DNA from: an uncultured Chloroflexia bacterium
Lineage (GTDB): Bacteria; Chloroflexota; Limnocylindria; Limnocylindrales; CSP1-4
Assembly: GCA_963741445.1 (NCBI GenBank)
Contig: CAVUIE010000004.1
Span: 187,756 to 251,755 of the forward strand
Length of the DNA stretch: 64,000 bases
Direction of reading: 5' to 3'
Part shown: in pieces, positions 1-64,000 of the stretch
Position numbering within the stretch: position 1 is the stretch's first letter
Layout: every line of letters starts with the position of its first letter
Program-made: the position numbers and the translations under genes
The notes under the pieces: generated by a model
What the model was told of the DNA's origin: nothing
The model's input: the letters and a program-made list of their open reading frames with translations, nothing else
The model's database searches: none

Positions 1-489
1 GGCGGCATCCGAGAGGCCCATGTGCTGGCGGATGGCCTCGGCGATCTGGTAGCCGATGGTGAGCGTCGGGTTCAGGCTGGTGAGCGGGTCCTGGAAGATG
101 AACCCGATCTCCTTGCCGCGCAGCTTGCGGATGCCGTCATTGTTGAGCTTGAGGACGTCGATCCCGTCGAAGGTGATGGAGCCGGCGACGATCCGGCCCG
201 GCGGGTTCGGCACGAGCCGGGCGATCGAGAGCGCGGTCACGCTCTTGCCGCAGCCGGACTCGCCGACGAGGCCGAGCGTCTCGCCGTACTTCATGTCGAA
301 GCTGACGTCGTCGACCGCCTGGACGACCCCGCTGGGCGTGAAGAAGTGGGTCGACAGGCCGCGGACCTCGAGGAGGACGTCGGAGGCCCGTTCGGTCTTC
401 TCGGACGCCTGCAGCGAGGCGCCCGGTTCGAGGACGCCCGGCGTCACTTCGATGATCGTCGGGCGTTCGGCTTCAGGGACGTCGGCGTC
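1..489 (-). CDS. dppD: Oligopeptide/dipeptide ABC transporter ATP-binding protein, DppD/OppD-like. The 3' end lies outside the window.
   Basis: The minus-strand translation contains a Walker A motif (GESGCGKS), LSGGQ-region neighbours and the oligopeptide-ATPase N-terminus ('[19 protein letters not shown]'). A TTG/GTG start overlaps the dppC stop at 499-501. Confidence 0.8.
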
Positions 490-501
490 GGTCGTCGCCA
501 A

Positions 502-1440
502 CTACTGCTTTCCCTTCAGCTTGGGATCGAGGGCGTCGCGCAGGCCATCGCCGAGGAAGGTGAAGCTGATCAGGGCGATCGCGATGCAGATGGCCGGGAA
601 GAGCACGAGGTGCGGCGAGGACAGGATCACCTTCTGGCCGTCGGCCACGAGGCTGCCCCACGAGGCGCGCGGCGCCTGGACGCCGACGCCGATGTAGGCG
701 AGGGTCGCCTCGGCGAGGATGGCGGCGGGGATGCCCAGCGTCACCGCGACGATGATGGGGCCCATCCCGTTGGGGAGCAGGTGGCGCGTGACGATCTTGC
801 GGTCCGACACGCCGATCGCCCTCGCCGCCTCGACGAACTCGGTCTCCTTGAGCGCCAGCATCTGCCCGCGGACGAGTCTGCCGACGGTGACCCAGCTGGT
901 CAGGCCGATGGCCACGAAGACGAGCAGCAGGCCGTCCATCGCCTTGCCGAACGCGGTCTCGCTGAAGACGACCGACAGCAGGATGATGAAGAGCAGGTCC
1001 GGGAACGCGTAGATGACGTCCGTGAACCGCATCAGGAGGTTGTCCGTGCGTCCGCCGAACCAGCCGGCGGCAGCCCCCAGCGGCACGCCGATGGTCAGGA
1101 CGACGACCTGGACCACGATCGCCACGGTCATGCTGATCCGCGCCCCGTCGAGGAGCCGGCTGAGCAGGTCGCGCCCGATCTGGTCGGTCCCCAGGATGTG
1201 GCCGGGGCTGAGCGGTGGCAGCGGCCGTCCGCCGTTGCCGACGACGGCCTTGAGGTCCTGCTCGGTGTACGGATACGGCGCGATGTACGGCCCGATGATC
1301 GCGATCACGAAGAGCGTGATCACCGAGAACAGGCCGACCATGGCCAGCTTGTTCTTGCGCAGCCGGCCGAACGCCTCCCGCCACAGGCCCGTGGAGGTCC
1401 GCGGTCGCGCGATGGTCCCCTGGGCTGCCTGGGTCGCCAT
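502..1440 (-). CDS. dppC: Oligopeptide ABC transporter permease DppC/OppC. The gene is intact at 312 aa.
   Basis: The ORF-track protein 502..1440 has a BPD-transporter signature ('EAARAIGVSDRKIVTRHLLPN') and multiple TM helices. Confidence 0.85.
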   Translation of the reverse strand: MATQAAQGTIARPRTSTGLWREAFGRLRKNKLAMVGLFSVITLFVIAIIGPYIAPYPYTEQDLKAVVGNGGRPLPPLSPGHILGTDQIGRDLLSRLLDGARISMTVAIVVQVVVLTIGVPLGAAAGWFGGRTDNLLMRFTDVIYAFPDLLFIILLSVVFSETAFGKAMDGLLLVFVAIGLTSWVTVGRLVRGQMLALKETEFVEAARAIGVSDRKIVTRHLLPNGMGPIIVAVTLGIPAAILAEATLAYIGVGVQAPRASWGSLVADGQKVILSSPHLVLFPAICIAIALISFTFLGDGLRDALDPKLKGKQ

Positions 1441-1455
1441 GCTCGTCGCTCCTAC

Positions 1456-2374
1456 CTAGCTGTAGCGGATCCGGGGGTCGATGTACGCGTACAGCACGTC
1501 GACCACGAGGTTGAGGAAGGCCACCGCGAAGGCATACAGGATCGTCATCGCCATGAGCACACCGTAGTCGTGCTGGCTGATCGACGTGATGTAGTAGCGG
1601 CCCACGCCCGGGATGGCGAAGATCGTCTCGATGATGAACGAGCCGGTGACCAGGAACGCGAGCGTCGGACCGAGGATGGTCACGACCGGGATGAGCGCGT
1701 TGCGGATCATGTGCCGGGTCACGACGTTGCCGTCGGCCACGCCCTTGCTCTGGGCGGTCCGGATGTAGTCCTTGCGGGTCACCTCGAGCATCGAGGCTCT
1801 CGTGTATCTCGCGATGACGGCGATCGGGAAGCCGGCCAGGGCGATCGTCGGGAGGATCCACGTGTCCGGGCCCTTCCAGCCCTTGGTGGGCAGGACGTGC
1901 AGGGTCACCCCGAAGAAGAGGATCAGCAGGATCGCCAGCACGAAGCTCGGCATCGCGATGCCGATGATCGAGATGCCGGTCGAGAGGTAGTCGGGCCAGC
2001 GGTTGTGCCCGAGGGCGGCGAAGATCCCGAGCGGGATCCCGACGATCACCGACAGCGCGAAGGCCATCAGCCCGAGCTGGATCGTGACCATGAGGCCGCC
2101 GCCGACGATGTCGTTGACGGAGCGGTCGACGAACTTGTAGGACGGGCCGAGGTTGCCCTGCAGCAGGTTGCCCGACCCAGTGGATGTACTGGAGCGGGAT
2201 CGGGTCGTCGAGGCCGTACTTCGCGTTGAGCGCCGCGATCACGTTGGCCGGGAGGGCCTTCTCGCGCGCCCAGGGACCACCCGGGACGGCGTGCATGAGC
2301 GTGAACGTGATGATCGAGACCGCGAAGAGGACCGGGATGATCCACAGCAGGCGACGGATGAGGTACCTGGTCAA
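1456..2374 (-). CDS. dppB: Oligopeptide ABC transporter permease DppB/OppB, with an apparent single-base frameshift near 2170-2180.
   Basis: The N-terminus ('MTRYLIRRLLWIIPVLFAVSIITFTLMHAVPGGP...QYIHWVGQ') is in one frame. The rest ('LLQGNLGPSYKFVDR...IDPRIRYS') is in another. The break falls in the repeat 'ggcaacctgctgcagggcaacctc'. Confidence 0.8.
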
Positions 2375-2525
2375 CGTCTTCCTCGATCGTCCTGGGTTCG
2401 CGCCGTGTCCGATGGTGAGGTCATGTCGCGACCTGGGCCCTGCAGCGCCGACGGCGCTGGAGGGGCCGGGTCGCGGGGTGGGACGCGGAGCGCCCCACCC
2501 TCGTGACGACTAGGTGCCGAAGCTC

Positions 2526-4259
2526 CTAGTGCTTCGCGATCGAGATGTTCTCGTAGAACAGGTCGCCGATGACGACCGAGTCCTGTCCGGTGCCGATGAC
2601 ACCCTGGACCCACGGGCGGACCTCGTAGTTGCTGATGCGCCAGCGGGTGAAGACCGCCGGGGCGTCCTCGACGAGGAGCTCCTGTGCCTGGTTGTAGAGG
2701 GCGATGGACTTGGCCGCGTCCGGCTCAGCGCCGGCCTGGGCGACGAGGGCGTCGAACTCGGGGCTGTTGTACCCCTCGTCGTTGTTGCCGCTCTCGCTCT
2801 GGAAGAGCGCGCGGAGGAAGTTGTCCGGGTGCGGGTAGTCCGCGCCCCAGGCGTTCCGGGCGATCGAGAAGACGTTGCTTCGGGCGGTCGACGACGAACT
2901 GGTCGAACGTCTCGCCCTTGAGCTCGCTCTTGACGCCCAGGTTCTTGTTCCACTGCTCCTGCATGTACGCGGACGTGATCTCGTGACCGGCGTCCGTGTT
3001 GAAGCCGAAGGACAGGACCGGGACCTGGCTGACGTCGCTGTAGCCGAGCTCGGTGAGCGCGGTGGCCAGCTCGGCCTTGGCGGCCGTCGACGTCGTACTT
3101 CAGGCCGATCTCGGGCTGGTGACCCGGCATGCCGGGCGGGATCGGGCTACCGGCGACGACACCCTGGCCGCCGTAGACGGTGGCCATCATGGTGTCCTTG
3201 TCGATCGCCATCGAGAGCGCGCGACGGAAGTGCTTGTTCGCCGTCGGGCCCTTGGTGGTGTCGAAGCCCCAGTAGTCGAAGACGAGGACCGGCTGGGTCT
3301 TGACGAGCGGGCCGAGCGTGGCGTCGGCCTTGATCCGCGGCACGTCCGGCGGGTTCGCCGCCAGCATGTCGAGCTCGCCCGCCTCGAAGGAGGCCTGGTT
3401 CGCCGTGGGATCGCCACCGATGGAGTAGTGGATCTCCGTCAGGGTCGGCTTCTGGCCGTACCAGTTCGGGTTCGGCACGAGGACGATCTCGGACTGGTGG
3501 GTCCAGGACTTCATCATGAACGGGCCCGAGCTGACGAAGTTCTCAGCCTCGGTGAAGTTGGGGGTCTCGACCCACTTCTTCTGGATCGGCGCGGCGCCCC
3601 AGAGGGCGACGATGTCCAGGAAGTACGCGGCCGGGTGGGCCAGCGTGATGGTGAAGGTCTTGTCATCCGGGGCGGCGACGCCGAGCTTGGCGAGGGCCGC
3701 GTCGATGTCCGCATCCGTCGGGGCCGGCTTGGCGCCGGTCATCTTGATGAGGTCCGCGGCGCCGACGACCGGCTCCAGGAAGGCCTGGTAGGTCGAGGCG
3801 GTGCGCGGGTCGGCGAGACGCTGCCACGCGTAGACGAGGTCCGCGGCGACGATCGGGTCGCCATTGCTGTACTTCGCGTCGCGAAGCGTGAACGTGTAGT
3901 TCAGGCCGTCAGCCGAGATCTTGGGGAGCTCGGTGGCGAGCGACGGGACCGGGTTGAGGTCCTTGTCGAAGTAGATCAGGCCCCGGTTGAGCGCGTGCAG
4001 CACGCCGATGTCGGTGCTGGTGGACGCCTTGCTGGGGTCGAGGGTGTCCGGGTCCTCGTTGCCGAGGGTGACCCGGAGGACCTGCTCGTCGGCGAGCTCA
4101 GCCGCCGGCGACGCCGAGGCGACTCGGCTCTTCCGAGGCCGAGGCTGCCGGGCTCTCCGCCGGGGTGGAGGCCGCCGGGGAGGCGCTGCTGGTCGAGCCG
4201 CCACAGGCGGTCACGATCATCACGCCGGCCGCGAGCAGGCCGAGTAGTCGTTTCTGCAT
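2526..4259 (-). CDS. dppA: Family-5 solute-binding lipoprotein DppA/OppA-like, with at least three apparent frameshifts (around 2910, 2975 and 4115).
   Basis: A lipoprotein signal 'MQKRLLGLLAAGVMIVTACGG' sits at 4259 behind a GGAGGAAA RBS. SBP_bac_5 sequence follows through to a C-terminus 'GDLFYENISIAKH*', with the stop at 2526-2528. The body is spread over three frames. Confidence 0.8.
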
Positions 4260-4439
4260 CAACTGTTTCCTCCGAACGGGTGGATACCCGAGTGTTCTCC
4301 CGCAGACACGACCGTTCCCATGCGTTTTCCCAATGTCCGCCCGGTAGGTCCCGCTCATGGACCGGATCGAGACTCCCACTCGATCGGGTTTCAGGGCGAG
4401 CCGAGGCGACAGCACGGTTCGGGTCGGTGCGCTGCCGGT

Positions 4440-4468
4440 ACTATCCACAGCGCCCCATGGGCTGTCAA
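4440..4468 (-). promoter_or_regulatory. Candidate sigma70-type promoter of the dpp operon (TTGACA-17 bp-GATAGT). It precedes a 5' leader of about 170 nt.
   Basis: The minus-strand sequence reads TTGACAgcccatggggcgctgtgGATAGT, in a GC-poorer intergenic stretch between the gcvPB stop and the dppA start. Confidence 0.4.
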
Positions 4469-4515
4469 CCTCGACCTAACGAACGTTCGTACGGCGACGT
4501 GCGCGAGCGTCGGCG

Positions 4516-6019
4516 TCAGTCCGGGCACGGGGTCTGGGCGCCGGTCATCGCGCGCCAGCGCAGGTTCGGCTGACGCGCCGCGGTCGCCTCGTCGAGGCGC
4601 CGGACCGGGGCGGTGTGCGGGGCGCCCGTGACCATCGTCCGGATCGCGCTCGGCCTCGGCGACGATCTCGGTCAGGGCGTCGGCGAACGCGTCGAGCGTC
4701 TCGACCGATTCGGTCTCCGTCGGCTCGATCAGCATCCCCTCGTCGACGATGAGCGGGAAGTAGATCGTCGGCGGGTGGAAGCCGTGGTCGATGAGCCGCT
4801 TGGCGATGTCCAGGGTCCGGACGCCGGTCCGCTTCTTGATCGACGTGGCCGACGCCACGAACTCGTGCTTGCAGGCGCGGTCGTACGGGATGTCGAACGT
4901 CCCGGCGAGCCGGTGCTTGAGGTAGTTGGCCGCGAGGACCGCGTCGTCGCTGACCTCGGCGAGGCCCGTCCCGCCGTGGGCGCGGATGTACGCGTACGCG
5001 CGCACGAGGACGCCCGGTGTTGCCGACGAAGCTGCGCAGCCGCCCGATCGAGGTCGGCCGCTCCCCTTCCAGCTCGAGGCGGAAGGTGCCGTCGTCCTCG
5101 CGCAGGACGCGCGGCGTCGGGAGGAACGGGACCAGCCGCTCGCCGACGCCGACGGGACCGGCGCCCGGGCCGCCGCCGCCGTGGGGCGTGCTGAACGTCT
5201 TGTGGACGTTGAAGTGCATGACGTCGAAGCCGGCCTCGCCGGGCTTGAAGCGGCCCAGGATCGCGTTGAGGTTCGCGCCGTCCATGTAGGCGAGCGCGCC
5301 GGCCTCGTGGACCGCGTCGAGCAGCTCGCCGATCCGCGCCTCGAACAGGCCGAGCGTCGACGGGTTCGTGATCATCACGGCGGCGGTCCGCGGGCCGAGG
5401 GCGGCCCGGAACGCGTCGACGTCGACGCCGCCGTCCGCGGCGGACGGGACCGTGATCGTCGTGAAGCCGGCCATCGACGCGGTCGCCGGGTTCGTGCCGT
5501 GCGAGCTGTCCGGGACGAGCACCTGGTCGCGGTCGGCGTCGCCGCGCGCGCGGTGGTAGGCGCGGATCATCAGGATCCCGGTCAGCTCGCCCTGCGCCCC
5601 GGCCGCGGGCTGGAGGCTGACCGCGCGCATGCCGGAGATCTCCGCCAGCGCGCCCTCCAGCTCCCAGAGCAGCTGCAGCGTCCCCTGCGCGACGGCGTCC
5701 GGCGCCAGCGGGTGCAGGTTGGCGAAGCCCGGCAGGCGGGCGGCCCACTCGTTGAGCTTCGGGTTGAACTTCATCGTGCACGAGCCGAGCGGGTAGAACC
5801 CGGTGTCGACCGCGAAGTTCAGCTGCGACAGGTTGACGTAGTGGCGGACGACGTCGGGCTCGTTCATCTCGGGCAGCGCCGGCGGATCGCTCCGCAGCGC
5901 GCGCCGGCCGGGATGCGGTCGAGCGCGTCCTTGGGCGGGTGCGGGATCTTGCCGCCGCCGCGACCGGGGCGGCTGCGCTCGAACAGGGTCGGCTGGAGGC
6001 GCGGGCCGGTGACGCTCAT
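4516..6019 (-). CDS. gcvPB: Glycine dehydrogenase (decarboxylating) subunit 2 (GcvPB), with frameshifts around 4610, 5015 and 5890.
   Basis: The N-terminus is '[22 protein letters not shown]'. The core includes '...[14 protein letters not shown]...'. The C-terminus is '...AERDPD|[27 protein letters not shown]'. Confidence 0.85.
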
Positions 6020-6029
6020 GCGCGGACCC

Positions 6030-7439
6030 CGCGACCGTGCCCGCGCCGGCCTCGACGGCGGTCGGCGGTCGCCCTGGAGGACGTCGCCGAGGGCCTCGGC
6101 GAACCGGGCGATCTCGGCGCTCGTCGTCACCTCGGTCGCGCAGACGAGCAGGCCGTCGGCGAGCGATCGGGTCGTCGGGGACCGCGTCGGCGAGGACGAG
6201 GCCGGCGAGGACGCCGTGGTCGAGCAGGCGCCGGTGGACCGCGGGCGCGTCGGGGACCCGGACGACGAACTCGTTGAGGTACGGGACCGGGATGGAGCCG
6301 CGGGGCGCCGACGGCCGGCGAGCGCCGCCTCGAGCTCGGCCGCCCGCGCGGCGCCGAGCGCGGCCACGTCGCGCAGCCCGTGCGGGCCGATGACGGCGAG
6401 GTAGATCGAGCGCGGCCAGCGCGAGCAGCGCCTGGTTCGTGCAGATGTTGCTGGCCGCCTTGTCGCGGCGGATGTCCTGCTCGCGCGCGCGCATCGTCAT
6501 GACGAACGCGCGCTGGCCGTCGAGGTCCGTGGTCATGCCGACGAGCCGGCCGGGGATCTGGCGGACGAGCGCGTCGGTCGAGGCGAGGATGCCGAGGTAC
6601 GGGCCGCCGTACTGCGGCGCGATGCCCGAGCGGCTGGCCCTCGCCGGCCGCGATGTCGGCGCCGTAGGCACCGGGCGGCGCGAGGACCGCCAGGCTGACC
6701 GGCTCGATGACCGCGACGAACAGCGCGCCGGCCGCGTGGGCGAGCTCGCCGATCGCGGGCATCGGCTCGAGCAGGCCGAGGAAGTCGGGCTGCGCGGCGA
6801 TGACGCCGGCGACCGGCCGGTCCGGATCGGCGAGCATCCGCGCCAGCGCCTCGAGGTCGGTGGTCCCGGCGGCCGGCCCGTCGGCGACGAGCGGGATCTC
6901 GTCGAGCTCGAGGCCGCCCGCCGAAGTAGGTCCGCAGCGTGCCGCGGTAGTGCGGATGGACGCCCGCGGCTGACGAGCACCCGCTCCCGGCGGGTCGCGC
7001 GGCAGGTCATGAGCGCGGCCTCGGCGGTCGCGGCCGCGCCGTCGTAGTGCGAGGCCGAGACGACGTCGAGGTCGACCAGCTCGGCGATCAGCGACTCGTA
7101 CTCGTAGATGCTCTGGAGCGTGCCCTGGCTGACCTCGGGCTGGTACGGCGTGTAGGCCGTGTACCACTCGCCGCGCAGCAGGAGCTGGTCGACGGCGGGC
7201 GGGCTCCAGTGGCGGTAGACGCCGGCGCCCAGGAACGACACGAGGTCGGTCCGGTTGCGCCCGGCGAGCGCGGTCAGCCGCGCGGCGAGCTCGAGCTCGG
7301 GCTCGGGCGGCGGCAGGTCGAGCGCGCGACGCGCGGAGGCGCCTCGGGGATGTCGGCGAAGAGCTCGTCGACCGAATCGAGGCCGATGGCCTCGAGCATC
7401 CGCGCCCGATCGGCGGCGGTATGGGGACCGTAGGGCATC
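6030..7439 (-). CDS. gcvPA: Glycine dehydrogenase subunit 1 (GcvPA), with multiple frameshifts.
   Basis: The N-terminus '[34 protein letters not shown]' begins at 7439. GcvPA-like sequence continues across several frames down to the gcvPB start. Confidence 0.8.
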
Positions 7440-7446
7440 TCGGCCG

Positions 7447-7828
7447 TCAGCCCGCGGCGATGAGCGCGTCGTAGGCGGCCGCGTCGAGCAGGTCGTCGAG
7501 CGCGCCGGCGTCGGCGACCCGGACGCGGATCATCCAGCCCGCGTCGTACGGGTCGCTGTTGACCAGCTCCGGGCTGCCGCCGAGCGCGTCGTTCGTGGCG
7601 GTCACCTCGCCGCCGACCGGGGCGAACAGGTCGCTGACCGCCTTGACCGACTCGACGACGCCGAACGTCCCGGCCGCCTCGAGGGCCTTGCCCGACCGCC
7701 GGCAGCTCGACGAAGACGATGTCGCCCAGCTGGTCGGCGGCGTAGGCGGTGATGCCGACGATCGCTTCGTCGCCGTCGAGGCGGACCCATTCGTGGTCCT
7801 TGGTGTAGCGCCGGTCATCGGGGACCAT
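7447..7828 (-). CDS. gcvH: Glycine cleavage system H protein, with a frameshift around 7700.
   Basis: '[43 protein letters not shown]' lies in one frame. '[29 protein letters not shown]...' with the lipoyl-lysine region lies in another. Confidence 0.85.
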
Positions 7829-9012
7829 CGCGGGCGTACCTCCTCCTGGTGCGGCGCGATGCCGCAGGCGACCAGCGGTCGGACCGTGCCCGACGCCTAC
7901 GCCGGGCGGCGGTAGAACGGCAGGTCGACGACCCTCGCGGGGACCCGCGCGTCGCGGATCTCGACGTCGACCATGGTACCCGTCTGCGACATCGCCCGGC
8001 GCGACGTAGGCCATCGCGATCGGCACGCCCAGGGTCGGCGACTGGGTCCCGCTGGTGACCACCCCGGTCCGCCGGTCGCCGACATGGACCGGGTACCCGT
8101 GGCGGGCGATCCCGCGGCCCTCGACGACCAGGCCGACGAGGCGCTTCGACGGCCCGTCGGCGGCGATCCGCTCGAGCGCGGCGCGCCCGACGAAGTCGCC
8201 CGGCCTTGTCCAGCTTCACGACGCGCGCGAGGTTCGCGTCGAACGGCGTCGTCTCGAGGTCCAGCTCGTTGCCGTACAGCGGCATCCCGGCCTCGAGCCG
8301 GAGCGTGTCGCGGGCGCCCAGCCCGACCGGCACGCCATCGGCGTGCGCGCACGCCGTCGAGCAGCGCGTCCCACAGCTCGCCGGTCCGGGCCGTGTCGAC
8401 GAAGACCTCGAAGCCGTCCTCGCCCGTGTAGCCGGTCCGCGCGACCAGGGCCGGGATGCCCGCGACGCTGCCCTCGGCGATCGCGTAGTAGCGCAGGCCC
8501 GCCGAGGTCGACGTCGGTCAGCGGCGCGAGGATCTCGCGCGACCGCGGGCCCTGGACGGCGACGAGGCCGGTCGCCAGCGAGCGGTCGTCGAGGACGGCC
8601 TTGAACGGCTCGAGACGCTGGGCGAGCGCGTCGGAGACGACGTCGGCGTTGCCGGCGTTGGCGACGACGAGGAACCGGTCCTCGGCCGAGCCGGTAGACG
8701 ATCAGGTCGTCGATGACGCCGCCGTCGGGCGCGCAGATCATCGAGTAGTGGGCGCGGCCGATGGCGAGCGACGGCGGATCCGTGACGAGGGCGGCGGCGA
8801 GGCCGGCACCGGCGTCGGGGCCCTCGACGAACAGCTCGCCCATGTGCGACAGGTCGAACAGCCCGGCGCGCTCGCGGACGGCCTTGTGCTCCTCGAGGAT
8901 CGAGCCGTACTGGACCGGCATCAGCCAGCCGCTGAACTCGATGAGCCGCGCCCCGAGCGCGACGTGACGGTCCTGGAGCGGCGTCTGCCTGGGGCGCCTC
9001 CGGCTCCGTCAC
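7815..9012 (-). CDS. gcvT: Aminomethyltransferase (glycine cleavage T protein), with frameshifts. A GTG start overlaps the nudix stop as GTGA.
   Basis: '...[52 protein letters not shown]...' is a GcvT N-terminus. The C-terminal part is in other frames. Confidence 0.85.
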
Positions 9013-9477
9013 GAGGCGTCCCCGGCGACGCCCTCGGCAGCGCCGGCCACGAGCTCCGCGGCCCGGCTCACGAGCGCGCGCTCGGTCTCGAAGGTCAGGA
9101 CGGAGGCCGCCTCGTCGAACGGGATCCAGCGGACCTGCTCGAACTCGTGGTCGTGGTCGCGCCAGGTCGCCGCCGGTCGGCTCCATCAGGAAGTAGTGGA
9201 CCGTCTTGTGGATGCGCGTCCCGGACTGGACGAAGAAGTACTCGATCGAGTCGAGCGGGCCGGTGATCCGCACCTTGAGGCCGGTCTCCTCGGTCACCTC
9301 GCGGATCGCGGTCTCCTCGGTCGTCTCGCCGCTCTTGGGCGTGCCCTTGGGGAGGGTCCAGGTCCGGCCGTCGCGCTCGCGACGACGGCAGCCGACGACG
9401 AGGTATGGCTCTCCGGCCTCGTGACGAACGACGACCCCGCCGGCGGAAGTGGCGGTCGTGGTCCTCAGCCGCGCCAC
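9009..9477 (-). CDS. Nudix hydrolase, with a one-base insertion near 9135 after the Nudix box.
   Basis: The Nudix box reads 'GETTEETAIREVTEETGL'. The tail 'DWRDHDHEFEQVRWIPFDEAASVLTFETERALV...' is in a shifted frame. The break falls in 'ggcgacCtggcg'. Confidence 0.7.
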
Positions 9478-9785
9478 GGCGCCGAGGCGGCGCTGGGACG
9501 CCGGGCCGCCGCGGCCCGCTCGGAGCGGGTCCAGTGCATCACGATCGCGTGATGGGGGCGACCAGTCGATGGACGCGGGCCGGCCGGCCGGATCGAGCGC
9601 CAGCGCCCGCGCAGGCTCGTCAGCGGCGCCACGTCCGGGCGGCGCAGGACGGTCGCGGTCGTGACGGCGGGGCGGAACGCGGAGGCCGAGACGAGACCCA
9701 GCCGCCGCTCACGCGCCCGGGCCGAGGCACGGACGAAGTGGGCCGCCGGCCGGGCCGCGTACTTGGCGGCGATGCTGTGGTCCAT
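9465..9785 (-). CDS. Small Arg/Ala-rich hypothetical ORF of 106 aa between nudix and the DUF2520 gene. It may be non-coding.
   Basis: The ORF-track entry starts 'MDHSIAAKYAARPAAHF...'. It has no recognisable domain and overlaps the nudix start. Confidence 0.2.
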   Translation of the reverse strand: MDHSIAAKYAARPAAHFVRASARARERRLGLVSASAFRPAVTTATVLRRPDVAPLTSLRGRWRSIRPAGPRPSTGRPHHAIVMHWTRSERAAAARRPSAASAPWRG

Positions 9786-9806
9786 CGAGCCTATGGTACC
9801 GGTTCA

Positions 9807-10866
9807 GTCCTGCCTTGCAAGGGCGGCACGCACGACTTCGGCGCGCTCCGTTGCCAGCGTGCCACGGGCCACGGCCAGGTCCATCTCCCGCTCCGCCAGC
9901 GCCCGATAGAGCGGCAGCGCGCCGGGGGCGCTCGGCGCGCAGCGCCGCGAGGTGCGCGTCGAGCGTCCCGATGTCCCCGCGGGTGATCGGCCCGGTCAGG
10001 GCCGCCGCGATCCCGAGGGCCCGGGCGTTCCCCAGCGTCCCCTCGATGAGCGGGCCGTAGATCGCGAGGGCGCCCGCCTCGTCGAGGCCCGCCACCCGGC
10101 CCAGCGTCGCGATCGCGTCGAGCAGCGCGACGAACCCGCCGGCCGCGAGGACCGCGGCGGCGTGGTAGGCCGCCTTCGAGCCCGGCGCGAGGCGGACCGG
10201 CCGGGCGCCGAGCGCCTCGGCCATGTCGGCCAGCAGCGCCGCCAGCTGGTCGTCGGCCTCGATGGCGATGGTCGCACCGTGGAGCGCGGCGACCGCCCGC
10301 TCCGTGTCGGCGAAGGCGACCAGCGGATGGAACGCGCCGACCTGCGTGCCGGCCGCCTGCGCCGGCGCGAGGACGTCGGCATCGAGCGCGCCGCTGGTGT
10401 GGACCATGGCCTGGCCGCTGTACATCCGGATCGTCCGCGCGAGCGGCGCGATGGCGTCGTCGGGGACCGCGACGATGACCAGCTCGACGTCGTCGAGGAG
10501 CGCCTGCGGCTCGGCGAAGGCGCGCACGCCGTCGACCTTCGAGCGGAAGCGCTCGCGGCGGGCCGCGCTCCGGCTGGCGACCGCCTGGATCGGCCAGCCG
10601 GCCCGGGTCAGCGCCACCCCGAGCGCGGTCCCGACCGCGCCCGCGCCGATGATCCCGATGACCGGCGGCTCACCCGGCTCGGCGTGCCGATGGGGATGCT
10701 GATGGTCGCTCTCGTGGACCTCGTCGCCGTGGCGGTGCGAGCCGGGCGGAGCCGGGTCGAGGTCGATGCCGGCGGCCTCGATCGCCGCTTCGGTCTCGTC
10801 GCGCGCCTGGGCCGTCGCCGGGTCCTCGCCCGGCGGCTCGCGCCACGCCCTCATCGGCCGGCGGCC
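9807..10866 (-). CDS. Rossmann-fold NAD(P)-binding oxidoreductase (DUF2520 / ProC-like family) with a His-rich N-terminal extension. There is a frameshift in a CCCCC run near 9890.
   Basis: The dinucleotide-binding motif reads 'VIGIIGAGAVGTALGVAL'. The His-rich stretch 'SHRHGDEVHESDHQHPHRH' precedes it. The C-terminus '...LAALRAER|PGALPLYRALAEREMDL...RQD*' is in a shifted frame. Confidence 0.55.
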
Positions 10867-10926
10867 GCGATGGTCGGACGGTCGCGGTACGCTTGCACCC
10901 GTCGAGTGTAGCGAGCCAGCGAGGAA

Positions 10927-13775
<2,849 letters not shown>

Positions 13776-13781
13776 CGGCGC

Positions 13782-14117
13782 CTACGCGCTGAGGCGCCGG
13801 CGGCGCTTCGCGGTCGGGGCGTCCACGTGGAGCCGATAGCCGGCCAGCGTGCACGACGCCAGCATCAGGTTGCGCGCGGCCGCGTGGGCGTCGCCGTGCT
13901 CGCTCGCGTCGGTCCAGCGCTCGAGGCAGGTGCGGACGGTGTCGTCGGCGACCTGCTGCGCGCCGGGACCGGTCGCGGCGCAGACCTTGATCATGTTGTC
14001 GACGACGCGCGACATGCCGGACCCGAGCGTGCCCGCCCGGTAGCTCTGGATGACGTCGTCGGCGCCCTGCTGGGCGACGAGGAGACCGATCTCGGTGGGA
14101 ACAGGAGCGGCGAGGGC
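13782..14117 (-). CDS. Hypothetical small Cys-containing protein.
   Basis: The ORF reads '...[60 protein letters not shown]...'. I recognise no domain. The start could be the GTG at about 14117 or the ATG at about 14012. Confidence 0.3.
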
Positions 14118-14369
14118 CACGTCGGGAGACTCCGGGTAGGGATTCGAGGCCCTTCGATCGTGGCGTCGGGAGCCGCTGGGTCCTAGGCCGAACCCCGGCA
14201 GACCCGGGCGCGGCGGATTGCGCGGTCCCGGCAACCGCCGCCGGCGATCCTGGGACGGCGCGAAGCCCCCGGAGGGAGATCCGGGGGCTTCGCTTACGCG
14301 GGGAGGAGGACCGCGTTCGAACCTCAGACGCGGCAGGTGGCCGCGGCGTGACGCGAGCGCCGACGAGGC

Positions 14370-14876
14370 TCAATCCCAGATGTCGACCAGCGGCAGGCCG
14401 GCGCGCGAGAGCGTCTCGTTGATCTCGGTGATGTGCGAGACGTCGTGGGCGAAGGAGCGCGAGATGACCTCGCCGCGGGTCTGGGCCTCGTCGTCGCCCC
14501 ATTCCTTGTGGCGGACCTTCTCGCCGAGCATCGCCGGGGTCCATCGGTCGAGCGCTCCCTCGACGATGCGGAACGTCGAGTCGAGCGCGACGACCAGGTC
14601 CGAGGCGCTGAGCACGTGCTCGAGGTCGTCGTCGCCCGGGCAGTCGTACGAGGCGTTCGTGAACGGCGTCGTCTCGGCGCCGGGCTCGCCGGCGACATCG
14701 CACAGCCCGAAGACCCGCTGGCAGGCGAGGTGGCCGATCGTCGCCCACAGCGGCCAGCGCTCCGGCGACGGCTGGATCGCCAGCTGGTCCTCGGTCAGCA
14801 CCGCGACCGCGTCGCGAAGCTGCCTGTTGTAGTGCGGCCACTTGGGGTAGGCGAGGCGGATCGTGGGCTCGGTCAT
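14370..14876 (-). CDS. DinB/YfiT-like (DinB_2) metal-dependent hydrolase/transferase family protein. The gene is intact.
   Basis: The 168-aa ORF has a DinB_2-like layout ('WPLWATIGHLACQRV...FAHDVSHITEINETLSRAGLPLVD'). Confidence 0.65.
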   Translation of the reverse strand: MTEPTIRLAYPKWPHYNRQLRDAVAVLTEDQLAIQPSPERWPLWATIGHLACQRVFGLCDVAGEPGAETTPFTNASYDCPGDDDLEHVLSASDLVVALDSTFRIVEGALDRWTPAMLGEKVRHKEWGDDEAQTRGEVISRSFAHDVSHITEINETLSRAGLPLVDIWD

Positions 14877-14906
14877 GACGTCAACGATACCGAAGGCATC
14901 GCCCTG

Positions 14907-15404
14907 TCAGGGATGGTCGAGCTCGGCCAGGACCTCGGCCATCTGCTCCAGATGTTCGCGCTCGTGCGCGGCCAGCCAGTCGCCGTAGAACTGGGCGGTC
15001 CGGTCGCGAGCCTCGCCGGTCGGCTCGGTCACCCTGGCCGCGCGCGCCCAGACCTCCGGCGACAGTGGCGCGATCACCTCGAGGAGATCGGCTCGTTGCG
15101 CCTTGAAGGCAGCGAATGCGGGCCCGAAGGCCCACCTCGGATAGTCGGTCCTGCGCATCCATGCCCGCGGGCTCAGGCGCCTCCACGACGGGGCGTCCTC
15201 GCGCAGGATCCTGAGGATGCTCCCGCCGAGGACGTCATGGCTGGCCCGGAGATGCGCGAGAAGGTCATTGACCGACCAGACATCGGGTCCGGGCGAGGCG
15301 TGCAGCCGCGCCGGCGCGACGCCATCGGTGAGCGCGGCGATCCGCGGCACGCTCGTCCGCAGGATGTCCAGGATCTCGTCGACCGGAAGGACGGGCTTCG
15401 CCAT
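14907..15404 (-). CDS. Second DinB_2-family protein (paralog). The real start is MAKPVLPV at 15404.
   Basis: 'MAKPVLPVDEILDILRTSVPRIAAL...LLAHLRASHDV...AHEREHLEQMAEVLAE' follows. The upstream extension in the ORF track ('GHWFESS') is just the translated tRNA. Confidence 0.65.
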   Translation of the reverse strand: MAKPVLPVDEILDILRTSVPRIAALTDGVAPARLHASPGPDVWSVNDLLAHLRASHDVLGGSILRILREDAPSWRRLSPRAWMRRTDYPRWAFGPAFAAFKAQRADLLEVIAPLSPEVWARAARVTEPTGEARDRTAQFYGDWLAAHEREHLEQMAEVLAELDHP

Positions 15405-15423
15405 GTCCGTGTCAGGAGGGGAG

Positions 15424-15500
15424 TGGTGGGCGATACTGGATTCGAACCAGTGACCTCGCGGATGTGAACCGCGCGCTCTAACCGACTGAGCCAATCGCCC
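15424..15500 (-). tRNA. tRNA-Val (anticodon CAC), with CCA encoded.
   Basis: The minus-strand sequence GGGCGATTGGCTCAGTCGGTTAGAGCGCGCGGTTCACATCCGCGAGGTCACTGGTTCGAATCCAGTATCGCCCACCA folds as a cloverleaf with the anticodon loop TTCACAT. Confidence 0.85.
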
Positions 15501-15545
15501 GAGGGGTCGCGACGCCGCACCGGGCGTCGGACGGGAACCGGCCGA

Positions 15546-15854
15546 TCATACCCGCAGGCCGGGCCAACGGGCAACGATCGCCTCCTGGTCGACCCCGGAC
15601 ACCACGATCATCTTCTGGCGGCTGGTCGCGCCCGCCACGATGCGGACGTCGGAATGGGCCACGTCCAGCTCGTCGGCGAGCAGCCGCACGAGGGCGTGGT
15701 TGGCGGCGCCTTCCACGGCGGGAGCGGTCACCCTGGCCTTCAGGACGCCATCGAGGACGCCGTCGACCCGGTCGGTCACGGCGCGCGGGGTCAGACGGAC
15801 GGTGAAACGGACGTCGGGATGGTGCAACGTCTCCACGCGATCACGACCCGGCAT
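15546..15854 (-). CDS. yggU: DUF167/YggU-family small protein.
   Basis: 'MPGRDRVETLHHPDVRFTVRLTPRAVTDRVDGVLDGVLKARVTAPAVEGAANHALVRLLADEL...' matches the UPF0235 pattern. Confidence 0.55.
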   Translation of the reverse strand: MPGRDRVETLHHPDVRFTVRLTPRAVTDRVDGVLDGVLKARVTAPAVEGAANHALVRLLADELDVAHSDVRIVAGATSRQKMIVVSGVDQEAIVARWPGLRV

Positions 15855-15922
15855 CGGCCCGGGCGCGGCTGGGGGTGTCCCGAGTCTAGCAGCCTCGTTC
15901 CGTGGCGCATGCGATGGCGGGC

Positions 15923-16650
15923 TCAGTGCTCGTGCGCCGGCTCGTCCGGGGCGTGGTGGTGCGGCCGCTCGCCGAAGATCGCGCGACCGACCCGGACGAT
16001 CGTGGCGCCCTCCTCGATCGCGAGCTCGAAGTCGTCGGACATGCCCATCGACAGCTCCGGTCCGAGCGCCGGCCAGCGGGAGCGCAGCCCCTCCCCCAGC
16101 ACGCGCAGGCCGGTGAAGGTCGCCCGCGCGTCGGCCGGATCGGTCGCCAGCCGCCCGACCGTCATCAGGCCGCGGACCTCGAGGTTCGGCAGCGTCGAGC
16201 AGCGCCGGCAGCGCCGCCTCGACGGCGTCGGGCGCGAAGCCGGCCTTCGCCGGGTCGGCGTCGACGTTGACCTGGACCAGCACGGGGTAGCGGGCACCCG
16301 GCCGGACCTCGGCGGCCAGCCGGTCGAGGCGCTCGCCGAGCGCGACCGAGTCCACCGTCTGGATCGCGTCGAAGACCTCGAGCGCGCGCCGCGCCTTGTT
16401 CGACTGCAGCGGGCCGACGAGCTGCCACGACGCGCCCGGGCACCTCGGGCGCCTTCGCCTCGCCCTCCTGGACGCGGTTCTCGCCGAGCATCGTCGAGCC
16501 CGGCCGCGACCGCGGCCCGCAGCCGGGCGGCGTCCACGGTCTTGGAGACGGCGATCAGGGTCACGTCGGCCGGGTCGCGCCCGGCCCGCGCGCAGGCGTC
16601 GGCGATGCGCTCGAGGACGCGCGCTCGCGCGCTGGGCCAGGTGCGTCGAT
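15923..16650 (-). CDS. yggS: PLP-homeostasis protein YggS/YlmE (alanine-racemase-fold PLP-binding), with several frameshifts.
   Basis: Fragments lie in three frames. They include '[28 protein letters not shown]', 'GENRVQE' and '[23 protein letters not shown]...[28 protein letters not shown]'. Confidence 0.7.
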
Positions 16651-16684
16651 CTGGTCGTGATCCGGTGGCGTCACCACCGGCGGC

Positions 16685-17920
16685 TACTTCCGGCGGAGGA
16701 AGCTGGGGATCTCCAGGTCGTCCGCGTCGTAGGTCGGGGCGCGCTTGACGGGCGCCGGCTCGCCGACCGACCGCTCGGAGCGGGTCGCCGCGACCGCGGC
16801 GACCTCCGGCTCGTGGCCGGTGCCCGCGCCGCCGTCGATGGCGCCGTCGAGGATCTCGTCGCGCTGGCGCTGGAGCTCCTCGAGGAAGTCGCGCTCGCGC
16901 GGCTGGCGCGATCGATGCCGACGTGTCCATGACCCCGGTCGCCTCGCGGGCGCTCGTGTGGCGCTTGCGGCCGCCGTCGAAGCCGGTCGCGATGACCGTG
17001 ACCATGACCTCCTCGCCCAGCCGCTCGTTGAAGCTGGTGCCGAAGATGATGTTGGCCTCCGGGTCGGCGGCCTCCTTGATCGCCTCGGCGGCCTCCTGGA
17101 CCTCGAAGAGCGACAGGTTCGCGGAGCCGGTGATGTTCCAGAGGATGCCCTGGGCGCCGTTGATGTCGAGCTCGAGGAGCGGGCTGGCGATGGCCATCCG
17201 CGCGGCCTCGACGGCGCGGTTCTCGCCGCTCGCCCGGCCGATGCCCATGAGCGCGGAGCCCGCGTCCTTCATGATCGCGCGGACGTCGGCGAAGTCCTGG
17301 TTGATGAGCCCGGGCACCGTGATGATGTCGCTGATGCCCTGGACGCCCTGGCGCAGCACGTCGTCGACGACGCGGAAGGCGTCGAGGATGCTGGTGTTCT
17401 TCTGGACGACGTCCTTGAGCCGGTCGTTGGGGATCGTGATCAGCGCGTCGACCTGGCTCTTGAGCTCCTCGGCCGCCTTCTCGGCGACGAGCTTGCGCTT
17501 GTTGCCCTCGAACGCGAACGGCTTGGTGACGACGCCGATGGTGAGCGCGCCGCCCTCCTTGGCGATCTGCGCGACGACCGGCGCGGCCCCGGAACCGGTC
17601 CCACCGCCGAGCCCCGCGGTGATGAAGACCATGTCCGAATCGGCGAGCGCCTGGGCGATCTTCTCGGAGTCCTCCTCGGCCGACCGCTGCCCGATCGACG
17701 AGTCGCCGCCGGCGCCGAGCCCGCGGGTGACCTTGTCGCCGATGCGGATCTTGTGCGGCGCGTCGGACTGGAGGAGCGCCTGCGAATCCGTGTTGCAGGC
17801 GATGAACTCGACGCCCATCATCTCGGCGCGGATCATCCGGTTGACGGCGTTGCTCCCGCCACCCCCGACCCCGATGACGCGGATCAGCGCGAAGTTCTCG
17901 GAGTCGGAGCGCAACGTCAT
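16685..17920 (-). CDS. ftsZ: Cell division GTPase FtsZ, with at least one frameshift near 16900.
   Basis: The N-terminus and tubulin signature read '[29 protein letters not shown]...[15 protein letters not shown]'. The true C-terminus '...[12 protein letters not shown]' is in another frame. Confidence 0.9.
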
Positions 17921-18137
17921 CGGTCATCCTCCAGACGCCCCTCGGCAGGCGTCGATGCGTCGGTCGGCCGGACCCTGATGACTCCTGGGGCAGAGCCGGG
18001 GTCCTGTGGATAAGCCCGGAGTATAGCGCCGACCCCGCGGATGCCGACAAGCCTCCTTCGAGCGTCCCGGACGCCGGGAGGCGAGGCTCCGGTGCGGCCC
18101 GGCACCGCCGGGCGCGGCGTGGCCCGGCCGGCCCGCC

Positions 18138-19380
18138 CTAGGGGAAGACGCTCCGCAGGGCCTCGCGGAGGCGGCCCAGCCCGCCGCCGCCGGGCGCGGA
18201 CTCGTAGCGCAGCGGCTCGCCCGAGCTGAGGCTGATGGCGCCCCACTGGAGGAGCCCGACCGCCGTGCTGTACGACGGGTTGAGCAGGGTGTCGACGAGG
18301 CCGGCGATGCCCGCCGGCGCGGCGACGCGGACCGGCATCTGGAGCACGCTCCGGCCGAGCTCCGCGGCGCCCGCGAGCTGGGCCGCGCCGCCGGTCAGGA
18401 TGACCCCGGCCGGCAGCATCCCGACGCCCGCGGCGCGGATCTCGTTGCCGAGCAGCTCGAAGGTCTCGCGCATCCGCGCCTCGATGATCTGGCAGACCTC
18501 GAGCCGGCTCACGGTCCGCCCGGCGTCCTCGCCGAGGACCGAGACGCTGATCTCCTCGTCGTCGGCCTCCTCGACCGCGCGCAGGTCCGCGGTGCCGTGG
18601 CGGATCTTCAGCTCCTCGGCGACCTGGAGGCTGGTCTTGAGCCCGATCGCGACGTCGTTGGTGACGTTGTTGCCGCCGACCGGCAGGACGCGCGTGTGGA
18701 AGGGCGAGCCCTCCTGGAAGAGCGCCAGGTCGATGGTGCCGGCACCGATGTCGGCGACCGCGACGCCCAGCTCCTTCTCGGTCTCGGACAGGACGGCCTC
18801 GGCGGACGCCAGCGAATCGGCGACGAGCTCGTCGATCTTCGACGCCGGCCGCGGACACGCACTTGGTCAGGTTCTGGACGGCCGTGGCGGACGCGGTGAC
18901 GATGTGGGTCTCGACCTCGAGCCGCAGCGCGCTCATCCCGAGCGGGTCCTTGACGCCCTCCTGGCCGTCGACCGTGAAGCCGCGCCGCTCGACGTGGAGG
19001 ACCTCGCGGTTGGACGGGATCGAGACCGCGCGGGCGACCTCGATGGCGCGGTTGACGTCCTCGCGGGTGACCTCGCGATGGTGCGCGGTGACCGCGACCT
19101 GGCCGGGCGAGTTGATGCTCTCGACGTGCTGGCCGCCGACGCCGACGAAGGCGCGGTCGATCTTCCAGCCCGACAGGCGCTCGGCCCGCTCGACCGCGTC
19201 CGCGATGGAGCGGATGGTCTGGTCGATGTTGATGACCACGCCCTTCTTGAGGCCGGAGGCGGGAACGGTGCCGTGGCCCATGATCGTCAGCCGGCCGTCG
19301 CGGCTCACCTCGCCGATGAGCGCGCAGACCTTGCTGGTGCCGACGTCGATGCCGACGAGGACCGCTTCCCGTTCCACCAT
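18138..19380 (-). CDS. ftsA: Cell division protein FtsA, with frameshifts.
   Basis: The N-terminus is 'MVEREAVLVGIDVGTSKVCALIGEV...'. The C-terminus '...LTGGAAQLAGAAELGRSVLQMPVRVAAPAGIAGL...' is in another frame. Confidence 0.85.
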
Positions 19381-19411
19381 CTTGTCCGTCTCTCCCGTCC
19401 GTGCTGTCGAT

Positions 19412-19735
19412 CTAGAGGAAGTGTCGCCGGATGAGCGCCACGTTGTTGAAGATGCGCAGGCCGAAGGTGATGAGCGCTACGAGGTAGAGATCCAGGCCGA
19501 GCCGGTCGCCGACGAAGGTGAGGAGCACGGCGATGATCGCATTGACCAGGAACCCGCTGACGAAGATTCGATTGTCGTAGACCCCGTCGAGCTCTGCACG
19601 GACCGCCCCGAGCACCGAGTCCAGGGCGGCGAGGATCGCCACCGCAGAGTAGCGGCTGAGCTCGAAGCTGACGTTGACGTTGAGGACGAGGCCCGCAAGG
19701 ACGCCCACGAGGAGCCCGAGCAGGGGAAGCAGCAC
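19412..19735 (-). CDS. sbp: Small basic membrane protein Sbp/YlxX-like (DUF1290).
   Basis: It is a 107-aa ORF with two hydrophobic helices, lying between ftsQ and ftsA as in Bacillus dcw clusters. Confidence 0.45.
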   Translation of the reverse strand: MLLPLLGLLVGVLAGLVLNVNVSFELSRYSAVAILAALDSVLGAVRAELDGVYDNRIFVSGFLVNAIIAVLLTFVGDRLGLDLYLVALITFGLRIFNNVALIRRHFL

Positions 19736-19825
19736 GCTGTCGTCGCCCTCGATCCGGTGGGTTTCGGCAAGGCTACCCGACCGCCAGCGGGCGCGGCAAC
19801 CGTCCGCGCAGGCGAGGCCGGCGCC

Positions 19826-20746
19826 TCACCCGGGCGCCGAGGGGCTGGCGACGGCTTGGCGTGGCCGACGTGGGCTGCGTGGCTCGGACGGGGGCTTCGG
19901 GCGGGTCGGGGTCGGCTTCGGGACGTAGGTGCCCTCCGTGCCGGAGGCGAGGATCACCCGCTCGACCGTGTCCTCGCGCCCGGCGAGCAGGCTGCGCAGC
20001 AGGCGGACCTGCTCCGGGATGAGGTCCGGGGTGCGGATCGTCGGGGTGTAGATGCCGAAGACCGCGGTCCAGCCGCTCGGATCGGAGCGGACGAGGAAGC
20101 CGTTCTCGTCGGTGAGGACGATCGACAGTCCCGTCGCCTGGCTGCCCACGTCGGCGGGGACCAGCGAGGCCAGCCGCGTCGCGGCGTCGAGATCGACGGG
20201 GTCGAGGGTGCTGCCCGCGATCAGCCCGGCCGATGCGGACCGCCGGTCGTCCACGACCGGCAGCCCGGCCGTGGCCGCGCCGGGCACGTCCGGCAGCTCG
20301 GCGAAGAGCTTGCCGTCGGCGTCGACGAGGAACTGCAGGTCGCCGACCTTCCAGATCAGGATCGGCTCGCGCTCCTCGAGGGTCACGGCCAGGGTGTCGG
20401 GGAACTCGACGCCGATCCGGGCGCGCTCGACCGTCGGCAGGCGCTCCAGCTCCGCCTCGAGCGGGTCGGTCGAGATGCGGAACAGGTTCTGGCCGCGGGC
20501 GCCGGCGATGGCGGCCTCGACCGCCGCGGGATCCGTCCAGACGGGCGTCGCCGTGAGCCGGACGCGGGCGTAGTCGAAGGCGCTCGACGACGAGACGCCG
20601 TAGAGCGCGCCGAGGCTGGCGAGCATGACGAGCGCCGCGCCGGCGCGGATCGGCGTGAGGCGCGCCGACGACGCGCGCCGGACGCGGGGTGTCCGGCGAC
20701 CCGGCCCCAGCGGTGTCTGGCGGCGGGTCGGCGGACGGAGGCTCAT
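19826..20746 (-). CDS. ftsQ: Cell division protein FtsQ/DivIB.
   Basis: A basic N-terminus is followed by a TM helix and a POTRA-like region ('RVRLTATPVWTDPAAVEAAIA...NLFRISTDPLEAEL'). Confidence 0.75.
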   Translation of the reverse strand: MSLRPPTRRQTPLGPGRRTPRVRRASSARLTPIRAGAALVMLASLGALYGVSSSSAFDYARVRLTATPVWTDPAAVEAAIAGARGQNLFRISTDPLEAELERLPTVERARIGVEFPDTLAVTLEEREPILIWKVGDLQFLVDADGKLFAELPDVPGAATAGLPVVDDRRSASAGLIAGSTLDPVDLDAATRLASLVPADVGSQATGLSIVLTDENGFLVRSDPSGWTAVFGIYTPTIRTPDLIPEQVRLLRSLLAGREDTVERVILASGTEGTYVPKPTPTRPKPPSEPRSPRRPRQAVASPSAPG

Positions 20747-20749
20747 CGC

Positions 20750-21862
20750 GGCAGGTCCGCTCCGGTGAGGCGGCCGGTGACGCGCAGCGGCCGCGCGGTC
20801 GCGCGCGAGCTCGACGACCCGCTCGCAGACGTCCGCGAACGCGTAGCCCGCCGGCGGACGGCATCGTCGGGAAGAGGCTGATCGGGGTGAAGCCCGGGAT
20901 GGTGTTGATCTCCGAGACGACGATCCGCTCGCCCGCGACCAGGAAGTCGACCCGGGCGAAGCCCTCGCAGCCGATCGCCCGGTAGGTGTCGCGCGCGAGC
21001 TTGAGGATCGTCGCCTTCTGGGCGGGGCTCACCTCGGCCGCGGTCGACGTCTCGGACAGGCCCGGCGTGTACTTGGCGGCGTAGTCGTAGAACTCGTGGC
21101 CGGAGATGATCTCGCCGGGCCCGTACAGCTCGAGCGCGTCGTTGCCGAGGATCGCGACCTCGAGGTCGCGCGCGCCGGCGAGGTAGGTCTCGACGAGGGC
21201 GTGGGTGTCGTAGCGGAACGCGAGGTCCAGCGCGGCCGGCAGCTCCGCCAGGTCGTGGACGAGGGTCATGCCGACCGACGACCCGAGCCCCGACGGCTTG
21301 ACCATCAGGCGCGGGTCGTCGGCGCCGGCGGCGAACGCGGCGAGCTCGGTCGTGACGGCGTCCGGGTCGTCCCGCCAGCGGGCCGCGCTGACCTCGCGCC
21401 AGTCGACGACCGGCAGGCCCAGGCCGCGGCACATCCGCTTGAACAGCCGCTTGTCCATGCCGAGCGCCGAGGCCGCGACGCCGGCGCCCGTGTAGGTCAG
21501 GCCGGCCGCCCCGAGCATCGCCTGGACCGTGCCGTCCTCGCCGAACGGCCCGTGGAGCGCGATGAAGACCACGGGCGGCGGGTCCGCGGCGGCCAGCCGG
21601 TCGATCGCCGCGCCCGCGGTCAGCGGGCCGTCGGCGCCGAGCCCACGCGGGTCGTCGTAGGCCGCCGCGGGCCGGTCGCCGCGGGCATGGTCGAGCGGCA
21701 GCCACCACCAGCCGCCGTCGAGGTCGATCAGCACCTGGCGCACCGGGTGGCCGAGGCCGGCGAGCGCATCGGCGACGGCCGTGCCGGACACGACCGACAC
21801 GTCGTGCTCGGCCGACGGGCCGCCGAGCAGGACCACGACCGGGACCCGTGGGTCGCTCACGA
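20750..21862 (-). CDS. ddl: D-alanine--D-alanine ligase, with a frameshift near the C-terminus.
   Basis: 'VSDPRVPVVVLLGGPSAEHDVSVVSG...MVKPSGLGSSVGMT...EINTIPGFTPISLFP' carries ATP-grasp Ddl signatures. Confidence 0.85.
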
Positions 21863-22812
21863 TGCCGGCTCCCAGTCGCGCCAGTCGCCGACGAACTCGA
21901 TCTCGGGCTCGAGCGTGACCCCGGCGCGCTCGGCGACGACCGCCCGGACGTGCTCGGCGAGGCGGCGGACGTCGGCCGCGGTGCCGCGCTGGTCGTTGAC
22001 GATGAAGTTCGCGTGCTTCTCGGACACGGCGGCCCCGCCGATCCGGGTGCCCTTCAGCCCGGCGGCCTCGATCAGGCGTCCGGCCGAATCGCCCGGCGGG
22101 TTGCGGAACACGCTCCCGGCCGACGGGATCCCCAGCGGCTGGTGGGTCCGGCGCCACGTCCGGATCTCGTCGAGGCTGGCGGCGATCGCCGCGGGGTCGG
22201 CCGGCGCCAGGTGGAAGGTCGCGTCCATCACCAGCTCCGGCGGCGCGCCGTCCGCGACGTGCTTGAAGCGGCTGTCGCGGTACGCGAACCCGAGGTCGGC
22301 GACGTCGAGCGAGCCCTCCGTGCCGTCCGCGGCCAGCACGCTCGCCGACTCGATGACGCCGGCGATGTCGCCGTCGTGCGCCCCGGCGTTGGCCCAGACC
22401 GCGCCACCGACCGTGCCCGGGATGGCCAGGCCGAACTCGAGGCCGGTCAGGCCGGCCTTCTGGGCCTCGGTCGCCGCGCGGGCCATCTGGACGCCCGCCT
22501 CGGCCACCAGCCGCTCCCCGTCGATGCGGATGCCCTCGGCGCGGACCTGGATGACCAGGCCGCGGATCCCGGCGTCGGCGATGACCAGGTCGCTCCCCCG
22601 CCCCAGCAGGAAGTGCGGCAGGTCGCGGCTGCGCGCGAACTGGACGAGCTTGCGCAGCTCGAACCGGTTGTGCGGCGTGACGAAGAGGTCGGCAGGCCCG
22701 CCGACGCGCATCGTCGTGAACCGCCCGAGCGGCTCGTCGCGCGACGTCTTGACCCCGATCCGCCGCTGGATCTCGGTGCCGATCGCGATGGCGTCGAACG
22801 CGGCGATCACGG
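21857..22812 (-). CDS. murB: UDP-N-acetylenolpyruvoylglucosamine reductase MurB.
   Basis: '...GVKTSRDEPLGRFTTMRVGGPADLFVTPHNRFELRKLVQFA...' places the FAD-binding domain and MurB C-terminus in one frame. Confidence 0.85.
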
Positions 22813-23968
22813 CGCCACCCCGCGCGAGACCCGGTCGATGGCGTCGCGGTCCGGCAGCGGCCGGCGCTCGCCGGCGGCCATCACGAGCTCGGCGACCGCG
22901 TCGGCGGCCGCCGGCCGGCCGAGCGCGCGGGCGGCGGCCGACATCGCGAGGTGGCGCGCCGGGTCGTCGAGGATCGCCGCGGCCTCGACGAGCGCGTCGG
23001 CGTCGAACGCCTCGTCCTCGATCAGGCGGGCGGCCCCGGCGTCCACGAGGACGCGCGCGTTGGCGCGCTGGTGGCCCGCGGCGTGGGGGTACGGGACGAC
23101 GATCATCGGCACGCCGAGCGCGGCGACCTCCGCGAGGGTCGAGGAGCCGGCGCGCCCGACCACGAGGTCCGCGGTCGCGAGCGCCGCCAGCATGTCGTCG
23201 CGCAGGAACGGATACGGCCGGTAGCGGGCGCGCAGGTCGGCCGGCAGCGCCTCCCGGTCCGCGAGCGCCGCGGCGTACGCCTCGTCGCCGGTCACGTGGA
23301 TCACCGTGACGCGCTCGACGAGCCGCCCGATCGCGCCCGCGACCGCGGCGTTGAAGCGGCGGACCGCCTGCGAGCCGCCGAAGACCAGGAGGACGCGCTC
23401 GCCGCCGGGCACGTCCAGGCGCGCTCGCGGCGGCCTCGCGGTCCACCTCGCGGGTGTCGCGGATGGGCGTCCCGGTGAGGTAGCACGGCACCTTCGGCGC
23501 CGCGTCGTGGAGCGCGGTGCAGGTCGCCTCGAACGAGACGGCCAGCGCCGTGGCGAGGCGGGCCGTCGCCCGGACCGAGCGGCCGGGGATCACGTTGCCG
23601 TCCCACATGACCACCGGGATGCGCAGCGGGGCCGCGGCCATCAGCACCGGGATCGCCACGTAGCCGCCGGTCGTGAAGATGACCGCTGGGCGCTCGGCGG
23701 CGAGCATCGCGGCCGCCTGCGGCACCGAGACGCCGAGCCGGATCGGGTCGAGGACGACATGGACGTCGCGCGCGGAGGTGCGCAGGGACCGGGCCGCGAG
23801 CCGGCGCATCGGGATGCCCGACGGCGGGACGAGGGTCGCTTCGAGCCCGCGGTGGCCACCCAGCCAGCGCAGCTCAGGAGCGTCCGGACGGCCGCGCAGA
23901 GACCGGGCGACGGCCAGCGCCGGGTAGATGTGTCCGCCCGTCCCCCCGGCGACGATCAGCGATCGCAT
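22807..23968 (-). CDS. murG: Undecaprenyldiphospho-muramoylpentapeptide beta-N-acetylglucosaminyltransferase MurG, with a frameshift in mid-gene.
   Basis: The N-terminus is 'MRSLIVAGGTGGHIYPALAVARSL'. The C-terminal half '...GVPMIVVPYPHAAGHQRANARVLVDAGAARLIED' is in a second frame. Confidence 0.85.
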
Positions 23969-23971
23969 CGT

Positions 23972-25200
23972 CGTTCCACGTCCCCTTTTCGACGGTCTCG
24001 CGCGAGATCGAGAGCAGGATCCCGACCGCGGCGAAGCTGATGATGAGCGATGAGCCGCCGGCGCTCACGAACGGCAGGGTGATGCCGGTGATCGGGAAGA
24101 GCGCGACCACCACCCCGATGTTGATGAAGGCCTGGATGCACAGCCACGCGGTGATGCCCGCGGCGAGGAGCGCCCCGAAGGTATCAGGCGCGGCCAGCGC
24201 CACCCGCATCCCCGAGTACGCGAGCGCGAGGAAGAGGACCACGACGATGCCGGCCCCCAGCAGGCCGAACTCCTGGCCGACCTCGGCGAAGACGAAGTCG
24301 TTGAAGGCGTTGGGCACCGAGACGACGCTCGCCCCGAGGCCCGTCCCGAGCAGCCCGCCGACGCCGAGCGCGAGCAGGCCCTGGATCGTGTGGAAGCCGG
24401 TGCCCGAGCTGGTCGGACCAGGGGTCCAGCCAGGAGCGGATCCGCGTCCATCTGGTAGCCGCGCAGGCCGGCGAAGATCACCACGGGGAGCGCCGCCACG
24501 ACCATCGCCCCGAGATGGACGAGGTTGGCGCCGGCCACGAAGAACATCGTCATGGCGGTCAGGCCGATGACCATGGTGGTGCCGAGGTCGGGCTCCTTGA
24601 AGACCAGCACCACGATCGGGGCGACGATGATCATGAACGCGAGCGTGCCGCCCCAGAACCCGCGGACCCTGGTCCCGCGCTTGGCGAACCAGTGGGCGAG
24701 ATAGACGACCATCGCCAGCTTCGCGATCTCGGCCGGGTGGATCGCCGGCAGGAGCGGCAGCTCGAGCCAGCGGGCCGAGCCGCCGACGACGCGGTTGAAC
24801 TGCGGGACGAACACGAGGATGAGCAGCGCGACGGCGACGATGTAGAACGGCACCGAGACGAGCCGGAGGTAGCGGTAGTCGACCTTCATCATCACGACCA
24901 TCGCGAGGATGCCGAGGACCGCCCACTGGATCTGCGGGCCGACGGTGGCGAACGTGTCCTCGTTCGAGAGGTAGCCGCGGATCGCCGACGACGAGTAGAC
25001 CATCAGGATGCCGATCGCGGTGAGCGCGACGACCACGACGAGGATCACGTAGTCGGCCTGGTGGCGCTCGCGCTGGACGACCGACCCGTGGTCCGCGTGC
25101 GGGCCGGCTGGCGGTTCGCGGTCTTGCGCTGCTCCTCGGGCGTGAGCTCGCGCTCGCGGCCGGGGAGACCCAGGCGCGGGATCGGCGGGGCGAGGTTCAT
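23972..25200 (-). CDS. ftsW: Lipid II flippase/peptidoglycan polymerase FtsW (SEDS family), with frameshifts.
   Basis: '[26 protein letters not shown]...' is followed by SEDS-type TM segments ('...VGGSARWLELPLLPAIHPAEIAKLAMVVYLAHWF'). Confidence 0.85.
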
Positions 25201-28200
25201 CGCGGCCCTCCTGCGCGGCGCTCGGCCGCGAGCCCGGCGACGGCGGCCTTGAAGGCCCGTCCGCGGGCGGCGTAGTCCTCGAACATGTCGAAGCTCGCGG
25301 CGGCCGGGCTCAGCAGGACGGTCGCCGGACCCGCGCCACCGTCGTCGGCGAGGGCCTCGCGGGCGAGGGTGTGCACGGGCAGGGGTTGATGAACAGCCCG
25401 AGCATCGACTCGATCGCCGGGCAGCGGCGCCGAGCGGCCGGAGACCGTCGCGCCGAACACGACGTCGTCCTCGCCGCTGTACCGGCTCAGCAGCAGCGCC
25501 CAGGCGCCCTGGCACGATGCGTGTTCAGGGTCAGCTGCTGCTGGCGCCCGAGACGCCTCGAGGGCCGAGTCGCCTCGGCGGACAGCTCGGAGTCGCTGCT
25601 CGGCATGATCGCCCTCGCGGCCGTCGCCGCGCGCGGCCGGCCGGTCCGCTCGCACGAGCGGCGTCGGGCGCGTGAAGCCCGCGAGCGTCTTGCGCCAGAA
25701 CGCCTCGGCCGCCGTCGAGTCCTGCCGCTGCAGCCAGGCGATGAAGTCGCGGTAGGGCCGGGCCGCTGGCAGCGGATCGTCGCGCCCGCTGCGACGGAGC
25801 CTCGTAGGACAGCAGCACCTCCTTCAGCAGCGAGCGGCAGCGACCAGCCGTCGAGCAGGAGGTGGTGATGGCTCCAGACGAAGCGCCAGGCATCGTCCGC
25901 GACGCGCAGCAGCGCCAGGCGCATCAGCGGCGCCTCGGCCAGAGGTCGAAGCCGCGCGCTCGATCCGCCTCGAGGAAGCGACGCCAGCCGTCGCTGCTGC
26001 TCGGCCGACGGCAGCCCGCGCCAGTCCTGCTCGTCCCAGGGCAGCGGACACCTGGCGACGGACGACCTGGAGCGGTTCCGCCGAGCCCCTCCCAGGCGAA
26101 GCCGGTCCGCAGGACGGCGTGGCGGTCCACCAGCGCGCTGCCAGGCCTGCCGGAAGGCCGCGACGTCGAGCTCGCCCTCGCAGCGTGCAGCGCACCTGCT
26201 CGAAGTACACGCCCGACTCGGGCGCGTACAGGCTGTGGAACAGCAGCCCCGACTGCAGCGGGGACAGCGGATAGACGTCCTCGATACCCCGCGCCGGAGC
26301 CCGACCAGAGCGATCCAGCCGGCGCTCTGAGTCGAGCCGGGCGAGCGGGAAGTCGGACGGCGTGCAGCCGCCGGCGCCGGGACGACAGGCAATGGGCGAT
26401 CAGCGCGCCGCAGCGCGCGCCAGGAACTGCGACGCCAGCGCGCTCGATGGTGGCCGCCGGTGCGACGTCGGCTGAAGGTCCAGCAGGACGCGCAAGCGGC
26501 CCGCCGACGACGCCGCCGTTGACGTCCGAGCGTATGCGCACGCCGCTGGCGATCGCTCTGGAGCCGGGCCGGTCGACTCGGGCGCCAGCGGCGAACGGCG
26601 ACCGGGCTCGGGCAGCGCCCGGTCGAGCTGCCCGAGGTAGTTGAAGCTGACCTCGGCCCGCGGACCGGCCGCCAGCCGCCGCCGCACGTCCGCGTCGGGG
26701 TGCAGGATAGCGCAGCAGCCCGTAGCCCAGGCCGCGCCCCGGCACGCCGCGCAGCTGCTCCTTGACCGAGCGCAGCGCCTCCCCCGGCCCCGTCGCCCGC
26801 GCCCAGCCTCCAGCCGCACCGGGAACAGGCTGGTGAACCAGCCGACCGTGCGCGACAGGTCCACGTCCTCGAACAGCTCCTCGCGCCCGTGGCCCTCCAG
26901 GTCCACGAGGCACGCCCCCGGCCCCGTCCACGGCGCCACCGCCTGCGCCAGCGCCGTCAGCAGCACGTCGTTGATCTGCGTCCGGTACGCCGCCGGCACC
27001 TCGTGCAGCAGCGCCTGCGTCTCCGCCTCCGTCAGCGCCACCTCCACCGTCTCCGCCGACGCCGCCGTGTTCTCCCCGCCCGCGTGATCGACCGGCAAGC
27101 GCCGCCACCGGCCGGCTCCGCCCCGCCTCGCCAGTAGCCCGCCTCCTCCGCCAGCGCGTCCCCGCGCGCGTACGCGCTCAGCCGCTCGGCCCACTGCTGG
27201 AACGACGTCGTCTTGGCCGGCAGCTCGCAGCGGCTCCCCCCGACGCGAGCTGCTCGTAGGCGGTGAGCAGATCCTCGAGCAGGATGCGCCACGAGACGCC
27301 GTCGACCACCAGGTGGTGCACCACCAGCAGCAGCCGCGCGGCCTCGTCCCCCCGCGTCGAACAGCACCGCGCGCAGCAGCCGGCCCGCGCGTCAGATCGA
27401 GGCTCGCCTGCACCCGCGCGGCCGCGCGCTCCACCGCGCCCGCCCGCTCGGCCTCCGGCAGCGCCGCTGAGGTCCACCTGCTCGAACACCCCGCCGGCCT
27501 CCTCGCCCGGCCGATCCCCATCCTGCTCGCCAGCCGCCCGTGCTGCCGCCGGAAGCGCAGCCGCAGCGCGTCGTGATGGCGCAGCAGGTGCTCGCACCGC
27601 CTGCCGCAGTCGCCCGGCGTCGAGCGGCTCGCGCACCTCGAGCAGCACCGCCTGGTTGAAGTGCTGCGGCTCGGCCAGCTCCTGCTCGAAGAACCAGCGC
27701 TGGATCGGCGTCAGCGGCACCGGCCCCGTCACCGGCCCCTGCTCCGCCGTCGCACCGGCGGCGCCCCTGCCCACGACCGCGGCCAGCTCGGCGATCGTCT
27801 GGTGCTGGAAGAGCTGCCGCGGCGTCACGTGCGAGCGCCGCGCCCGGCGCGCCGCGCGACGATCTGGATGCTCGAGGATCGAGTCGCCGCCCAAGCTCGA
27901 AGAAGTTGTCGTGGACGCCGACCCGCTCGAGGCGCAGCACCTCCGCCCAGATCCGCGCCAGCACCTCCTCCTCCGCCGTGCGCGGCGCCACGGTACCGCT
28001 CGCCCAGCTCCGGCCGCTCCCCCGCCGGCGCCGGCAGCGCCCGCCGGTCGACCTTGCCGTTGGGCGTCAGCGGCAGCGCCTCCAGCACCACGAACGCCGC
28101 CGGCACCATGTACTCCGGCAGCCTCTGCTCCACGCGCTGCGCGCAGCTCCCCCGCCTCCACCCGCTCCCCCTCGCGCGGCACCACGTACGCCACCAGCCG

Positions 28201-30357
28201 CTTGTCCCCGCCGGCCCCGCCTGCGCGCGCCACCACCGCCTGCCCGCACCGCCGCGTGCTCGGCCAGCACCGCCTCGATCTCGCCCAGCTCGATCCGGAA
28301 GCCGCGGATCTTCACCTGCTCGTCCAGCCGCCCCAGGTACTCGCAGCGTGCCGTCCGCCCGCCACCGCGCCAGGTCGCCGGTCCGGTACAGCCGCGCCCC
28401 CGCCTCCCCGCCGAACGGATCGGGCACGAACCGCTCCGCCGTCAGCTCCGGCCGCTGCCAGGTACCCGCGCGCCAGCCCCGCGCCGCCGACGTACAGCTC
28501 CCCGGCCACGCCCACCGGCACCGGCTCCAGCCGCGCGTCCAGCACGTACACCCGCAGGTCCGGCATCGGCACGCCGATGACGCTCGCCGCCGCGCGCACC
28601 GCCGCCGCCGTCACCGGCTCGGTACGTCACGTGCACCGTCGTCTCGGTGATCCCGTACATGTTGACCAGCCGCGGCCGCTCCGTCGCCGTGCCGCGCGCA
28701 GCCACGGCGCGCAGCGTCGCGTAGCATCCAGCGCCTCGCCGCCGAAGATCACGCAGCCGCAGCGCCAGCGCCTCGCCGTCCCGCCGCCCCTCGTCGGCCC
28801 GCACCAGCTGCCGGAACGCCGACGGCGTCTGGTTCAGCACCGTCACGCGCTCCTCGCACGAGCAGCCCGTAGAACGCCTCCGGCGACGCGCGCACCCAGT
28901 ACGGCACGACGACCAGGCGCCCGCCGTGCGCAGCGCGCCCCAGAGCTCCCACACCGAGAAGTCGAACGCGGCGACGCGCACGGCCTGCTCGAGCGTCGCC
29001 GCGCGGGCCGTGCGCTCGAGCCCCGCGGCCCGGAAGTCGGCCTCGAGGCGCGGACCGCTCTCGCCGATCAGCACCGCCGCGACCGCGCGCTCGGCGACGA
29101 CCGGCGGGAGGCCGGACAGGTCGACGCCCTTGTCGCGGCCACCGGCGATGAGCACGACCGGCGGCTCGAACGAGCGGAGCGCCGCGACGACGGCGTCGGG
29201 CTGGGTGCCCTGCGAGTCGTTGACGAAGCGGACGCCGTCGATGGTCGCGACCGGCTCGAGGCGGTGCTCGACGCCCGTGAACGCCGCGGCCGCGGCGCGG
29301 ATCGCGTCCGGCTCGACGCCGAACAGGAGGCCGACCGCGATGGCGGCCAGCGCGTTCGAGACGTTGTGGGCGCCGGGGATGGCGAGCTCGGCGACCGGGA
29401 GGATGCGGCCATCCGGGCCGGTCGCGGCCGTGCCGCCGCCGGCGATCGCGAGCCGCTCGACATCGTCCGCGACGATCCAGCCGTCGACCACGCCGAGGCC
29501 GCCGGCGACCGGCGGGCGCTGGCCGTAGGCCACGACGCGGCGCGCGACTCGCGTCCGCGTACGCCGCGACGACCGGGTCGTCGAGGTTCAGCACGAGCGC
29601 CCCGGCCGGGTCGACGAGGTCGGCGAGCCGCCGCTTGGCGGCGCCGGTACGCCTCGAGCGAGCCGTGGCGGTCGAGGTGGTCCGAGGTCACGTTGGTGTA
29701 GACCGCGACGGTCGTGCCCCGCGACAGGGTCGGGAGCTGGAGCTCGGACAGCTCGTAGACGACGCGGTGGTCCGCGGTGAGCTCCGGCAGCCGCTCGACG
29801 ATCGGGATCCCGATGTTGCCGCCGAGGACCGCCGGGTGCGCCGGGTCGGCCGCGAGGATCGCGGCCGCGAGCGACGACGTGGTGGTCTTGCCCTTCGTCC
29901 CGGTCACGCCCGATCGTGGGCGCCGGGCAGAGCCGCAGGAACAGGTCCGGCTCGGAGACGACGGCCGGGGCGGTCTCGTCGCCGGCGGCGCGGGCGTCGA
30001 CGAGCGCGCGGAGCGCCGCGCGGAGGCGCGGCTCGGTGGTCGGGTAGTCGGGGTTGATCGCCGGGCGACGAGGTCACGAGCGCCGCGCCCGCCCAGGCCG
30101 TCGCGGGGTCGACGTCCGGTCCGGCCAGCAGCCGCACCGACCGTCCCTCGAGCGCGTCGATCGCCGCGCCGAGGTCGGCCGCCGGCCGGCCGTCGTAGAC
30201 CGTGACGTCCGCGCCGGCATCGGCCAGGAACCGCGCCAGCGCGATCCCGCTGCGGGCGAACCCGAGCACGGTGACCGGCCGGTCGCGGAGCGACGCCGGC
30301 GCGGACGCCGTCGAGCGTCAGCGCGTCCGGATCGATCGGTCGGGTCGCGGTCATCGT
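25197..30357 (-). CDS. murD: UDP-N-acetylmuramoylalanine--D-glutamate ligase MurD. Its coding sequence is interrupted in-frame by a 3.6-kb NRPS fragment. The 5' part runs 28967..30357 and the 3' remnant runs 25197 to about 25330.
   Basis: The N-terminal part runs from '[19 protein letters not shown]...[19 protein letters not shown]...' to '...[11 protein letters not shown]'. It is followed directly by the NRPS motif '[12 protein letters not shown]'. The MurD C-terminus '...[38 protein letters not shown]' resumes at about 25330 and ends in an ATGA overlap with ftsW. Confidence 0.8.
25331..28966 (-). other. Internal NRPS fragment: A domain (A4 to A10), PCP, epimerization domain and a partial condensation domain. 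It has no start or stop and is fused in-frame to murD at both ends.
   Basis: Read on the minus strand the motifs run in this order: [12 protein letters not shown] (A4), [15 protein letters not shown] (A5), [15 protein letters not shown] (A7), [13 protein letters not shown] (A8) and [30 protein letters not shown] (A10). Then come FFELGGDS (PCP), [12 protein letters not shown] and [17 protein letters not shown] (E1 and E2), and [16 protein letters not shown]. The condensation-domain motifs are [35 protein letters not shown] (C3) and [22 protein letters not shown], ending at FINPLPVHT. Confidence 0.8.
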
Positions 30358-30360
30358 CAT

Positions 30361-31342
30361 CACGCCAGCCGGTTCAGCGAGGCGAGGAAGAGGGTCACGC
30401 CGAGGAGCGCCGCGAGGATGCCCGACGATCCAGAACCGGATCGTGATCTTCTCCTCGTCCCAGCCGCCCAGCTCGAAGTGGTGATGGAGCGGGCTCATCC
30501 GGAAGATCCGTTTGCCGCCGCTCAGCTTGAAGTAGCCCACCTGCAGCATCACCGAGCCGGTCTCGATCACGAAGATGATCCCGATGAGCGGCAGCACCAG
30601 GACCTGGCCGGTGATGAGCGCGGTGACCGCCAGGCGTGGCGCCCAGGGACAGGGCTCCGCTGTCGCCGATGAAGATCTGCGCCGGATGGACGTTGAACCA
30701 GAGGAACCCGAGCAGCGCGCCGATGATCAGCGCGCAGAGGAGCGCGAGGTTGGCCTGGTTCGGCGTGTTCAGCAGCGCGATCAGCATGTAGGCGACGAAC
30801 GCGATGGCGACCGTGCCGCCGGACAGGCCGTCGAGGCCGTCGGTGATGTTCACGCCGTTGGCCGCGGCCACGATCGCGAACGCGGCGAACAGGACGTAGA
30901 TCCGCGCGTCGATCGGCACCTTGCCGATGAACGGCACCGCGATCGCGGTGATGTCGTAGGTCTGCTGGATCTGGTACGCGGCGACGAAGGCGACGACCGT
31001 CAGCCAGATCAGCTTCTGGCGGGCGCGGATGCCCTCCCCCGTCCGGGCGTTCAGGTAGTCGTCGAAGGCGCCGAGCAGCCCGACCATCGCCAGCGCGGCG
31101 ATCGGCGCGAACGTCGAGGCGTCCGGCTGCTGCTTCAGGAAGAAGTAGATCGCGAGGACCACCGCCACGATCAGCAGGCCGCCCATCGTGGGCGTGCCCT
31201 CCTTCGCGTAGTGGCTCTCGGGGCCTTCCTCGCGGATCCGCTTGCCGAAGCCGATCGCGCGGAGGAGCCGGATGTACGGCGACATCAGGATGACCACGAG
31301 GGCGAACGCGAGCAGCAGGCCCTGGATCAGCTCGACGGTCAT
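30361..31342 (-). CDS. mraY: Phospho-N-acetylmuramoyl-pentapeptide transferase MraY, with two frameshifts (around 30420 and 30650).
   Basis: '[55 protein letters not shown]...[12 protein letters not shown]...GDSGALSLG' carries MraY motifs. The C-terminus '[51 protein letters not shown]' is in other frames. Confidence 0.9.
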
Positions 31343-32769
31343 CGCGCGGGACCCCGCTCGGCCCGGAGCGCGTCCACGAGGGCGTCGAGGCCGATGCCGC
31401 GCGAGCCCTTGACCAGCACGACGTCCCCGTCGCGCAGCCGCGGGCGGAGGACCTCGAGCGCGCTCGCCGCATCGGGCACGACGAGGATCCGCTCGGGCGC
31501 GAGCCCGGCGTCCGCGGCCGCCGTCGCGATGGCCCCGACCGCCGAGCCGACCACGACCAGCAGCGCCGCGGTCCGGCCGGCGGCGTCCCCGACCGCGCGG
31601 TGGCCGTCCTCGTGCGCCTCGCCGAGCTCGAGCATCTCGCCGAGCACCGCGACCGGCCGGCCCGGGAGGTCGGCGAGGACCTCGAGGGCGGCCGCGACGG
31701 AGCCGGGCGAGGCGTTGTAGCTGTCGTCGATGACGGTCACGTCCGCAAGACGGACGAGCGTCATCCGATGCGGCGCCGACCAGCCGGCGGCGATGCCCTC
31801 GACGATCGCGTCGAGCGGGACGCCGGCGGCGAGCCCGACGGCGGCCGCGGCGAGCCCGTTGTGGACCGAGAGCCGGCCGAGCGACGGCGTCATGGCGGGA
31901 CGGCGCTCGCCGCCGGCGCGCAGCGTGAACCGCATCCCGTCGGTGCCGGCGGACGTCACCGCCTCGGCACCGACGTCGGCGTCGTCGGCGAAGCCGTAGG
32001 TCAGCGGTCGCGCCGCGGTCCGCGCCGCCATCCGGCGCACGATCGGGTCGTCGGCGTTGAGGATGGCCGTGCCGGCCGCCGGCAGGGCCTCGAGCAGCTC
32101 GCCCTTGGCCGCCTCGATGGCCTCGATGCTGCCGATCCGCGACAGGTGGACCGGCTGGACGGCGGTCACGACCCCGATCGACGGCCGCGCCATCGCGGCC
32201 AGGTCGGCGATCTCGCCGCCGACGTACATCCCCATCTCGAGGACCGCGGCCTCGTGCTCCGGGCCGAGCTCCAGGAGCGTGAGCGGCAGGCCGATCTCGT
32301 TGTTCTGGTTCCCGGCGCTCCGCAGCGTCCGGAAGCGCCGTCCGAGGACCGCGGCGACCGCCTCCTTGGTCGAGGTCTTGGCGATGCTCCCGGTGATCCC
32401 GACCACGAGCGGGTCGAACCGGCGGCGCCAGCCGGCCGCGACCGCGCCGAGGGCGGCGATCCCGTCGGCGACGCGGATGACGGTGACGTCGCCGAGCGCC
32501 GCCGGGTCCGCCGGCGGTCGGGTGACGAGGAGCGCGGCCGCGCCGGCGGCGACCGCGGCGGGCAGGTGGTCGTGGCCGTCCGTGCGCTCGCCCGGGAGCG
32601 CGACGAAGAGGTTGCCCGGGCGGACCACGCGGGAGTCCACCGCGCCGCCGCGGACGGGTCGGTCGGAGCGGGTCAGCAGCCGGCCGCCGGTCAGGCGCAC
32701 GAGGTCGTCGGCGGTGAGGGCCGGGCCTGGGTCGGTCACGCCCGGGAGTCTCGCATGGACCGTCGTCAC
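31339..32769 (-). CDS. murF: UDP-MurNAc-tripeptide--D-Ala-D-Ala ligase MurF. The gene is intact at 476 aa.
   Basis: '...DSRVVRPGNLFVALPGERTDGHDHL...GITGSIAKTSTKEAV...DDSYNASPGS...' is a MurF-type N-terminus and P-loop. It reads in a single frame. Confidence 0.85.
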   Translation of the reverse strand: MTTVHARLPGVTDPGPALTADDLVRLTGGRLLTRSDRPVRGGAVDSRVVRPGNLFVALPGERTDGHDHLPAAVAAGAAALLVTRPPADPAALGDVTVIRVADGIAALGAVAAGWRRRFDPLVVGITGSIAKTSTKEAVAAVLGRRFRTLRSAGNQNNEIGLPLTLLELGPEHEAAVLEMGMYVGGEIADLAAMARPSIGVVTAVQPVHLSRIGSIEAIEAAKGELLEALPAAGTAILNADDPIVRRMAARTAARPLTYGFADDADVGAEAVTSAGTDGMRFTLRAGGERRPAMTPSLGRLSVHNGLAAAAVGLAAGVPLDAIVEGIAAGWSAPHRMTLVRLADVTVIDDSYNASPGSVAAALEVLADLPGRPVAVLGEMLELGEAHEDGHRAVGDAAGRTAALLVVVGSAVGAIATAAADAGLAPERILVVPDAASALEVLRPRLRDGDVVLVKGSRGIGLDALVDALRAERGPAR

Positions 32770-34603
32770 CGGGCCGCGACCGGGCCGATCGTGGTCATCC
32801 GGTCGGTCAGGAGGTCGGGGGTGGTGATCGCGTCCGTGGCGATGCGCCGGAACAGCTCGAACGACATCACGGGCATCTCGAGGTGGCCGACCCGGACGAC
32901 GGTCGGCGTCCCTTCCTCGATGCGGACCGCGACGACGAGGTCGGGGACGCCCTTCTCGCGGCCGATGTAGCCCACGAACGAGTAGTTGAACAGGTCGACC
33001 TTCCAGGCGCCGCGACCGTGGTTGGCCTTCGGGTCCCAGATCTGCGCCGTCCCGGTCTTGCCGCCGACGTCGTAGCCCTTCACGAGCGTGCGGTCCTTGT
33101 AGAACGGCACGGTCGTGACGACGTGGCTCATCAGGCCGATCAGCTTGCGACGACAGGCGCTGGTCGATGACCTTGCGCCTTCGGCGGGTCGACGATCTCG
33201 CGCTCGCCGATCGCCTTCACGACGTGGGGCTGGACCAGCGATCCGCCGTTCATCAGCGCGGCATAGGCCGTCGCGAGCTGGATCGGCGTGACCGCCACGC
33301 CCTGGCCGAACGCGCCGTTGGCGAGGTCGATCTGCGCCCACGGCTTGAGGCCCGGGTCGCGAACGATGCCCGACACCTCGTTGGCGAGGTCGATGCCGGT
33401 CTTGGCGCCGAAGCCGAGCTTCAGCCAGGTGTCGTAGAGGATCGCCGACGAGGCGCGGGTCGACGGCGCGAGGTCGAGCGCGACCTTGGCGGCGACGACG
33501 TTGCGCGAGAAGGCGACGCCGTCCTCGAACGTCATCCAGCCCATGCCCTTCCGGTCGGCGTCGTCGATGTGGGCCCGGCCGCCGTCGAGCTTGAGCGTGC
33601 CCGTGTCCTTGATCCGCGTGTCGAGGGTGACGCTCTTGTGCTCGAGGGCCGCGGTCGCGGTCATCATCTTGAAGACGGACCCGGGCTCGTAGACGGACGA
33701 GACGATCGGGTCGATGAACCGCTCCGGGTGCTTCGCCGCGATCGCGCGGTAGTCGTTGGCGTCGTACGACGGATAGGTCGCCTCCGCGTAGACCTCGCCG
33801 GTGTACGGGTCCATGACGATGGCCGAGACGCTCTTGGCGTCGTCGGCGACGTAGGCGGCCAGGAGCTCCTGCTCCACGGCCAGCTGGAGGCCGGCATCGA
33901 TGGTGAGGCGGACGTCCTGGCCGGGCGTCCCGGGCGAGACGACGGTCGCGGTCTCGGGGATCGGCTGGCCGCGCGCGTCGCGCTGGAAGTCCGCGATGCG
34001 GGGCGATCCGCCGAGCGTGTCCTGGTAGGCCTGCTCCACGCCGTACTGCCCCGTGCCCTCGCGATTGACGAAGCCGAGGAGCTGCGCGCGCGAGCGTCGA
34101 GTCGCGACCGCCGCCGGCCTGCGGATAGACGCGCAGCGGCTCGGCCTCGAGGGTGATCCCGGTGAGCGCGCCGGTCCGCGATCGCGGCCCGGATCTGGTC
34201 GGCGACCGCCGGCTCGATCTCGCGGGCGAGGATGATGTAGGTCTTGTCGGTCAGCAGCTTGTCGCGGAGCGCGGCCGCGGCTGTGTCGTCCGAGGGTCAG
34301 GATGCGGACCAGCTCGTCGCCGGTCGCCTCGCGCTGCTGCGGCGTCAGGACCTTCGCGTTGGCCACCAGCCGGTCGCGCTCGACGGTGGTCGCCAGGACG
34401 ACGGTCCCGCTGCGGTCGTAGATGTCGCCGCGCCGGCTGGGCTCGCTGACCTGCTTGGTGGTCTGGGCGACGGCCTTGGCGGCCAGGTCGTCGCGCTGGA
34501 GGACCTGCCAGTAGGCGAGCCGGCCGACGACCGCGACCGCGGCGATCACGAAGACCAGCAGCAGCACCAGCAGCCGCGATCTCGAATCGGTCCGACCCAG
34601 CAT
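32766..34603 (-). CDS. ftsI: Peptidoglycan D,D-transpeptidase FtsI (class B PBP), with frameshifts.
   Basis: A TM N-terminus is followed by 'RGDIYDRSGTVVLATTV' (dimerisation domain) and the transpeptidase motifs 'YEPGSVFKMMTATAALE...FSRNVVAAK...KTGTAQ'. The sequence is spread over about three frames. Confidence 0.85.
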
Positions 34604-34618
34604 GGTTCGCTCGATCGC

Positions 34619-35002
34619 CTAGCGGGCCGGCAGGATGAGGGGGTCGCCGAGCTGGCCGAGCCCCGCATCGATGGCGAGCTTGCGGATCGCCGGCTCGTGG
34701 CCGAGGCGGCTCAGGTCGGAGTGGAGGTCCTGGGCCTTCGAATCGAGCCGGTCGCGGGTGACCTGCAGCCGCCCGATGTCGTAGCCCGGTCGCGGACTCG
34801 CGGACGACCTGGGCCAGCCAGAAGAACGCGAGCAGGAACGCGATCACGATCGTGCCGAGCACGAGGCTCCAGTGGCCCGGGCGCCGTCCGGCCCGGACCG
34901 CGGTCCGCATCTTCCGCCGGCCGAGCGTCGGGCCTTCGGCGATGCGCGGGCGTCCGCCGAGCGTGATGGTCCGTGGGCGGGCGCCCTCGTAGACGGCCAC
35001 CG
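34619..35002 (-). CDS. ftsL: FtsL-like septum formation initiator (single TM helix), with one frameshift around 34790.
   Basis: 'VAVYEGARPRTITLGGRPRIAEGPTLGRRKMRTAVRAGRRPGHWSLVLGTIVIAFLLAFFWLAQVVRESATG...' sits between rsmH and ftsI. Confidence 0.5.
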
Positions 35003-35003
35003 G

Positions 35004-35201
35004 TCAGTCGGCCGACATGAGGCGGAGGCGCGGGGCGCGCGGATCGAGGAAGGCGAACGGGTCGGTGGGGACGACGTTGGTCGTCTCGCCGTACTCGACC
35101 TCGAAGCCCTCCGGCTGATGGTGTCGGTCGTGGCGCTCGCGGACTTCGTGCTGCCGGCGGCCGTACGACTTGCGACGGCTGGACTGATGGTGCTTGCTCA
35201 T
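35004..35201 (-). CDS. Small highly basic hypothetical protein of 65 aa, behind a strong RBS.
   Basis: GGAGGAGcccccATG is followed by 'MSKHHQSSRRKSYGRRQHEVRERHDRHHQPEGFEVEYGETTNVVPTDPFAFLDPRAPRLRLMSAD'. Codon usage is GC3-rich. Confidence 0.5.
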   Translation of the reverse strand: MSKHHQSSRRKSYGRRQHEVRERHDRHHQPEGFEVEYGETTNVVPTDPFAFLDPRAPRLRLMSAD

Positions 35202-35279
35202 GGGGGCTCCTCCTTCCGTTCCTGCTGGCGTGGCCGGTCCCTCTGGTCGGCTCACGGGTCGTCGGTCGATCGGGCCCCC

Positions 35280-36227
35280 TTACGCGGCCAGGCGCTCGGC
35301 GGCCCGCAGCCGGGCGCTGCGGGCTCGGGGGTTGGCGGCGATCTCGGTCGCCGACGGGGTCAGGGACGGCCGGGTCACCATCCGCAGCCGCGGGTTCTTG
35401 CCGCAGACGCAGACCGGCAGCTCCGGCGGGCAGACGCAGCCACGCCGTTCCGTGGCGATGAACCGCTTGACGATGCGGTCCTCGAGCGAGTGGTAGCTGA
35501 GGACGACGAGCCGGCCGCCGGGCCGCAGCAGGTCGAGGGCGGCCGACAGGCCGGCCTGGAGCGCCTCGAGCTCCTCGTTGACCGCGATGCGCAGGGCCTG
35601 GAAGACGCGGGTGGCGGGGTGGGTCCGGCGCGGCTGGCGCGGGTTCGGCGGCGCGACCTTCTCGACCAGCGCGGCCAGGCCCTCGGCGGTGTCGACCGGC
35701 GCGGTCTTGCGCGCATCGACGATCGCCCGGGCGATGCGCGGCGCCTTCGGCTCCTCGCCGTAGCGCCGGAAGAGCGCGGTCAGCTCGGCGGTGTCGAGGG
35801 TCGCGAGCAGGGTCGCGGCCGGGACGCCGCGGCTGGTGTCGAAGCGCATGTCGAGCGGGCCGCCGGCGCGGAACCCGAAGCCGCGGTCCGTGTCGGCCAG
35901 CTGGAAGCTGGAGAGCCCGAGGTCGAAGAGGCAGCCGTCGACGGCGCCGAAGCCGGCCTCGGGCGCGACGGTCGCGAGGTCGTGGAAGTTCGCCTGGCGA
36001 AGGACGAGGCGATCGCCGAAGCGTGCTCGGAGGCGACCGTCCACTCTGGCGACGGCCGCCCCATCGGCATCGAGGCCGAGGAGGCGGCCATCAGGGTCGG
36101 TCGCCTCCAGGATCCGCTCGGTGTGCCCACCGCCGCCCAGGGTGGCGTCGATCTGAAGGCTGCCCGGCGCTGGAGCGAGCATCACGAGGACCTCCTCCAC
36201 CAGCACCGGCATGTGCCCATCCTTCAT
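35280..36227 (-). CDS. rsmH: 16S rRNA (cytosine1402-N4)-methyltransferase RsmH/MraW. The gene is intact.
   Basis: A GGAGGAG RBS precedes 'MKDGHMPVLVEEVLVMLAPAPG...'. SAM-binding motifs 'GGGGHTERIL' and 'LRPGGRLVVLSYHSLEDR' are present. Confidence 0.85.
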   Translation of the reverse strand: MKDGHMPVLVEEVLVMLAPAPGSLQIDATLGGGGHTERILEATDPDGRLLGLDADGAAVARVDGRLRARFGDRLVLRQANFHDLATVAPEAGFGAVDGCLFDLGLSSFQLADTDRGFGFRAGGPLDMRFDTSRGVPAATLLATLDTAELTALFRRYGEEPKAPRIARAIVDARKTAPVDTAEGLAALVEKVAPPNPRQPRRTHPATRVFQALRIAVNEELEALQAGLSAALDLLRPGGRLVVLSYHSLEDRIVKRFIATERRGCVCPPELPVCVCGKNPRLRMVTRPSLTPSATEIAANPRARSARLRAAERLAA

Positions 36228-36286
36228 CTCTCCTCCGTCCCGAACGATCGGATCCCGAGCGGATCCTGGAAGCGCATGTGGTGGCG

Positions 36287-36712
36287 CTAGATCCCCAGCC
36301 CTTCGAAGGCTTCGGCCAGCGCTTGTGGGTCGTCGAGCGCCTTGCGGTAGTCCTCCCACCGGTCGGGTGCCCAGATCTCCACGTGGTCGTGCGTCCCGAC
36401 CACCACGGCGTCAGCCGTGAGGCCGATGGACTCGCGCAGGTATGCCGGGACGAGGACCCGTCCCTGGCGGTCGAGCTCTGCGGGTGCGGACCCGGCGAAG
36501 ACGAACCTCGTGAAGCGCCGGGCGGTCTGGTCGGTGAATGGGAGCGCGGCGACCTTGGTCGAGAGGGACTCCCAGCCGGCCGCGGTGTGGATCGCGAGGC
36601 AGGGGTCCAGCCAGCGCGAGACGACGGCTCCGGCGTCCAGCTGGGCGCGGAACTTCGCAGGGACGGCGATCCGTCCCTTGTCGTCCACCGTGTGCCGGTA
36701 CTCGCCGGTGAA
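36287..36712 (-). CDS. mraZ: Transcriptional regulator MraZ.
   Basis: A GTG start sits behind an AGGGGAAG RBS. 'VFTGEYRHTVDDKGRIAVPAKFR...' contains the two MraZ DXXXR-like repeats. The ATG at 36771 is an alternative start. Confidence 0.85.
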   Translation of the reverse strand, partial: FTGEYRHTVDDKGRIAVPAKFRAQLDAGAVVSRWLDPCLAIHTAAGWESLSTKVAALPFTDQTARRFTRFVFAGSAPAELDRQGRVLVPAYLRESIGLTADAVVVGTHDHVEIWAPDRWEDYRKALDDPQALAEAFEGLGI

Positions 36713-36840
36713 CACCAGTCGGGCTTCCCCTGTCGTTGCGGTCGCGGTCGTCGCGTGCGGTACGGACATGCGGCTCGGGCCGCCGGCGGTGGCGGTGAGG
36801 CGGGGTTCTCGCCGGCGGGTCGGCCGGGTCGGTACGTTCC

Positions 36841-36866
36841 CCACTTTTCACCACTTCGCGCCACTT
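36841..36866 (-). promoter_or_regulatory. MraZ operator: three direct repeats (A/G)AAGTGG with exact 10-bp spacing.
   Basis: On the plus strand, CCACTT starts at 36841, 36851 and 36861. On the minus strand this reads GAAGTGGcgcGAAGTGGtgaAAAGTGG, immediately downstream of the -10 element. Confidence 0.65.
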
Positions 36867-36872
36867 CGGGCC

Positions 36873-36900
36873 ATATTAGCGTGTCAACGGCTCCCGTCAA
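36873..36900 (-). promoter_or_regulatory. dcw-cluster promoter (mraZ P1 equivalent): TTGACG-16 bp-TAATAT.
   Basis: The minus strand reads TTGACGggagccgttgacacgcTAATAT. A second TTGACA lies inside the spacer. Confidence 0.55.
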
Positions 36901-37235
36901 TGCCGTTTCTGCACATGGGGATGGGCGGGGCGCGGGCGTGCCGCGCGGTCGGCGGCGGGTCGGCGGCCGCGGCGCGTCGGCGGCGCTCGGCGGCCAGCGG
37001 CGCTGTCGGCGCGGTTCGGCGGCCGAGTCGTGGCGGAACGACCGTCAGGAGAGCGCCGATGGCCGGTCCGGTCGCGCCGATCCCGCGGTCCGTCGGCCGT
37101 CGGCGAGCGGTCGGATCACCGCCGGTGCGTGCACGGATATCCGCGTGATCCTGGACGTGCGCCGGGCCTCGCGATCAGCCGGCATCGGCCATAGCGGTTC
37201 CGGGGCGAGCGTCTGATGGCAGATCGGACGCGAGT

Positions 37236-37322
37236 GCGGCCGATCGCCGGGATCGGCGGGCTCAGCGGGCTCGGCGTCGGCGATCGCCGGCGCGATCGCC
37301 GGGCTCAGCGGGTCGGCGTCGG
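37236..37322. repeat. Imperfect tandem duplication of about 30 bp at the 3' end of the LysM gene.
   Basis: 'gggctcagcgggctcggcgtcggcgatcgcc' is followed by 'gggctcagcgggtcggcgtcgggatccgc'. Confidence 0.5.
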
Positions 37323-38089
37323 GATCCGCAGCTGCTGGCCGGACTTGAGGCCGGTCGTCTTCGTCCAGGGGTTCATGTTCCTGACCCGCTGGAGCGAGAC
37401 GCCGAAGTAGTTGGCGATGCTCGCGAGGTTGTCGCCCGAGCGGATCACGTAGATCCAGCAGTCCGACGTGCCGGGGCACGCCGTCAGGAGCGCGTACCGG
37501 TTCGAGGTGACGGCTTCGGCGTGGCTTCGCGGTCGGCTTGGGCGTCGGCGTCGGGGTCGGCGTCGAGCGCGTCGGGGTCGGGGACGGCGTGGCCGTCGGC
37601 GACGCGCTCGCGGCGGACGGGCTCGGCGTCACGACCGGCGCCGCGGCCGATGGCGCGACGGTCGCGGCCGCGGCGCCCGACGGTCGCAGCGGCGGCCAGC
37701 GACGGCGACGCGGCCGGCGGCCTGCTGGCGATCGCCGCCGAGGGCATGCTCAGCCCGCCGTTGGCCATCACGAACGCGGCCGAGATCGTGAACGAGAGGA
37801 CCAGCGTCGCGAGGGAGATGGCGATCGCCGGGGTCAGCGAGGCGAGCGCGCGCGGTCGCGCCGCCGGGACCGGCGTCATGGCCACGGCGCCGTGCTGGTA
37901 GCGCGGGCAGTTGACGTGGCCGCTGGAGAGGCAGACGAGCTGCTGCTGGCGCAGCGACTGCGGGACGACCTCGGCCAGGGCCGCGCATCGGTTGGCGGCG
38001 TCGGGCGCCTCGATCGGCGGGCCGACGACGCCGTTCACCTCGGCCCGGAAGAACGGGCAGACGACCGGGTTCTCGGACCGTCCCTGCAC
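37306..38089 (-). CDS. Membrane protein with an N-terminal Cys/His zinc-finger-like segment, one TM helix, an Ala/Pro-rich linker and a C-terminal LysM domain. There is a frameshift around 37480. The start is uncertain.
   Basis: The N-terminal segment reads 'VCPFFRAEV...NRCAAL...VCLSSGHVNCPRY'. The TM helix is 'LASLTPAIAISLATLVLSFTISAAFVMA'. The LysM domain 'CWIYVIRSGDNLASIANYFGVSLQRVRNMNPWTKTTGLKSGQQLRIP*' is in a shifted frame. Confidence 0.55.
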
Positions 38090-38375
38090 GAGCGGCAGCC
38101 AGATCGAGGGCTCGGGGATCGCCGACGTCCGGGCTCGATCGGCGGCGTCGATCGGCTGGTCGGCGAGGAGCTCCTCGGCCGTCCAGTCGTCGGGCGGCGG
38201 AGCGGCTGGCGTCTTCGGCTGGCACGCACCCTCCTGGGCCGTCGGTGGCTTGGACGGCCGGGAGTCTAGTACCTTTCGCGCCTTGCCGTGGCGACGGACG
38301 ACGGTGCTAGGCTCCGCCGCCAGAACCGACCGAACACCCGTTCGGCCCGCACGGATCGAGGCGAATCACCGCGTC

Positions 38376-38681
38376 ATGGCCCTGCCACTCCCGGTCATCC
38401 CGCCGCAACCGGACGCGTTCCACCTCGCGCCGCACCGCATCAAGCGCTGCACGTTCCGGCGCCTGATCCAGGTCGAGGCAGGCGGCGAGCGGGTCTACGA
38501 CGTCGAGTGCCTCTTCCCCGATCGCAAGGTGCCGATCCCCCTCGGCGACCTCGATGCGGCCACGCCGATCTGCAACAGCTGCACGGCCCCGCACATCTTC
38601 CGCCCGACGAGGACTGACCGCCGTCTGGCGTGCGCGCTGAGCGTCGTCCGGGATGGGGAGCGTCAGCGAGGCGGTCTGTAA
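38376..38681 (+). CDS. Hypothetical small four-Cys protein of 101 aa. Its 3' end overlaps the rnpB 3' end on the opposite strand.
   Basis: 'MALPLPVIPPQPDAFHLAPHRIKRCTFRRLIQVEAGGERVYDVECLFPDRKVPIPLGDLDAATPICNSCTAPHIF...' has GC3-rich codon usage and a weak RBS. I recognise no domain. Confidence 0.3.
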   Translation: MALPLPVIPPQPDAFHLAPHRIKRCTFRRLIQVEAGGERVYDVECLFPDRKVPIPLGDLDAATPICNSCTAPHIFRPTRTDRRLACALSVVRDGERQRGGL

Positions 38682-39030
38682 GCCGAGTTCTGTCCCGATC
38701 GGCGCCGAAGCGCCGGCCGGGGATGGCCATCCATCTGAGGCCGGCGGTTGCCTACCGGCTCATGCGGCCGACCCGAGGGCTGGGCAGCGCACCTCTCCCC
38801 CGGCGACGGTTGCCCGCCGTCGGGTTGCGCCCTCCTATTTGGCCTTGCTCCGGGTGGAGTTTGCCGCGTTTCACTCCGTCGGCGACCCGAGGGCCGTCGT
38901 CGGCATCGTCACTGTGGCACTGGTCCTCGTCTCACGACGGACGGGCGTTACCCGCCACCCTGCGCTGAGGAGCTCGGACTTTCCTCACGACGAGCGGGTC
39001 GCCCCGCCGCCGCGCGACCATCCGACCGCC
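38657..39030 (-). ncRNA. rnpB: RNase P RNA (rnpB), bacterial type A.
   Basis: The minus strand carries GAGGAAAGTCCGAGCTCC (P4 5' strand), CAGGGTGGCGGGTAACGCC, ACCAGTGCCACAG, AAACTCCACCCGGAGCAAGGCCAAATAGG and ACAGAACTCGGCTTACAG (P4 3' strand). A 15-bp P1 helix pairs CGTCAGCGAGGCGGT with ACCGCCTCGCTGACG. Confidence 0.88.
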
Positions 39031-39047
39031 TCGCTGACGAGGCCATC

Positions 39048-39524
39048 CTACCCGCCGCGAGATCCCGGGCGGCCGGCGCGAGGACGATCCGGCCCTTCGG
39101 ACCGTCGAAGAAGAGGTTGCCGCTGCCGTCCGCCGTCTGGGTGACCTGCTGCGGACCCTGGAGCGCCGCGAAGAAGACGGTCTCGAAGTCGCCCTGCGGG
39201 CCGATGCAGCCCATGAGCGTCATCATCAGCTCGCCGAACGTGAGCGTGCCGGTCGTCGGGTCGTAGGTGTAGGCGCCACCGAACTGGTTGCATCCGCCGG
39301 TGCCCTGCGCGCGGTCGGCCGTGAACCCGATGAACGGCGTGCTCGCCGGGACCGACGGCTGGCCGGCGACCGAGACCACGCCCCAGTTCGTGCCCGCGAG
39401 CGTCGCGGGCCAGCCGGGACGGCCGTCGGGCACCGGGATCGACGCCGCTCGACCCGCCGCACGCGGCGACGAGCAGGGCGATGAGCGCGATCGCGACGGC
39501 GGTCCGGGCGAACGGGGTGCTCAC
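39048..39524 (-). CDS. META-domain (HslJ-like, DUF306) lipoprotein, with a frameshift in mid-gene.
   Basis: The lipobox reads 'MSTPFARTAVAIALIALLVAACGG'. The META-like motifs 'GGCNQFGGAYTYD...GTLTFGELMMTLMGCIGPQGDFE...NLFFDGPKGRIVL' are in another frame. Confidence 0.55.
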   Translation of the reverse strand: MSTPFARTAVAIALIALLVAACGGSSGVDPGARRPSRLARDARGHELGRGLGRRPAVGPGEHAVHRVHGRPRAGHRRMQPVRWRLHLRPDDRHAHVRRADDDAHGLHRPAGRLRDRLLRGAPGSAAGHPDGGRQRQPLLRRSEGPDRPRAGRPGSRGG

Positions 39525-39567
39525 GGCCGCCTGACGGCGATCGACGCGCCACGGTTCCGCGCACGGC

Positions 39568-40020
39568 CGCGGCGCCGGTCAGGGCCGACGCACGACCGAG
39601 GCCGGCCCGCCGGCCTGCGCCCGGTCGATCGCCTCGTTCGCGAGCCGGTCGGCGACGGAGTTCTGGGCGCGCGGCACGTGGGCCGCGGTCCAGCGGTCGA
39701 AGCCGGCGAGCGTCTTGCGGGCCGCCGACCAGAGCGGGATCAGCTTCGCGTCCTTGACCCGCCAGCGGCCGGCGAGCTGCTCGACGATGAGCTTCGAATC
39801 GAGGAGGAGATGGACCTCGCGCGCGCCGAGGTCGCGGGCGAGCTCGAGCGCGCGGACGACGCCCGTGTACTCGGCGACGTTGTTGGTCTGGATCCCGAGA
39901 TAGGCCGAGATCGACGCGTCGGGATCGGCCTTGTCGTTGCGCGCGTCGGGCCGGGCGAGGTCGTAGAGCGCCGCCCCGGACGAGGCCGGTCCGGGGTTGC
40001 CGCGGGCCGCGCCGTCGGTG
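39568..40020 (-). CDS. rnhA: Ribonuclease HI-like protein. The start is unresolved, and there may be a Pro/Ala-rich N-terminal extension.
   Basis: 'LLIRTDGAARGNPGPASSGAALYD...ISAYLGIQTNNVAEYTGVVRALELARDLGAREVHLLLDSKLIVEQLAGRWRVKDAKL...NSVADRLANEAID' is an RNase H fold. Confidence 0.7.
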
Positions 40021-40189
40021 CGGATCAGGAGGCGGAGCGACGAGGCCGCCGGCGCGGCGCGGGCGGGATCGGGCGCCGCGGGATCGGCCCCGGCCGCGGC
40101 CGTCGGTCGCTCGACGGTCTCGCCGTCGGTCCAGAGGGTCGGCGGGCCGTCCGGGTCGTCGGCGCGGTCGCGCGCCGTCAGACGGTCCC

Positions 40190-41100
40190 CTCGTCCGCGT
40201 CGCCTGGTCGGCCGGCCCGGGGGCGCGTCGGCCGCTCGGCGCCTCGGCAGTGACGGCGTCGCGGCGCCGACCGGCGCATCGGCGACACCGCGCCGCCGCC
40301 GCCCCGCCCGGTCCGGACGGCAGCACCGGCAGCTCCTTCCCGGCGGCCGACGACGAGGAGCCGCCGCGCAGGAACCGCCACGCCATCTTGAGCGGGTCGT
40401 AGTACTCGTCGGCGACGCGCTCCTTGAGCGGGATGATCGCGTTGTCGGTGATCTTGATGTGCTCCGGGCAGACCTCGGTGCAGCACTTGGTGATGTTGCA
40501 GTAGCCGATGCCGCCGGCGTCCTTGAGGTACGGCCGCCGGTCCGCCTCGTCGATCGGGTGCATCTCGAGGCCCGCCGCGCGGACCAGGAAGCGCGGCCCC
40601 ATGAACGGCTTGTCGGTCTCGTGGTTGCGCAGCACGTGGCAGACGTCCTGGCACAGGAAGCACTCGATGCACTTGCGGTATTCCTGGACCCGCTCGATGT
40701 CCTCCTGCTGCCAGCGCCACTCCTCCTGCGGCTTGTCGGCGGGCGGCGTGAACGGCTCGATGGTCTTGTTGACCTCGTAGTTCCAGGAGACGTCGGTGAC
40801 GAGGTCGCGGATCAGCGGGAAGGCGCGCATCGGCTCGACCGTGATCGGCTGCTCGAGGTCGAAGTCGGACAGCCGCGTCTTGCAGGTCAGGCTCGGCCGG
40901 CCGTCCACCTCGGCGCTGCACGAGCCGCACTTCGCGGCCTTGCAGTTCCAGCGGACCGCGAGGTCGGGCGCCTCGTGTCCCTGGATCCAGTGGAGGGCGT
41001 CGAGGACGACCATCCCCTCCTCCACCGGGACGTCGAACTCGTCGTAGTGGCCGGGCTCGCCGGGGCTGCCGCGGAAGACCCTCAGGTGGGCGTCGGGCAT
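40190..41100 (-). CDS. sdhB: Succinate dehydrogenase/fumarate reductase iron-sulfur subunit, with a C-terminal frameshift.
   Basis: 'MPDAHLRVFRGSPGEPGHYDEFDV...CKAAKCGSCSAEVDG...CIECFLCQDVCHV...YCNITKCCTEVCPEHIK' gives the 2Fe-2S, 4Fe-4S and 3Fe-4S cysteine motifs. Confidence 0.85.
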
Positions 41101-41116
41101 CGGTCGTCTCCCGTGG

Positions 41117-42938
41117 TCAGTGACTGCCGAGGAGGTCGCGGAGCGCGTCGGGCATGCCCGGCAGCGGCGCGGTGGTCGTGGTCATGGCGCCATCGGGCCC
41201 CTTGGCGACCACGCTGTTGCGATGGCCCCACGCCGCGTCGTCGGTCGCCGGGAAGTCGATCCGGCTGTGCGCCCCGCGGCTCTCGGTCCGCTGCCGGGCG
41301 CTGCGCGTGATGGCCTCGGACACGATCAGCAGGTTGCGCAGCTCGAAGGCGAGGTTCCAGCCCGGGTTGTAGGCCCGGCCGCCGACGACGCGCACGCCGG
41401 TCGAGCCGCGCGCGCAGCGCGTCGAGCGCCGTCGAGCGCCTCGGCCAGGTCGGCCTCCTCGCGGAAGATGCCGACCAGTCGCTGCATCATGTCCTGGAGG
41501 TCGCGCTGGATCGCGTACGGGTCGTCGCCGTCGGTGCGCGCCAGCGGCGCATCGAGCGCCGCCTCCGCGGCGTGGACCTGGTGCGGGTCCACGTACGGGT
41601 CGCCGGCCTGGGCGGCGGCGTAGGCCGCGGCGCCCGTCCCGGTCCGCGCCCCGAAGACCAGCAGGTCCGAGAGCGAGTTCCCGCCGAGCCGGTTGGCGCC
41701 GTGCATGCCGCCGGCGACCTCGCCCGCGGCGTACAGGCCCGGGACGGTCGTCGCGCCCGTGTCCGGCACGACCCGGATGCCGCCCATCACGTAGTGCGTG
41801 GTCGGCCCGACCTCCATCGGCCCGGCCGTGATGTCGACGTCGGCGAGCTCCTTGAACTGCTCGTACATCGAGGGCAGCTTGCGCCGGACGTGGTCGGCGG
41901 GCAGGTAGCTGATGTCGAGGAAGACGCCGCCGTGCGGCGAGCCGCGGCCCTCCTTGACCTCCGTGTAGATCGCCCGCGCGACGTTGTCCCGGGTGGAGAG
42001 CTCGGGCGGCCGGCGCGCGTCGGTCTCGCGGCCCTGCGAGAGCGCGGTGACCCATGTCGAGGCCTCGTCGTCGGTCGCGGCGTACTCGGCCCGGCGGTCC
42101 TCGGGCAGGTACGTCCACATGAACCGCTCGCCCAGGCTGTTGCGCAGGATCCCGCCCTCGCCGCGGACGGCCTCGGTGACGAGCAGGCCGCGGACGCCGG
42201 GCGGCCAGACCATCCCGGTCGGGTGGAACTGGACGAACTCCATGTCGATGAGCTCGGCGCCGGCCTCGTAGGCGAGCGCCTGGCCGTCGCCGCTGTACTC
42301 CCACGAGTTCGAGGTGATCTCGTACGCCTTGCCGATGCCGCCCGTGGCGAGGACGACGGCCTTGGCCGGGAAGACGACCGGGTAGCCGGTCGCGCGCCAG
42401 TAGCCGACCGCGCCCGGTGACCCTGCCGCCGCCCGTCGTCAGGTGCGTGACCGTGCACTCCATGAAGACGTCGATGCCGGCCGCGACCGCCTGGTCCTGG
42501 AGCGTGCGGATCATCTCGAGCCCGGTCCGGTCGCCGACGTGGGCGAGCCGCGGGTGCGAGTGGCCGCCGAACGGCCGCTGGAGGATGCGCCCGTCGCGGG
42601 TCCGGTCGAAGACCGCGCCCCAGCGCTCGAGCTCGTTGACGCGGGCCGGGGCCTCCTGGGCGTGCAGCTCGGCCATGCGCGGGTGGTTGAGCAGCTTGCC
42701 GCCGACCATCGTGTCGCGGAAGTGGATCTGCCACGAGTCGGCGGCGGCCACGTTGCCGAGGGCGGCCGCGACGCCGCCCTCGGCCATCACCGTGTGGGCC
42801 TTGCCGAGGAGCGACTTGCAGACCAGCCCGACCGTCGCCCCGGCGGCCCGGGCCTCGATCGCGGCCCGCAGCCCGGCGCCGCCCGGCGCCGATGACGAGG
42901 ACGTCGTAGGGGTGCGACTTCGGGTCGGGGATCGCCAT
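41117..42938 (-). CDS. sdhA: Succinate dehydrogenase flavoprotein subunit, with multiple frameshifts.
   Basis: 'MAIPDPKSHPYDVLVIGAG...KSLLGKAHTVMAEGG...DMEFVQFHPTGMVWPPGVRGLLVTEAVRGEGGIL...RSARQRTESRGAHSRIDFP' carries the FAD-binding and catalytic motifs. Confidence 0.9.
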
Positions 42939-42953
42939 GCTCGTCCGGCCGTC

Positions 42954-43783
42954 CTAGAAGTGGATCGCCGGGTCGGTGATGACCCCGAGCGCCAGCAGGC
43001 GGACGTAGATGTCGGCGAAGGTGACCGTCAGGAGGCTGATCCAGGCCCACGCCATGTGGTGGCGGTTGAGCGTGGTCAGCCGCTGCCACAGGCCGTGGCG
43101 GATCTGCGTGTTGCGCGAGCACGAGAAGCAGTCGATCTTGCCGCCGACCAGGTGGCGCAGCGAGTGGCACGACAGCGAGTAGCCGGTCAGGAGCGCGGCG
43201 TTGAACGTGAGGATCACCGTCCCCAGGCCGATCCGCCAGGCGCCCGTCGAGGCGGAACGACGTGACCGCGTCGACCCACAGGAAGAACAGCGGGATGAAT
43301 GCGAGGTACAGGAAGTAGCGGTGCAGGTTCTGGAGGATGAACGGCAGCGACGCCTCCATCGAGTAGCGCCGGTGGATCGTGGGCTCGCCGACGGCGCAGC
43401 CGGGCGGGTCGGCGAAGTAGAAGCGGTAGTAGGCCTTGCGGTAGTAGTAGCAGGTCGCCCGGAAGCCGAGCGGGATCCACAGGATCAGGATGGCCGGGCT
43501 GAACCAGGCCGGCAGGAACGGCAGGACGATCAGCGGCGAGAACAACGGGGAGAGGTAGCCGTCCACCTCGTACGGCGTGTTGAACAGCGGGCGTGAGCAG
43601 GACGCCGCTGATGAACAGGTAGGTCGCGCAGATCGTGAAGACCGTCCCCTGGACGGCGGGCGCCGACCACCAGCGCGTCGTGCGGCTGGTCGCACCGAAG
43701 CCGCGGGCCGTCGTGCCGCGCGGCTTGGGCGGCGGGACCCTGGGCGCGGCGAGCGGCCGGGCCGGCGGCGGGAGCGTGGCCAT
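42954..43783 (-). CDS. sdhC: Succinate dehydrogenase cytochrome b membrane anchor, B. subtilis/Wolinella type (single large subunit), with frameshifts.
   Basis: The N-terminus '[10 protein letters not shown]...[26 protein letters not shown]', the middle '...[31 protein letters not shown]...' and the C-terminus '...[30 protein letters not shown]...[28 protein letters not shown]' lie in three frames. There are five predicted TM helices with His ligands. Confidence 0.6.
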
Positions 43784-43822
43784 CTGGTGGTGGGTCCTCC
43801 GATCGGGTCGGGCTTGGTTCGC

Positions 43823-44855
43823 TTAGGAGGTCGGCGCGGCGGCCGGGGTCGCGGCGAGGTGCTCGATGACCGCGTCCGCGAAGTCCTGCGTGCCCGTCGA
43901 TCCGCCGAGGTCGTACGTCGTCCGGCGGCCCTCGGCGATCACCTCGCGGACGGCCCGCTCCACGTCCGCCGCGGCCTCCGGGTAGCCGAGGTGCCGGAGC
44001 ATCAGCGCGCCGCTCAGGATGAGCGCGGTGGGGTTCGCCTTGTCGAGGCCGGCGTACTTGGGCGCGGAGCCGTGGACCGGCTCGAAGACCGCGGCGTCGG
44101 TGCCGATGTTGGCGCCCGGCGCGACGCCGAGCCCGCCGACGAGGCCCGCCGCGAGGTCGCTCACGATGTCGCCGTACAGGTTCGGCAGCACGAGCACGTC
44201 GTACAGCTCCGGCTTCTGGACGAGCTGCATGCACATGTTGTCGACGATGCGGTCCTCGAACTCGATCCGGCCCTCGTAGTCGGCCGCGACGGTCCGGCAG
44301 CGAGTCGAGGAAGAGGCCGTCCGACAGCTTCATGATGTTGGCCTTGTGGACGGCCGTGACCTTGTGCCGGCCGTTGGCGACCGCGTAGTCGAAGGCGAAG
44401 CGGGCGATCCGCTCCGACGCCTCGCGGGTGATGATCTTGATGCTCTCGGCCGCGTCGCGGCCGACCATGTGCTCGATGCCGGCGTAGAGGTCCTCGGTGT
44501 TCTCGCGGACGATGACGAGGTCGATGTCCTCGTAGCGCGACTCGACGCCGACCATCGAGCGAGCCGGGCGCAGGTTGGCGTACAGCCCGAGCGCCTGGCG
44601 GAGGCCGACGTTGACGCTCCGGAACCCGCCGCCGACCGGCGTGGTGATCGGGCCCTTGAGGCCGACCTTCGTGCTCCGGATCGAGGCGAGGACCTCGTCC
44701 GGGAGCGGCGTCCCGTGGGCCGCGATCGCGGCCTCGCCCGCCTCGACGGGCTCCCATTCGAACCCGATGCCGGTCGCATCGAGCACGCGGGTGGTCGCCT
44801 CCGCCAGCTCCGGACCGATGCCGTCGCCGGGGATCAGCGTGATTCGATGGGCCAT
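43823..44855 (-). CDS. icd: Isocitrate/isopropylmalate dehydrogenase family protein, probably NAD-dependent isocitrate dehydrogenase. There is a frameshift around 44240.
   Basis: '[25 protein letters not shown]...[11 protein letters not shown]...[15 protein letters not shown]' plus '...[27 protein letters not shown]' are motifs of the beta-decarboxylating dehydrogenase family. The gene sits next to sdh. Confidence 0.7.
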
Positions 44856-44942
44856 GGCCCGATTGTAGCGACGCGGCGGACGCGGCGGCGGCCGGCGCCC
44901 CGAGGGGTGCCGGCCGCGATGGGTCGGTGAGCCGGGCGACGG

Positions 44943-46080
44943 TCAGCGGACCGGCAGCCAGACCACCGGGTTGCCGAGATCGAGCACGTTCGTGTCGAGC
45001 GGGATCACGATCGGCTGGCCCGTCCCGTCGGCCATGACCGACAGGATCGAGGTGCCGTGACGTCCGGGGCGATGAGGCGCTTGCCGTCGGGCGAGAACGC
45101 GGCCGGTCCGCAGAAGTTCTTGTCCTTCAGCTCGGGGTGCTCCTGGCAGCTCTTGCCATCCGCCCATGCCGTGATGGCGATGACCGGTCGGTCCAGGCCG
45201 GCCAGGACGTCGGCCGTCTGCCGCACCTCGGTGCCCCAGGAGGAGATCCGAGTCGCCGTCCGGAGACCACGTCGGCCAGAAGGACGGGGCCACCGGCAGG
45301 TCCCTGGCTGAGGTGACGTCGAAGGTCCGTGCCGAGCCGGGCGCACCGGCCGTCGGGCTGGCGGCCGTGTACAGCAGCCGCGGGACGGTCGGATCGGGCG
45401 ACCAGCTGACGCCGCCGCCCGCCGAGACCGGCGACGTCGTGAGCTTGTGCAGGTCCTTGCCGTCCGGCCGGATCAGGTAGATGTCGCCCAGTTCGCGTGG
45501 TGCGATCCGCGGCGACGAAGGCGATCCACTGGCCGTCGGGCGACCAGGACGGGACGACCAGAGCCCGAAGCTCGAGGTCGATCGCGATCGGCGTCCAGCT
45601 CGGTGGAGCCGGAGCCGTCCGCCTTCGCGACCACCAGGTGCTCGCGCGGTGCCGTCGAAGGTCAGGAAGGCGATGCGCTGGTCGTCCGGCGACCAGCTGC
45701 TGGGGCTGCCCATCGCGACCGTGCCAGCGGGCACGGCCAGCCTGGCGGTCGATCCGTCGCTCGCGCGGACGATGTCCGTGCGCTCGTCGGTGCCGACCAT
45801 GACCATGGCGATGCGCGACCCGTCGTGCGACACGACGAGGTCCTGCGCGGTGCGCGGTGAGGGTCTTGACGGTCTTCGGGTCCGTGCCGTCGGCGGCGTA
45901 GCTCTTGAGGGTCGAGCCGTCGGCGACGAGGATCCGGCCGTTGGTCGCGAGGCCGGAGACCGGCGAGGGCGCGCGGAGCGCGCCGGTGAAGACGGCGGTG
46001 CCGACGATCGCCAGGACGACGAGGGCGATCAGGGCCAGCCAGACGAGCGCGCGTGGGGCCGCGATCCGGCCCCGCATGTC
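44943..46080 (-). CDS. Membrane-anchored WD40-like beta-propeller (TolB/PD40-repeat) protein. It may be the C-terminal domain of the anti-sigma factor. There are multiple frameshifts.
   Basis: A TM helix ('MRGRIAAPRALVWLALIALVVLAIVGTAVF') is followed by repeated '...SWSPDGxxIAF...' propeller blades ('IYLIRPDGKDLHKLTT', 'WSPDGDS', 'FSPDGKRLIAPD'). Confidence 0.5.
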
Positions 46081-46250
46081 AGTCGCGGTATCCACGGGGA
46101 GCCACCTTTCGGGGCTCGACCACCACGCTCCGCTGTCGCGTCGCCGCGGTCTGCACCAGGACCTCGCGCGAGGTGGTCCGGGACGCGATGCCCGGCCTCC
46201 TCGTGAAGCCACGCGGTGAGGGTCTGTCCGAACTGGTCGTTGGCGGTCAT
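46080..46250 (-). CDS. Putative anti-sigma factor N-terminal segment, with a frameshift. It may be continuous with the downstream beta-propeller ORF.
   Basis: '[27 protein letters not shown]|TSREVLVQTAATRQRSVVVEPRKVAPRGYRD*' overlaps the sigma-factor stop in an operon arrangement. Confidence 0.35.
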
Positions 46251-46804
46251 GCCGGACGGCCCTCCACGGAGCCCTGGCCGATCCGCGCGTCCGCATCGAG
46301 TGCGGCGCGCATCAGGCCGAGGGCGCGGTGCAGTCGCGATTTGGCGGTGCCGAGGGGGATCCCCAGGGTCGCTGCGACGGTCGGGAGTGGGAGGTCGAGG
46401 TAGTGATGCAGGACGATCACGGCCCGCATCTCCGGATCGAGCCGGAGGAAGCCGCGTTCGAGCTGGTCGCGGGCGACGACGACCGATTCGGCGCCGTCGA
46501 CCGCCGGGACGGAAAGCGCGGTGAGCTCGACATCGACGCGATGGCGTCGGACCCGGCGCGCCTCATCGATGCAGGCACGGACCAGGAGCCGGTGGATCCA
46601 GGCGTCGAAGCGATCGGGATCGCGGAGGGTGGGCAGATCACGCCAGGCCCGGACGAGCGTGTTCTGCACGGCGTCCTTGGCCTGTTCCGCGTCCCGGAGG
46701 ATGAGCCAGGCAGCGCCATCCAGTCGGGAGATCGCGGCGCCTGCCAGCTCGGCGAAGGCGTCATGATCGCCCGTCCGCGCTCGCTCCACGAGGTCTCGCT
46801 GCAT
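46247..46804 (-). CDS. ECF-subfamily RNA polymerase sigma-70 factor. The gene is intact.
   Basis: Region 2 reads '[60 protein letters not shown]'. Region 4 reads '[37 protein letters not shown]'. Confidence 0.8.
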
Positions 46805-46968
46805 GTCGCCCCTCGGCGATGGCGGGCCGTCTGGCCACGCTCGATGAGTATGGCGAGGCGACCCTCGCGGTTCGTTCCCGAATCGATGGCGCCCGCCGGT
46901 CCCGGACGGGTCGGACGCGGTACCATCGCCCTCCCGTCCCGACCGTCGCCGGAGGCCCTCGTCCGCCC

Positions 46969-48145
46969 GTGAAGATCCAGGAAGCCGACGCCAAGACGCT
47001 GCTCGTCGCCCAGGGCCTGCCCGTCCCGGACTGGGAGGTCGCCCATACCGTCGACGAGGCGCGCGAGGCGGCGAGGCGCTTCCTCTCGACGGGCGCCGGC
47101 AAGGTGGTCATCAAGGCCCAGGTGCTCGTCGGCGGTCGGGGCAAGGCGGGCGGCGTGAAGCTCGCCGGCTCGGTCGAGGAGGCCGCCACGGTCGCCGAGG
47201 CGATCCTCGGCATGGACATCAAGGGCATGACGGTCCGCAAGGTCCTGATCGGCGCCGCCGCGGACATCGTCAAGGAGTTCTACCTGTCGGCCGTCCTCGA
47301 CCGGGCCGAGCGGCGCATCCTGCTGATGGGCTCCGCCGAGGGCGGGGTCGAGATCGAGCAGGTCGCCGAGGTGAACCCCGACGCGATCGTCCGCCGGCAC
47401 GCCGACCCGCTCCTCGGGCTCCTCGACTACCAGGCCCGCGACCTCGCGTTCGCGATGGGCCTCGGCGGCCACCTGAAGGAGGCGGTGCGGATCGCCAAGG
47501 GCCTCGTCACGACGATGCGCGCCTACGACGCGGACCTCGTCGAGATCAACCCGCTCGCGATCGTGCGCGAGACCGGCGCGGACGGCGCCGCGGTCGAGCG
47601 CCTCGTCTGCCTCGACGCCAAGGTCACGCTCGACGACTCCGCGCTCGCCCGGCACCCGGGCCTCGAGGACGCTGCGCGACCCGGACGAGGAGGCGCCGGC
47701 CGACAAGGAGGCGCGCGAGGCCGGCCTCACGTTCATCAAGCTCGACGGCACGATCGGCTGCATGGTCAACGGCGCGGGCCTCGCGATGACGACCATGGAC
47801 CTCGTCAAGCGGGCCGGCGGCGAGCCGGCCAACTTCCTCGACATCGGCGGCGGCGCGCGGGCCGACAAGGTCGCGGCGGCGATGCGGATCATCCTCGACG
47901 ACCCGAAGGTGGACGCGATCCTCGTCAACATCTTCGGCGGCATCACCCGCGGCGACGAGGTCGCCCGCGGCCTGATCGAGGCGCGCGCCCAGCAGACCCG
48001 CGACGTGCCGATGGTCGTCCGGATCGTGGGGACGAACGCCGCGGAGGCCGCGGTCCTGCTCGAGGAGGCGAGGTTCGAGACGGCGGCGTCGCTGGACGAG
48101 GCCGCCGCCAAGGCCGTCGCGGCATCGAAGGGCGCCGCGGCATGA
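46969..48145 (+). CDS. sucC: Succinyl-CoA synthetase beta subunit, with frameshifts around 47650-47760.
   Basis: A GTG start precedes '[38 protein letters not shown]...[21 protein letters not shown]'. The C-terminus '[32 protein letters not shown]...' is in a second frame. Confidence 0.9.
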
Positions 48146-49027
48146 GCATCCTCATCGGGCGAGAGACGCGACTCGTCGTCCAGGGCATCACCGGGCGCGA
48201 GGGCGAGTTCCACGCCCGCGCCTCCGCGGCCTACGGCACGAACGTCGTCGCCGGCGTGACCCCGGGCAAGGGCGGCCAGGTCGTCCTGGACGGCACGGTG
48301 CCGGTCTTCGACACCGTCGCCGAGGCCGTGGCCCGGACCGGCGCGAACACCTCGCTGATCTTCGTCCCCGCCGCCGGCGCGCCGGATGCCGTGATGGAGG
48401 CCGCGGCCGCCGGCATCGCGACGATCTTCTGCATCACCGAGGGCATCCCGGCGCTCGACATGATCCCGGTCGTCGAGATGGTCCGCGCCCACGGCGCCCG
48501 GCTCATCGGCCCGAACTGCCCGGGCGCCACGTCACCGGGCCGCGCCAAGGTCGGGATCATCCCGGCGTCCATCCACCGCGAGGGACGCGTCGGGGTCGTG
48601 TCTCGATCCGGGACGCTGACCTACGAGGCGGTCCAGGCGATGACCGACGCCGGTCTCGGCCAGTCGACCTGCGTCGGGCATCGGCGGCGACCCGATCATC
48701 GGCACGACCTTCCTCGACGTGCTCCAGCTCTTCGCCGCCGACGAGGAGACCGACGCGATCGTGCTCATCGGCGAGATCGGCGGCGCCGCCGAGGAGACCG
48801 CCGCCGCGTGGGCTGCCGAGCACCTCAAGGACGTCCCCAAGGTCGCCTTCATCGCCGGCCGGACCGCGCCCGAGGGCAAGCGCATGGGCCACGCCGGGGC
48901 GATCATCTCCGGCGGCGCCGGGACCGCGGCGTCCAAGGTCGCCGCCCTCGAGGCGGCCGGTTTCCTCGTCGCCGGCTCCCCCACCGAGCTGCCCGCGCTT
49001 CTGCGCGACGCCGGCCACCGCGGCTGA
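48142..49027 (+). CDS. sucD: Succinyl-CoA synthetase alpha subunit, with a frameshift around 48660-48720.
   Basis: '[45 protein letters not shown]...[11 protein letters not shown]' is followed by '...[29 protein letters not shown]'. The start is an ATGA overlap with sucC. Confidence 0.9.
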
Positions 49028-49038
49028 GCGCCGTCCCC

Positions 49039-50394
49039 ATGGACCCCGACCTCATCCTCCGCGGGCTCCAGGACAGACGGCCGCGCACCGAGGTCATCGG
49101 GCGCGACCACCCGGAGTTCGACGCCGCTCGACGCGTCTGGAACGGGATCGCGGACCGCCGGCCAGCCGCGATCGTGCGGGCCAACGACACCGACGACGTG
49201 GTCGCGACCGTCCGGTTCGCCGCCGACCACGACATCCTCCTCGCCGTCCGCGGCGGCGGGCATAGCCTCCCCGGACTGTCGACCTGTGATGACGGGATCG
49301 TCCTCGACCTGTCCGCGATCAGGGAGGTCTCGATCGACCCGGAGCGGCGCCTCGCGACGGTGGGCGGCGGCGCCCGCCTTGGCGACCTCGATCTGGCCGG
49401 CTCGCGGCACGGCCTCGCGACGCCGGCCGGGGTCATCTCGCACACCGGCGTCGGCGGCCTGACCCTGGGCGGCGGGATGGGCTGGCTGGGTCGCCGGCTG
49501 GGCCTGACCATCGACAGCCTCGTTGGCGTCGAGATCGTCCTCGCGGACGGCCGTATCGTCGAGGTGGACGCCGAGCACGAGCCCGAGCTCTTCTGGGGCC
49601 TTCGCGGCGGCGGCGGCAACTTCGGCGTCGTGACGTCGTTCCGCTTCCGGATGCACCCGCTCGGCGACGTCGTGATCGGTTCGTGGGAGTTCCCGGCCGG
49701 CAGCGCCCGGGACGTGCTCCATCGGTACGCGGAGCTCGCCGCCGATGCCCCTCGCGCGATCACCAGCTCGTTCACGATGACGTCGTCCGTCGTGTCCATC
49801 ACGGCGGCCAGCTCCGGCTCGCAGCCAAACGCCCTCGAGGCGATCGACCGCTACGGGCGTGTCGGGACGCCGACGGCGGCCTCGCTCGGCGAGATGACCT
49901 TCCTCGAGCTCCAGTCGAAGGGCGACGAGCACATGCGCTGGGGTCGTCGCTGCTACGCGAAGGGCGGCTTCCTGGCGTCGATGGACGATGCCGCGATCGG
50001 ACGCATCGAGGAAGCGGCCGCACAGACGCCTTCGCCCGATGCCGAGATCTACGTCATCCAGCTCGGCGGGGCGATCAGCGATGTCGATGACGGGGCGACG
50101 GCATACACCGGGCGCGGCGCGGGCCACTACTGGATCGTCGAGCCGGTCTGGGACGATCCGGCCGATGACGCGGCCTGCCTCTCATGGGGACGCGAGTACG
50201 CCGGACGGATGGCCGAGCAGTCGCTCGCGGGCAACTACGTCAACGAGCAGGCGGACGCGGACGCGAGCGTTGCCCGCTCGGCGTATGGCGGCGAGACGTA
50301 CGCCCGCCTGACAGCGCTCAAGACCCGGGTCGACCCTGCCAACGTCTTCCGGCTCAATCAGAACATCGCCCCAGCGACGAGTCCCGTCGGATGA
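49039..50394 (+). CDS. FAD-linked oxidoreductase (FAD_binding_4 plus BBE-like C-terminal domain). The gene is intact at 452 aa.
   Basis: '...[48 protein letters not shown]...' is followed by a C-terminal '...[45 protein letters not shown]' BBE-type tail. Confidence 0.75.
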
Positions 50395-50413
50395 CCGATC
50401 GGCGGACGGACTG

Positions 50414-50890
50414 ATGGGCGCGCGCATGGACCTGATCGCCGGCGATGTCCGCGAGATCCTCCTCGTCATCGGGCTCGACGAGCCCGACCTCGACGCCGGG
50501 CGCTCACGCTTCGACGCCCATCTCTCCCTGGGCGGCGGCCTCGACCCGACCTGGCTGGACCTGTTCGCCGAGTCGGCCCGGGTCGCCACGGGGAGCGGCG
50601 ACCCCGTCGACCTCCTCGACGCGCGGATCGAGCTGGACGGACCCGGCGCGGCCGCCGGCGACCGGACGATCGAGCGGATCGACCCGTCGTGGATCTCGGC
50701 GGTGGCGCGGATCCCGGATTCGGCGCTCGACGCGATCGCCGGCCGCTGGATCGAGCTGGTCGGCGAGGAGATCGGGCCGCTGCCGCGTGAGGAGAAGCCC
50801 TGGATCCGCGATCTCGCCGGGCAGATCGTGTCGTTCTGCCGCCGCGCCGATCGGTCCGCGGACGTGCTCTTCGTCTGGTCGCTCCGATGA
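50414..50890 (+). CDS. Hypothetical protein of 158 aa with no recognised domain. It is translationally coupled to the downstream methyltransferase.
   Basis: The ORF is intact and GC3-rich ('MGARMDLIAGDVREILLVIGLDEPDLDAGRSRFDAHLSLGGGLDPTWLDLFAE...'). Its stop and the MTase start overlap as ATGA at 50887. Confidence 0.5.
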   Translation: MGARMDLIAGDVREILLVIGLDEPDLDAGRSRFDAHLSLGGGLDPTWLDLFAESARVATGSGDPVDLLDARIELDGPGAAAGDRTIERIDPSWISAVARIPDSALDAIAGRWIELVGEEIGPLPREEKPWIRDLAGQIVSFCRRADRSADVLFVWSLR

Positions 50891-51729
50891 CCGACGAGCC
50901 GATCCCGGTCGAGGCGTCGTTCGCGGCGAACCGCTCGCTCTGGGAGGCCTGGACGGCCGTCCACGCCGAGGGCGAGTTCTACGACCTGGCGGGCTTCCGC
51001 GAGGGCGGCGTCAGGCTCCGGCCGTACGAGATCGAGATGGTCGGCGACGTCGCCGGCAAGTCGCTGCTCCACCTGCAGTGCCACTTCGGGATCGACACCC
51101 TCTCGTGGGCGCGTCTCGGGGCGCGGGTCACGGGCGCCGACTTCTCGCCGGCCGCGATCGAGCTGGCCACGTCCCTCGCGGCGGACCTCGGCTTCCCCGA
51201 CGCCCGGTTCGTCTGCTCGAACCTCTACGACCTGCCCGCCAACCTCGACGGGACCTTCGACGTCGTCTACACGTCGCGGGGCGTGCTCGGCTGGCTGCCC
51301 GACATCCGCGGCTGGGCGGCGGTGGTGGCCCACTTCCTCGCGCCGGGCGGCACGTTCTTCATCACCGAAGCGCATCCGGTCTTCTACGCCTTCGACGACG
51401 AGGGCGTGGCGCCCGGCGAGCTCCGGCTACGCTACCCATACTTCGAGCACCCGGAGCCGCTGGTCTTCCCGGTCCAGGGCTCGTACGCGGACCCGGACGC
51501 CGACGTCGGCGACCAGGCCGAGCACGGCTGGGACCACGGCCTCGGCGAGATCGTGACCGCCCTGATCGATGCCGGCCTGCGCATCGAGTCGCTCGTGGAG
51601 CACCCGTTCGTCGCGTGGGCCGCCGACTTCCTCGTCGAGGGACCGGACGACGAGTGGCGCCTGCCGCCGGAGACGCGCGGCGAGCTGCCCCTGATGTTCT
51701 CGCTCAAGGCGACCAAGCCCGCCGGCTGA
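50887..51729 (+). CDS. Class I SAM-dependent methyltransferase. The gene is intact.
   Basis: Motif I ('LLHLQCHFGIDTLSWARLGARVTGADFSPAAIELA') and post-I acidic motifs ('FDVVYTSRGVLGWL') are present. Confidence 0.7.
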   Translation: MTDEPIPVEASFAANRSLWEAWTAVHAEGEFYDLAGFREGGVRLRPYEIEMVGDVAGKSLLHLQCHFGIDTLSWARLGARVTGADFSPAAIELATSLAADLGFPDARFVCSNLYDLPANLDGTFDVVYTSRGVLGWLPDIRGWAAVVAHFLAPGGTFFITEAHPVFYAFDDEGVAPGELRLRYPYFEHPEPLVFPVQGSYADPDADVGDQAEHGWDHGLGEIVTALIDAGLRIESLVEHPFVAWAADFLVEGPDDEWRLPPETRGELPLMFSLKATKPAG

Positions 51730-51759
51730 GCGCTCGCGATCGCGCGCTGACCGCCTCGC

Positions 51760-52113
51760 CTAGTGCAGGTGGTCCTGCCAGTCGTCGGGGACGCGGTCCT
51801 CCGGCCCAGGCACCGTCTGGTCGAGCGGGTGGTGCAGCGGCGGCACCAGCTCCGGGCCCTCGTAGGCGTTGCCGGTCACGAAGCTGTAGAACCAGTCCTC
51901 GTCCGGCTCGTAGGTGCGGACCATCGGGTGGCCGGACGAGGCCGCGTGGCCGCTGGCGTGCTGCGAGGGCGAGGAGTCGCAGCAGCCGACATGACCGCAC
52001 TTCGTGCAGCGGCGGAGGTGGAACCACCAGCCACCGGTCGCCTCGCACTCGACGCAGCCGGGACCCGATGGCGGGACGCTCGCGTCGATGGCAGTGGCGA
52101 AGTCGTCGGTCAT
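51760..52113 (-). CDS. UBP-type zinc-finger (zf-UBP) domain protein.
   Basis: 'MTDDFATAIDASVPPSGPGCVECEATGGWWFHLRRCTKCGHVGCCDSSPSQHASGHAASSGHPMVRTYEPDEDWFYSF' carries the Cys/His spacing of zf-UBP. Confidence 0.6.
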   Translation of the reverse strand: MTDDFATAIDASVPPSGPGCVECEATGGWWFHLRRCTKCGHVGCCDSSPSQHASGHAASSGHPMVRTYEPDEDWFYSFVTGNAYEGPELVPPLHHPLDQTVPGPEDRVPDDWQDHLH

Positions 52114-52601
52114 CGGGCGGGCTCCGGGGTGAACCCGAGGCTCGCCCACGACGGGCCGCCGGGCGCCTCGATCAGCTCCACGAGGACCCCGTGGCAGGCG
52201 CGCGGGTGGAGGAAGGCGACCGGGCCTTCGGCCCCGCGCCGCGGCGCGCTGTCGATGAGCTCGAGGCCGTCGATCTCGAGGCGGAGCAGCGTCTCGGCCA
52301 GGTTCGGGACTTCGAAGCAGACGTGGTGGAAGCCCTCGCCCTTCGAGGCGAGGAAGCGCGCGACGCCGGTGGTGTCGTCGGTGGGCTCGACGAGCTCGAC
52401 CTTCGACTCACCGACCACGAGGAACGCGATGCGCACGTGGTCGGACGGGATGTCCATGACGGTCTCGAGCTCGAGGCCGAGCGCGTCGCGCCACAGGCCC
52501 AGCGAGTCCTCGATCGAGCGGACGATCAACGCGACGTGATGGACCTTGCCGAGCTTGCCGATGGACGGTGGGACGCGGTTCGGGCAGGCGGTCGGGCTCA
52601 C
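52111..52601 (-). CDS. mce: Methylmalonyl-CoA epimerase / VOC (glyoxalase) family protein.
   Basis: 'GKLGKVHHVALIVRSIEDSLGLWRDALGLELETVMD...VELVEPTDDTTGVARFLASKGEGFHHVCFEVPNLAETL' is a paired beta-alpha-beta-beta-beta VOC fold with metal ligands H and E. The stop overlaps the zf-UBP start as ATGA. Confidence 0.65.
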
Positions 52602-52624
52602 CTGCGCAGATTACGCTGCGCGGC

Positions 52625-53149
52625 ATGGTCGTGGACGCACCACCCAGCGGGATCGCCGTCCCCGTCGCCCTCCCGCCCGGGCTGGCGGCGATCCGCGAAC
52701 GCTGGGACCTGGCGGCGTCGCTCGGCGCCCGGCCGCACGTGACGGCGCTCTACCCGTTCGCGCCGGCCGCGGACCTGACCGACGGCGTCCGCGACGGGCT
52801 CGCAAGGATCGCGGGGGCCGTCGAGCCGTTCGTCGTCCGCTTCGAGCGCGCCCGCCGGTTCCCCGGCGTGGTGTGGGTGGAGCCCGTCCCCGACGGGCCG
52901 TTCGTGGGGTTGACGCGGGCGATCGCGTCGCGATGGCCGGCGTGGCCGCCCTATGGCGGACGCTTCGACACGGTCATCCCCCACCTCACGATCGCGGAGT
53001 CCGAGGTCGCGCCGCTCGACGAGGTGGCGACCGCCGTGGAGGCGGAGCTCCCATTCGAGGCGCGGGCCGACGGGCTCGAGCTCTGGCTCCAGGACGAGGG
53101 CGGCTGGTGGCAGCCGCACTGGTCGTTCCCGTTCGGTGTCCGACCGTGA
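52625..53149 (+). CDS. 2H phosphoesterase (LigT/2'-5' RNA ligase-like) family protein.
   Basis: Two H-x-T/S motifs are present: 'RPHVTALYPF' and 'IPHLTIAES'. Confidence 0.5.
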   Translation: MVVDAPPSGIAVPVALPPGLAAIRERWDLAASLGARPHVTALYPFAPAADLTDGVRDGLARIAGAVEPFVVRFERARRFPGVVWVEPVPDGPFVGLTRAIASRWPAWPPYGGRFDTVIPHLTIAESEVAPLDEVATAVEAELPFEARADGLELWLQDEGGWWQPHWSFPFGVRP

Positions 53150-53315
53150 CGGGCGTATCGTGCCTCTAAGATAGCCCCGCGTCGGCGCCGGCCCGTCACG
53201 CCATGGATCGAGTCGGAGGCACGGTGGATGAGCAGCAGGAGTCCGGCCCGGATGCCGGGGGCCCGAGCCGTGCCGCCGGGCCACGGCCGGAAGCTCGCCG
53301 GATGACGGCGTCGCG

Positions 53316-54404
53316 ATGACGACTGGCCCGCAGCCTCGGTACGGGACCGTCCCCGAGGCGTCTCGAGCCCGATGGGACGACTGGGCGACGAGCAGCCCGA
53401 CCGGACACATGCACCAGACGTTCTGGTGGGCCGAGCCGTTGCGCAACTACGGTCTGGCTCCCGACGTGGTGGCCGCATGGGCCGACGGCGAACGCCTGCT
53501 CGGTGGGACCCTCTTTCGATGTACGAAGATCCCACGTCTTCCGGCACAGATCGCGGAGTCGCTGGACGGACCGGCGTTCGAACGATGGGATCCCTCGTAC
53601 GCCACGCCGTACGCCGCGGCGATCGCCGACTTCGCCAGCCGATCGCGCGCCCTGGCGGTCGTCGTCCGCGATTGCCCCGACCCCGACATCCATCGGGACC
53701 TCGTGGAAGCGCTTCGCCGTCTGCAGGGCGATGTCGTCCTCTCCCGGGGCGTGACCGAGGCCGTGCTGCACCTCGACGGCCAGACGAGCGAAACGCTCTG
53801 GCATGGCTTCAGCCACGGGGTCCGCGGCAGTATCAAGAAGGGTCGATCGAATGCCGTGCAGATCGTCCGTCTCGAGGATCCGGAGGGACTCGCGGCCGCC
53901 TACGAGACGTGGCTGGCGACAGGGCGACGCAAAGGCTTCGAATCCGTTCGACCCTGGCCCGCCCTCGAGCCGGTGCTCGGCCACAGCGTCTCGTCGGGAG
54001 CGGGCATCGTCTTCGGCGCGCTCGTGGACGGCCACGTGATCGCATCGATCTTCGTGACCTACATCGGACGGGCCGCGGTCTACGTCTACGGCGGCCACCT
54101 CGACGGAGCCGAGCGTTACTCGGCGGCTCACCTCCTCCAGCTGACGGCCATCGAGGAAGCCATCGCTCGCGGACTGCCCATCTATTCGTTCGGCGCGCTT
54201 CCGGCGCATGGCGATCCCGAGAAGAGCGGCATCGACAGGTTCAAGCTGTCGTTCGGGGCCGTCCCGCGGCCGGCGCTCGACACCATCACGTGGCGGCGGC
54301 GGGTGATCCTGTACGAGAGCCTGACACGGTTCCGGACACACCCCGTCGGCATCAGGATCGAACGGGCGCTCCGGCGGAGGGCGGCCGCGAACCCGTCGAG
54401 TTGA
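53316..54404 (+). CDS. FemAB-family / GNAT-fold peptidoglycan-bridge-type acyltransferase-like protein. The gene is intact at 362 aa.
   Basis: The overall FemAB-like layout ('...[11 protein letters not shown]...[26 protein letters not shown]...[23 protein letters not shown]') is present. The assignment is tentative. Confidence 0.45.
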
Positions 54405-54437
54405 CCGTGCTCGGCGACCGCGAGGTCACCTGCGCAC

Positions 54438-56125
54438 CTAGACCGTGACGAGCTCGCGGTGCTCGCCCCAGCTTGCCCGGAGGTGGTCGCTGATCTCGCC
54501 GACGGTGGCGTGGGCGCGGACGGCGGCCAGGATCGCGGGCATGAGGTTGCCCTCGCCGGCAGCCACGCGGCCAAGCTCCGCCATCGCGGCCTCCCAGGCA
54601 GGGCACCGAGCGCTCGGCCCGGACGCGTCGGACCCGCTCGATCTGGCGGCGCTCGCCATCCGGGTCGATCTGGTGGATCGGCGGCGTGCGTCACCTCGTC
54701 GTCCCGGAACCTGTTGACCCCGACCACGACCTGCTCCCCCGACTCGATCGCCCGCTGGACCCGGTATGCGGCCTCCTGGATCTCGCGCTGCTGGAACCCG
54801 CGCTCGATCGCGACGAGCGTGCCGCCCATCGCCTCGATCTCGTCGAGGTAGGCCCAGGCCGCGGCCTCGAGCTCGTTGGTCAGCGACTCCACGTAGTAGG
54901 AGCCGGCCAGCGGGTCGGGCGTCTCGGTGACACCGGCCTCGTGGGCGATGATCTGCTGGGTCCGCAGCGCCAGGCGGGCCGCCTCCTCGGTCGGCAGCGC
55001 GAGCGCCTCGTCGCGGGCGTTGGTGTGGAGGCTCTGGGCCCCGCCGAGCACCGCGGAGAGCGCCTGGATCGTGGTCCGGACGACGTTGTTGTCGACGGAC
55101 TGCGCCGTCAGGCTGGAGCCCGCGGTCTGGACGTGGAACCGACACAAAAGCGAACGGGTGTTCGATGCACCGAAGCGCTCGCGCATGATCGTCGCCCACA
55201 TCCGGCGGGCCACGCGGAACTTGGCCACCTCCTCGAACAGCTCCGACCAGGCCGCGAAGAAGAAGCTCAGCCGCCCGGCGAAGTCGTCGACATCGAGCCC
55301 GCGCTCGACGGCCGCCTCCACGTACGCGATCCCGTCGGCGAGCGTGAAGGCCAGCTCCTGGGCGGCGGTCGCGCCCGCCTCGCGCATGTGGTAGCCCGAG
55401 ATCGAGATGGTGTTCCACTTCGGGAGCTCGGTCGCGCAGAACTCGAAGACGTCGGTGACGAGCCGCATCGACGGCCGCGGCGGGAAGATGTACGTGCCCC
55501 GGGCGATGTACTCCTTGAGGATGTCGTTCTGGGTCGTCCCGCTGATCCGCTCGCGCGGGACGCCCTGCGCCTCGGCCGCCGCGACGTACAGGGCCAGCAG
55601 GATCGGCGCCGTGGCGTTGATGGTCATCGATGTGCTGACCTCGCCGAGCGGAAGGCCGTCCAGCAACACGCCCATGTCGACGAGGCTCGAGATCGGCACC
55701 CCGACGCGGCCGACCTCCCCTTCCGCGTCGCGGGCATCCGAGTCGTAGCCCATCTGGGTCGGCAGGTCGAAGGCGACCGACAGCCCGGTCTGGCCCTGGT
55801 CCAGCAGGTAGCGGAAGCGCTGGTTCGTCTCCTCGGCGGTCGCGAAGCCCGCGTACTGGCGCATGGTCCAGAAGCGGCTCCGGTACATCGTCGGCTGGAC
55901 GCCTCGAGTGAACGGGAACTCGCCCGGCAGACCGAGGTCGCGGCCCTCGTCGAGGCCGGCGGTGTCGGCGGCCGTGTAGACGTCGCGGACCTCGATGCCG
56001 GACGACGTCTCGAAGACCGCCCGTCGCTCGGGCGCGGCTCCGAGCGCCTTGGCCCTGAGCGTCGCGCGCCAGCGGGCGCGGGCCTCGTCCGGGCCCTCCC
56101 CGGTCGGGCGGGTCGGTCGGCTCAT
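54438..56125 (-). CDS. mcmA: Methylmalonyl-CoA mutase, catalytic (N-terminal) subunit only. No B12-binding domain follows. There is a frameshift around 54700.
   Basis: '...[61 protein letters not shown]...[20 protein letters not shown]...' is a classic MCM substrate-binding barrel. The C-terminus '...[20 protein letters not shown]' is in another frame. Confidence 0.85.
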
Positions 56126-56577
56126 CGGAGGATCACCAGGAGGTCGCCGAGGTCGACCGTCTCACCGGCGGCCACGGCCACCCGCTCGACCACCCCGTCG
56201 CGAGGAGCACGCACATCGTTCTCCATCTTCATGGCCTCGACGGCGAGGAGCCGGCTGCCGGCCGTGACCGCGTCGCCCGCGACGACCCCCACCGAGGCGA
56301 CCCGTCCCGGGATGATGGCACGGATGTCGAGCGGCCCGTCGACGGTCGAGGCGGCCCGCGCGGACGTCGCCCGGTCGCGGAGCGCGGCACGCTCGGCGTC
56401 TTCCACGACGAGCTCGAACCGCCAGCCGCCGACGACGACCTCGAGAGCGCGGTGGTCCAGCGGAAGGACCAGGGCGGGCGGGGCGTCCGGGGCTGCCCCG
56501 GGCGGCGTGTCGTCCATTTCGCCCAGGATGGCGCCGGTCGTCCGGTCCGTGACCCGGAGGCGCCTCACGCGGGCCAC
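56122..56577 (-). CDS. Biotin carboxyl carrier protein-like (biotinyl domain). The gene is intact.
   Basis: The C-terminus '[27 protein letters not shown]' carries the biotinylation motif EAMKM. The start is a TGATG-style overlap with the mcm stop. Confidence 0.7.
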
Positions 56578-58111
56578 CGGTCGACCGCATCGGCACGCGC
56601 CGAGGCGCGCCAGCCCGCGAGCGGTGCGGGGCCGACGGCGGGACCACGATCCGCGGCCATCCCGGCGACGGCCCGCGCCGCCACCTCCGCGGCGACGAGC
56701 GACGCCTGGTCGCGCGCCGCCTCGCCATCCCAGTGCTCCTCGACCCAGTCGATCGAGAGCACCGCATCCCGGAACGCCGGGTCGCGGGCCACGAACCGGT
56801 GGAACGGGAGCGTGGTCTGGATGCCGGCGACCTCGGTCTCGTCGAGGGCGAGCCGCAGGCGCTCGATCGCGGCCGACCGATCGTCGGCGACCACCATGAC
56901 CTTGGCGACGAGGTTGTCGTACTCGGGCGGGACCCGTGCCCCGGCTTCGCCCGCGGTGTCGACCCGGACCCCGGTCCCGGACGGCATCGACCAGTGGCGG
57001 ATCGTCCCCGGGGTCGGCGCGAAGCCGCGACCCGGGTCCTCGGCGGTCAGCCGCACCTCGATGGCGTGACGGGACGGCTCCCCTGCCCTCGCGGCGGCGC
57101 TGCGGGCGGCATCGGACAGCGGCCGGCCGGCGGCCAGCCAGAGCTGCTCGCGGACGATGTCGAGCCCGCTCACGAGCTCGGTGATGCCGTGCTCCACCTG
57201 GAGCCGGGTGTTGACCTCGAGGAACCAGACGGCCCCGTCCGGCTCGAGCAGGAACTCCGCGGTCGCCGCGTTCGTCAGGCCGGCCGCCGAGGCGATCCGG
57301 ACCGCCCGGTCGTGCAGCGCCAGACGGGCGTCCCGGGACAGTCCCGGCGCGGGCGCCTCTTCGACCAACTTCTGGTGTCGGCGCTGGATCGAGCAGTCCC
57401 GCTCGCCGATCGCCACGACGGCACCGGTCGCGTCACCGAGGAGCTGGACCTCGACGTGGCGGGCCGGGCGGACCTCCCGCTCAAGGTAGACCGTGCCGTC
57501 GCCGAATCCGCCGGCCGCCTCGGCCGACGCCGTCGCGAGCGCCGCCGGCAGGTCCGCGGCGCGCTCCACGCGGCGCATCCCCCGTCCCCCACCGCCGGCC
57601 GCGGCCTTCACGAGCAGCGGGAAGCCGATCGCCTCCGCCTCGGCGACGATCGCGTCGACCGTGTCGGGGCGGTCGACGGGGACCGCGTCGAGCGTCCCCG
57701 GGACGGTGTCGACGCCGGCGCTCCGGGCAAGCCGTCGCGCGCCGAGCTTGTCGCCCAGCGCCTCGATCACCGCGGCTGTCGGCCCGATGAACGTCAGCCC
57801 GGCGCCGGCCACGGATCGCGCGAAGGCCGCGCGCTCGGCGAGGAACCCGTAGCCGGGATGGACCGCCTGGGCGCCGCTGGTGGTCGCCGCGTCGAGGATG
57901 GCGTCGATCCGCAGATAGCTCTCGGCGGGAGCCGCCGGTCCGATGCGGACCGCGACGTCGGCGAGCCGGACGTGCATCGCGCCCGCGTCAGCGTCGCTGT
58001 AGACCGCCACGGTCTCGATGCCGAGATCTCGGCAGGCGCGGATGATCCGGACGGCGATCTCGCCCCGGTTGGCGATCAGGACCCGGTCGAACGGCCGGCC
58101 GTCTTTGTGCA
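56565..58111 (-). CDS. accC: Biotin carboxylase subunit (acetyl-/propionyl-CoA carboxylase alpha-like). The gene is intact. A TTG start lies inside the 16-bp palindrome.
   Basis: '(L)HKDGRPFDRVLIANRGEIAVRIIRACRDLGIETVAVYSDAD...GGGGRGMR...EVNTRLQVEH' gives the ATP-grasp and biotin-carboxylase motifs. The upstream ATG at 58157 would use AT-rich rare codons, so I prefer the TTG. Confidence 0.85.
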
Positions 58112-58116
58112 AAGAC
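58101..58116. promoter_or_regulatory. Palindrome copy 1: GTCTTTGtgCAAAGAC (7-bp arms). It overlaps the TTG start of the biotin carboxylase gene.
   Basis: The motif is seen directly in the sequence. It is related to the copies at 59708 and 61245. Confidence 0.5.
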
Positions 58117-58137
58117 GGGTCGTGGAGCGCGCCCGCG

Positions 58138-59690
<1,553 letters not shown>

Positions 59691-59707
59691 ATCCGCTCCC
59701 GTCTGGC

Positions 59708-59723
59708 GTCTTTGCGCAAGGAC
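59708..59723. promoter_or_regulatory. Palindrome copy 2: GTCTTTGcgCAAgGAC, about 18 bp upstream of the pccB start.
   Basis: The motif is seen directly in the sequence. Confidence 0.5.
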
Positions 59724-59765
59724 AGTGGCCATCATACCGGCGCGCGAGTGACCGATCCGGGTCGA

Positions 59766-59844
59766 GTTCTCCACATCGCGGATATCCACAGATTCGGTGA
59801 ACAACTCCGCGATGCTGTGGATAACCCGGGTCGCGTTAGCCACA
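59766..59844. promoter_or_regulatory. Cluster of four DnaA-box-like 9-mers in a GC-poorer stretch upstream of parA. It may be a DnaA-regulated par promoter or an origin-proximal element.
   Basis: TTCTCCACA lies at 59766-74 and ATATCCACA at 59782-90. TGTGGATAA at 59815-23 is the reverse complement of TTATCCACA, a perfect consensus. TTAGCCACA lies at 59836-44. Confidence 0.5.
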
Positions 59845-59929
59845 CGAAGGGCGTAGAGTTGCGCCCCACGCTTCCCCGTCCCCGCCGATGCGGGATGCCA
59901 AACGGACGACGATTCGAGGTGATGCCCCG

Positions 59930-60702
59930 GTGACGAACGTGATCGCGATCGCGAACCAGAAGGGCGGCGTCGGCAAGACGACCACCGCGATCAACCTCGC
60001 CGGTGCGCTTGCCGAAGAGGGCCATCGCGTCCTGTGCATCGACATGGATCCGCAGGCGAACCTGACGGCGGGTCTCGGCATCAACCTCAACACCGTCGAG
60101 CGCTCGATGGCGGATGTGCTCGCGGATGGACGGGCCACCCTGGAGGACGTGATCCTTCCGACCGAGATCGCCGGCATCGACGTCGCGCCGGCGCACATCG
60201 ACCTCGCGTCGACGGAGGGCGAGCTGTTCACGGCGCTCGGTCGCGAGCAGATCCTGCGCGAGGCGCTCGAGGGTCACGTGAGCGACGTACGAGTACGTGC
60301 TGATCGACTGCCCGCCCAACCTCGGCCTGCTGACGGTCAACGGGCTCGTCGCGGCGAACGGGGTGATCATCCCGGTCCAGACGCAGTACTACGCGATGAA
60401 GGGGCTCAACAACCTGGTGAAGGTCATCAACCTGATCCGGGTCAAGCTCAACCGCGACCTGCGGATCCTCGGCCTGCTGCCGACCTTCTTCGACGGCCGG
60501 ACCAACCTCGCGCGCGACATGCTCGACGAGCTGCGCGTCGTCGGCGACCACCACGTCTTCAACAGCATCGTGCGCAACACCGTCAAGCTCGGTGAGGCGC
60601 CGCTGGTCGGACGCCCCATCACGTCGTACGCCACCACGAGCGATGCCGCCCGCACCTATCGCGAGCTGGCACGGGAGGTGATCGACCTTGTCCCGGCCTG
60701 AT
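59930..60702 (+). CDS. parA: Chromosome partitioning ATPase ParA/Soj, with a single-base insertion near 60285.
   Basis: A GTG start sits behind a GAGGTGA RBS. '[46 protein letters not shown]' is the deviant Walker A. Then '[40 protein letters not shown]...' continues in the +1 frame. Confidence 0.85.
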
Positions 60703-61725
60703 TTCCGAGCCGCGGCCGCGCGGCGACTGTCCGAGGATCGCGAGCTCTCCCCCGCCATCGTCAGCCTGCTCGGCTCCGACGGGCCGGTCCGGTCGGTCGG
60801 CGTGCGCATCGTCGCCATCGATCGCATCGAGCCGAACCCCGAGCAGCCGCGTCTCGCGTTCGACCAGGCGACACTCGACGAGCTGGCCGCCTCCATCCGC
60901 GAGCATGGCGTCCTCCAGCCGATCCTCGTCCGCCCGCTCGACGGCACGCGCTTCCAGCTGATCGCCGGCGAGCGCCGCTGGCGCGCGTCGCGTCTCGCCG
61001 GGCTCGACACCATCCCGGCGCTGATCGAGGAGATCGACGACGACACGGCGCTCGAGATCGCGATCATCGAGAACCTCCAGCGCGAGGACCTCTCGCCGCT
61101 CGACGAAGCGGCGATGTACGACCGCATGGTGCGCGAGCACGGCTACAGCATCCGCAAGCTGGCCGACAAGCTCGGCAAGGACAAGGGCTATCTCGAGAAC
61201 CGCCTTCGCCTGGCCGACGCCCCGCCCGAGGTCCGCGAGCTGGTGTCCTTGCGCAAAGACACGCTCTCGCATGCCTACGAGCTGATGAAGGTCGACGACC
61301 CGCGCAAGCGACGACGGCTGGCCGCGCAGGTCGCCCGCGGCGAGCTGACGCTGGTCAAGCTCCGGGACAAGATCGAGGGCCGTCGCACCCGTCCGGCTCC
61401 CGACGAGCCGGCCGACCGAGCGTCGAGGTCGAGGTCGACTGGCCGGTCGGCCGCCGTCGCGGCCGCCGGCGCCGGCGCCGGCCGGCCCCCGAGGAGGACT
61501 GGTCGCCCGTCGCCCGGCAGCCGATCGGCGAGAACTCGCTGGTCGACGCGAAGCAGCGCCTCGGCGACGCGGTCGAGGAGCTGGTCGACGTCCTCCGCGA
61601 TCCCGACGGTGCGCCACTCGATCCCGGACACCGACCGGGCGAACCTCGCGAAGTACCTGACGATCTCGAAGCTCAAGCTCGAGAACGTGATCGCGATGGT
61701 CCGGAGCGACGAACCGGGCGGCTGA
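60688..61725 (+). CDS. parB: Chromosome partitioning protein ParB/Spo0J. There may be a frameshift in the low-complexity C-terminal third.
   Basis: A TTG start precedes 'IVAIDRIEPNPEQPRLAFDQATLDELAASIREHGVLQPILVRP...FQLIAGERRWRASRLAGLDTIPALIEE'. This includes the ParB box and HTH. Confidence 0.8.
   Translation: MSRPDFRAAAARRLSEDRELSPAIVSLLGSDGPVRSVGVRIVAIDRIEPNPEQPRLAFDQATLDELAASIREHGVLQPILVRPLDGTRFQLIAGERRWRASRLAGLDTIPALIEEIDDDTALEIAIIENLQREDLSPLDEAAMYDRMVREHGYSIRKLADKLGKDKGYLENRLRLADAPPEVRELVSLRKDTLSHAYELMKVDDPRKRRRLAAQVARGELTLVKLRDKIEGRRTRPAPDEPADRASRSRSTGRSAAVAAAGAGAGRPPRRTGRPSPGSRSARTRWSTRSSASATRSRSWSTSSAIPTVRHSIPDTDRANLAKYLTISKLKLENVIAMVRSDEPGG
61245..61260. promoter_or_regulatory. Palindrome copy 3: GTCcTTGcgCAAAGAC, inside the parB coding sequence (candidate parS-like site).
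   Basis: It encodes ...S-L-R-K-D... using the rare codons TTG and AAA in a genome whose codons are about 90% GC3. Confidence 0.5.
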
Positions 61726-61728
61726 CGA

Positions 61729-62590
61729 TCAGGACTGGGCGGTGACCACGCCCAGCCACCCGACCGCGAGCACCGCGATCCCGACGGCCTGGAGTTCCCA
61801 CGCGCGCTCGCGCCGCTCCGGCCGGGCCCGGTAGCCGAGCGGCGGCGCCCGCCAAGGAGCAGCCCCGCACCCGCGATGACCCCGACCAGGCGACGCGCCG
61901 GGCCGCAGACCCGGCCGCCACGGCGTCCAGCACCGGCCCCGCCGCCACGGCAAGGATCGCCACGATCAGGGCGAGCGCGAGCCACCACGAGCGCTCGAGG
62001 CCCGAGCGCGGTCGCCACGGAGGCGACGCCCGCCGCCCGGTCCCGCTCGACGTCCGCGCGGGCATTGGAGATCGCGACCACGGCCCCGGCGAGCACGGCC
62101 GCGATGACGAGGCGGCCCATGAACGACGGCAGCGACCCGGCGGCCCCGAGCCAGGCGAAGACCGGGAGGAGCGGGATCCCGACCGCGAACGGCGCCCACG
62201 ACCATGGCGTCCCCTTGAAGCGGAGGTCGTAGGCGTAGCCGATCGCGAGGATGACGGCCGCGACGGCCACGACGGCCGGCCCGGATGGCACGGCGAGCGC
62301 CAGACCAAGCGCCGCGGCCACCACCAGGCCGGCGCGCGCCCGACCGGGGCTCGACCAGCCCGGCCGGGATCGGCTTCGACGGCTTGCGGCCGGCGTCACG
62401 CGGCGCATCGACCACGTCGTTGAGGATCCCGATCGACGCCTGCAGGGCCGTCATCGAGACGCCGAGGCGCACCGCCGTCGGGCACGTCGCCCGCCGGCGA
62501 CGAGGGCGATCGCGGCCGTGGCGACCCCGTCGAGGAGCGACGGGAACGGGTGCGTGAGCCGGACCCAGCCGGCCAGGCGGCCGGCGAGGG
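61729..62590 (-). CDS. UbiA-family prenyltransferase, with frameshifts.
   Basis: The first Asp-rich motif 'LNDVVDAPRDAGRKPSKPIPAG' and multiple TM helices are present ('...AVVAVAAVILAIGYAYDLRFKGTPWSWAPFAVGIPLLPVFAWLG'). Confidence 0.7.
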
Positions 62591-62622
62591 ACCCCTCCCC
62601 CGGTCGAGGCGCTCCGGGCGCC

Positions 62623-62988
62623 TCAGACGTAGACGATCTCCTCGAAGTTCTCGACGAGATACTCGATGAGCCGGTCCCGGCCGTCCTTGACCTGGGCGTG
62701 GATGCCCGGGACGAGGGCGAACAGGGCGATCGCCGGCACCATCAGGTGGCCGTCGCGGTCGCGGCCGATGCTCGCCGGCGGCCCGCCACCGGAAGCGAAC
62801 ACCCGTTCGAAACTCGGCTCGTCCAGGCGGGCGGCGCGGCGGAAGTCCTCGACGACCCGGACCACGCCGCGGCGGATCGCCACGTCGCGCATGGTCTCGG
62901 CGGCCCAGGCGTCGATCTGGCCATCGCTCTGGTCCCCGAGACGGGTCCGGTATTCGCCCGGATCGCCCGACAGCCCGGTATCGCCCAC
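62623..62988 (-). CDS. Hypothetical protein of 121 aa. The gene is intact.
   Basis: 'MGDTGLSGDPGEYRTRLGDQSDGQIDAWAAETMRDVAIRRGVVRVVEDFRRAARLDEPSFERVF...LIEYLVENFEEIVYV' matches no domain I can name. Confidence 0.4.
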   Translation of the reverse strand: MGDTGLSGDPGEYRTRLGDQSDGQIDAWAAETMRDVAIRRGVVRVVEDFRRAARLDEPSFERVFASGGGPPASIGRDRDGHLMVPAIALFALVPGIHAQVKDGRDRLIEYLVENFEEIVYV

Positions 62989-63039
62989 GGTCCCTCCTGC
63001 GCCTGCGTCAACGGCCCGAAGTATGCCAGAGCACGCTCG

Positions 63040-63830
63040 TCAGGCGGCGGTCGGGGCGTCCGTCCGATCGGCCGCGGAGGCGGCCTGGGCCGCCTCGCGG
63101 GAGCCCTCCGGCCACTCGTTGAACTGCTCCGTCAGCCAGCGCCCGACCCGGCCCGGCGGCGCCACCGGTGGGGCGTCGCGGACGAGGTCGTGGAGACGGG
63201 TCCACAGCTCGGCGGTCAGGCCGTCGATCGCCTCACGGGTCGGCCGGCCGCTGACCGCGAACGGCTCCCCCACCACGACGCGGACCCGGCCGCCGAAGCG
63301 CAGCCAGCTCGTGCCGTTGATCGCGATCGGGACCAGCGGGACGCCCGAGCGGATCGCGAAGTACGCGGCGCCCTCGCTCAGCGGGCAGCAGGTCGGTCTC
63401 GCCGGGATGGATCCGGCCCTCGCCGGCGATCGCCACCACCCCGCCGCTGTCGATCGCGGCGGCCGACGCGCCGGGTCGCCTCGAGGAGGTCGTTCTTCCC
63501 GGGCTTGTACGGGATCGCCGTGCCGGTCCAGAACATCACCCGGTTCCGGCCGCCGACCCGCATGTCCTCCTCCTTCGGGCCGAAGAAGAAGAGGCGCGGC
63601 CGCCACGGCAGCGTCGCCATCAGCATGAACGGGTCCGACCAGCTCAGGTGGTTGAAGCAGTAGATCGCCGGGCCGGGCGGGAGCCGCTCGCGACCCTCCA
63701 GCCGCGGCCGCATCCAGGCGCGGGTCATCGTCGACGCCGCGATCCGGGACACGTAGTAGCGGATCGAGCGGCGGATCGGGTGGACCGCCGCGCCGGCCGG
63801 GGGCTTGTCGGCGCTCATGGCCGTGCTCAC
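63040..63830 (-). CDS. 1-acyl-sn-glycerol-3-phosphate acyltransferase (PlsC-like), with a frameshift.
   Basis: The HX4D motif reads 'CFNHLSWSDPFMLMATLPW...FFFGPKEE'. A later 'FAIRSGVPLVPIAINGT' lies in another frame. Confidence 0.6.
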
Positions 63831-63849
63831 GGGTCGGCGCTCGACCGCG

Positions 63850-64000
63850 TCGGGGTCGAGGTCGGCGAGCCGCTCGAGCACGAGGTCGGCGAAGTCGGTC
63901 GGCGCCCGGCGCCGGCGGGACGCTGTCGTTCGGGACGAGCACGACGGTCATCCCGGCCGCGCGCCCGGCCGCGGCCCCGTTCCGCGAGTCCTCGACCACG
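63850..64000 (-). CDS. HAD-family hydrolase. Only its C-terminal end falls in the window (partial).
   Basis: '...VEDSRNGAAAGRAAGMTVVLVPND' resembles HAD motif III with a trailing Asp. Confidence 0.35.

Follow-up and report, generated by a model that had tools for sequence, protein, structure and literature searches.

Frameshifts and an NRPS fragment in a Limnocylindria metagenome contig are very probably consensus errors rather than mutations

Frameshifts interrupt so many conserved genes in one stretch of Limnocylindria (Chloroflexota) DNA that it must be asked whether the genes are decaying or the sequence is in error. The stretch, here called the window, is a high-GC metagenome-assembled contig analysed over 64,000 nt. 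A first-pass annotation had reported single-base frame changes in 27 of its genes and had attributed them to assembly indel error at homopolymers.

Base-level indel positions were obtained from multi-way alignments with close relatives (87-97% nucleotide identity), a reference that covers 889-48717 and is lacking for 61840-63897. With a 3.6 kb insert left out, these alignments reveal 88 frame-breaking, window-specific indels in 889-48717, and frame tracking adds ~15 further shifts up to 64000. Most events are a single extra base (a share put at about 90%; 58 of the first 72 counted, along with six +2, six -1 and two -2 events), and insertions outnumber deletions by ~8:1 among the private indels. 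In identical alignments, the relatives L161, L163, L165 and L166 carry only 0-2 comparable indels each, and the number of frameshifts in the window is therefore far above chance. The lesions are all tiny, with neither nonsense substitutions nor larger gene-internal deletions seen in the aligned genes. Non-coding DNA is also affected, as the aligned dppA-gcvPB spacer holds three insertions.

All 27 genes named previously are affected, and the total is larger than was claimed. The alignments return the earlier counts for dppA (three), gcvPB (three) and mraY (two), and give four events in acnA, for which at least four had been proposed; several other genes had been undercounted, and murD was absent from the earlier list. 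The genes described as intact, namely murF, the biotin carboxylase, the FAD oxidoreductase, the FemAB-like gene, rsmH and dppC, are all so. The features are as follows (+1, +2, -1 and -2 denote inserted or deleted nucleotides).

1456-2374, minus strand: dppB, one event, +1 at 2171 (three-way alignment with L161/L162)
2526-4259, minus strand: dppA, three events, +1 at 2877, 3082, 4123 (three-way alignment with L161/L162)
4260-4515: dppA-gcvPB spacer, +2 (TT) at 4266, +1 at 4295, 4334
4516-6019, minus strand: gcvPB, three events, +1 at 4638, 5012, +2 at 5897
6016-7438, minus strand: gcvPA, ~10 events, -1 at 6072, +1 at 6167, 6286, 6317, 6411, 6624, 6917, 6962, 7323, 7339
7447-10854, minus strand: gcvH (one event, +1 at 7683), gcvT (six, +1 at 7990, 8202, 8344, 8498, 8686, 8990), NUDIX gene (one, +1 at 9160), DUF2520 gene (one, +1 at 9931)
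10925-13775, plus strand: acnA, four events, +1 at 10978, 11012, 11149, 11342
15923-19380, minus strand: yggS (four events, +1 at 16193, 16441, 16495, +2 at 16636), ftsZ (one, +1 at 16910), ftsA (one, +1 at 18840)
20743-25200, minus strand: ddl (one or two events, +1 at 20849), murB (intact), murG (one, +1 at 23428), ftsW (three, +1 at 24406, 24446, +2 at 25090)
25197-25368, minus strand: 3'-terminal 56 codons of murD, with an open frame up to the stop
25369-28968, minus strand: foreign NRPS insert, 3600 nt, 75.6% GC
28969-30354, minus strand: 5' part of murD, five insertions, +1 at 29541, 29642, 29911, 30065, 30293
30354-31342, minus strand: mraY, two events, +1 at 30420, 30635
31339-32769, minus strand: murF, 476 aa, intact; error-free control
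32766-35000, minus strand: ftsI (five events, +1 at 33146, 33174, 34089, 34167, 34291), ftsL-like gene (one, +1 at 34787)
35280-36715, minus strand: rsmH and mraZ, both intact
40178-44700, minus strand: sdhB (one event, +2 at 40206), sdhA (five, +1 at 41400, 41425, 42427, 42884/6, +2 at 42918), sdhC (one, +1 at 43245), icd (one, +1 at 44303)
44914-46300, minus strand: PD40/Tricorn-like gene, an error-dense patch of 12 private indels, including +1 at 44917, 45254, 45573, 45585, 45651, 45853, 46127, 46168, +2 at 45551, -2 at 45495, -1 at 45056
46965-49019, plus strand: sucC and sucD, one event each, +1 at 47671 (sucC), 48678 (sucD)
49020-50380, plus strand: FAD-linked oxidoreductase, single frame, intact (GC-frame, NCBIfam)
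53316-54401, plus strand: FemAB-family gene, intact, 362 aa
54678-58157, minus strand: methylmalonyl-CoA mutase N-terminal domain, biotin carrier protein and biotin carboxylase, each in a single frame
58140-59654, minus strand: pccB-type carboxyltransferase, four frame switches near 58505, 58939, 59212, 59489 (GC-frame Viterbi)
59926-61839, plus strand: parA (switch near 60288) and parB (near 61417, 61600)
61840-63897, minus strand: UbiA-type prenyltransferase gene, ubiA (three switches near 62000, 62328, 62488; GC-frame), and an acyltransferase-like gene (switches near 63382, 63453; GC-frame)

The acnA insertion at 11342 was confirmed against a JGI contig, L168, and is followed by 2.4 kb of the gene without an indel; in ftsA, frameshift-aware alignment at the protein level puts the shift at 18839. 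NCBIfam matches run as single full-length stretches across the junctions of the sdhB/sdhA/sdhC/icd region. The extra bases of sucC and sucD, found by pairwise alignment with L172, lie at GC-frame switches, and the NCBIfam matches there are continuous. The shifts in pccB (four), parA (one) and ubiA (three) were called from GC-frame switches, and single full-length NCBIfam matches span the repaired junctions of all three genes; the repaired pccB protein covers positions 14-512 of 512 in TIGR01117 in one stretch. The exact protein sequences of rsmH and mraZ are present in other public assemblies. The earlier warning that six-frame ORFs mis-segment the window is borne out by ORF 46819-50394, a chain of in-frame and out-of-frame pieces of sucC, sucD and the oxidoreductase, and by ORF 27263-29701 (plus strand), which is antisense.

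To assess selection, the private indels were deleted and 34 aligned genes were then compared with those of relatives. The repaired genes contain no in-frame stops, show 74-99% amino acid identity and have dN/dS values of 0.03-0.41, with the value after the first shift usually equal to that before it. For gcvPB and gcvPA, for example, there are no stops, amino acid identity to L161 is 95% and dN/dS is 0.08-0.09. These results show that the genes underlying the frameshifts are undamaged and that purifying selection on them is normal.

Every window indel is private and without counterpart in short-read and JGI contigs of 88-96% identity. None is present in L167, L175 and L166, which are JGI or short-read contigs from the same species or a sister species. 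Over 3.8 kb the JGI contig L167 matches the window at 95.2% identity, and the sole gaps there are the five ftsI insertions of the window; the SPAdes short-read contig L175 (95.7% identical) lacks the insertions at 34088, 34167, 34291 and 34787. Five sister 'contig_N' assemblies each have private 1-nt insertions of their own at other positions. When such insertions were tallied in nine assemblies across one 8 kb dcw block, we counted 8 in the window, 18 in L164, 12 in L172, 10 in L173, 5 in L171, 2 in L170, 1 in L165 and 0 in both L163 and L166, and all positions differ between assemblies. Private deletions in this block number six in L164 and at most one in the other assemblies. The sister assemblies are Nanopore-only and were produced with Flye and one round of Medaka; their authors reported reduced coding density at lower coverage (PMC12313526). 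Bins from R10.4 data below about 40x still require polishing (PMC9262707). A 1412 aa 'FtsI-MurF-MraY' product deposited from L170 exemplifies the broken or fused proteins in public collections.

The distribution of indels along the window is patchy, with a dispersion index of 1.92 (P about 0.001), an excess of close pairs, and blocks of roughly 1-9 kb whose density lies anywhere between zero and about 4-9 per kb. Because density is uncorrelated with GC (rho = -0.02) and the error-rich patches of the window do not coincide with those of the sister assemblies, a cause particular to each assembly, for instance its coverage or read support, is favoured. Of the suggested dependence on context or coverage, the second part is thus the more likely one.

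The proposed clustering at G/C homopolymers is contradicted by the sequence around the sites. Among 57 resolved 1-nt insertions, the inserted base is unlike both neighbours in 36 (63%) and extends a run, of 2-3, in 21 (37%; 23% in L164), whereas random insertion would give 47-48% and 53%, respectively, and pure slippage 0% unlike both neighbours. Within +/-5 nt of an insertion the longest run has a mean length of 2.4, versus 2.29 around random sites. Homopolymer contexts are depleted at insertions and alternating GCG/CGC contexts are enriched. The four sites once offered as examples adjoin runs, but none lies inside one: gcvPB has an extra G between C and C at 5012, mraY an extra C after GGG at 30420, the NUDIX gene an extra C between G and G at 9160, and the DUF2520 gene an extra C at 9931, with a G5 run 6 nt away that is itself set apart from L161 by a substitution. 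Wrongly called G/C run lengths, of the kind found in consensus sequences from 454, Ion Torrent or older Nanopore data, would account for the 21 insertions that lengthen short runs and for several sites beside GGG or CCC. However, no resolved 1-nt insertion falls in a run longer than three, though the window has ~400 homopolymers of 4 or more, and the run-extending share is below random. Homopolymer-length miscalling is therefore rejected as the main mechanism and is very unlikely to explain these data.

In addition to its five single-base insertions, murD carries the 3600-nt insert, which encodes the second half of an adenylation domain, AMP-binding_C, a carrier domain, a condensation/epimerization-type domain and the start of a second condensation domain. 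The Pfam matches are AMP-binding (216-384 of 384), AMP-binding_C, PP-binding, Condensation (4-362 of 456) and a second Condensation (2-148), and their order (adenylation, carrier, condensation) is that of an NRPS module. The gene is incomplete, as it begins mid-A domain, ends mid-C domain and contains ~50 frameshifts. A frameshift-aware alignment with 10 NRPS homologues gives ~14 frameshifts per kb, about sevenfold the 1.9 found elsewhere in the window. All 120 homologues listed are NRPSs, the best of them only 64-74% identical, and neither a close NRPS homologue nor a named Limnocylindria source is among the matches listed. The insert is missing from every one of the 10 relatives compared, as blastn or alignment shows for L163-L166 and L169-L173 and an intact murD gene call for L161; the alignment breaks at 25367-25372 and 28969. 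A mobile element (IS, transposon or group II intron) was considered and rejected: Pfam shows only NRPS domains, with no transposase or intron-encoded protein, Rfam finds only RNase P RNA and one tRNA in the window, with no ribozyme of a mobile element, and no target-site duplication is visible at the two junction sequences.

A chimeric stretch with poor support is the likeliest reading of the insert; a real structural variant, created by illegitimate recombination in some cells, is unlikely. A clean insertion with murD on either side and at most 4 nt lost is seldom given by simple read chimeras, and a GC content of 75.6% is near that of the host. Yet such a variant would knock out an essential single-copy gene, has no counterpart in the relatives, ends within NRPS domains, bears no mobile-element features and has neither a close homologue among those listed nor a Limnocylindria match among those that name a source, and its indel density fits one or very few supporting reads. 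There is very little chance that the murD::NRPS junctions are real in a sub-population through such recombination and were captured by long reads, or that RNA-level processing takes out extra bases present in the DNA; the sequence offers no support for either idea.

The frameshifts do stand in the given sequence, and they could in principle be ~100 real core-gene lesions in the organism, or in relic DNA from a decaying population. We consider this extremely unlikely. With ftsZ, ftsA, ftsI, ftsW, mraY, murD, murG, ddl, sdhABC, icd, acnA and sucCD all struck, such a cell would not be viable, so the earlier argument that these essential genes cannot all be pseudogenes is upheld. The mixed lesion spectrum, relaxed selection and inherited lesions expected of pseudogenes are not seen: there are no nonsense codons, selection is maintained downstream of the shifts, no lesion is common to the window and relatives of 96-97% identity, and the same style of lesion arises independently in five other assemblies. 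Bacterial mutation is also biased to deletions, and the insertion excess of the window runs opposite. Reductive genomes such as those of Mycobacterium leprae and recent endosymbionts likewise have many frameshifted genes over one region, but the window differs from them in its lack of nonsense mutations, larger deletions, relaxed selection or lesions common to relatives, and in the damage to essential division and cell-wall genes alike. Real shifts corrected by programmed ribosomal frameshifting, transcriptional slippage or RNA editing would preserve coding potential, as is observed, and nothing else speaks for them. The sites lack slippery runs and are conserved in no relative, and spacer DNA is struck too (4266, 4295, 4334); programmed frameshifting and slippage are thus rejected, and we give recoding as a whole almost no credence. 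A merger of reads from co-occurring strains into one contig, with coverage not the cause, is unlikely, though less so than any of these alternatives. Several populations of 93-97% identity occur in one ENA sample series, and patchiness could track local strain divergence. However, the coding sequences of strains differ by substitutions and by indels of 3n nucleotides, which alone make no 1-nt insertion absent from every relative, and strain mixing is a variant of the artefact explanation that only reads could separate from low coverage.

Very probably, then, the frameshifts are consensus errors of a long-read metagenome assembly with too few reads, and the insert is chimeric. The attribution to assembly error rather than to pseudogenes stands, given private indels, clean short-read and JGI relatives, undiminished selection and similarly hit sister assemblies. 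A consensus built from too few long reads would retain spurious bases; those seen are mostly one extra base between unlike neighbours, with fewer deletions and 2-nt insertions. Low and uneven read support is the probable cause, as suggested by the patchiness of the errors rather than by the reads themselves, and the use of Nanopore, Flye and Medaka is presumed only from the sister assemblies. At ~14 errors per kb, the insert would have near-raw read quality and may be a backbone stretch, or chimeric path, with almost no other read.

Gene-fragmenting indels at low coverage have been described for Nanopore Flye/Medaka MAGs, together with IDEEL-type tests and repair by proovframe or Kastor (PMC9262707, PMC12313526, bioRxiv 10.1101/2021.08.23.457338, PMC12007338). 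As in those MAGs, 1-2 nt indels break conserved ORFs at an assembly-dependent density, same-taxon short-read contigs are clean and sister MAGs of a similar pipeline are affected. In contrast, the literature stresses homopolymer indels, whereas window events are ~8:1 insertions, mostly unlike both neighbours, enriched in GCG/CGC and depleted in runs. Textbook Nanopore errors are homopolymer indels, from which a strong insertion bias that avoids homopolymers departs, and we found no published description of an unlike-neighbour insertion signature. The insert resembles chimeric or misjoined metagenome stretches in that an unrelated NRPS piece of much lower consensus quality sits in a conserved operon with no support from relatives, but it is flanked on both sides by murD with almost no loss and is not an end-to-end join. 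The clean order of murD, NRPS and murD is unlike simple end-to-end read chimeras, which counts against a simple chimeric origin of the insert.

The frameshifts and the insert are very probably artefacts rather than biology, and their biological interest is low. Their value is practical: this contig cannot be relied on for gene calls, protein clusters, pseudogene counts or estimates of completeness. Tools that correct only homopolymers would overlook most of these errors, whose extra bases sit between unlike neighbours; what is needed is short-read polishing, or a repair that is frame-aware or guided by a reference. The NRPS fragment in murD would be counted as biosynthetic potential of Limnocylindria, though it probably does not belong to that genome.

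The window, with a G+C content of 73%, carries dppBCA, gcvPB/PA/H/T, acnA, yggS, ftsZ/A, the dcw cell-wall cluster, sdhCAB, icd and sucCD in this order, followed by a propionyl-CoA carboxylase and mutase group, parAB and ubiA. Spurious ORFs are plentiful in DNA this rich in G+C (252 ORFs of ≥100 aa in the window), and therefore the true frame was followed by codon-position G+C along a 7-state Viterbi path. This path switches frame approximately 100 times in the window, often within one expected gene, and the switches coincide with base-level events wherever both are available.

To place these events at the base level, we wrote a frameshift-aware protein-to-DNA aligner, used homologues of AcnA and MurF, with the contigs that carry them, to reach close relatives, and polarised every indel by multi-way MAFFT alignments. 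In a one-genome-per-species collection, MurF has its closest relatives exclusively among Chloroflexota / Candidatus Limnocylindria MAGs, of which many are ‘MFD’ long-read MAGs, and the nearest neighbours of the window are ENA ‘contig_N’ assemblies of MFD style. Metagenome matches to the biotin carboxylase were dropped as references at just 42–53% identity. A tblastn search with all ORFs of 80 dcw loci gave usable junction calls, but many of its ‘reference ORFs’ were out-of-frame or antisense ORFs typical of G+C-rich DNA; its per-gene reading was dropped, and alignments to the following closer relatives took its place.

Relatives aligned with the window and their nucleotide identity to it
L161: ERZ25039554 contig_11053, 91%
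L162/L164: ERZ25039533 contig_27947, 87–88%
L163: ERZ25039539 contig_3384, 87%
L165: ERZ25039502 contig_376, 91%
L166: JGI contig, 88%
L167, L168: JGI contigs, 95.2% and 91.6%
L169–L173: long-read contigs via exact RsmH/MraZ match, 93–97% (L170 ERZ25039490; L171 ERZ25039594; L172 ERZ25039520, 97.3%; L173 ERZ25039488)
L174, L175: SPAdes short-read contigs via exact RsmH/MraZ match, ~96%

Frame-breaking indels present in the window and absent from its relatives (private indels) number 72 in the 38.4 kb of positions 889–42929 that remain when a 3600 nt insert in murD is set aside. These comprise 58 single-base insertions, six +2, six −1 and two −2 events. Alignment reveals 14 further private indels up to 46640 and two in sucC/sucD. 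From 48.7 to 64 kb, where GC-frame switches are the sole marker, four switches fall in pccB, one in parA, two in parB, three in ubiA and two in an acyltransferase gene. Proteins repaired at the switches match full-length NCBIfam models, each as one unbroken stretch.

Repaired proteins and the NCBIfam model positions covered
pccB-type protein: TIGR01117, 14–512 of 512
SucC: 2–383 of 388
SucD: 1–286 of 291
SdhA: 5–610 of 631, over its curated cut-off
ICD: 2–335 of 335

The first-pass annotation had reported single-base frameshifts throughout conserved genes, located them in or beside G/C homopolymers and considered assembly error their likely cause. Every gene that it listed is indeed frameshifted, mostly at more sites than it gave, and the genes that it named as intact are intact.

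Privacy, recurrence, selection, spectrum and distribution all indicate that these frameshifts are errors rather than mutations. Over 30863–34656, where L167 is 95.2% identical to the window, the two sequences differ in length at five places, all of them +1 events in ftsI, and FtsI in L167 is an intact 610 aa ORF. The short-read contig L175 likewise is without the window insertions at 34088, 34167, 34291 and 34787. Events of the same kind recur in sister assemblies. In the 8 kb block 28969–36920, compared across nine assemblies, private 1 nt insertions number eight in the window, 18 in L164, 12 in L172, 10 in L173, five in L171, two in L170, one in L165 and none in L163 or L166, and their positions all differ. 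Private deletions in this block number six in L164 and at most one elsewhere. The dense patches fall in different places: in 35058–36869 there are 11 events in L164 and none in the window, and in 29541–30635 seven in the window and none in L164. Because the error patches of L164 and the window are disjoint, the cause is assembly-specific and does not lie in sequence context.

With private indels removed, 34 aligned genes are free of internal stops and retain 74–99% amino acid identity to the relative, with dN/dS values of 0.03–0.41; dN/dS and identity are mostly unchanged past the first frameshift. In murD the 56 terminal codons are open, and one seeming stop reflects the loss of codon phase across the insert. 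Events are 1–2 nt in size only, with insertions exceeding deletions by approximately 8:1, and non-coding spacers are affected too. Their distribution is over-dispersed (index 1.92, P ~0.001), with 12 pairs within 50 nt versus 6.4 expected. G+C content was ruled out as the cause of this patchiness, as it does not correlate with indel density.

Published descriptions of comparable data provide a setting for these errors. For the MFD long-read MAG catalogue, Nanopore reads were assembled with Flye (--meta --nano-hq) and passed through a single Medaka round; its authors note that coding density is reduced where MAG coverage is lower (PMC12313526). Coverage of ~40x is needed for R10.4 assemblies, and polishing is still required for bins of low coverage (PMC9262707). 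In keeping with their own private insertions, the sister contigs have broken or fused gene calls: L170 has a 1412 aa FtsI-MurF-MraY product, for example, and L172 a 906 aa SdhA-SdhB fusion, and such fused or fragmented products of sister long-read assemblies are now present in public protein collections.

Although assembly error is thus upheld as the origin of the frameshifts, the proposed homopolymer location and mechanism are not. Among 57 resolved 1 nt insertions, 36 are of a base unlike either neighbour and 21 (37%) extend a run, compared with 52–53% run-extending insertions expected under a random-insertion null of matched base composition and 100% under a slippage model. None of the 57 falls within a run longer than 3, and the longest run within ±5 nt does not differ between insertion sites (2.4) and random sites (2.29). 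At 73% G+C, nearly every position lies ‘next to’ a G/C run. The bases inserted mirror base composition, and insertions are depleted in homopolymers in both the window and L164. Enrichment is seen for those between identical flanks (GCG, CGC), which make up 26% in the window versus 15% under the null; in L164, 77% of insertions are unlike both neighbours and 35% lie between identical flanks (15% expected). This pattern may be a recognisable signature of a consensus or polishing step. Position-specific composition at insertion sites gave no strong signal, and minus-strand coordinates are possibly off by one; therefore we make no motif claim, and the flank-class test in alignment coordinates was the sole context test used.

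The interruption of murD is a separate structural anomaly.

25369–28968, (−) strand: 3600 nt NRPS fragment splitting murD

In all relatives murD is contiguous (520–524 aa), and the insert is absent from 10 of the 10 relatives compared. The window alignment to each ends at 28969 and restarts at 25367–25372, such that the apparent length of 3600 nt could be off by a few bases. The insert (75.6% G+C, on the murD strand) encodes an adenylation domain reduced to its second half, then AMP-binding_C, a carrier domain, a condensation/epimerization-type domain and a further condensation domain of which just the first third is present; both ends thus fall mid-domain. A mobile element or group II intron was rejected, as the junctions have no target duplication, Rfam detects no intron and the Pfam domains are those of an NRPS. 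Frameshift-aware alignment to ten NRPS homologues gave 31–53 frameshifts, and the two references covering the full insert gave ~50, or ~14 per kb, roughly 3:1 insertions. This rate is ~7 times that of the remaining window. That the A-B-A arrangement of murD-NRPS-murD is a real structural variant appears improbable. We instead read the insert as a stretch of contig backbone, foreign to murD, that is backed by one or very few reads, and propose that this support accounts for its near-raw error density. Its named homologues are from Byssovorax and Longimicrobiaceae, with no Limnocylindria among the named matches, and the best are too distant (64% identical; one 74% over part of the query) to assign a donor.

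Other loci also vary among the relatives or carry small indels.

14864–15423: variable segment beside tRNA-Val
15424–15500: tRNA-Val
38605–38660: several small indels, window versus relatives, just outside and near the RNase P RNA 3′ end
38663–39033, (−) strand: RNase P RNA, bacterial class A (175 bits, full length), between a LysM gene and a META-domain gene
44914–46896: PD40/Tricorn-like gene region

At the segment beside tRNA-Val, L161 has ~3.5 kb (cydAB, guanylate cyclase) that is missing in the window, and L162 has yet other genes; in its behaviour the site resembles a hot spot of changing gene content. In L172, 97% identical to the window elsewhere, the equivalents of 44913 and 46897 are adjacent, and L172 is therefore missing the PD40/Tricorn-like region that is present in the window, L170 and L173, which is either a real deletion or a further assembly problem.

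The frameshifts themselves contain no biological feature. The useful products of the analysis are the list of error coordinates, a non-homopolymer insertion signature common to sister public assemblies, and a flag on the NRPS fragment.

Follow-up and report, generated by a model that had tools for sequence, protein, structure and literature searches.

A 3.6-kb NRPS segment inside murD of a Limnocylindria-type contig, probably a weakly supported stretch of a long-read assembly

The window, as the whole 64-kb stretch of DNA analysed here is called, appears to come from the chromosome of a Candidatus Limnocylindria-type bacterium (Chloroflexota), assembled from long metagenome reads at low accuracy. 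Its gene order murF-mraY-murD-ftsW-murG-murB is shared with Candidatus Limnocylindria (P0241, L162 and L001, the last being MFD02134.bin.2.11). The murD gene, which lies on the minus strand, is split at window positions 25373..28968 by a 3,596-nt stretch that codes for NRPS. The 5' part of the gene (28969..30360, minus strand; located by tblastn) encodes MurD residues 1 to ~465 together with the first base of an Asp codon, and the 3' part (25197..25372, minus strand; tblastn) runs from the last two bases of that codon to ...GGPR and the stop. This 3' part is 98% identical to the C-termini of P0241 and P0375, and its stop overlaps the start of ftsW (ATGA), an overlap that is identical in L162.

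In the dcw cluster, murD is a single-copy and essential gene, and no second murD is found in the 64-kb window. An uninterrupted MurD reading frame of ~520 aa with both Mur_ligase domains is absent as the contig stands; Pfam finds Mur_ligase_M and Mur_ligase_C only after the insert has been excised and five frameshifts repaired. The excised, frame-corrected protein is 94% identical to P0241 over its full length. The window's murD thus differs from Candidatus Limnocylindria MurD by the 3,596-nt interruption and five 1-nt insertions.

The insert (minus strand) is contiguous and collinear with the region of one NRPS module boundary, comprising half an adenylation domain, a thiolation domain, an epimerization domain and part of a condensation domain. 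The truncated adenylation domain (28053..28968, minus strand; Pfam) extends from A4 (FDFSVWE) to A10 (NGKVDR) and lacks A1-A3. Its AMP-binding match covers only profile positions 215-384 of 384, while AMP-binding_C is matched over 1-76 of 76, so that no complete A1-A10 domain with a full AMP-binding profile is present. It is followed by a thiolation (PCP) domain (27775..27964, minus strand; Pfam PP-binding 2-66 of 67), which carries the GGxS attachment motif of the carrier Ser as LGGDSI at 27877..27894. A complete epimerization-type condensation domain lies at 26379..27723 (minus strand; Pfam Condensation 4-440 of 456), and a second Pfam Condensation stretch at 25373..26294 (minus strand) represents a truncated downstream condensation domain. 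The HHxxxDG motif of epimerization or condensation domains is present, and the second stretch is cut after GLFINP-LPV, a point past which donor-like modules read on (...LPVRV).

All NRPS core motifs of the insert are intact, and the corrected frame contains no in-frame stop; the insert is real biological sequence. The motifs named in the original prediction all occur in the translations, though spread over all three frames. Its view that the fragment is too truncated for a working module agrees with the Pfam results, in which the adenylation domain lacks A1-A3 and the last condensation domain is incomplete. A functional NRPS module in one continuous ORF is likewise not found, given 40-42 frameshifts. 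As assembled, the region encodes no functional MurD and no functional NRPS module.

The breakpoints were set by alignment to L001-L003, L162, L163, L165, L167 and L168. The window bases 28969|25372 are neighbouring bases in L001 (10907|10908), L162 (1794|1795), L165, L167 and L168, and no target base has been lost or gained at the insertion point. Removing the insert in silico restores AVRVADTLAREAL, which is identical to the closest MurD, P0241. The first base of the insert occupies codon position 2 and its last base codon position 1, and the Asp codon is split as G|AC. An NRPS fragment within murD, placed at 25331..28966 in the original prediction, is evident from both translations and Pfam, with the gene on the minus strand; alignment to relatives corrects the boundaries to 25373..28968. 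The 25331 end was 42 nt off because a 13-residue stretch assigned to the NRPS belongs to MurD. Both junctions do lie inside domains, as had been proposed, the terminal NRPS domains being incomplete by Pfam.

No terminal inverted repeat, direct repeat or target-site duplication was found at the insert ends (25373 and 28968). Pfam gives NRPS domains only, with no transposase, integrase, Hint domain or endonuclease in the insert. The reported lack of an IS, TIR or integrase at the junctions therefore stands, the insert being NRPS over its entire length. A mobile element, intein or intron within murD, for which the interruption at a single point is the sole support, was accordingly rejected as scarcely credible: the ends bear none of the expected repeats, and since all 3,596 nt are collinear with an NRPS module, no sequence is left over that could encode a transposase, integrase, Hint/endonuclease domain or reverse transcriptase.

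Related genomes lack the insert. Their murD is uninterrupted at the same breakpoints in at least 8 related loci and in 80 of 80 more distant related loci, and the best 120 MurD homologues are uninterrupted without exception (514-531 aa). The insert-free relatives include short-read assemblies at 92-96% nucleotide identity.

The composition of the insert sets it apart from its surroundings. Its G3-C3 skew is +0.24, against -0.18 +/- 0.04 in host ORFs, with codons that favour G endings where all other parts of the window favour C. Across the 64-kb window, every 1.2-kb bin has a negative skew except those fully inside the insert (+0.34 and +0.38). The best protein matches of the insert have 62-67% identity. 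Its best hits overall are to Tectomicrobia, Verrucomicrobia, Gemmatimonadota and an unassigned NRPS contig, whereas the flanks are Limnocylindria. Two checks suggested earlier, comparing the insert with its flanks in taxon and in composition, thus both return a difference: the best matches lie outside Limnocylindria, and the skew changes sign only within the insert. Such an abrupt change in composition and gene-level taxonomy at both boundaries is a feature of long-read assembly errors.

The closest DNA relative is the L161 NRPS cluster on an unrelated contig (81% nucleotide identity), which also has a positive skew. The insert aligns end to end with two L161 modules (80.8% and 79.7%) and is 76-81% identical to four modules of that cluster. 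With multi-modular A-T-E-C NRPS (L161, ENA ERZ25039502 contig_298942) it shares domain order, core motifs and G-ending codons. Unlike the L161 NRPS, it is only a fragment, its adenylation domain lacking A1-A3 and its last condensation domain stopping at C5, and it has no start, stop or neighbouring NRPS genes. By its codon preference, its nearest relative and its intact motifs, the insert is both foreign and recent.

One way in which such DNA could have arrived is a genuine recent, non-functional capture, with foreign NRPS DNA joined illegitimately into a broken murD. Capture of foreign DNA at a double-strand break, by illegitimate recombination or an NHEJ-type process, is known, for example as double illegitimate recombination during natural transformation. 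The clean, single-point insertion agrees with this, as do a foreign fragment with arbitrary ends and the lack of flanking homology or target duplication. Possible microhomology amounts to just 0-2 nt (CG) at the left junction and to none at the right, in a comparison with donor-like modules whose identity to the insert is no higher than 80%. Un-ameliorated foreign codon usage and intact motifs would mark the event as recent. At this locus, an event in vivo is hypothetical. Capture further implies that most or all cells carry the insert and that murD is a pseudogene, with a second murD elsewhere or a degenerating lineage. Illegitimate capture events are extremely rare, and one that disrupts an essential gene would be expected to be lost; murD is such a gene in the dcw cluster, the 64-kb window holds no second copy, and none of the relatives has the insert. 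A roughly ninefold step in error density that is confined to the insert, described below, would also be unexpected if all reads carried it. We regard capture as unlikely.

Sequence errors are concentrated in the insert. Frameshift-aware alignment to three NRPS homologues gives 40-42 frameshifts, and DNA alignment to four paralogous modules gives 41 unique 1-nt insertions. The frameshift density is 11.4 per kb over the 3.6 kb of the insert, compared with 1.3 per kb in the flanks (23 in ~18 kb), a difference of ~9x (binomial p = 3.5e-17) whose step coincides with both junctions. Error density is even across the four quarters of the insert, with the first errors lying 37 nt and 10-42 nt inside its ends, while the two adjoining flanks are error-free over 570 nt and 280 nt. 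A homology-free phase HMM finds 21 phase switches in the insert and 3-12 in other 3.6-kb bins. As a control for over-calling by the aligner, murF shows 0 frameshifts at 73-95% identity. A drop in consensus accuracy limited to the segment is a further feature of long-read assembly error.

Insertions outnumber deletions ~9 to 1, with an equal spectrum in the insert, the flanks and the Nanopore MAG L001. Because the spectrum is insertion-biased, the NRPS motifs are intact and no in-frame stop remains after correction, the indels are best regarded as technical rather than as decay. From the step at the junctions we infer much weaker read support for the insert, and from this that the contig would misreport the murD of the population. 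In L161, however, 21 unique 1-nt insertions occur in module m4, where the sister modules have 0-2; since error-dense patches occur in a plain NRPS contig, a high density is not proof of missing read support.

These frameshifts bear directly on the description of the locus as an in-frame fusion in which murD runs uninterrupted into the NRPS. The local codon phase of the NRPS equals that of murD at each junction, and the orientation is also the same, but no continuous MurD-NRPS-MurD frame exists: besides the 40-42 frameshifts of the insert there are five in murD, and the motifs are distributed over all three frames. The longest ORFs that cross the junctions encode 363 aa (28442..29533) and 152 aa (25197..25655). 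With 1-nt insertions throughout the window, the assembled text therefore encodes no fusion protein. The original prediction was right insofar as an error-free version would be in frame, and for this reason alone a real fusion stays under consideration.

Such a fusion would read MurD(1-465)-[A'-T-E-C', ~1,186 aa]-MurD(466-522) as one viable ORF, a horizontally acquired NRPS fragment being carried by a subpopulation of the Limnocylindria-type bacterium. It would require that MurD still folds and works, that translation reaches the stop overlapping ftsW, and that all frameshifts are sequencing errors, in which case the whole fusion is in frame. Preserved codon phase at both junctions, the absence of in-frame stops after frame correction and the retained ATGA overlap are in keeping with this. 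However, the insertion point lies inside the last Mur_ligase_C helix, just before the conserved LLSPAxASFD strand, and not in the variable loop that follows this strand. Both terminal NRPS domains are incomplete, leaving no plausible catalytic role. Foreign codon usage, the absence of the insert from every relative and the error-density step, which argues for weak read support, also weigh against a genuine in-frame domain insertion, and we consider it very improbable.

Of the explanations offered initially, an artefact through chimeric or mis-joined assembly gains support from composition, absence from relatives, truncation and low consensus quality, while the premise of a continuous reading frame does not hold. 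In the explanation we prefer, the 3,596 nt within murD would be a copy of part of a multi-modular NRPS gene that belongs to another soil bacterium. Support for the insert probably comes from a single read or a very small number of them, the insert being either a minority or single-molecule variant or a chimeric path kept by the assembler, and it would have escaped cleaning by polishing for that reason. The outcome would be a raw-read-like indel density in the insert beside an ordinary low-coverage consensus in the flanks. Long-read metagenome assemblers are known to report contig regions resting on a single read or a minor subpopulation, and also to yield multi-taxon chimeras and unsupported stretches >5 kb (10.1101/2025.04.22.649783). 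The catalogue of the closest relatives is Nanopore-only, built with metaFlye and one round of Medaka (PMC12313526).

The locus resembles the assembler errors of Trigodet et al. in several respects. Taxonomy and codon composition shift on a kilobase scale inside an otherwise syntenic contig, consensus accuracy falls exactly over the segment (known here from the contig sequence alone), and the context is that of a low-coverage long-read MAG whose closest relatives are Nanopore/metaFlye/Medaka MAGs. Among their cases, the clean single-base A-B-A arrangement is closer to a minor variant kept in a contig than to an end-to-end chimera of two genomes. With reasonable rather than firm confidence, we take the contig sequence here to be that of a minority variant, a single molecule or a chimera, and most likely not part of this organism's genome.

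Some observations run against an artefact. An A-B-A structure with zero target loss or gain is hard to obtain by random read chimerism or false overlap, and no extended similarity between the murD flanks and the NRPS that could seed a mis-join was found. A real DNA molecule with the insertion therefore probably existed. Having been sampled at MAG coverage, such a molecule could not have been extremely rare, which tells against the preferred explanation. The joint agreement of phase and orientation at the junctions has a chance of about 1 in 18 and is expected under selection for a translatable fusion.

Seamless junctions could also arise from a deliberate or accidental splice, in silico or in the laboratory, in which part of some other error-rich long-read contig entered this sequence, whether by data handling, as a synthetic control or in an engineered construct. 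The zero target bases lost or gained, the cuts at arbitrary points within domains and the insert's own error density, as if taken from a different assembly region, are consistent with such a splice. Yet neither junction bears a vector, adaptor, linker or restriction-site scar, the cut splits a codon, which a designer of fusions would avoid, and the data hold no positive sign of manipulation. A splice is thus rather improbable.

If the segment is an artefact, as preferred here, the locus is of practical use as a clear illustration: a kilobase-scale stretch of foreign DNA lies in a long-read MAG gene that is both single-copy and essential, and it can be recognised without reads. The signals are exact restoration of the orthologue on excision, a sign flip in G3/C3 skew and a frameshift-density step at the boundaries. 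Segments of this kind lead genome catalogues to overstate horizontal transfer and the numbers of biosynthetic genes and 'novel fusions'. If it is true and in frame, it would offer an unusual look at a Mur ligase that tolerates a giant inserted domain. In that case it would also show NRPS DNA captured illegitimately by an uncultured lineage from soil, and an essential enzyme very soon after it had received the inserted domain.

Frame errors also extend through the host genes, with mraY, murD, ftsW and murG all frameshifted in the window. By frameshift-aware alignment, the five frameshifts of murD are all +1 and lie in its 5' part, upstream of the junction, at 30293, 30066, 29641, 29540 and ~29.85 kb. 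The last of these was seen in two analyses and is missing from the window-specific error list. Further 1-nt insertions, at 30424 and 30634, fall in mraY.

The minus strand carries murF, mraY, murD, ftsW, murG and murB in that order, as read from a three-frame translation of window positions 25100..30400 and from ORF lists. Within this translation, MurD sequence gives way to NRPS sequence, and the original prediction of an NRPS fragment inside murD is correct. All of the NRPS and MurD motifs it named are present, but they are spread over all three frames of the minus strand. The uninterrupted in-frame splice that it had also proposed does not survive frameshift-aware alignment, which requires 40–42 frameshifts across the insert. 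With a self-written frameshift-aware protein-to-DNA aligner, used for both the insert and the dcw genes, 28969..25376 forms a single collinear alignment to the NRPS homologue P0028 (67% identity, 41 frameshifts). The alignments to the homologues P0001 (62%, 40 frameshifts) and P0004 (59%, 42 frameshifts) are likewise collinear, and nearly all frameshifts are +1. In Pfam searches, the frame-corrected translation of the insert contains an AMP-binding domain represented only by profile positions 215–384 of 384, AMP-binding_C, PP-binding, a complete epimerization-type Condensation domain and a second, truncated Condensation domain. Both terminal NRPS domains are incomplete. Once the insert is excised, murD can be aligned over its full length to P0241, the closest MurD; identity is 94% and five +1 frameshifts are needed. 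Neither a second copy of the insert nor a second murD occurs within the 64-kb window.

The boundaries of the insert are defined by related loci. Scanning one genome per GTDB species with a peptide pattern yielded 80 loci. Every one belongs to a Chloroflexota MAG, and most of these MAGs carry the label Candidatus Limnocylindria/Limnocylindrales or ‘uncultured Chloroflexia’. The top three, Nanopore MAGs from the MFD catalogue, are fully syntenic with the window at 85–93% DNA identity over >20 kb. In one of these, L001, 20906..10908 corresponds to window 15403..25372 and 10907..1239 to window 28969..38633. Identical breakpoints are found in the other two (L002 and L003), in a short-read JGI contig (L162, 1794|1795) and in the related loci L163, L165, L167 and L168. 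Since adjacent bases of L001 flank the insert, and the same breakpoints recur in the other relatives, the insert spans 25373..28968 (3,596 nt). It splits an Asp codon as G|AC, and excision restores MurD with a junction identical to that of P0241; no target bases were lost or duplicated. A search of both ends revealed no direct or inverted repeats and no target-site duplication, and microhomology at the junctions is ≤2 nt and uninformative. A mobile element or intein as the source of the insertion has a negligible probability.

The codon phase of the NRPS sequence matches that of murD at both junctions, with the insert starting at codon position 2 and ending at position 1, so an error-free fragment would have a length that is a multiple of three. 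Matching phase together with shared orientation has a chance probability of ~1 in 18, and is exactly what a viable in-frame MurD::NRPS fusion would show. Such a fusion is nonetheless very unlikely: the insertion point lies within the last helix of the Mur_ligase_C domain, directly before the conserved LLSPAxASFD strand rather than in the variable loop after it, and the NRPS sequence is cut inside a domain at each end.

The distribution of indels sets the insert apart from its surroundings. Errors are frequent throughout the window: relative to the three close relatives, it contains unique insertions of 1 nt (26) and 2 nt (6) versus 7 short deletions, and L001 shows the same insertion bias (16 versus 3). 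Window-specific insertions break mraY (1-nt insertions at 30634 and 30424), murD (30293, 30066, 29641 and 29540), ftsW (24449 and 24405) and murG (23428); other examples lie at 34090–34784 and 16193–16909. Because these four genes are essential and single-copy, their indels are consensus errors rather than biology. Across 15400..36900 the 1-nt insertions are clustered, with clean stretches of 2–3 kb between them, and are mostly G or C creating CpG.

Frameshifting indels reach 11.4 per kb in the insert against a background of ~1.3 per kb (binomial p = 3.5e-17) and are evenly spread over its four quarters (8, 11, 11 and 11). The aligner finds no frameshifts in murF with guides at 73–95% identity and the same five in murD with guides at 78–94%; the count in the insert is therefore not an artefact of distant homologues. 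A homology-free period-3 HMM detects 21 phase switches in the insert versus 3–12 in every other 3.6-kb bin. The change is abrupt at the junctions, with window-specific indels absent for 570 nt upstream and 280 nt downstream of the insert and the first indels inside it lying 37 nt and 10–42 nt from its ends. The indel spectrum is alike inside and outside the insert, with ~9:1 insertions, mostly of C or G creating CpG.

Natural pseudogene decay as the source of the frameshifts was ruled out by this excess of insertions over deletions, by a spectrum shared with the flanks and with an independent Nanopore MAG, and by the intact state of every core motif without nonsense codons. A methylated CTGGAG-type motif was likewise rejected as the cause of the errors, as five CTGGAG and four GTGGAG sites are intact in the insert and host sites are mostly intact. 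Inserted bases show a strand asymmetry of 19:4 in the insert versus 6:11 in the flanks (p = 0.05 after correction for substrate abundance), a weak sign of single-orientation read support.

The insert matches its surroundings in GC content; its foreign character emerges from codon usage. Frame-corrected insert codons have a GC3 of 0.94 and a G3–C3 skew (preference for G over C at third codon positions) of +0.24, favouring CTG, GTG, ACG, CCG and GCG. Confident host ORFs have a skew of −0.18 ± 0.04 (range −0.26 to −0.11). Scanned in 1.2-kb bins, the whole window is negative except for the two bins that lie wholly within the insert (+0.34 and +0.38), and the skew is positive in all four insert quarters. 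The closest sequence found is L161, a 31-kb Flye-style contig (ENA ERZ25039502, contig_298942; 71% GC) made up almost entirely of NRPS genes, which share the positive skew. The insert aligns from first to last base to two of its modules at 80.8% and 79.7% nucleotide identity; another two modules align at 78% and 76%. Against these four modules the insert has unique insertions of 1 nt (41) and 2 nt (4) versus 5 deletions. L161, reached through the contig of the P0028 match, is the only relative (81% nt) closer than the protein-search matches. The true donor gene was found neither by protein search (≤67% identity) nor by a peptide-pattern scan of metagenome contigs (≤53%). All NRPS core motifs of the insert are intact and none of its 1,181 frame-corrected codons is an in-frame stop; the fragment therefore belonged to a working gene until very recently. 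Judged by composition and coding integrity, the insert is foreign and recent.

It is also unique to this assembly among the MurD homologues, related loci and JGI contigs searched. The best 120 MurD homologues from a search of 5.8 billion proteins are all 514–531 aa, with no fusion or truncation at the insertion point. All 80 scan loci have a MurD match of ~350 residues over about 1,000–1,100 nt, and JGI metagenome contigs contain no copy of a 28-mer that bridges the left junction. Exact look-ups of the proteins from four window ORFs, two of them with corrected Met starts, likewise matched no record. Fixation of a captured, non-functional NRPS fragment in murD seems rather unlikely.

We favour, on balance, the reading that the insert does not represent the organism’s genome and that its read support would be far weaker than that of the flanks. 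Weaker support best explains the combination of foreign composition, absence from every relative, ends cut inside domains and much poorer polishing, although the step from error density to read support is one we infer. Assemblers for long-read metagenomes keep segments originating from single reads or minor subpopulations in variable regions, and also produce multi-taxon chimeras and stretches >5 kb without read support (10.1101/2025.04.22.649783). The pipeline behind the closest relatives is Nanopore-only, using metaFlye and one round of Medaka, and indel errors persist in its low-coverage MAGs (PMC12313526).

Besides the matching codon phase, two observations count against an artefact. In L161, the fourth module (18391..22068) has 21 unique 1-nt insertions versus 0–2 in its three sisters (4540..17309), indicating that consensus quality may differ >10-fold between neighbouring, similar modules of one long-read contig; an ordinary NRPS contig thus has patchy error density too. 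Furthermore, random chimeric reads or false overlaps do not yield a host–foreign–host geometry in which the target is perfectly restored, and the murD flanks share only chance matches of ≤22 nt with the NRPS sequence as potential seeds of a false overlap. From this geometry and the lack of seeding similarity, there was probably a real DNA molecule carrying the insertion. A splice made in silico or by engineering is unlikely.

Several further features of the locus were observed. The murD stop and ftsW start overlap (ATGA) at window 25197..25200, minus strand, as they do in L162 (1967..1970) and relatives. This arrangement probably makes ftsW translation depend on murD being translated to its end, in which case any out-of-frame insertion in murD would be polar. 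On the same strand, murB directly follows murG (21857..23968). Frameshift errors cause spurious FtsW–MurG–MurB fusions in ORF and gene calls, one example being the 975-aa call at 13250..16177 of L163. The stretch at 36900..38250 is the least conserved relative to L001–L003. Small indels are numerous, among them deletions of 10 and 19 nt, GC3 drops to 0.85, and more distant relatives cannot be aligned through it without a break. This stretch, upstream of the dcw genes, is probably either intergenic or fast-evolving. The protein cluster of P0121 (90% identity) has a MurF representative yet many MraY members, apparently a clustering artefact that may stem from gene calls fused over the overlapping murF and mraY genes.

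What the first reader, a model, noticed from the sequence alone, without database searches (positions are those of the whole stretch)
58101..61260. Three copies of a 16-bp palindrome (consensus GTCTTTGCGCAAAGAC) lie around pccB, accC and parAB. One is embedded in parB with rare codons, which suggests a non-canonical parS-like site or a shared operator.
The copies are GTCTTTGtgCAAAGAC at 58101-58116, GTCTTTGcgCAAgGAC at 59708-59723 and GTCcTTGcgCAAAGAC at 61245-61260. Each differs from the perfect palindrome at only one or two positions. A/T-rich 16-mers are very rare in this 72% GC sequence, and I saw no other copy in the window.

Copy 3 lies inside parB. It forces the rare codons TTG (Leu) and AAA (Lys), which points to selection on the DNA rather than the protein. 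B. subtilis spo0J is known to harbour a parS site in the same way. Copy 1 overlaps the TTG start codon of the biotin carboxylase gene. Copy 2 sits about 18 bp upstream of the pccB start, next to the DnaA-box cluster.

The canonical parS (TGTTTCACGTGAAACA) is absent from the window. The motif has a TGCGCA core reminiscent of secondary-replicon parS sites. The alternative is an operator for a dimeric regulator of the biotin-carboxylase genes, for example a TetR- or BirA-type protein.
Basis: seen in the sequence. Interest (0 to 1): 0.65.

Follow-up and report, generated by a model that had tools for sequence, protein, structure and literature searches.

The report
Lineage-specific non-canonical parS centromere sites
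The three palindromes are real, conserved across a whole class of Chloroflexota (Limnocylindria), and are most likely an unusual 18-bp chromosome-partition (parS) site read by a re-specified ParB protein, in place of the near-universal bacterial parS sequence.

Summary

The window comes from a Limnocylindria (CSP1-4, Chloroflexota) chromosome. In 80 ParB loci chosen by protein similarity alone, 79 carry the palindrome at the same parB codons. Synonymous positions there are fixed against codon bias: TTG 66/72 against 7% background, AAA 52/77 against 8%. Further copies lie upstream of parA/pccB and at the pccB-accC junction. None lies downstream of parB.

The full site is 18 bp, TGTCTTTGCGCAAAGACA. 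Canonical parS is absent from 1.08 Mb of these loci. The ParB keeps its CTP-binding motifs but differs at all four known specificity positions (K, R, D, S against R, T, A, G).

Two related ParB groups on plasmid-like DNA, with no pcc genes, carry sister palindromes beside or inside their own parB:
- TGTCTGGACGTCCAGACA
- TGTCTGTATATACAGACA

So the site varies with ParB, not with the carboxylase genes.

Verdict: a non-canonical, lineage-wide parS, a new variant of a known kind. ParB binding is inferred, not shown. A dedicated metabolic operator and an RNA hairpin are poorly supported.

The parts
58101..58116 (.). Site 1: GTCTTTGTGCAAAGAC, with C...G flanks making an 18-bp palindrome. It lies at the pccB-accC junction.
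   Evidence: The site is present in 31 loci covering this position in the unbiased sample, and 23 of them are perfect. It is intergenic in L003.
59708..59723 (.). Site 2: GTCTTTGCGCAAGGAC, in the pccB-parA divergent intergenic region. It is 23 nt upstream of the pccB start and about 206 nt upstream of the parA start.
   Evidence: It is present in 41 of about 43 loci covering this position. The flanking bases are not conserved, while the 16 core positions are 80-100% conserved, apart from positions 4/13.
61245..61260 (.). Site 3: GTCCTTGCGCAAAGAC (18-mer TGTCCTTGCGCAAAGACA at 61244-61261), inside parB. It encodes V186-S-L-R-K-D191.
   Evidence: In 79 of 80 orthologues the site is within 2 mismatches at the same codons, with synonymous positions fixed against codon bias.
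60688..61725 (+). parB: a ParB_N + HTH_ParB protein of 345 aa. The CTP-binding motifs are intact (NPEQPR, GERRWRA, ENLQREDL).
   Evidence: Pfam, alignment to solved ParB/Noc structures and 7,975 homologues with E <= 1e-20, the closest at 70-83% identity.
61174..61215 (+). Codons for the ParB recognition helix GKDKGYLENRLRLA. K166 and R172 replace Caulobacter R173 and T179. D177 (Caulobacter A184) is the next codon, 61216-61218. S194 (61267-61269) replaces G201.
   Evidence: Gapless alignment to B. subtilis Noc and Spo0J, with numbering from PMC7383237. The helix is invariant across the lineage.
59930..60701 (+). parA: a Walker-type ParA/AAA_31 ATPase. It is split in this window by a 1-base insertion near 60288.
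   Evidence: Pfam. It is an intact 256-aa gene in L001-L003. The insertion shows against L160 and L096.
59782..59824 (.). A pair of inverted DnaA boxes, ATATCCACA (59782-59790) and TGTGGATAA (59816-59824), between site 2 and parA.
   Evidence: The pair keeps the same spacing in 42 of 43 loci that include this region; L238 shows only one box.
58138..59684 (-). pccB (propionyl-CoA carboxylase beta / carboxyltransferase). It is frameshifted in this assembly and is flanked by sites 1 and 2.
   Evidence: ORF fragments. Intact 513-aa Carboxyl_trans genes in L001-L003. Insertions shown.
56565..58157 (-). accC (biotin carboxylase). Site 1 lies at or just before its 5' end.
   Evidence: Pfam.

Best explanation
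The palindrome is the centromere-like loading site (parS) of the chromosomal ParABS partition system of Limnocylindria. Its full form is the 18-mer TGTCTTTGCGCAAAGACA.

A dimer of the ParB encoded at 60688-61725 would recognise it through a re-specified helix-turn-helix (GKDKGYLENRLRLA...SHAYEL). ParB would then bind CTP, close into a clamp and slide onto flanking DNA. From three to five sites spread over 3-8 kb (inside parB, upstream of parA/pccB, at the pccB-accC junction and, in some species, further into the mcm operon) this builds the partition complex that ParA moves.

Shown here:
- the sites exist and cluster at the par locus;
- they are conserved at the DNA level, against codon bias;
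- canonical parS is absent from the sampled par loci;
- ParB differs at the known specificity residues;
- the inner bases of the palindrome vary with the ParB subgroup in three independent contexts.

Inferred: physical binding, CTP-dependent spreading and the segregation role. Because site 2 lies between the pccB and parA starts, ParB binding may also damp transcription of these operons. That is a secondary, untested inference.
For: 1. Statistics: 3 copies in the window against 0.10 expected.

2. Orthologous conservation: all three sites occur at the same places in L001-L003, whose ParBs are 72-82% identical.

3. Protein-ascertained sample of 80 metagenome loci. In 79 of 80 the site is within 2 mismatches at the same parB codons. 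Codon counts against background are GTG 80/80 (0.28), TCY/TCA 80/80 with no TCG or AGC (0.62), TTG 66/72 Leu (0.07), CGC 80/80 (0.45), AAA 52/77 (0.08) and GAC 80/80. Neighbouring codons vary freely.

4. Position histogram: 79 sites at +557, 41 at -1000 to -1500, 31 at about -2600 to -3000, 6 at -4500 to -5000, 2 at -8000, and none downstream of parB.

5. Intergenic sites are footprints: the core is conserved and the flanks are not.

6. Genome scan. 67 of the 120 returned blocks have Chloroflexota record titles and 3 more are contigs binned to other phyla that carry par-locus genes. 64 of these 70 blocks lie at this locus. Of the other 6, 4 are high-GC Limnocylindria-like blocks elsewhere and 2 are other Chloroflexota.

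7. In 1.08 Mb from 149 Limnocylindria loci there are 303 sites within 2 mismatches, and no canonical parS within 2 mismatches.

8. ParB has K166/R172/D177/S194 where Caulobacter ParB has R173/T179/A184/G201 and Noc has Q/K/K/R. R173 and G201 contact parS and are conserved in about 1,800 ParBs. The variant helix is invariant in the lineage.

9. Variation with ParB subgroup. The sister ParBs (GKGKGY.E[DS]RLRL) lie on plasmid/ICE-like contigs without pcc genes. They carry 7 perfect copies of TGTCTGGACGTCCAGACA, 48-64 bp upstream of parA and inside parB. One copy sits at the same codon window, encoding VSGRPDT. The Chlorohelix allophototropha plasmid ParB (GKDKSYIENRL) has two perfect TGTCTGTATATACAGACA copies just downstream of parB. 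The site types are mutually exclusive between groups.

10. ParB is the only DNA-binding protein annotated within +/-10 kb in three relatives.
Against: - No binding experiment exists, and the organisms are uncultured.
- Origin proximity is not established. The window has no dnaA gene, and only a pair of DnaA boxes lies beside parA.
Four singleton copies lie elsewhere in Limnocylindria-like contigs (L098, L101, L144, L149).
- I could not test whether these genomes also hold a second, canonical ParB/parS pair.
- Two to four of the sites sit exactly at the 5' ends of pccB, accC and mcm, which an operator model would also predict.
- The same 16-mer recurs at least 7 times in an unrelated phage-like contig. 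No ParB homologue was found in the fetched parts of that contig, so other proteins could read this sequence.
Confidence: 0.82

Rival explanations
1. ParB binds these sites, but their main role is transcriptional, as with KorB. ParB-CTP clamps loaded at each cistron boundary would repress or tune the pccB-accC-mcm and parAB operons rather than serve as the segregation centromere.
For: - Sites sit at the 5' ends of pccB and accC and, in some species, mcm.
- Site 2 lies between the divergent pccB and parA starts.
- There is a weak KorB-domain hit (20 bits against a 22.3 cut-off) and a KorB structure match at E = 1.8e-14.
- The nearest ParB relatives are on plasmid-like DNA.
Against: - A ParA partner is always adjacent and co-oriented.
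- The system is conserved in chromosomes of 0.4-3.1 Mb across more than 60 species-level genomes.
- A site inside parB, and one in a convergent intergenic region (L044), have no promoter to control.
- The promoter scan finds no sigma-70-like promoter at any site.
- The two roles are not mutually exclusive.
Confidence: 0.09
2. The palindrome is the operator of a dedicated dimeric transcription factor, encoded elsewhere, that controls propionyl-CoA carboxylase and methylmalonyl-CoA mutase genes. Candidates are TetR-, BirA- or ScfR/PccR-type proteins. The copy in parB would be incidental.
For: - Most copies adjoin pcc and mcm genes.
- The core TTTGCGCAAA resembles the TTTGC(A/G)AA motif of PrpR/RamB/PccR propionate regulators (PMC6765138).
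- The same 16-mer lies just upstream of ribosome-binding sites in phage-like contigs, as an operator would.
Against: - The parB copy is the most constant of all (79/80) and is kept by synonymous-site selection.
- Sister palindromes with the same arms and layout occur beside ParAB on plasmid-like DNA that has no pcc or mcm genes.
- No regulator gene is conserved within +/-10 kb.
- The ScfR motif is 2 bp shorter in the centre, so the half-site spacing does not match.
- Nearly all copies in the lineage lie in this one locus.
Confidence: 0.06
3. The element acts at the RNA level, as a 6-bp hairpin with a GCGC loop at cistron boundaries that affects mRNA processing, stability or translation.
For: The sites fall at intercistronic junctions of the pcc-mcm transcript. 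A terminator-like stem overlaps site 1 on the plus strand.
Against: - The commonest variant, GTCCTTGCGCAAAGAC, puts a C.A mismatch in the middle of the stem.
- Other variants (GTCTGTG......CACAGAC...CAGAGAC) also break pairs, with no compensating change.
- Position 4/13 changes are anti-correlated rather than compensatory: TCC+AAA and TCT+AAG dominate, and TCC+AAG occurs in 2 of 79.
- Site 2 lies upstream of divergent genes.
- The sister palindromes sit upstream of parA.
Confidence: 0.02

Closest known systems
Canonical chromosomal parS (TGTTNCACGTGAAACA) with ParB/Spo0J, including the parS inside B. subtilis spo0J
   Same: - A short perfect or near-perfect palindrome in a few copies clustered around parAB, one of them inside parB.
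- ParB has ParB_N and HTH_ParB domains with intact CTP-binding motifs.
- An adjacent Walker-type ParA.
- The outer TGT...ACA bases are shared.
   Different: - The site is 18 bp rather than 16 bp, and the inner bases are unrelated (CTTTGC|GCAAAG against TTCAC|GTGAA).
- There is no match to the consensus at 3 or fewer mismatches in the window, or at 2 or fewer in 1.08 Mb of related loci.
- The ParB specificity positions are K/R/D/S instead of R/T/A/G.
- The in-gene copy lies in the codons of the DNA-binding domain. In spo0J it lies in the linker, but that placement is from my memory of the sequence and was not tested here.
Noc/NBS of Firmicutes (a ParB paralogue re-specified to ATTTCCCGGGAAAT-type sites)
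   Same: It is a ParB-family protein whose DNA specificity changed through the same four interface positions (PMC7383237). Noc structures are the best-scoring solved relatives.
   Different: - The residues here are K/R/D/S, not Q/K/K/R.
- No NBS-like sequence occurs in the loci.
- The protein is encoded with ParA in a parAB operon, and I saw no second ParB. This looks like the primary partition protein, not a paralogue with a nucleoid-occlusion role. I did not examine the N-terminal membrane-targeting helix.
Plasmid and secondary-replicon ParABS systems with replicon-specific parS (for example Burkholderia and Vibrio secondary chromosomes; KorB/OB of IncP plasmids)
   Same: - A replicon-specific palindrome read by a diverged ParB.
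- The nearest relatives of this ParB are on plasmid/ICE-like DNA of Chloroflexota, each with its own TGTCT-N8-AGACA site placed upstream of parA or in or after parB.
   Different: - Here the system sits on the main chromosome (contigs up to 3.1 Mb), in conserved synteny with core metabolic genes across a whole class.
- The comparison with the Burkholderia, Vibrio and KorB site sequences rests on memory and was not tested.
ScfR-family operators (PrpR, RamB, PccR): TTTGC(A/G)AA
   Same: A similar half-site, TTTGC, next to propionyl-CoA assimilation genes (PMC6765138).
   Different: - The centre is 2 bp longer (TTTGCGCAAA).
- The GTC/GAC arms are conserved.
- No ScfR-type gene lies nearby.
- A copy is embedded in parB, and sister sites occur without pcc genes.

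Membership tests
Canonical parS (Livny consensus TGTTNCACGTGAAACA) | Sequence matches the 16-bp consensus within a few mismatches | tested here: not met
   No match at 3 or fewer mismatches in the window. No match at 2 or fewer in 1.08 Mb from 149 related loci.
parS in the functional sense (ParB loading site or centromere) | Short inverted repeat present in several copies clustered at or near parAB | tested here: met
   Three copies within 3.2 kb around parAB in the window. Three to five copies per locus in relatives, and none downstream of parB. 64 of 68 Limnocylindria-type blocks from the genome scan lie at this locus.
parS in the functional sense (ParB loading site or centromere) | Conserved as DNA, independent of coding needs | tested here: met
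   Synonymous positions in parB are fixed against codon bias. Intergenic copies are conserved islands within variable flanks.
parS in the functional sense (ParB loading site or centromere) | Site sequence varies together with the cognate ParB's DNA-binding residues | tested here: met
   Three ParB subgroups have three palindromes with shared TGTCT/AGACA arms and different inner bases. The types are mutually exclusive.
parS in the functional sense (ParB loading site or centromere) | Specific binding by ParB and CTP-dependent clamp loading | not testable with these tools
   Needs EMSA, BLI, cross-linking or ChIP-seq.
parS in the functional sense (ParB loading site or centromere) | Location in the origin-proximal part of the chromosome | tested here: inconclusive
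   A conserved pair of DnaA boxes lies beside parA.
Chromosomal ParB (CTPase clamp) | ParB_N domain with GERRxRA and ENLQR motifs, HTH_ParB domain, adjacent ParA | tested here: met
   Pfam ParB_N at 9.8e-36 and HTH_ParB at 2.4e-17. GERRWRA and ENLQREDL align with solved ParBs. ParA is adjacent.
Chromosomal ParB (CTPase clamp) | parS-contacting residues R173 and G201 (Caulobacter numbering) conserved | tested here: not met
   K166 and S194 occupy these positions. They are invariant in the lineage.
ScfR (PrpR/RamB/PccR) operator | 8-bp palindrome TTTGC(A/G)AA, usually paired, with an ScfR regulator gene nearby | tested here: not met
   The core here is TTTGCGCAAA, 2 bp longer. No XRE/ScfR-type gene appears in the Pfam-labelled gene calls within +/-10 kb of three relatives.
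Noc binding site (NBS) | Match to TATTTCCCGGGAAATA, and Q/K/K/R specificity residues | tested here: not met
   No NBS within 3 mismatches in 1.08 Mb. The residues are K/R/D/S.

The most novel reading that the evidence does not exclude
A whole bacterial class has replaced the near-universal chromosomal centromere with a different 18-bp parS. The ParB that reads it has its nearest relatives in plasmid/ICE partition proteins of Chloroflexota, so this would be a chromosomal take-over by, or exchange with, a mobile-element ParABS.

In addition, one parS copy is written into the codons of ParB's own DNA-binding domain. VSLRKDT in Limnocylindria corresponds to VSGRPDT, encoded by the sister palindrome at the same alignment position. 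A change of centromere sequence would therefore necessarily change the reader protein within the same 18 bp.
Probability: 0.35. Interest if true: 0.75.

Novelty: new variant of a known kind. Interest (0 to 1): 0.6.

Why it matters
Chromosomal parS is one of the most conserved DNA signals in bacteria. It is 'mainly TGTTNCACGTGAAACA' in the vast majority of chromosomes (PMC7022226). It is routinely used to locate origins and to annotate partition systems.

An abundant soil and freshwater class that uses a different 18-bp site would be missed by every consensus-based parS search.

The three related palindromes share the form TGTCT-N8-AGACA. Each comes with its own ParB variant. Together they form a natural series for studying how ParB specificity evolves beyond the ParB/Noc pair. 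They also offer candidate orthogonal ParB/parS pairs for DNA-labelling tools.

The site embedded in the codons of the DNA-binding domain is an unusual case of a protein and its target sharing the same nucleotides.

Tried and rejected
- **Canonical parS and NBS.** Searched in the window and in 1.08 Mb of related loci; absent.
- **RNA hairpin.** The variants break pairs without compensation, so I rejected it.
- **ScfR/PccR-type operator.** The motif is 2 bp shorter and no regulator gene lies nearby.
- **Promoter placement.** A TATGAT hexamer 7 nt from site 2 on the pccB strand is conserved only among close relatives, not across the class. The sigma-70 scan found no promoter at any site, so no claim is made.
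- **ParB in the phage-like contigs.** I looked for a ParB homologue in the fetched pieces of the phage-like contigs that carry the same 16-mer; none was found.
- **dnaA in the window.** Searched by motif; none found.
- **GC skew.** Over 64 kb it is too noisy to place an origin.
- **Literature.** A search for either palindrome returned nothing.
- **Third ParB group** (GKSKGYVQNRLRLL, Chloroflexia). It has single CGTATTT-N4-AAATACG-type palindromes inside parB. There are too few copies to count as evidence.


Full report
**Observation.** The window holds exactly three matches to GTCTTTGCGCAAAGAC at up to three mismatches. They are at 58101, 59708 and 61245, each with one mismatch. Shuffles give 0.10 on average, and none of 100 reached three. 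Canonical parS is absent at up to three mismatches.

The local gene order is:
- mcm (-), BCCP (-), accC (-), pccB (-)
- a divergent intergenic region containing DnaA boxes
- parA (+), parB (+)
- a UbiA-family gene (-)

Several genes are split by single-base insertions relative to close relatives. These look like assembly errors rather than pseudogenes.

**Where the window comes from.** ParB has thousands of homologues. The closest are 70-83% identical, on MAG contigs of up to 2.3 Mb.
- 67 blocks have Chloroflexota record titles, mostly Candidatus Limnocylindria/Limnocylindrales and CSP1-4.
- 3 more are contigs binned to other phyla that carry the same par-locus genes.
- 64 of these 70 blocks lie at the parAB-pccB-accC-mcm locus.
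- 4 high-GC Chloroflexia blocks carry a single copy elsewhere.
- The remaining blocks, from other phyla, are single hits of the kind chance would give in 596 Gb.

**Conservation.** In three relatives fetched through their ParB proteins (72-82% identity), synteny is the same and all three sites sit at the same places. In L003, site 1 lies between the pccB stop and the accC start. It is also in a different frame relative to accC than in the window, so coding does not explain its conservation.

To avoid ascertainment by the motif, I took 80 metagenome loci found by ParB peptides alone. In 79 of them the palindrome is present within two mismatches at the same parB codons. The table gives codon use at the site against the background in the same genes.

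| Residue | Codon at the site | Count | Background |
|---|---|---|---|
| Val | GTG | 80/80 | 0.28 |
| Ser | TCC, TCT or TCA (never TCG or AGC) | 80/80 | TCG + AGC = 0.62 |
| Leu | TTG | 66/72 | 0.07 |
| Arg | CGC | 80/80 | 0.45 |
| Lys | AAA | 52/77 | 0.08 |
| Asp | GAC | 80/80 | 0.78 |

The next three codons vary freely among synonymous forms. This is selection on the DNA, not only on the protein.

Relative to the parB start, the sites fall into narrow bins:
- +557: 79 sites
- -1000 to -1500 (upstream of parA, 5' of pccB): 41 sites in about 43 loci
- about -2600 to -3000 (pccB-accC junction): 31 sites
- -4500 to -5000: 6 sites in 17 loci
- -8000: 2 sites in 9 loci
- downstream of parB: none, in up to 57 loci

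The intergenic copies are conserved islands in otherwise variable sequence. The flanking bases extend the palindrome to 18 bp, TGTCTTTGCGCAAAGACA, with C...G flanks at the pccB-accC junction.

In 1.08 Mb from 149 Limnocylindria loci there are 303 copies within two mismatches. No canonical parS occurs within two mismatches, and no Noc-binding site within three.

**The protein.** ParB has ParB_N and HTH_ParB domains. It aligns without gaps to solved ParB, Spo0J and Noc structures, and NPxQPR, GERRWRA and ENLQREDL are intact.

Jalal et al. showed that four interface positions set parS-versus-NBS specificity: Caulobacter R173, T179, A184 and G201, which are Q, K, K and R in Noc. R173 and G201 contact parS and are conserved across about 1,800 ParBs (PMC7383237). 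By gapless alignment to Noc (offset 15), this ParB has K166, R172, D177 and S194. The helix GKDKGY[LIV]ENRLRLA and the segment RKDTLSHAYEL are invariant through the lineage. A changed DNA target is therefore expected.

**The palindrome varies with the ParB subgroup.** Among the 150 best cluster representatives of 1.84 billion proteins, canonical ParBs show GKSR...N..RLL...GHARAL. A distinct clade has lysine at the R173 position.

| ParB group | Recognition helix | Genomic context | Palindrome and placement |
|---|---|---|---|
| Limnocylindria | GKDKGY[LIV]ENRLRLA | Main chromosome, beside pcc and mcm genes | TGTCTTTGCGCAAAGACA; inside parB, upstream of parA, at the pccB-accC junction |
| Sister group | GKGKGY.E[DS]RLRL...RPDTLTHAREI | Plasmid/ICE-like contigs (TraG/TrwB, Replic_Relax, Mrr and methylase genes); no pcc genes | TGTCTGGACGTCCAGACA, 7 perfect copies in 3 contigs; 48-64 bp upstream of parA and inside parB |
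| Chlorohelix allophototropha plasmid (cultured) | GKDKSYIENRL...RRPDTL | 241-kb plasmid, 45% GC in the fetched stretch | TGTCTGTATATACAGACA, 2 perfect copies 36 and 120 bp after parB |

In the sister group, one in-gene copy sits at +553 and encodes VSGRPDT. That is the same alignment position as VSLRKDT in Limnocylindria.

The three palindromes share TGTCT...AGACA arms and differ in the inner eight bases. They are mutually exclusive between groups. The only thing these contexts have in common is the ParA-ParB pair, so the palindrome goes with ParB and not with the carboxylase genes.

A third group, from Chloroflexia, has single CGTATTT-N4-AAATACG palindromes inside parB. I treat this as a lead only.

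**Rivals.**
- *Dedicated metabolic regulator.* The positions at the 5' ends of pccB, accC and mcm would fit, as would the resemblance to the TTTGC(A/G)AA motif of PrpR/RamB/PccR (PMC6765138). Against it, that motif is 2 bp shorter in the centre and no regulator gene is conserved within 10 kb. The most constant copy is inside parB, and one copy lies between convergent genes (L044). The sister sites occur without pcc genes.
- *RNA hairpin.* The commonest variants break the stem without compensation.
- *KorB-like regulatory role for ParB at these sites.* This cannot be excluded, and it is compatible with a centromere role. The promoter scan gives no support either way.

**Limits.**
- Binding is inferred, not shown.
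- Origin proximity is unresolved.
- The genome scan was truncated.
- I could not test for a second, canonical ParB/parS elsewhere in these genomes.
- The same 16-mer occurs at least seven times in one phage-like contig, in operator-like positions, with no ParB in the fetched parts.

**Known or new.** Neither palindrome appears in the searchable literature. Reviews describe chromosomal parS as highly conserved (PMC7022226). I therefore file this as a new variant of a known kind: a lineage-wide, non-canonical chromosomal parS with a re-specified ParB, belonging to a family of TGTCT-N8-AGACA sites that is otherwise found on Chloroflexota plasmid-like DNA.

Noticed in passing
window 59782-59790 and 59816-59824: A pair of inverted DnaA boxes (ATATCCACA-N25-TGTGGATAA) lies 100-150 bp upstream of parA. 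The pair is kept at the same spacing in 42 of 43 related loci that include this region, and the sequence between the boxes is conserved among close relatives. It could be DnaA control of the parA promoter or part of an origin. I could not decide between these.
   Followed up: partly
window 58480-60290 (for example near 58517, 59213 and 60288): The window has single extra bases at conserved coding positions relative to two relatives. They split pccB and parA into fragments, and mcm is also broken near its 3' end. The pattern fits errors of a long-read assembly rather than pseudogenes.
   Followed up: partly
L007, L010, L026, L027 (IMGVR_UViG_3300022864_000001, 116 kb, 53% GC); also L008, L014, L033: The same 16-mer occurs at least 7 times in one phage-like contig, in perfect or GCAC-centre form. 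Several copies lie directly upstream of a ribosome-binding site and ATG, as an operator would. The flanks are mostly A...T, not T...A. No ParB homologue was found in the fetched pieces.
   Followed up: partly
L029 4050 and 4280; L030 5437 and 5667 (viral contigs, 63-64% GC): Two perfect copies of the full 18-mer TGTCTTTGCGCAAAGACA lie 230 bp apart in high-GC viral contigs. This could be a phage or plasmid of Limnocylindria that borrows the host ParB. I did not test this.
   Followed up: no
L246 4807-4824 and 4891-4908 (Chlorohelix allophototropha plasmid NZ_CP128402.1): Two perfect TGTCTGTATATACAGACA palindromes lie just after a ParB with a GKDKSYIENRL helix, in a cultured organism. This could make the site family experimentally accessible.
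   Followed up: partly
L243 10757 and 10823; L244 10797; L245 10787: A third ParB group (GKSKGYVQNRLRLL) is found in Chloroflexia, on mobile-element-like DNA, preceded by a small HTH_17 gene. It has CGTATTT-N4-AAATACG-type palindromes inside the parB linker region.
   Followed up: partly
L098 1039, L101 2657, L144 985, L149 2620, L044 2686: Single copies of the palindrome lie outside the par locus in Limnocylindria-like contigs. In L044 the copy sits between the convergent ends of the methylmalonyl-CoA epimerase and sucD genes, where no promoter is expected.
   Followed up: partly
window 61245-61260 and the same codons in L160-L239: The in-gene copy almost always keeps exactly one deviation from the perfect palindrome: TCC+AAA in 34 loci or TCT+AAG in 23. 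The perfect form (TCT+AAA) occurs in 3 of 79 and the double deviation (TCC+AAG) in 2. This may reflect a compromise between codon preference and site strength, or selection against a perfect site inside the gene.
   Followed up: no
window 18005-18013: A second perfect DnaA box (TGTGGATAA) lies far from the par locus. I did not examine it.
   Followed up: no

Follow-up and report, generated by a model that had tools for sequence, protein, structure and literature searches.

Control of the segregation genes parAB by the replication initiator DnaA is not without precedent. In Pseudomonas aeruginosa, DnaA binds boxes upstream of gidAB-parAB and raises both the transcription of these genes and the level of ParB (PMC13438810). 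The boxes in Pseudomonas lie at least 130 bp upstream of the -35 element, in an origin-like region beside dnaA and oriC, and gidA is the first gene. Cell division is reportedly tied to the initiator as well, Hottes et al. being said to have described ftsZ as a DnaA target in Caulobacter in 2005. The Caulobacter centromere is itself bound by DnaA, according to the account of Mera et al. 2014 given in PMC6399470. The boxes there lie in the parS region, downstream of parB. The locus that we describe here, the parAB locus of the chloroflexotal class Limnocylindria, resembles both systems. As at the gidAB-parAB promoter p1 and oriCII of P. aeruginosa, a cluster of DnaA boxes stands upstream of the parA-parB promoter and would link the initiator to segregation; as in Caulobacter, boxes are found at segregation and division genes or sites rather than at an origin, and those that we found before ftsZ in a sister clade parallel the ftsZ target. 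The boxes differ from those of Caulobacter, however, in being placed in the parA promoter, with no parS nearby, and what is new with respect to P. aeruginosa is that they abut the core promoter, that parA comes first, with no gidAB, and that the whole lies outside the dnaA/oriC neighbourhood, with no dnaA nearby.

The DARS elements of E. coli regenerate ATP-DnaA by releasing ADP. The core of DARS1 (taken from NC_000913.3) reads TTATCCACT-ATTCC-TGTGGATAA-CCA-TGTGTATTA, and the opposite boxes I and II, with their 5-bp spacer, are held responsible for a head-to-head contact of DnaA and for ADP release (PMC6868365). Small groups of boxes are also known from B. subtilis, as clusters outside oriC (PMC3245932), and from E. 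coli, where DnaA in vivo prefers a tandem "double box" with 2-3 bp spacing (PMC11317965); both are bound cooperatively and serve gene regulation or DnaA titration. The present locus shares with them the small promoter cluster of at least two boxes, but unlike the double boxes it has a convergent pair and a tandem box at 11 bp. soj-spo0J itself is not known to be a target of the B. subtilis clusters.

The window, by which we mean the whole 64-kb stretch of DNA that was analysed, from an uncultured member of the Limnocylindria, contains seven matches to the DnaA box TTATCCACA with at most one mismatch, where shuffled versions of it gave 0.96 +/- 1.03 and none of 100 attained seven; perfect TTATCCACA sites number two, against 0.00 expected. 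Four of the seven are packed into 78 bp upstream of parA, and the cluster is therefore not a matter of chance. An initial annotation, made from the sequence alone, had picked out these four 9-mers, and all of them are in place (59767 +, 59782 +, 59816 - and 59836 +), including the reverse perfect box, an exact TTATCCACA at 59816-59824 (-) that is read from TGTGGATAA. DnaA boxes are 9-mers that agree with TTATCCACA or with the looser TT[A/T/G]TnCACA. There is also a fifth one, overlooked in the annotation and as well conserved as the two central boxes. The stretch, which reads ...GTTCTCCACATCGCGGATATCCACAGATTCGGTGAACAACTCCGCGATGCTGTGGATAACCCGGGTCGCGTTAGCCACACG..., thus holds five boxes, of which three are conserved throughout the class: the right core box (R) is perfect, the left core box (L) and the two outer boxes have one mismatch each, and the newly recognised middle box (M) is of the relaxed form TTnTnCAC. 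Of the four annotated boxes, only L and R belong to the conserved core. The sequence around them, described as unusually A/T-rich, does have a lower GC content, 58% over 100 bp as against about 72% in the window, but the enrichment is mild. The cluster lies, as the annotation had it, between pccB and parA, in a gap of 245 bp that separates the GTG start of pccB (59684, -) from that of parA (59930, +). In window coordinates, the features are:

58141 to 59684, minus strand: pccB, carboxyltransferase, divergent from parA, with several frameshifts
59708 to 59723, no strand: palindrome GTCTTTGCGCAAGGAC, invariant in five of five close relatives and outside the DnaA module
59731 to 59736, minus strand: candidate pccB -10 element TATGAT; about half of the loci share CCATCATA
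59767 to 59775, plus strand: outer box 1, TTCTCCACA, one mismatch to the consensus, lineage-specific
59782 to 59790, plus strand: left core box L, ATATCCACA, one mismatch, at position 1
59796 to 59804, minus strand: middle core box M, TTGTTCACC (GGTGAACAA on the plus strand), fitting the relaxed TTnTnCAC
59816 to 59824, minus strand: right core box R, TTATCCACA (TGTGGATAA on the plus strand), a perfect match
59836 to 59844, plus strand: outer box 4, TTAGCCACA, one mismatch, a G at box position 4, lineage-specific
59854 to 59859, plus strand: predicted parA -10 hexamer TAGAGT (class consensus TAGCAT, that is TAnnnT after G)
59916 to 59922, plus strand: GAGGTGA, the parA Shine-Dalgarno sequence, with a conservation of 0.8-0.9 across 77 sequences
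59930 to 60701, plus strand: parA, Soj-type ParA ATPase, with Pfam AAA_31/CbiA matches on both halves
60688 to 61725, plus strand: parB, with ParB_N and HTH_ParB domains and a GERRWRA motif

Comparison with the relatives L001 and L002 reveals that one extra base, at about 60287, interrupts the parA frame, and pccB and several other genes carry multiple frameshifts, with many split open reading frames of high GC3. Since the relatives are long-read MAGs, these interruptions are most likely indels of long-read assembly and not the marks of pseudogenes. Elsewhere the window encodes an oligopeptide ABC transporter, aconitase and further genes of the TCA cycle and the propionate pathway, and the dcw cell-division cluster, from mraZ to ftsA and ftsZ, occupies 16-37 kb.

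A scan with the ParB of the window as query, retaining one genome per species, gave 80 loci, nearly all of them titled Chloroflexota or "Candidatus Limnocylindria/Limnocylindrales", with ParB 62-81% identical to that of the window when matched over its full length, and up to 86% in the best segment found by tblastn; 77 of these loci include DNA upstream of parA. The L-M-R module is present in all 77, while about 1.4 Mb of these loci outside the module yielded just a dozen scattered single boxes. The class consensus is nTATCCACn for L on the plus strand, with an invariant TCCAC core, the near-invariant TTGT[T/G]CACC for M on the minus strand (GGTG[A/C]ACAA on the plus strand) and TT[A/G]TCCACA for R on the minus strand, the last being TTATCCACA in 61 and TTGTCCACA in 17 of 78 sequences. 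In the alignment, the boxes stand out as invariant islands, TCCAC, GTG.A.AA and TGTGGA.AA, separated by freely variable spacers, and the substitutions within the islands fall where known DnaA boxes vary: at positions 1, 2 and 9 and in the alternation between TTATCCACA and TTGTCCACA. The convergent pair L-M is separated by 5 bp in 48 and by 4 bp in 30 of the 78 sequences, and the tandem pair M-R by 11 bp in 75 and 12 bp in three, the window having 5 and 11 bp. Comparison of the synteny of parAB, which the annotation had proposed, found it constant, with mutase-accA-pccB diverging from parA-parB-UbiA-acyltransferase in all loci. Several contigs with a typical Limnocylindria pccB-parAB locus (L020, L033, L077, L007/L035 and L012) were deposited as MAGs of Patescibacteria, Binatia, Methylomirabilota, Anaerolineaceae or Thermomicrobiales and are probably mis-binned or mis-classified.

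The same data bear on the idea that the boxes are a chance product of local AT richness. A spacer of 58% GC does raise the rate of random boxes somewhat, and both outer boxes lack conservation beyond the closest relatives: outer box 1 is confined to the window, L001 and L002, and outer box 4 to the window and L001, L002 having TTAACCACA in its stead and L003 and L004 nothing of the kind. However, shuffles that average 0.96 sites per 64 kb never produced seven, and in 77 of 77 genomes, with a ParB only 62-81% identical, the core stands at the same place, in the same orientation and with conserved spacing. Conservation refutes a chance origin, and we consider the probability of such a coincidence to be practically nil.

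The module is coupled to the parA promoter. In 77 of 78 sequences, R ends 26-31 nt, with a mode of 30, before a TAnnnT hexamer about 70 nt ahead of the parA start codon; the commonest variants of this -10-like element are TAGCAT (45 sequences), TAGGAT (12), TACGAT (9) and TACCAT (9), and the window has TAGAGT. The identification of the hexamer as the parA -10 is a prediction from this conservation and from its likeness to the elements found before ftsZ in the clade. The parA promoter has no discernible -35 hexamer; a simple sigma-70 consensus scan of 59500-60100 returned neither a -35/-10 pair nor a promoter or terminator. The fixed position relative to the -10-like element is what one expects of a DnaA-regulated promoter. 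Towards pccB, in contrast, the distance from L to the -10 on that side varies from 8 to 109 nt, in classes of 8-11, 31-33 and 40-109 nt, and L was rejected as a part of the pccB promoter for want of a conserved distance. With one gap fixed and the other variable, the module therefore travels with the parA promoter. The suggestion in the annotation of a DnaA-regulated par promoter is borne out to the extent that the core occurs in every relative, locked 26-31 nt upstream of the parA -10-like hexamer, and we regard it as likely, judging from sequence conservation, that the three boxes form a DnaA-type cis-element of the parAB promoter.

Our preferred reading, to which we give a probability of roughly 0.68, is that parAB is transcribed from a DnaA-dependent promoter with a built-in three-box module and that DnaA most likely aids RNA polymerase there. 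If transcription begins near 59866, as predicted, the centres of R, M and L fall at about -47, -66 and -80, and putative DnaA protomers would occupy L (+), M (-) and R (-) between about -88 and -43. R would thus sit just upstream of the would-be -35, where the hexamer is missing, and the most likely effect of the bound protein would be to help RNA polymerase to use the parA promoter; the production of ParA and ParB would then track the level or the activity of the replication initiator. We infer three points here: the identity of the bound protein as DnaA, the site at which transcription starts and the sign of regulation. The DnaA of this clade is assumed to share the box specificity that is generally conserved. 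The tandem spacing of M and R, 11 bp, speaks against the reading in so far as it departs from the 2-3 bp of the double box preferred by E. coli DnaA. Activation is probably the correct sign rather than repression, a preference owed only to the position of the boxes and the missing -35. Outer box 4, which falls within the predicted -35/-10 spacer of the parA promoter and hence inside the core promoter, suggests the opposite, repression rather than activation, for the lineage of the window.

Two further elements belong to the pccB side of the spacer. The palindrome GTCTTTGCGCAAGGAC lies at the predicted transcription start of pccB, 8 nt from the candidate -10, and is possibly an operator at which a regulator would control the propionyl-CoA carboxylase operon. 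Outer box 1 is read on the minus strand as TGTGGAGAA. In the window, L001 and L002, 28-30 nt (30 nt in the window) separate its end from the -10 on the pccB side, a gap that mirrors the one between R and the parA -10; this suggests that the lineage of the window recruited DnaA to the divergent pccB promoter, too.

The same geometry recurs at another gene. A metagenome scan with FtsZ as query returned 80 loci, and ten contigs among them, from a sister clade of high-GC Chloroflexota with FtsZ 74-76% identical (L123, L125, L131, L132, L134, L136-L139 and L159; for example, L125 at 2875-2940), have tandem boxes TGTGGA[T/C/A]AA before ftsZ, 22 bp apart from start to start, the proximal of which ends 27-29 nt ahead of a TAGAAT -10. 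The ftsZ -10 elements of the clade, TATACT, TAGACT and TAGAAT, each after a G, are of the type used at parA. When the pattern of a box, a gap of 26-31 nt and TAnnnT was searched for in all of the fetched DNA, some 1.7 Mb, it was found among high-GC Chloroflexota loci at the parA and sister-clade ftsZ promoters only, the two further matches being in two contigs of 38% GC from unrelated organisms; within the window it occurs only at parA. It is mainly because of this recurrence at ftsZ that the module is read as a promoter element, probably an activator site replacing the -35.

In the window itself, the second perfect TTATCCACA, at 18005-18013 (-), also lies before ftsZ, between ftsA and ftsZ. 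A TATACT -10 (TTGTCG-19-TATACT) precedes it by 6 nt, so that it coincides with the predicted start of ftsZ transcription, a repressor-like position. The box proved not to be conserved among more than 40 closer metagenomic relatives. A separate peculiarity of this ftsZ is that its frame (15926-17923, -) stays open into a PLP-binding domain of the YggS type (Ala_racemase_N, residues 572-654), which reflects either a real fusion or an indel joining ftsZ to a downstream ylmE/yggS.

A dense group of boxes including a perfect consensus box speaks for an origin, and the annotation had raised the possibility of oriC or a part of a split origin, with DnaA unwinding the DNA at the cluster. The likeness to the origins of E. 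coli and B. subtilis (PMC8287927) extends to the use of the same 9-mer and to several boxes within less than 100 bp; moreover, bacterial parAB genes are often near the origin, the flanking genes diverge from the site, and P. aeruginosa has its origin-like box cluster, oriCII, right beside gidAB-parAB. The locus departs from oriC in other respects. Only three boxes are conserved, the spacer of about 245 bp accommodates two promoters besides, and a constant distance to a -10 element is characteristic of promoters. No AT-rich unwinding element was found in any of the 78 spacers, the best 13-mers having 8-10 A/T and the best 30-mers 14-19; the AT-rich 13-mers that were to be looked for nearby did not materialise, the maximum in the window being 9 A/T per 13-mer, and the 30-mer stretch richest in A/T is the box cluster itself. 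The orientation of the boxes differs, too. R1 (read as TGTGGATAA) and R4 of E. coli oriC point outward, with the 13-mers beyond R1, whereas here L faces M and R, so that a DnaA filament would grow into an occupied interior of 25 bp. No free DNA lies downstream of the conserved boxes, and since every one of them points into that interior, a box/trio type of unwinding region would find no space, as judged by the criteria for that oriC module (PMC8287927).

The neighbourhood agrees with this. A tblastn search with E. coli DnaA had no match in the window or in the 80 loci, and the Pfam scan of the open reading frames in the window found no dnaN or gidA/B, just as the annotation had said. None of dnaA, dnaN and gid occurs within 10 kb in 77 genomes or in the left-hand 60 kb of the window, and Pfam scans of neighbouring genes found no dnaN, gyrB, recF, rpmH, yidC or mnmE/G nearby. 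The cumulative skew of the window, which represents local data and chiefly follows the gene strand because coding strands are C-rich, has a plateau or maximum at 52-60 kb and no minimum. Pooled GC3 skew came to -0.143 (L+) and -0.096 (L-) on the left and to -0.124 (R+) and -0.082 (R-) on the right, and the strands differ in one direction to the left and to the right alike (L- minus L+ is +0.047 and R- minus R+ is +0.042), unlike the divergence that an origin should produce. This is a weak signal, whose sign in the left flank of the window differs from that in the pooled loci. The local skew thus lacks an origin-type switch, which, coming from local data only, is weak evidence against an origin. 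With no AT-rich element, inward-pointing boxes and no dnaA, dnaN or gid nearby, we consider it very improbable that the cluster is a chromosomal origin or one half of a split origin, and the locus serves as a warning for annotation that a DnaA-box cluster beside parA is insufficient for calling oriC.

One may also ask whether the boxes are boxes for DnaA at all, and not binding sites of another protein, such as a ParB/ParA operator, or arms of a hairpin in DNA or RNA. L and R do make an inverted repeat of 9 bp, and canonical parS (TGTTnCACGTGAAACA, the 16-bp palindrome tGTTnCACGTGAAACa) is absent, both from the window at up to three mismatches and, at up to two, from the surroundings of parAB (within 10 kb) in the 80 genomes, where three mismatches gave only three scattered matches. 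The centromere sites of the clade are either elsewhere or diverged. Against a different binder, the right box most often (in 61 of 78 sequences) agrees exactly with the universal DnaA consensus, and its alternative, TTGTCCACA, is the other classical high-affinity form; three 9-mers of one family, one of them outside the inverted repeat, suit DnaA better than a dimeric operator, and none of the boxes resembles the 16-bp palindrome parS. A hairpin fares no better. The inverted repeat has no compensatory change, the covariation score of L and R being 0.027 as against 0.033 in shuffles, and variation in one arm breaks the pair; a search of the box region against Rfam gave no match, and its fold is unremarkable, with a z-score of only -1.4. 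A hairpin or RNA element was rejected on these three grounds, and from the broken pairs, the missing Rfam match and the unremarkable fold it follows that the boxes behave as independent protein-binding sites. A binder other than DnaA, or a role of the repeat as a hairpin, is in our view improbable.

A last alternative concerns not the protein but what it does when bound. The module could take part in the control of DnaA activity, in the manner of DARS or datA, besides or instead of acting in transcription, and it resembles the cores of DARS1 and DARS2 in E. coli (PMC6868365). The parA module is laid out as ATATCCACA-5 bp-GGTGAACAA-11 bp-TGTGGATAA; both have three boxes, the first two convergent at 5 bp and the third in tandem with the second, and both lie in an intergenic promoter region, which in the case of DARS1 is that of uvrB. 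Boxes I and II are opposed and 5 bp apart in 48 of the 78 sequences, but the spacer between L and M is 4 bp in the other 30, and the counterparts of boxes II and III, although in tandem, are separated by 11-12 bp and not by 3 bp. The strongest box, the consensus one, is outermost here (R), whereas in DARS1 it is in the middle; the strict spacing to the parA -10, a feature in which the module differs from the DARS core, is explained without DARS function, and such function has been demonstrated only for E. coli in the literature covered. That the module is a DnaA-activity control element like DARS or datA, within or overlapping the parA promoter, therefore appears unlikely to us, if less so than a binder other than DnaA, and a DARS-like role is better treated as a lead than as a finding.

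Returning to the proposed DnaA-dependent promoter, its consequences would reach beyond a single locus. Little is known of cell-cycle control in Chloroflexota, and the Limnocylindria have no cultured model. The module offers a defined target of 45 bp for DnaA-binding and reporter work, and it is at the same time a natural test of the function of DARS-type head-to-head boxes outside E. coli. The most far-reaching combination, in which DnaA would be a promoter-proximal activator replacing the -35 contact at parAB across the class and at ftsZ in the sister clade and the parA module would also recycle ADP-DnaA, is a long shot; if true, the Proteobacteria would no longer be alone in having a DARS-like element, and this first one from elsewhere would be in physical linkage with a segregation operon. 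The prediction that arises for these organisms is that the initiator would directly time the machinery of segregation and division, as in Caulobacter and Pseudomonas, but now in a distant phylum.
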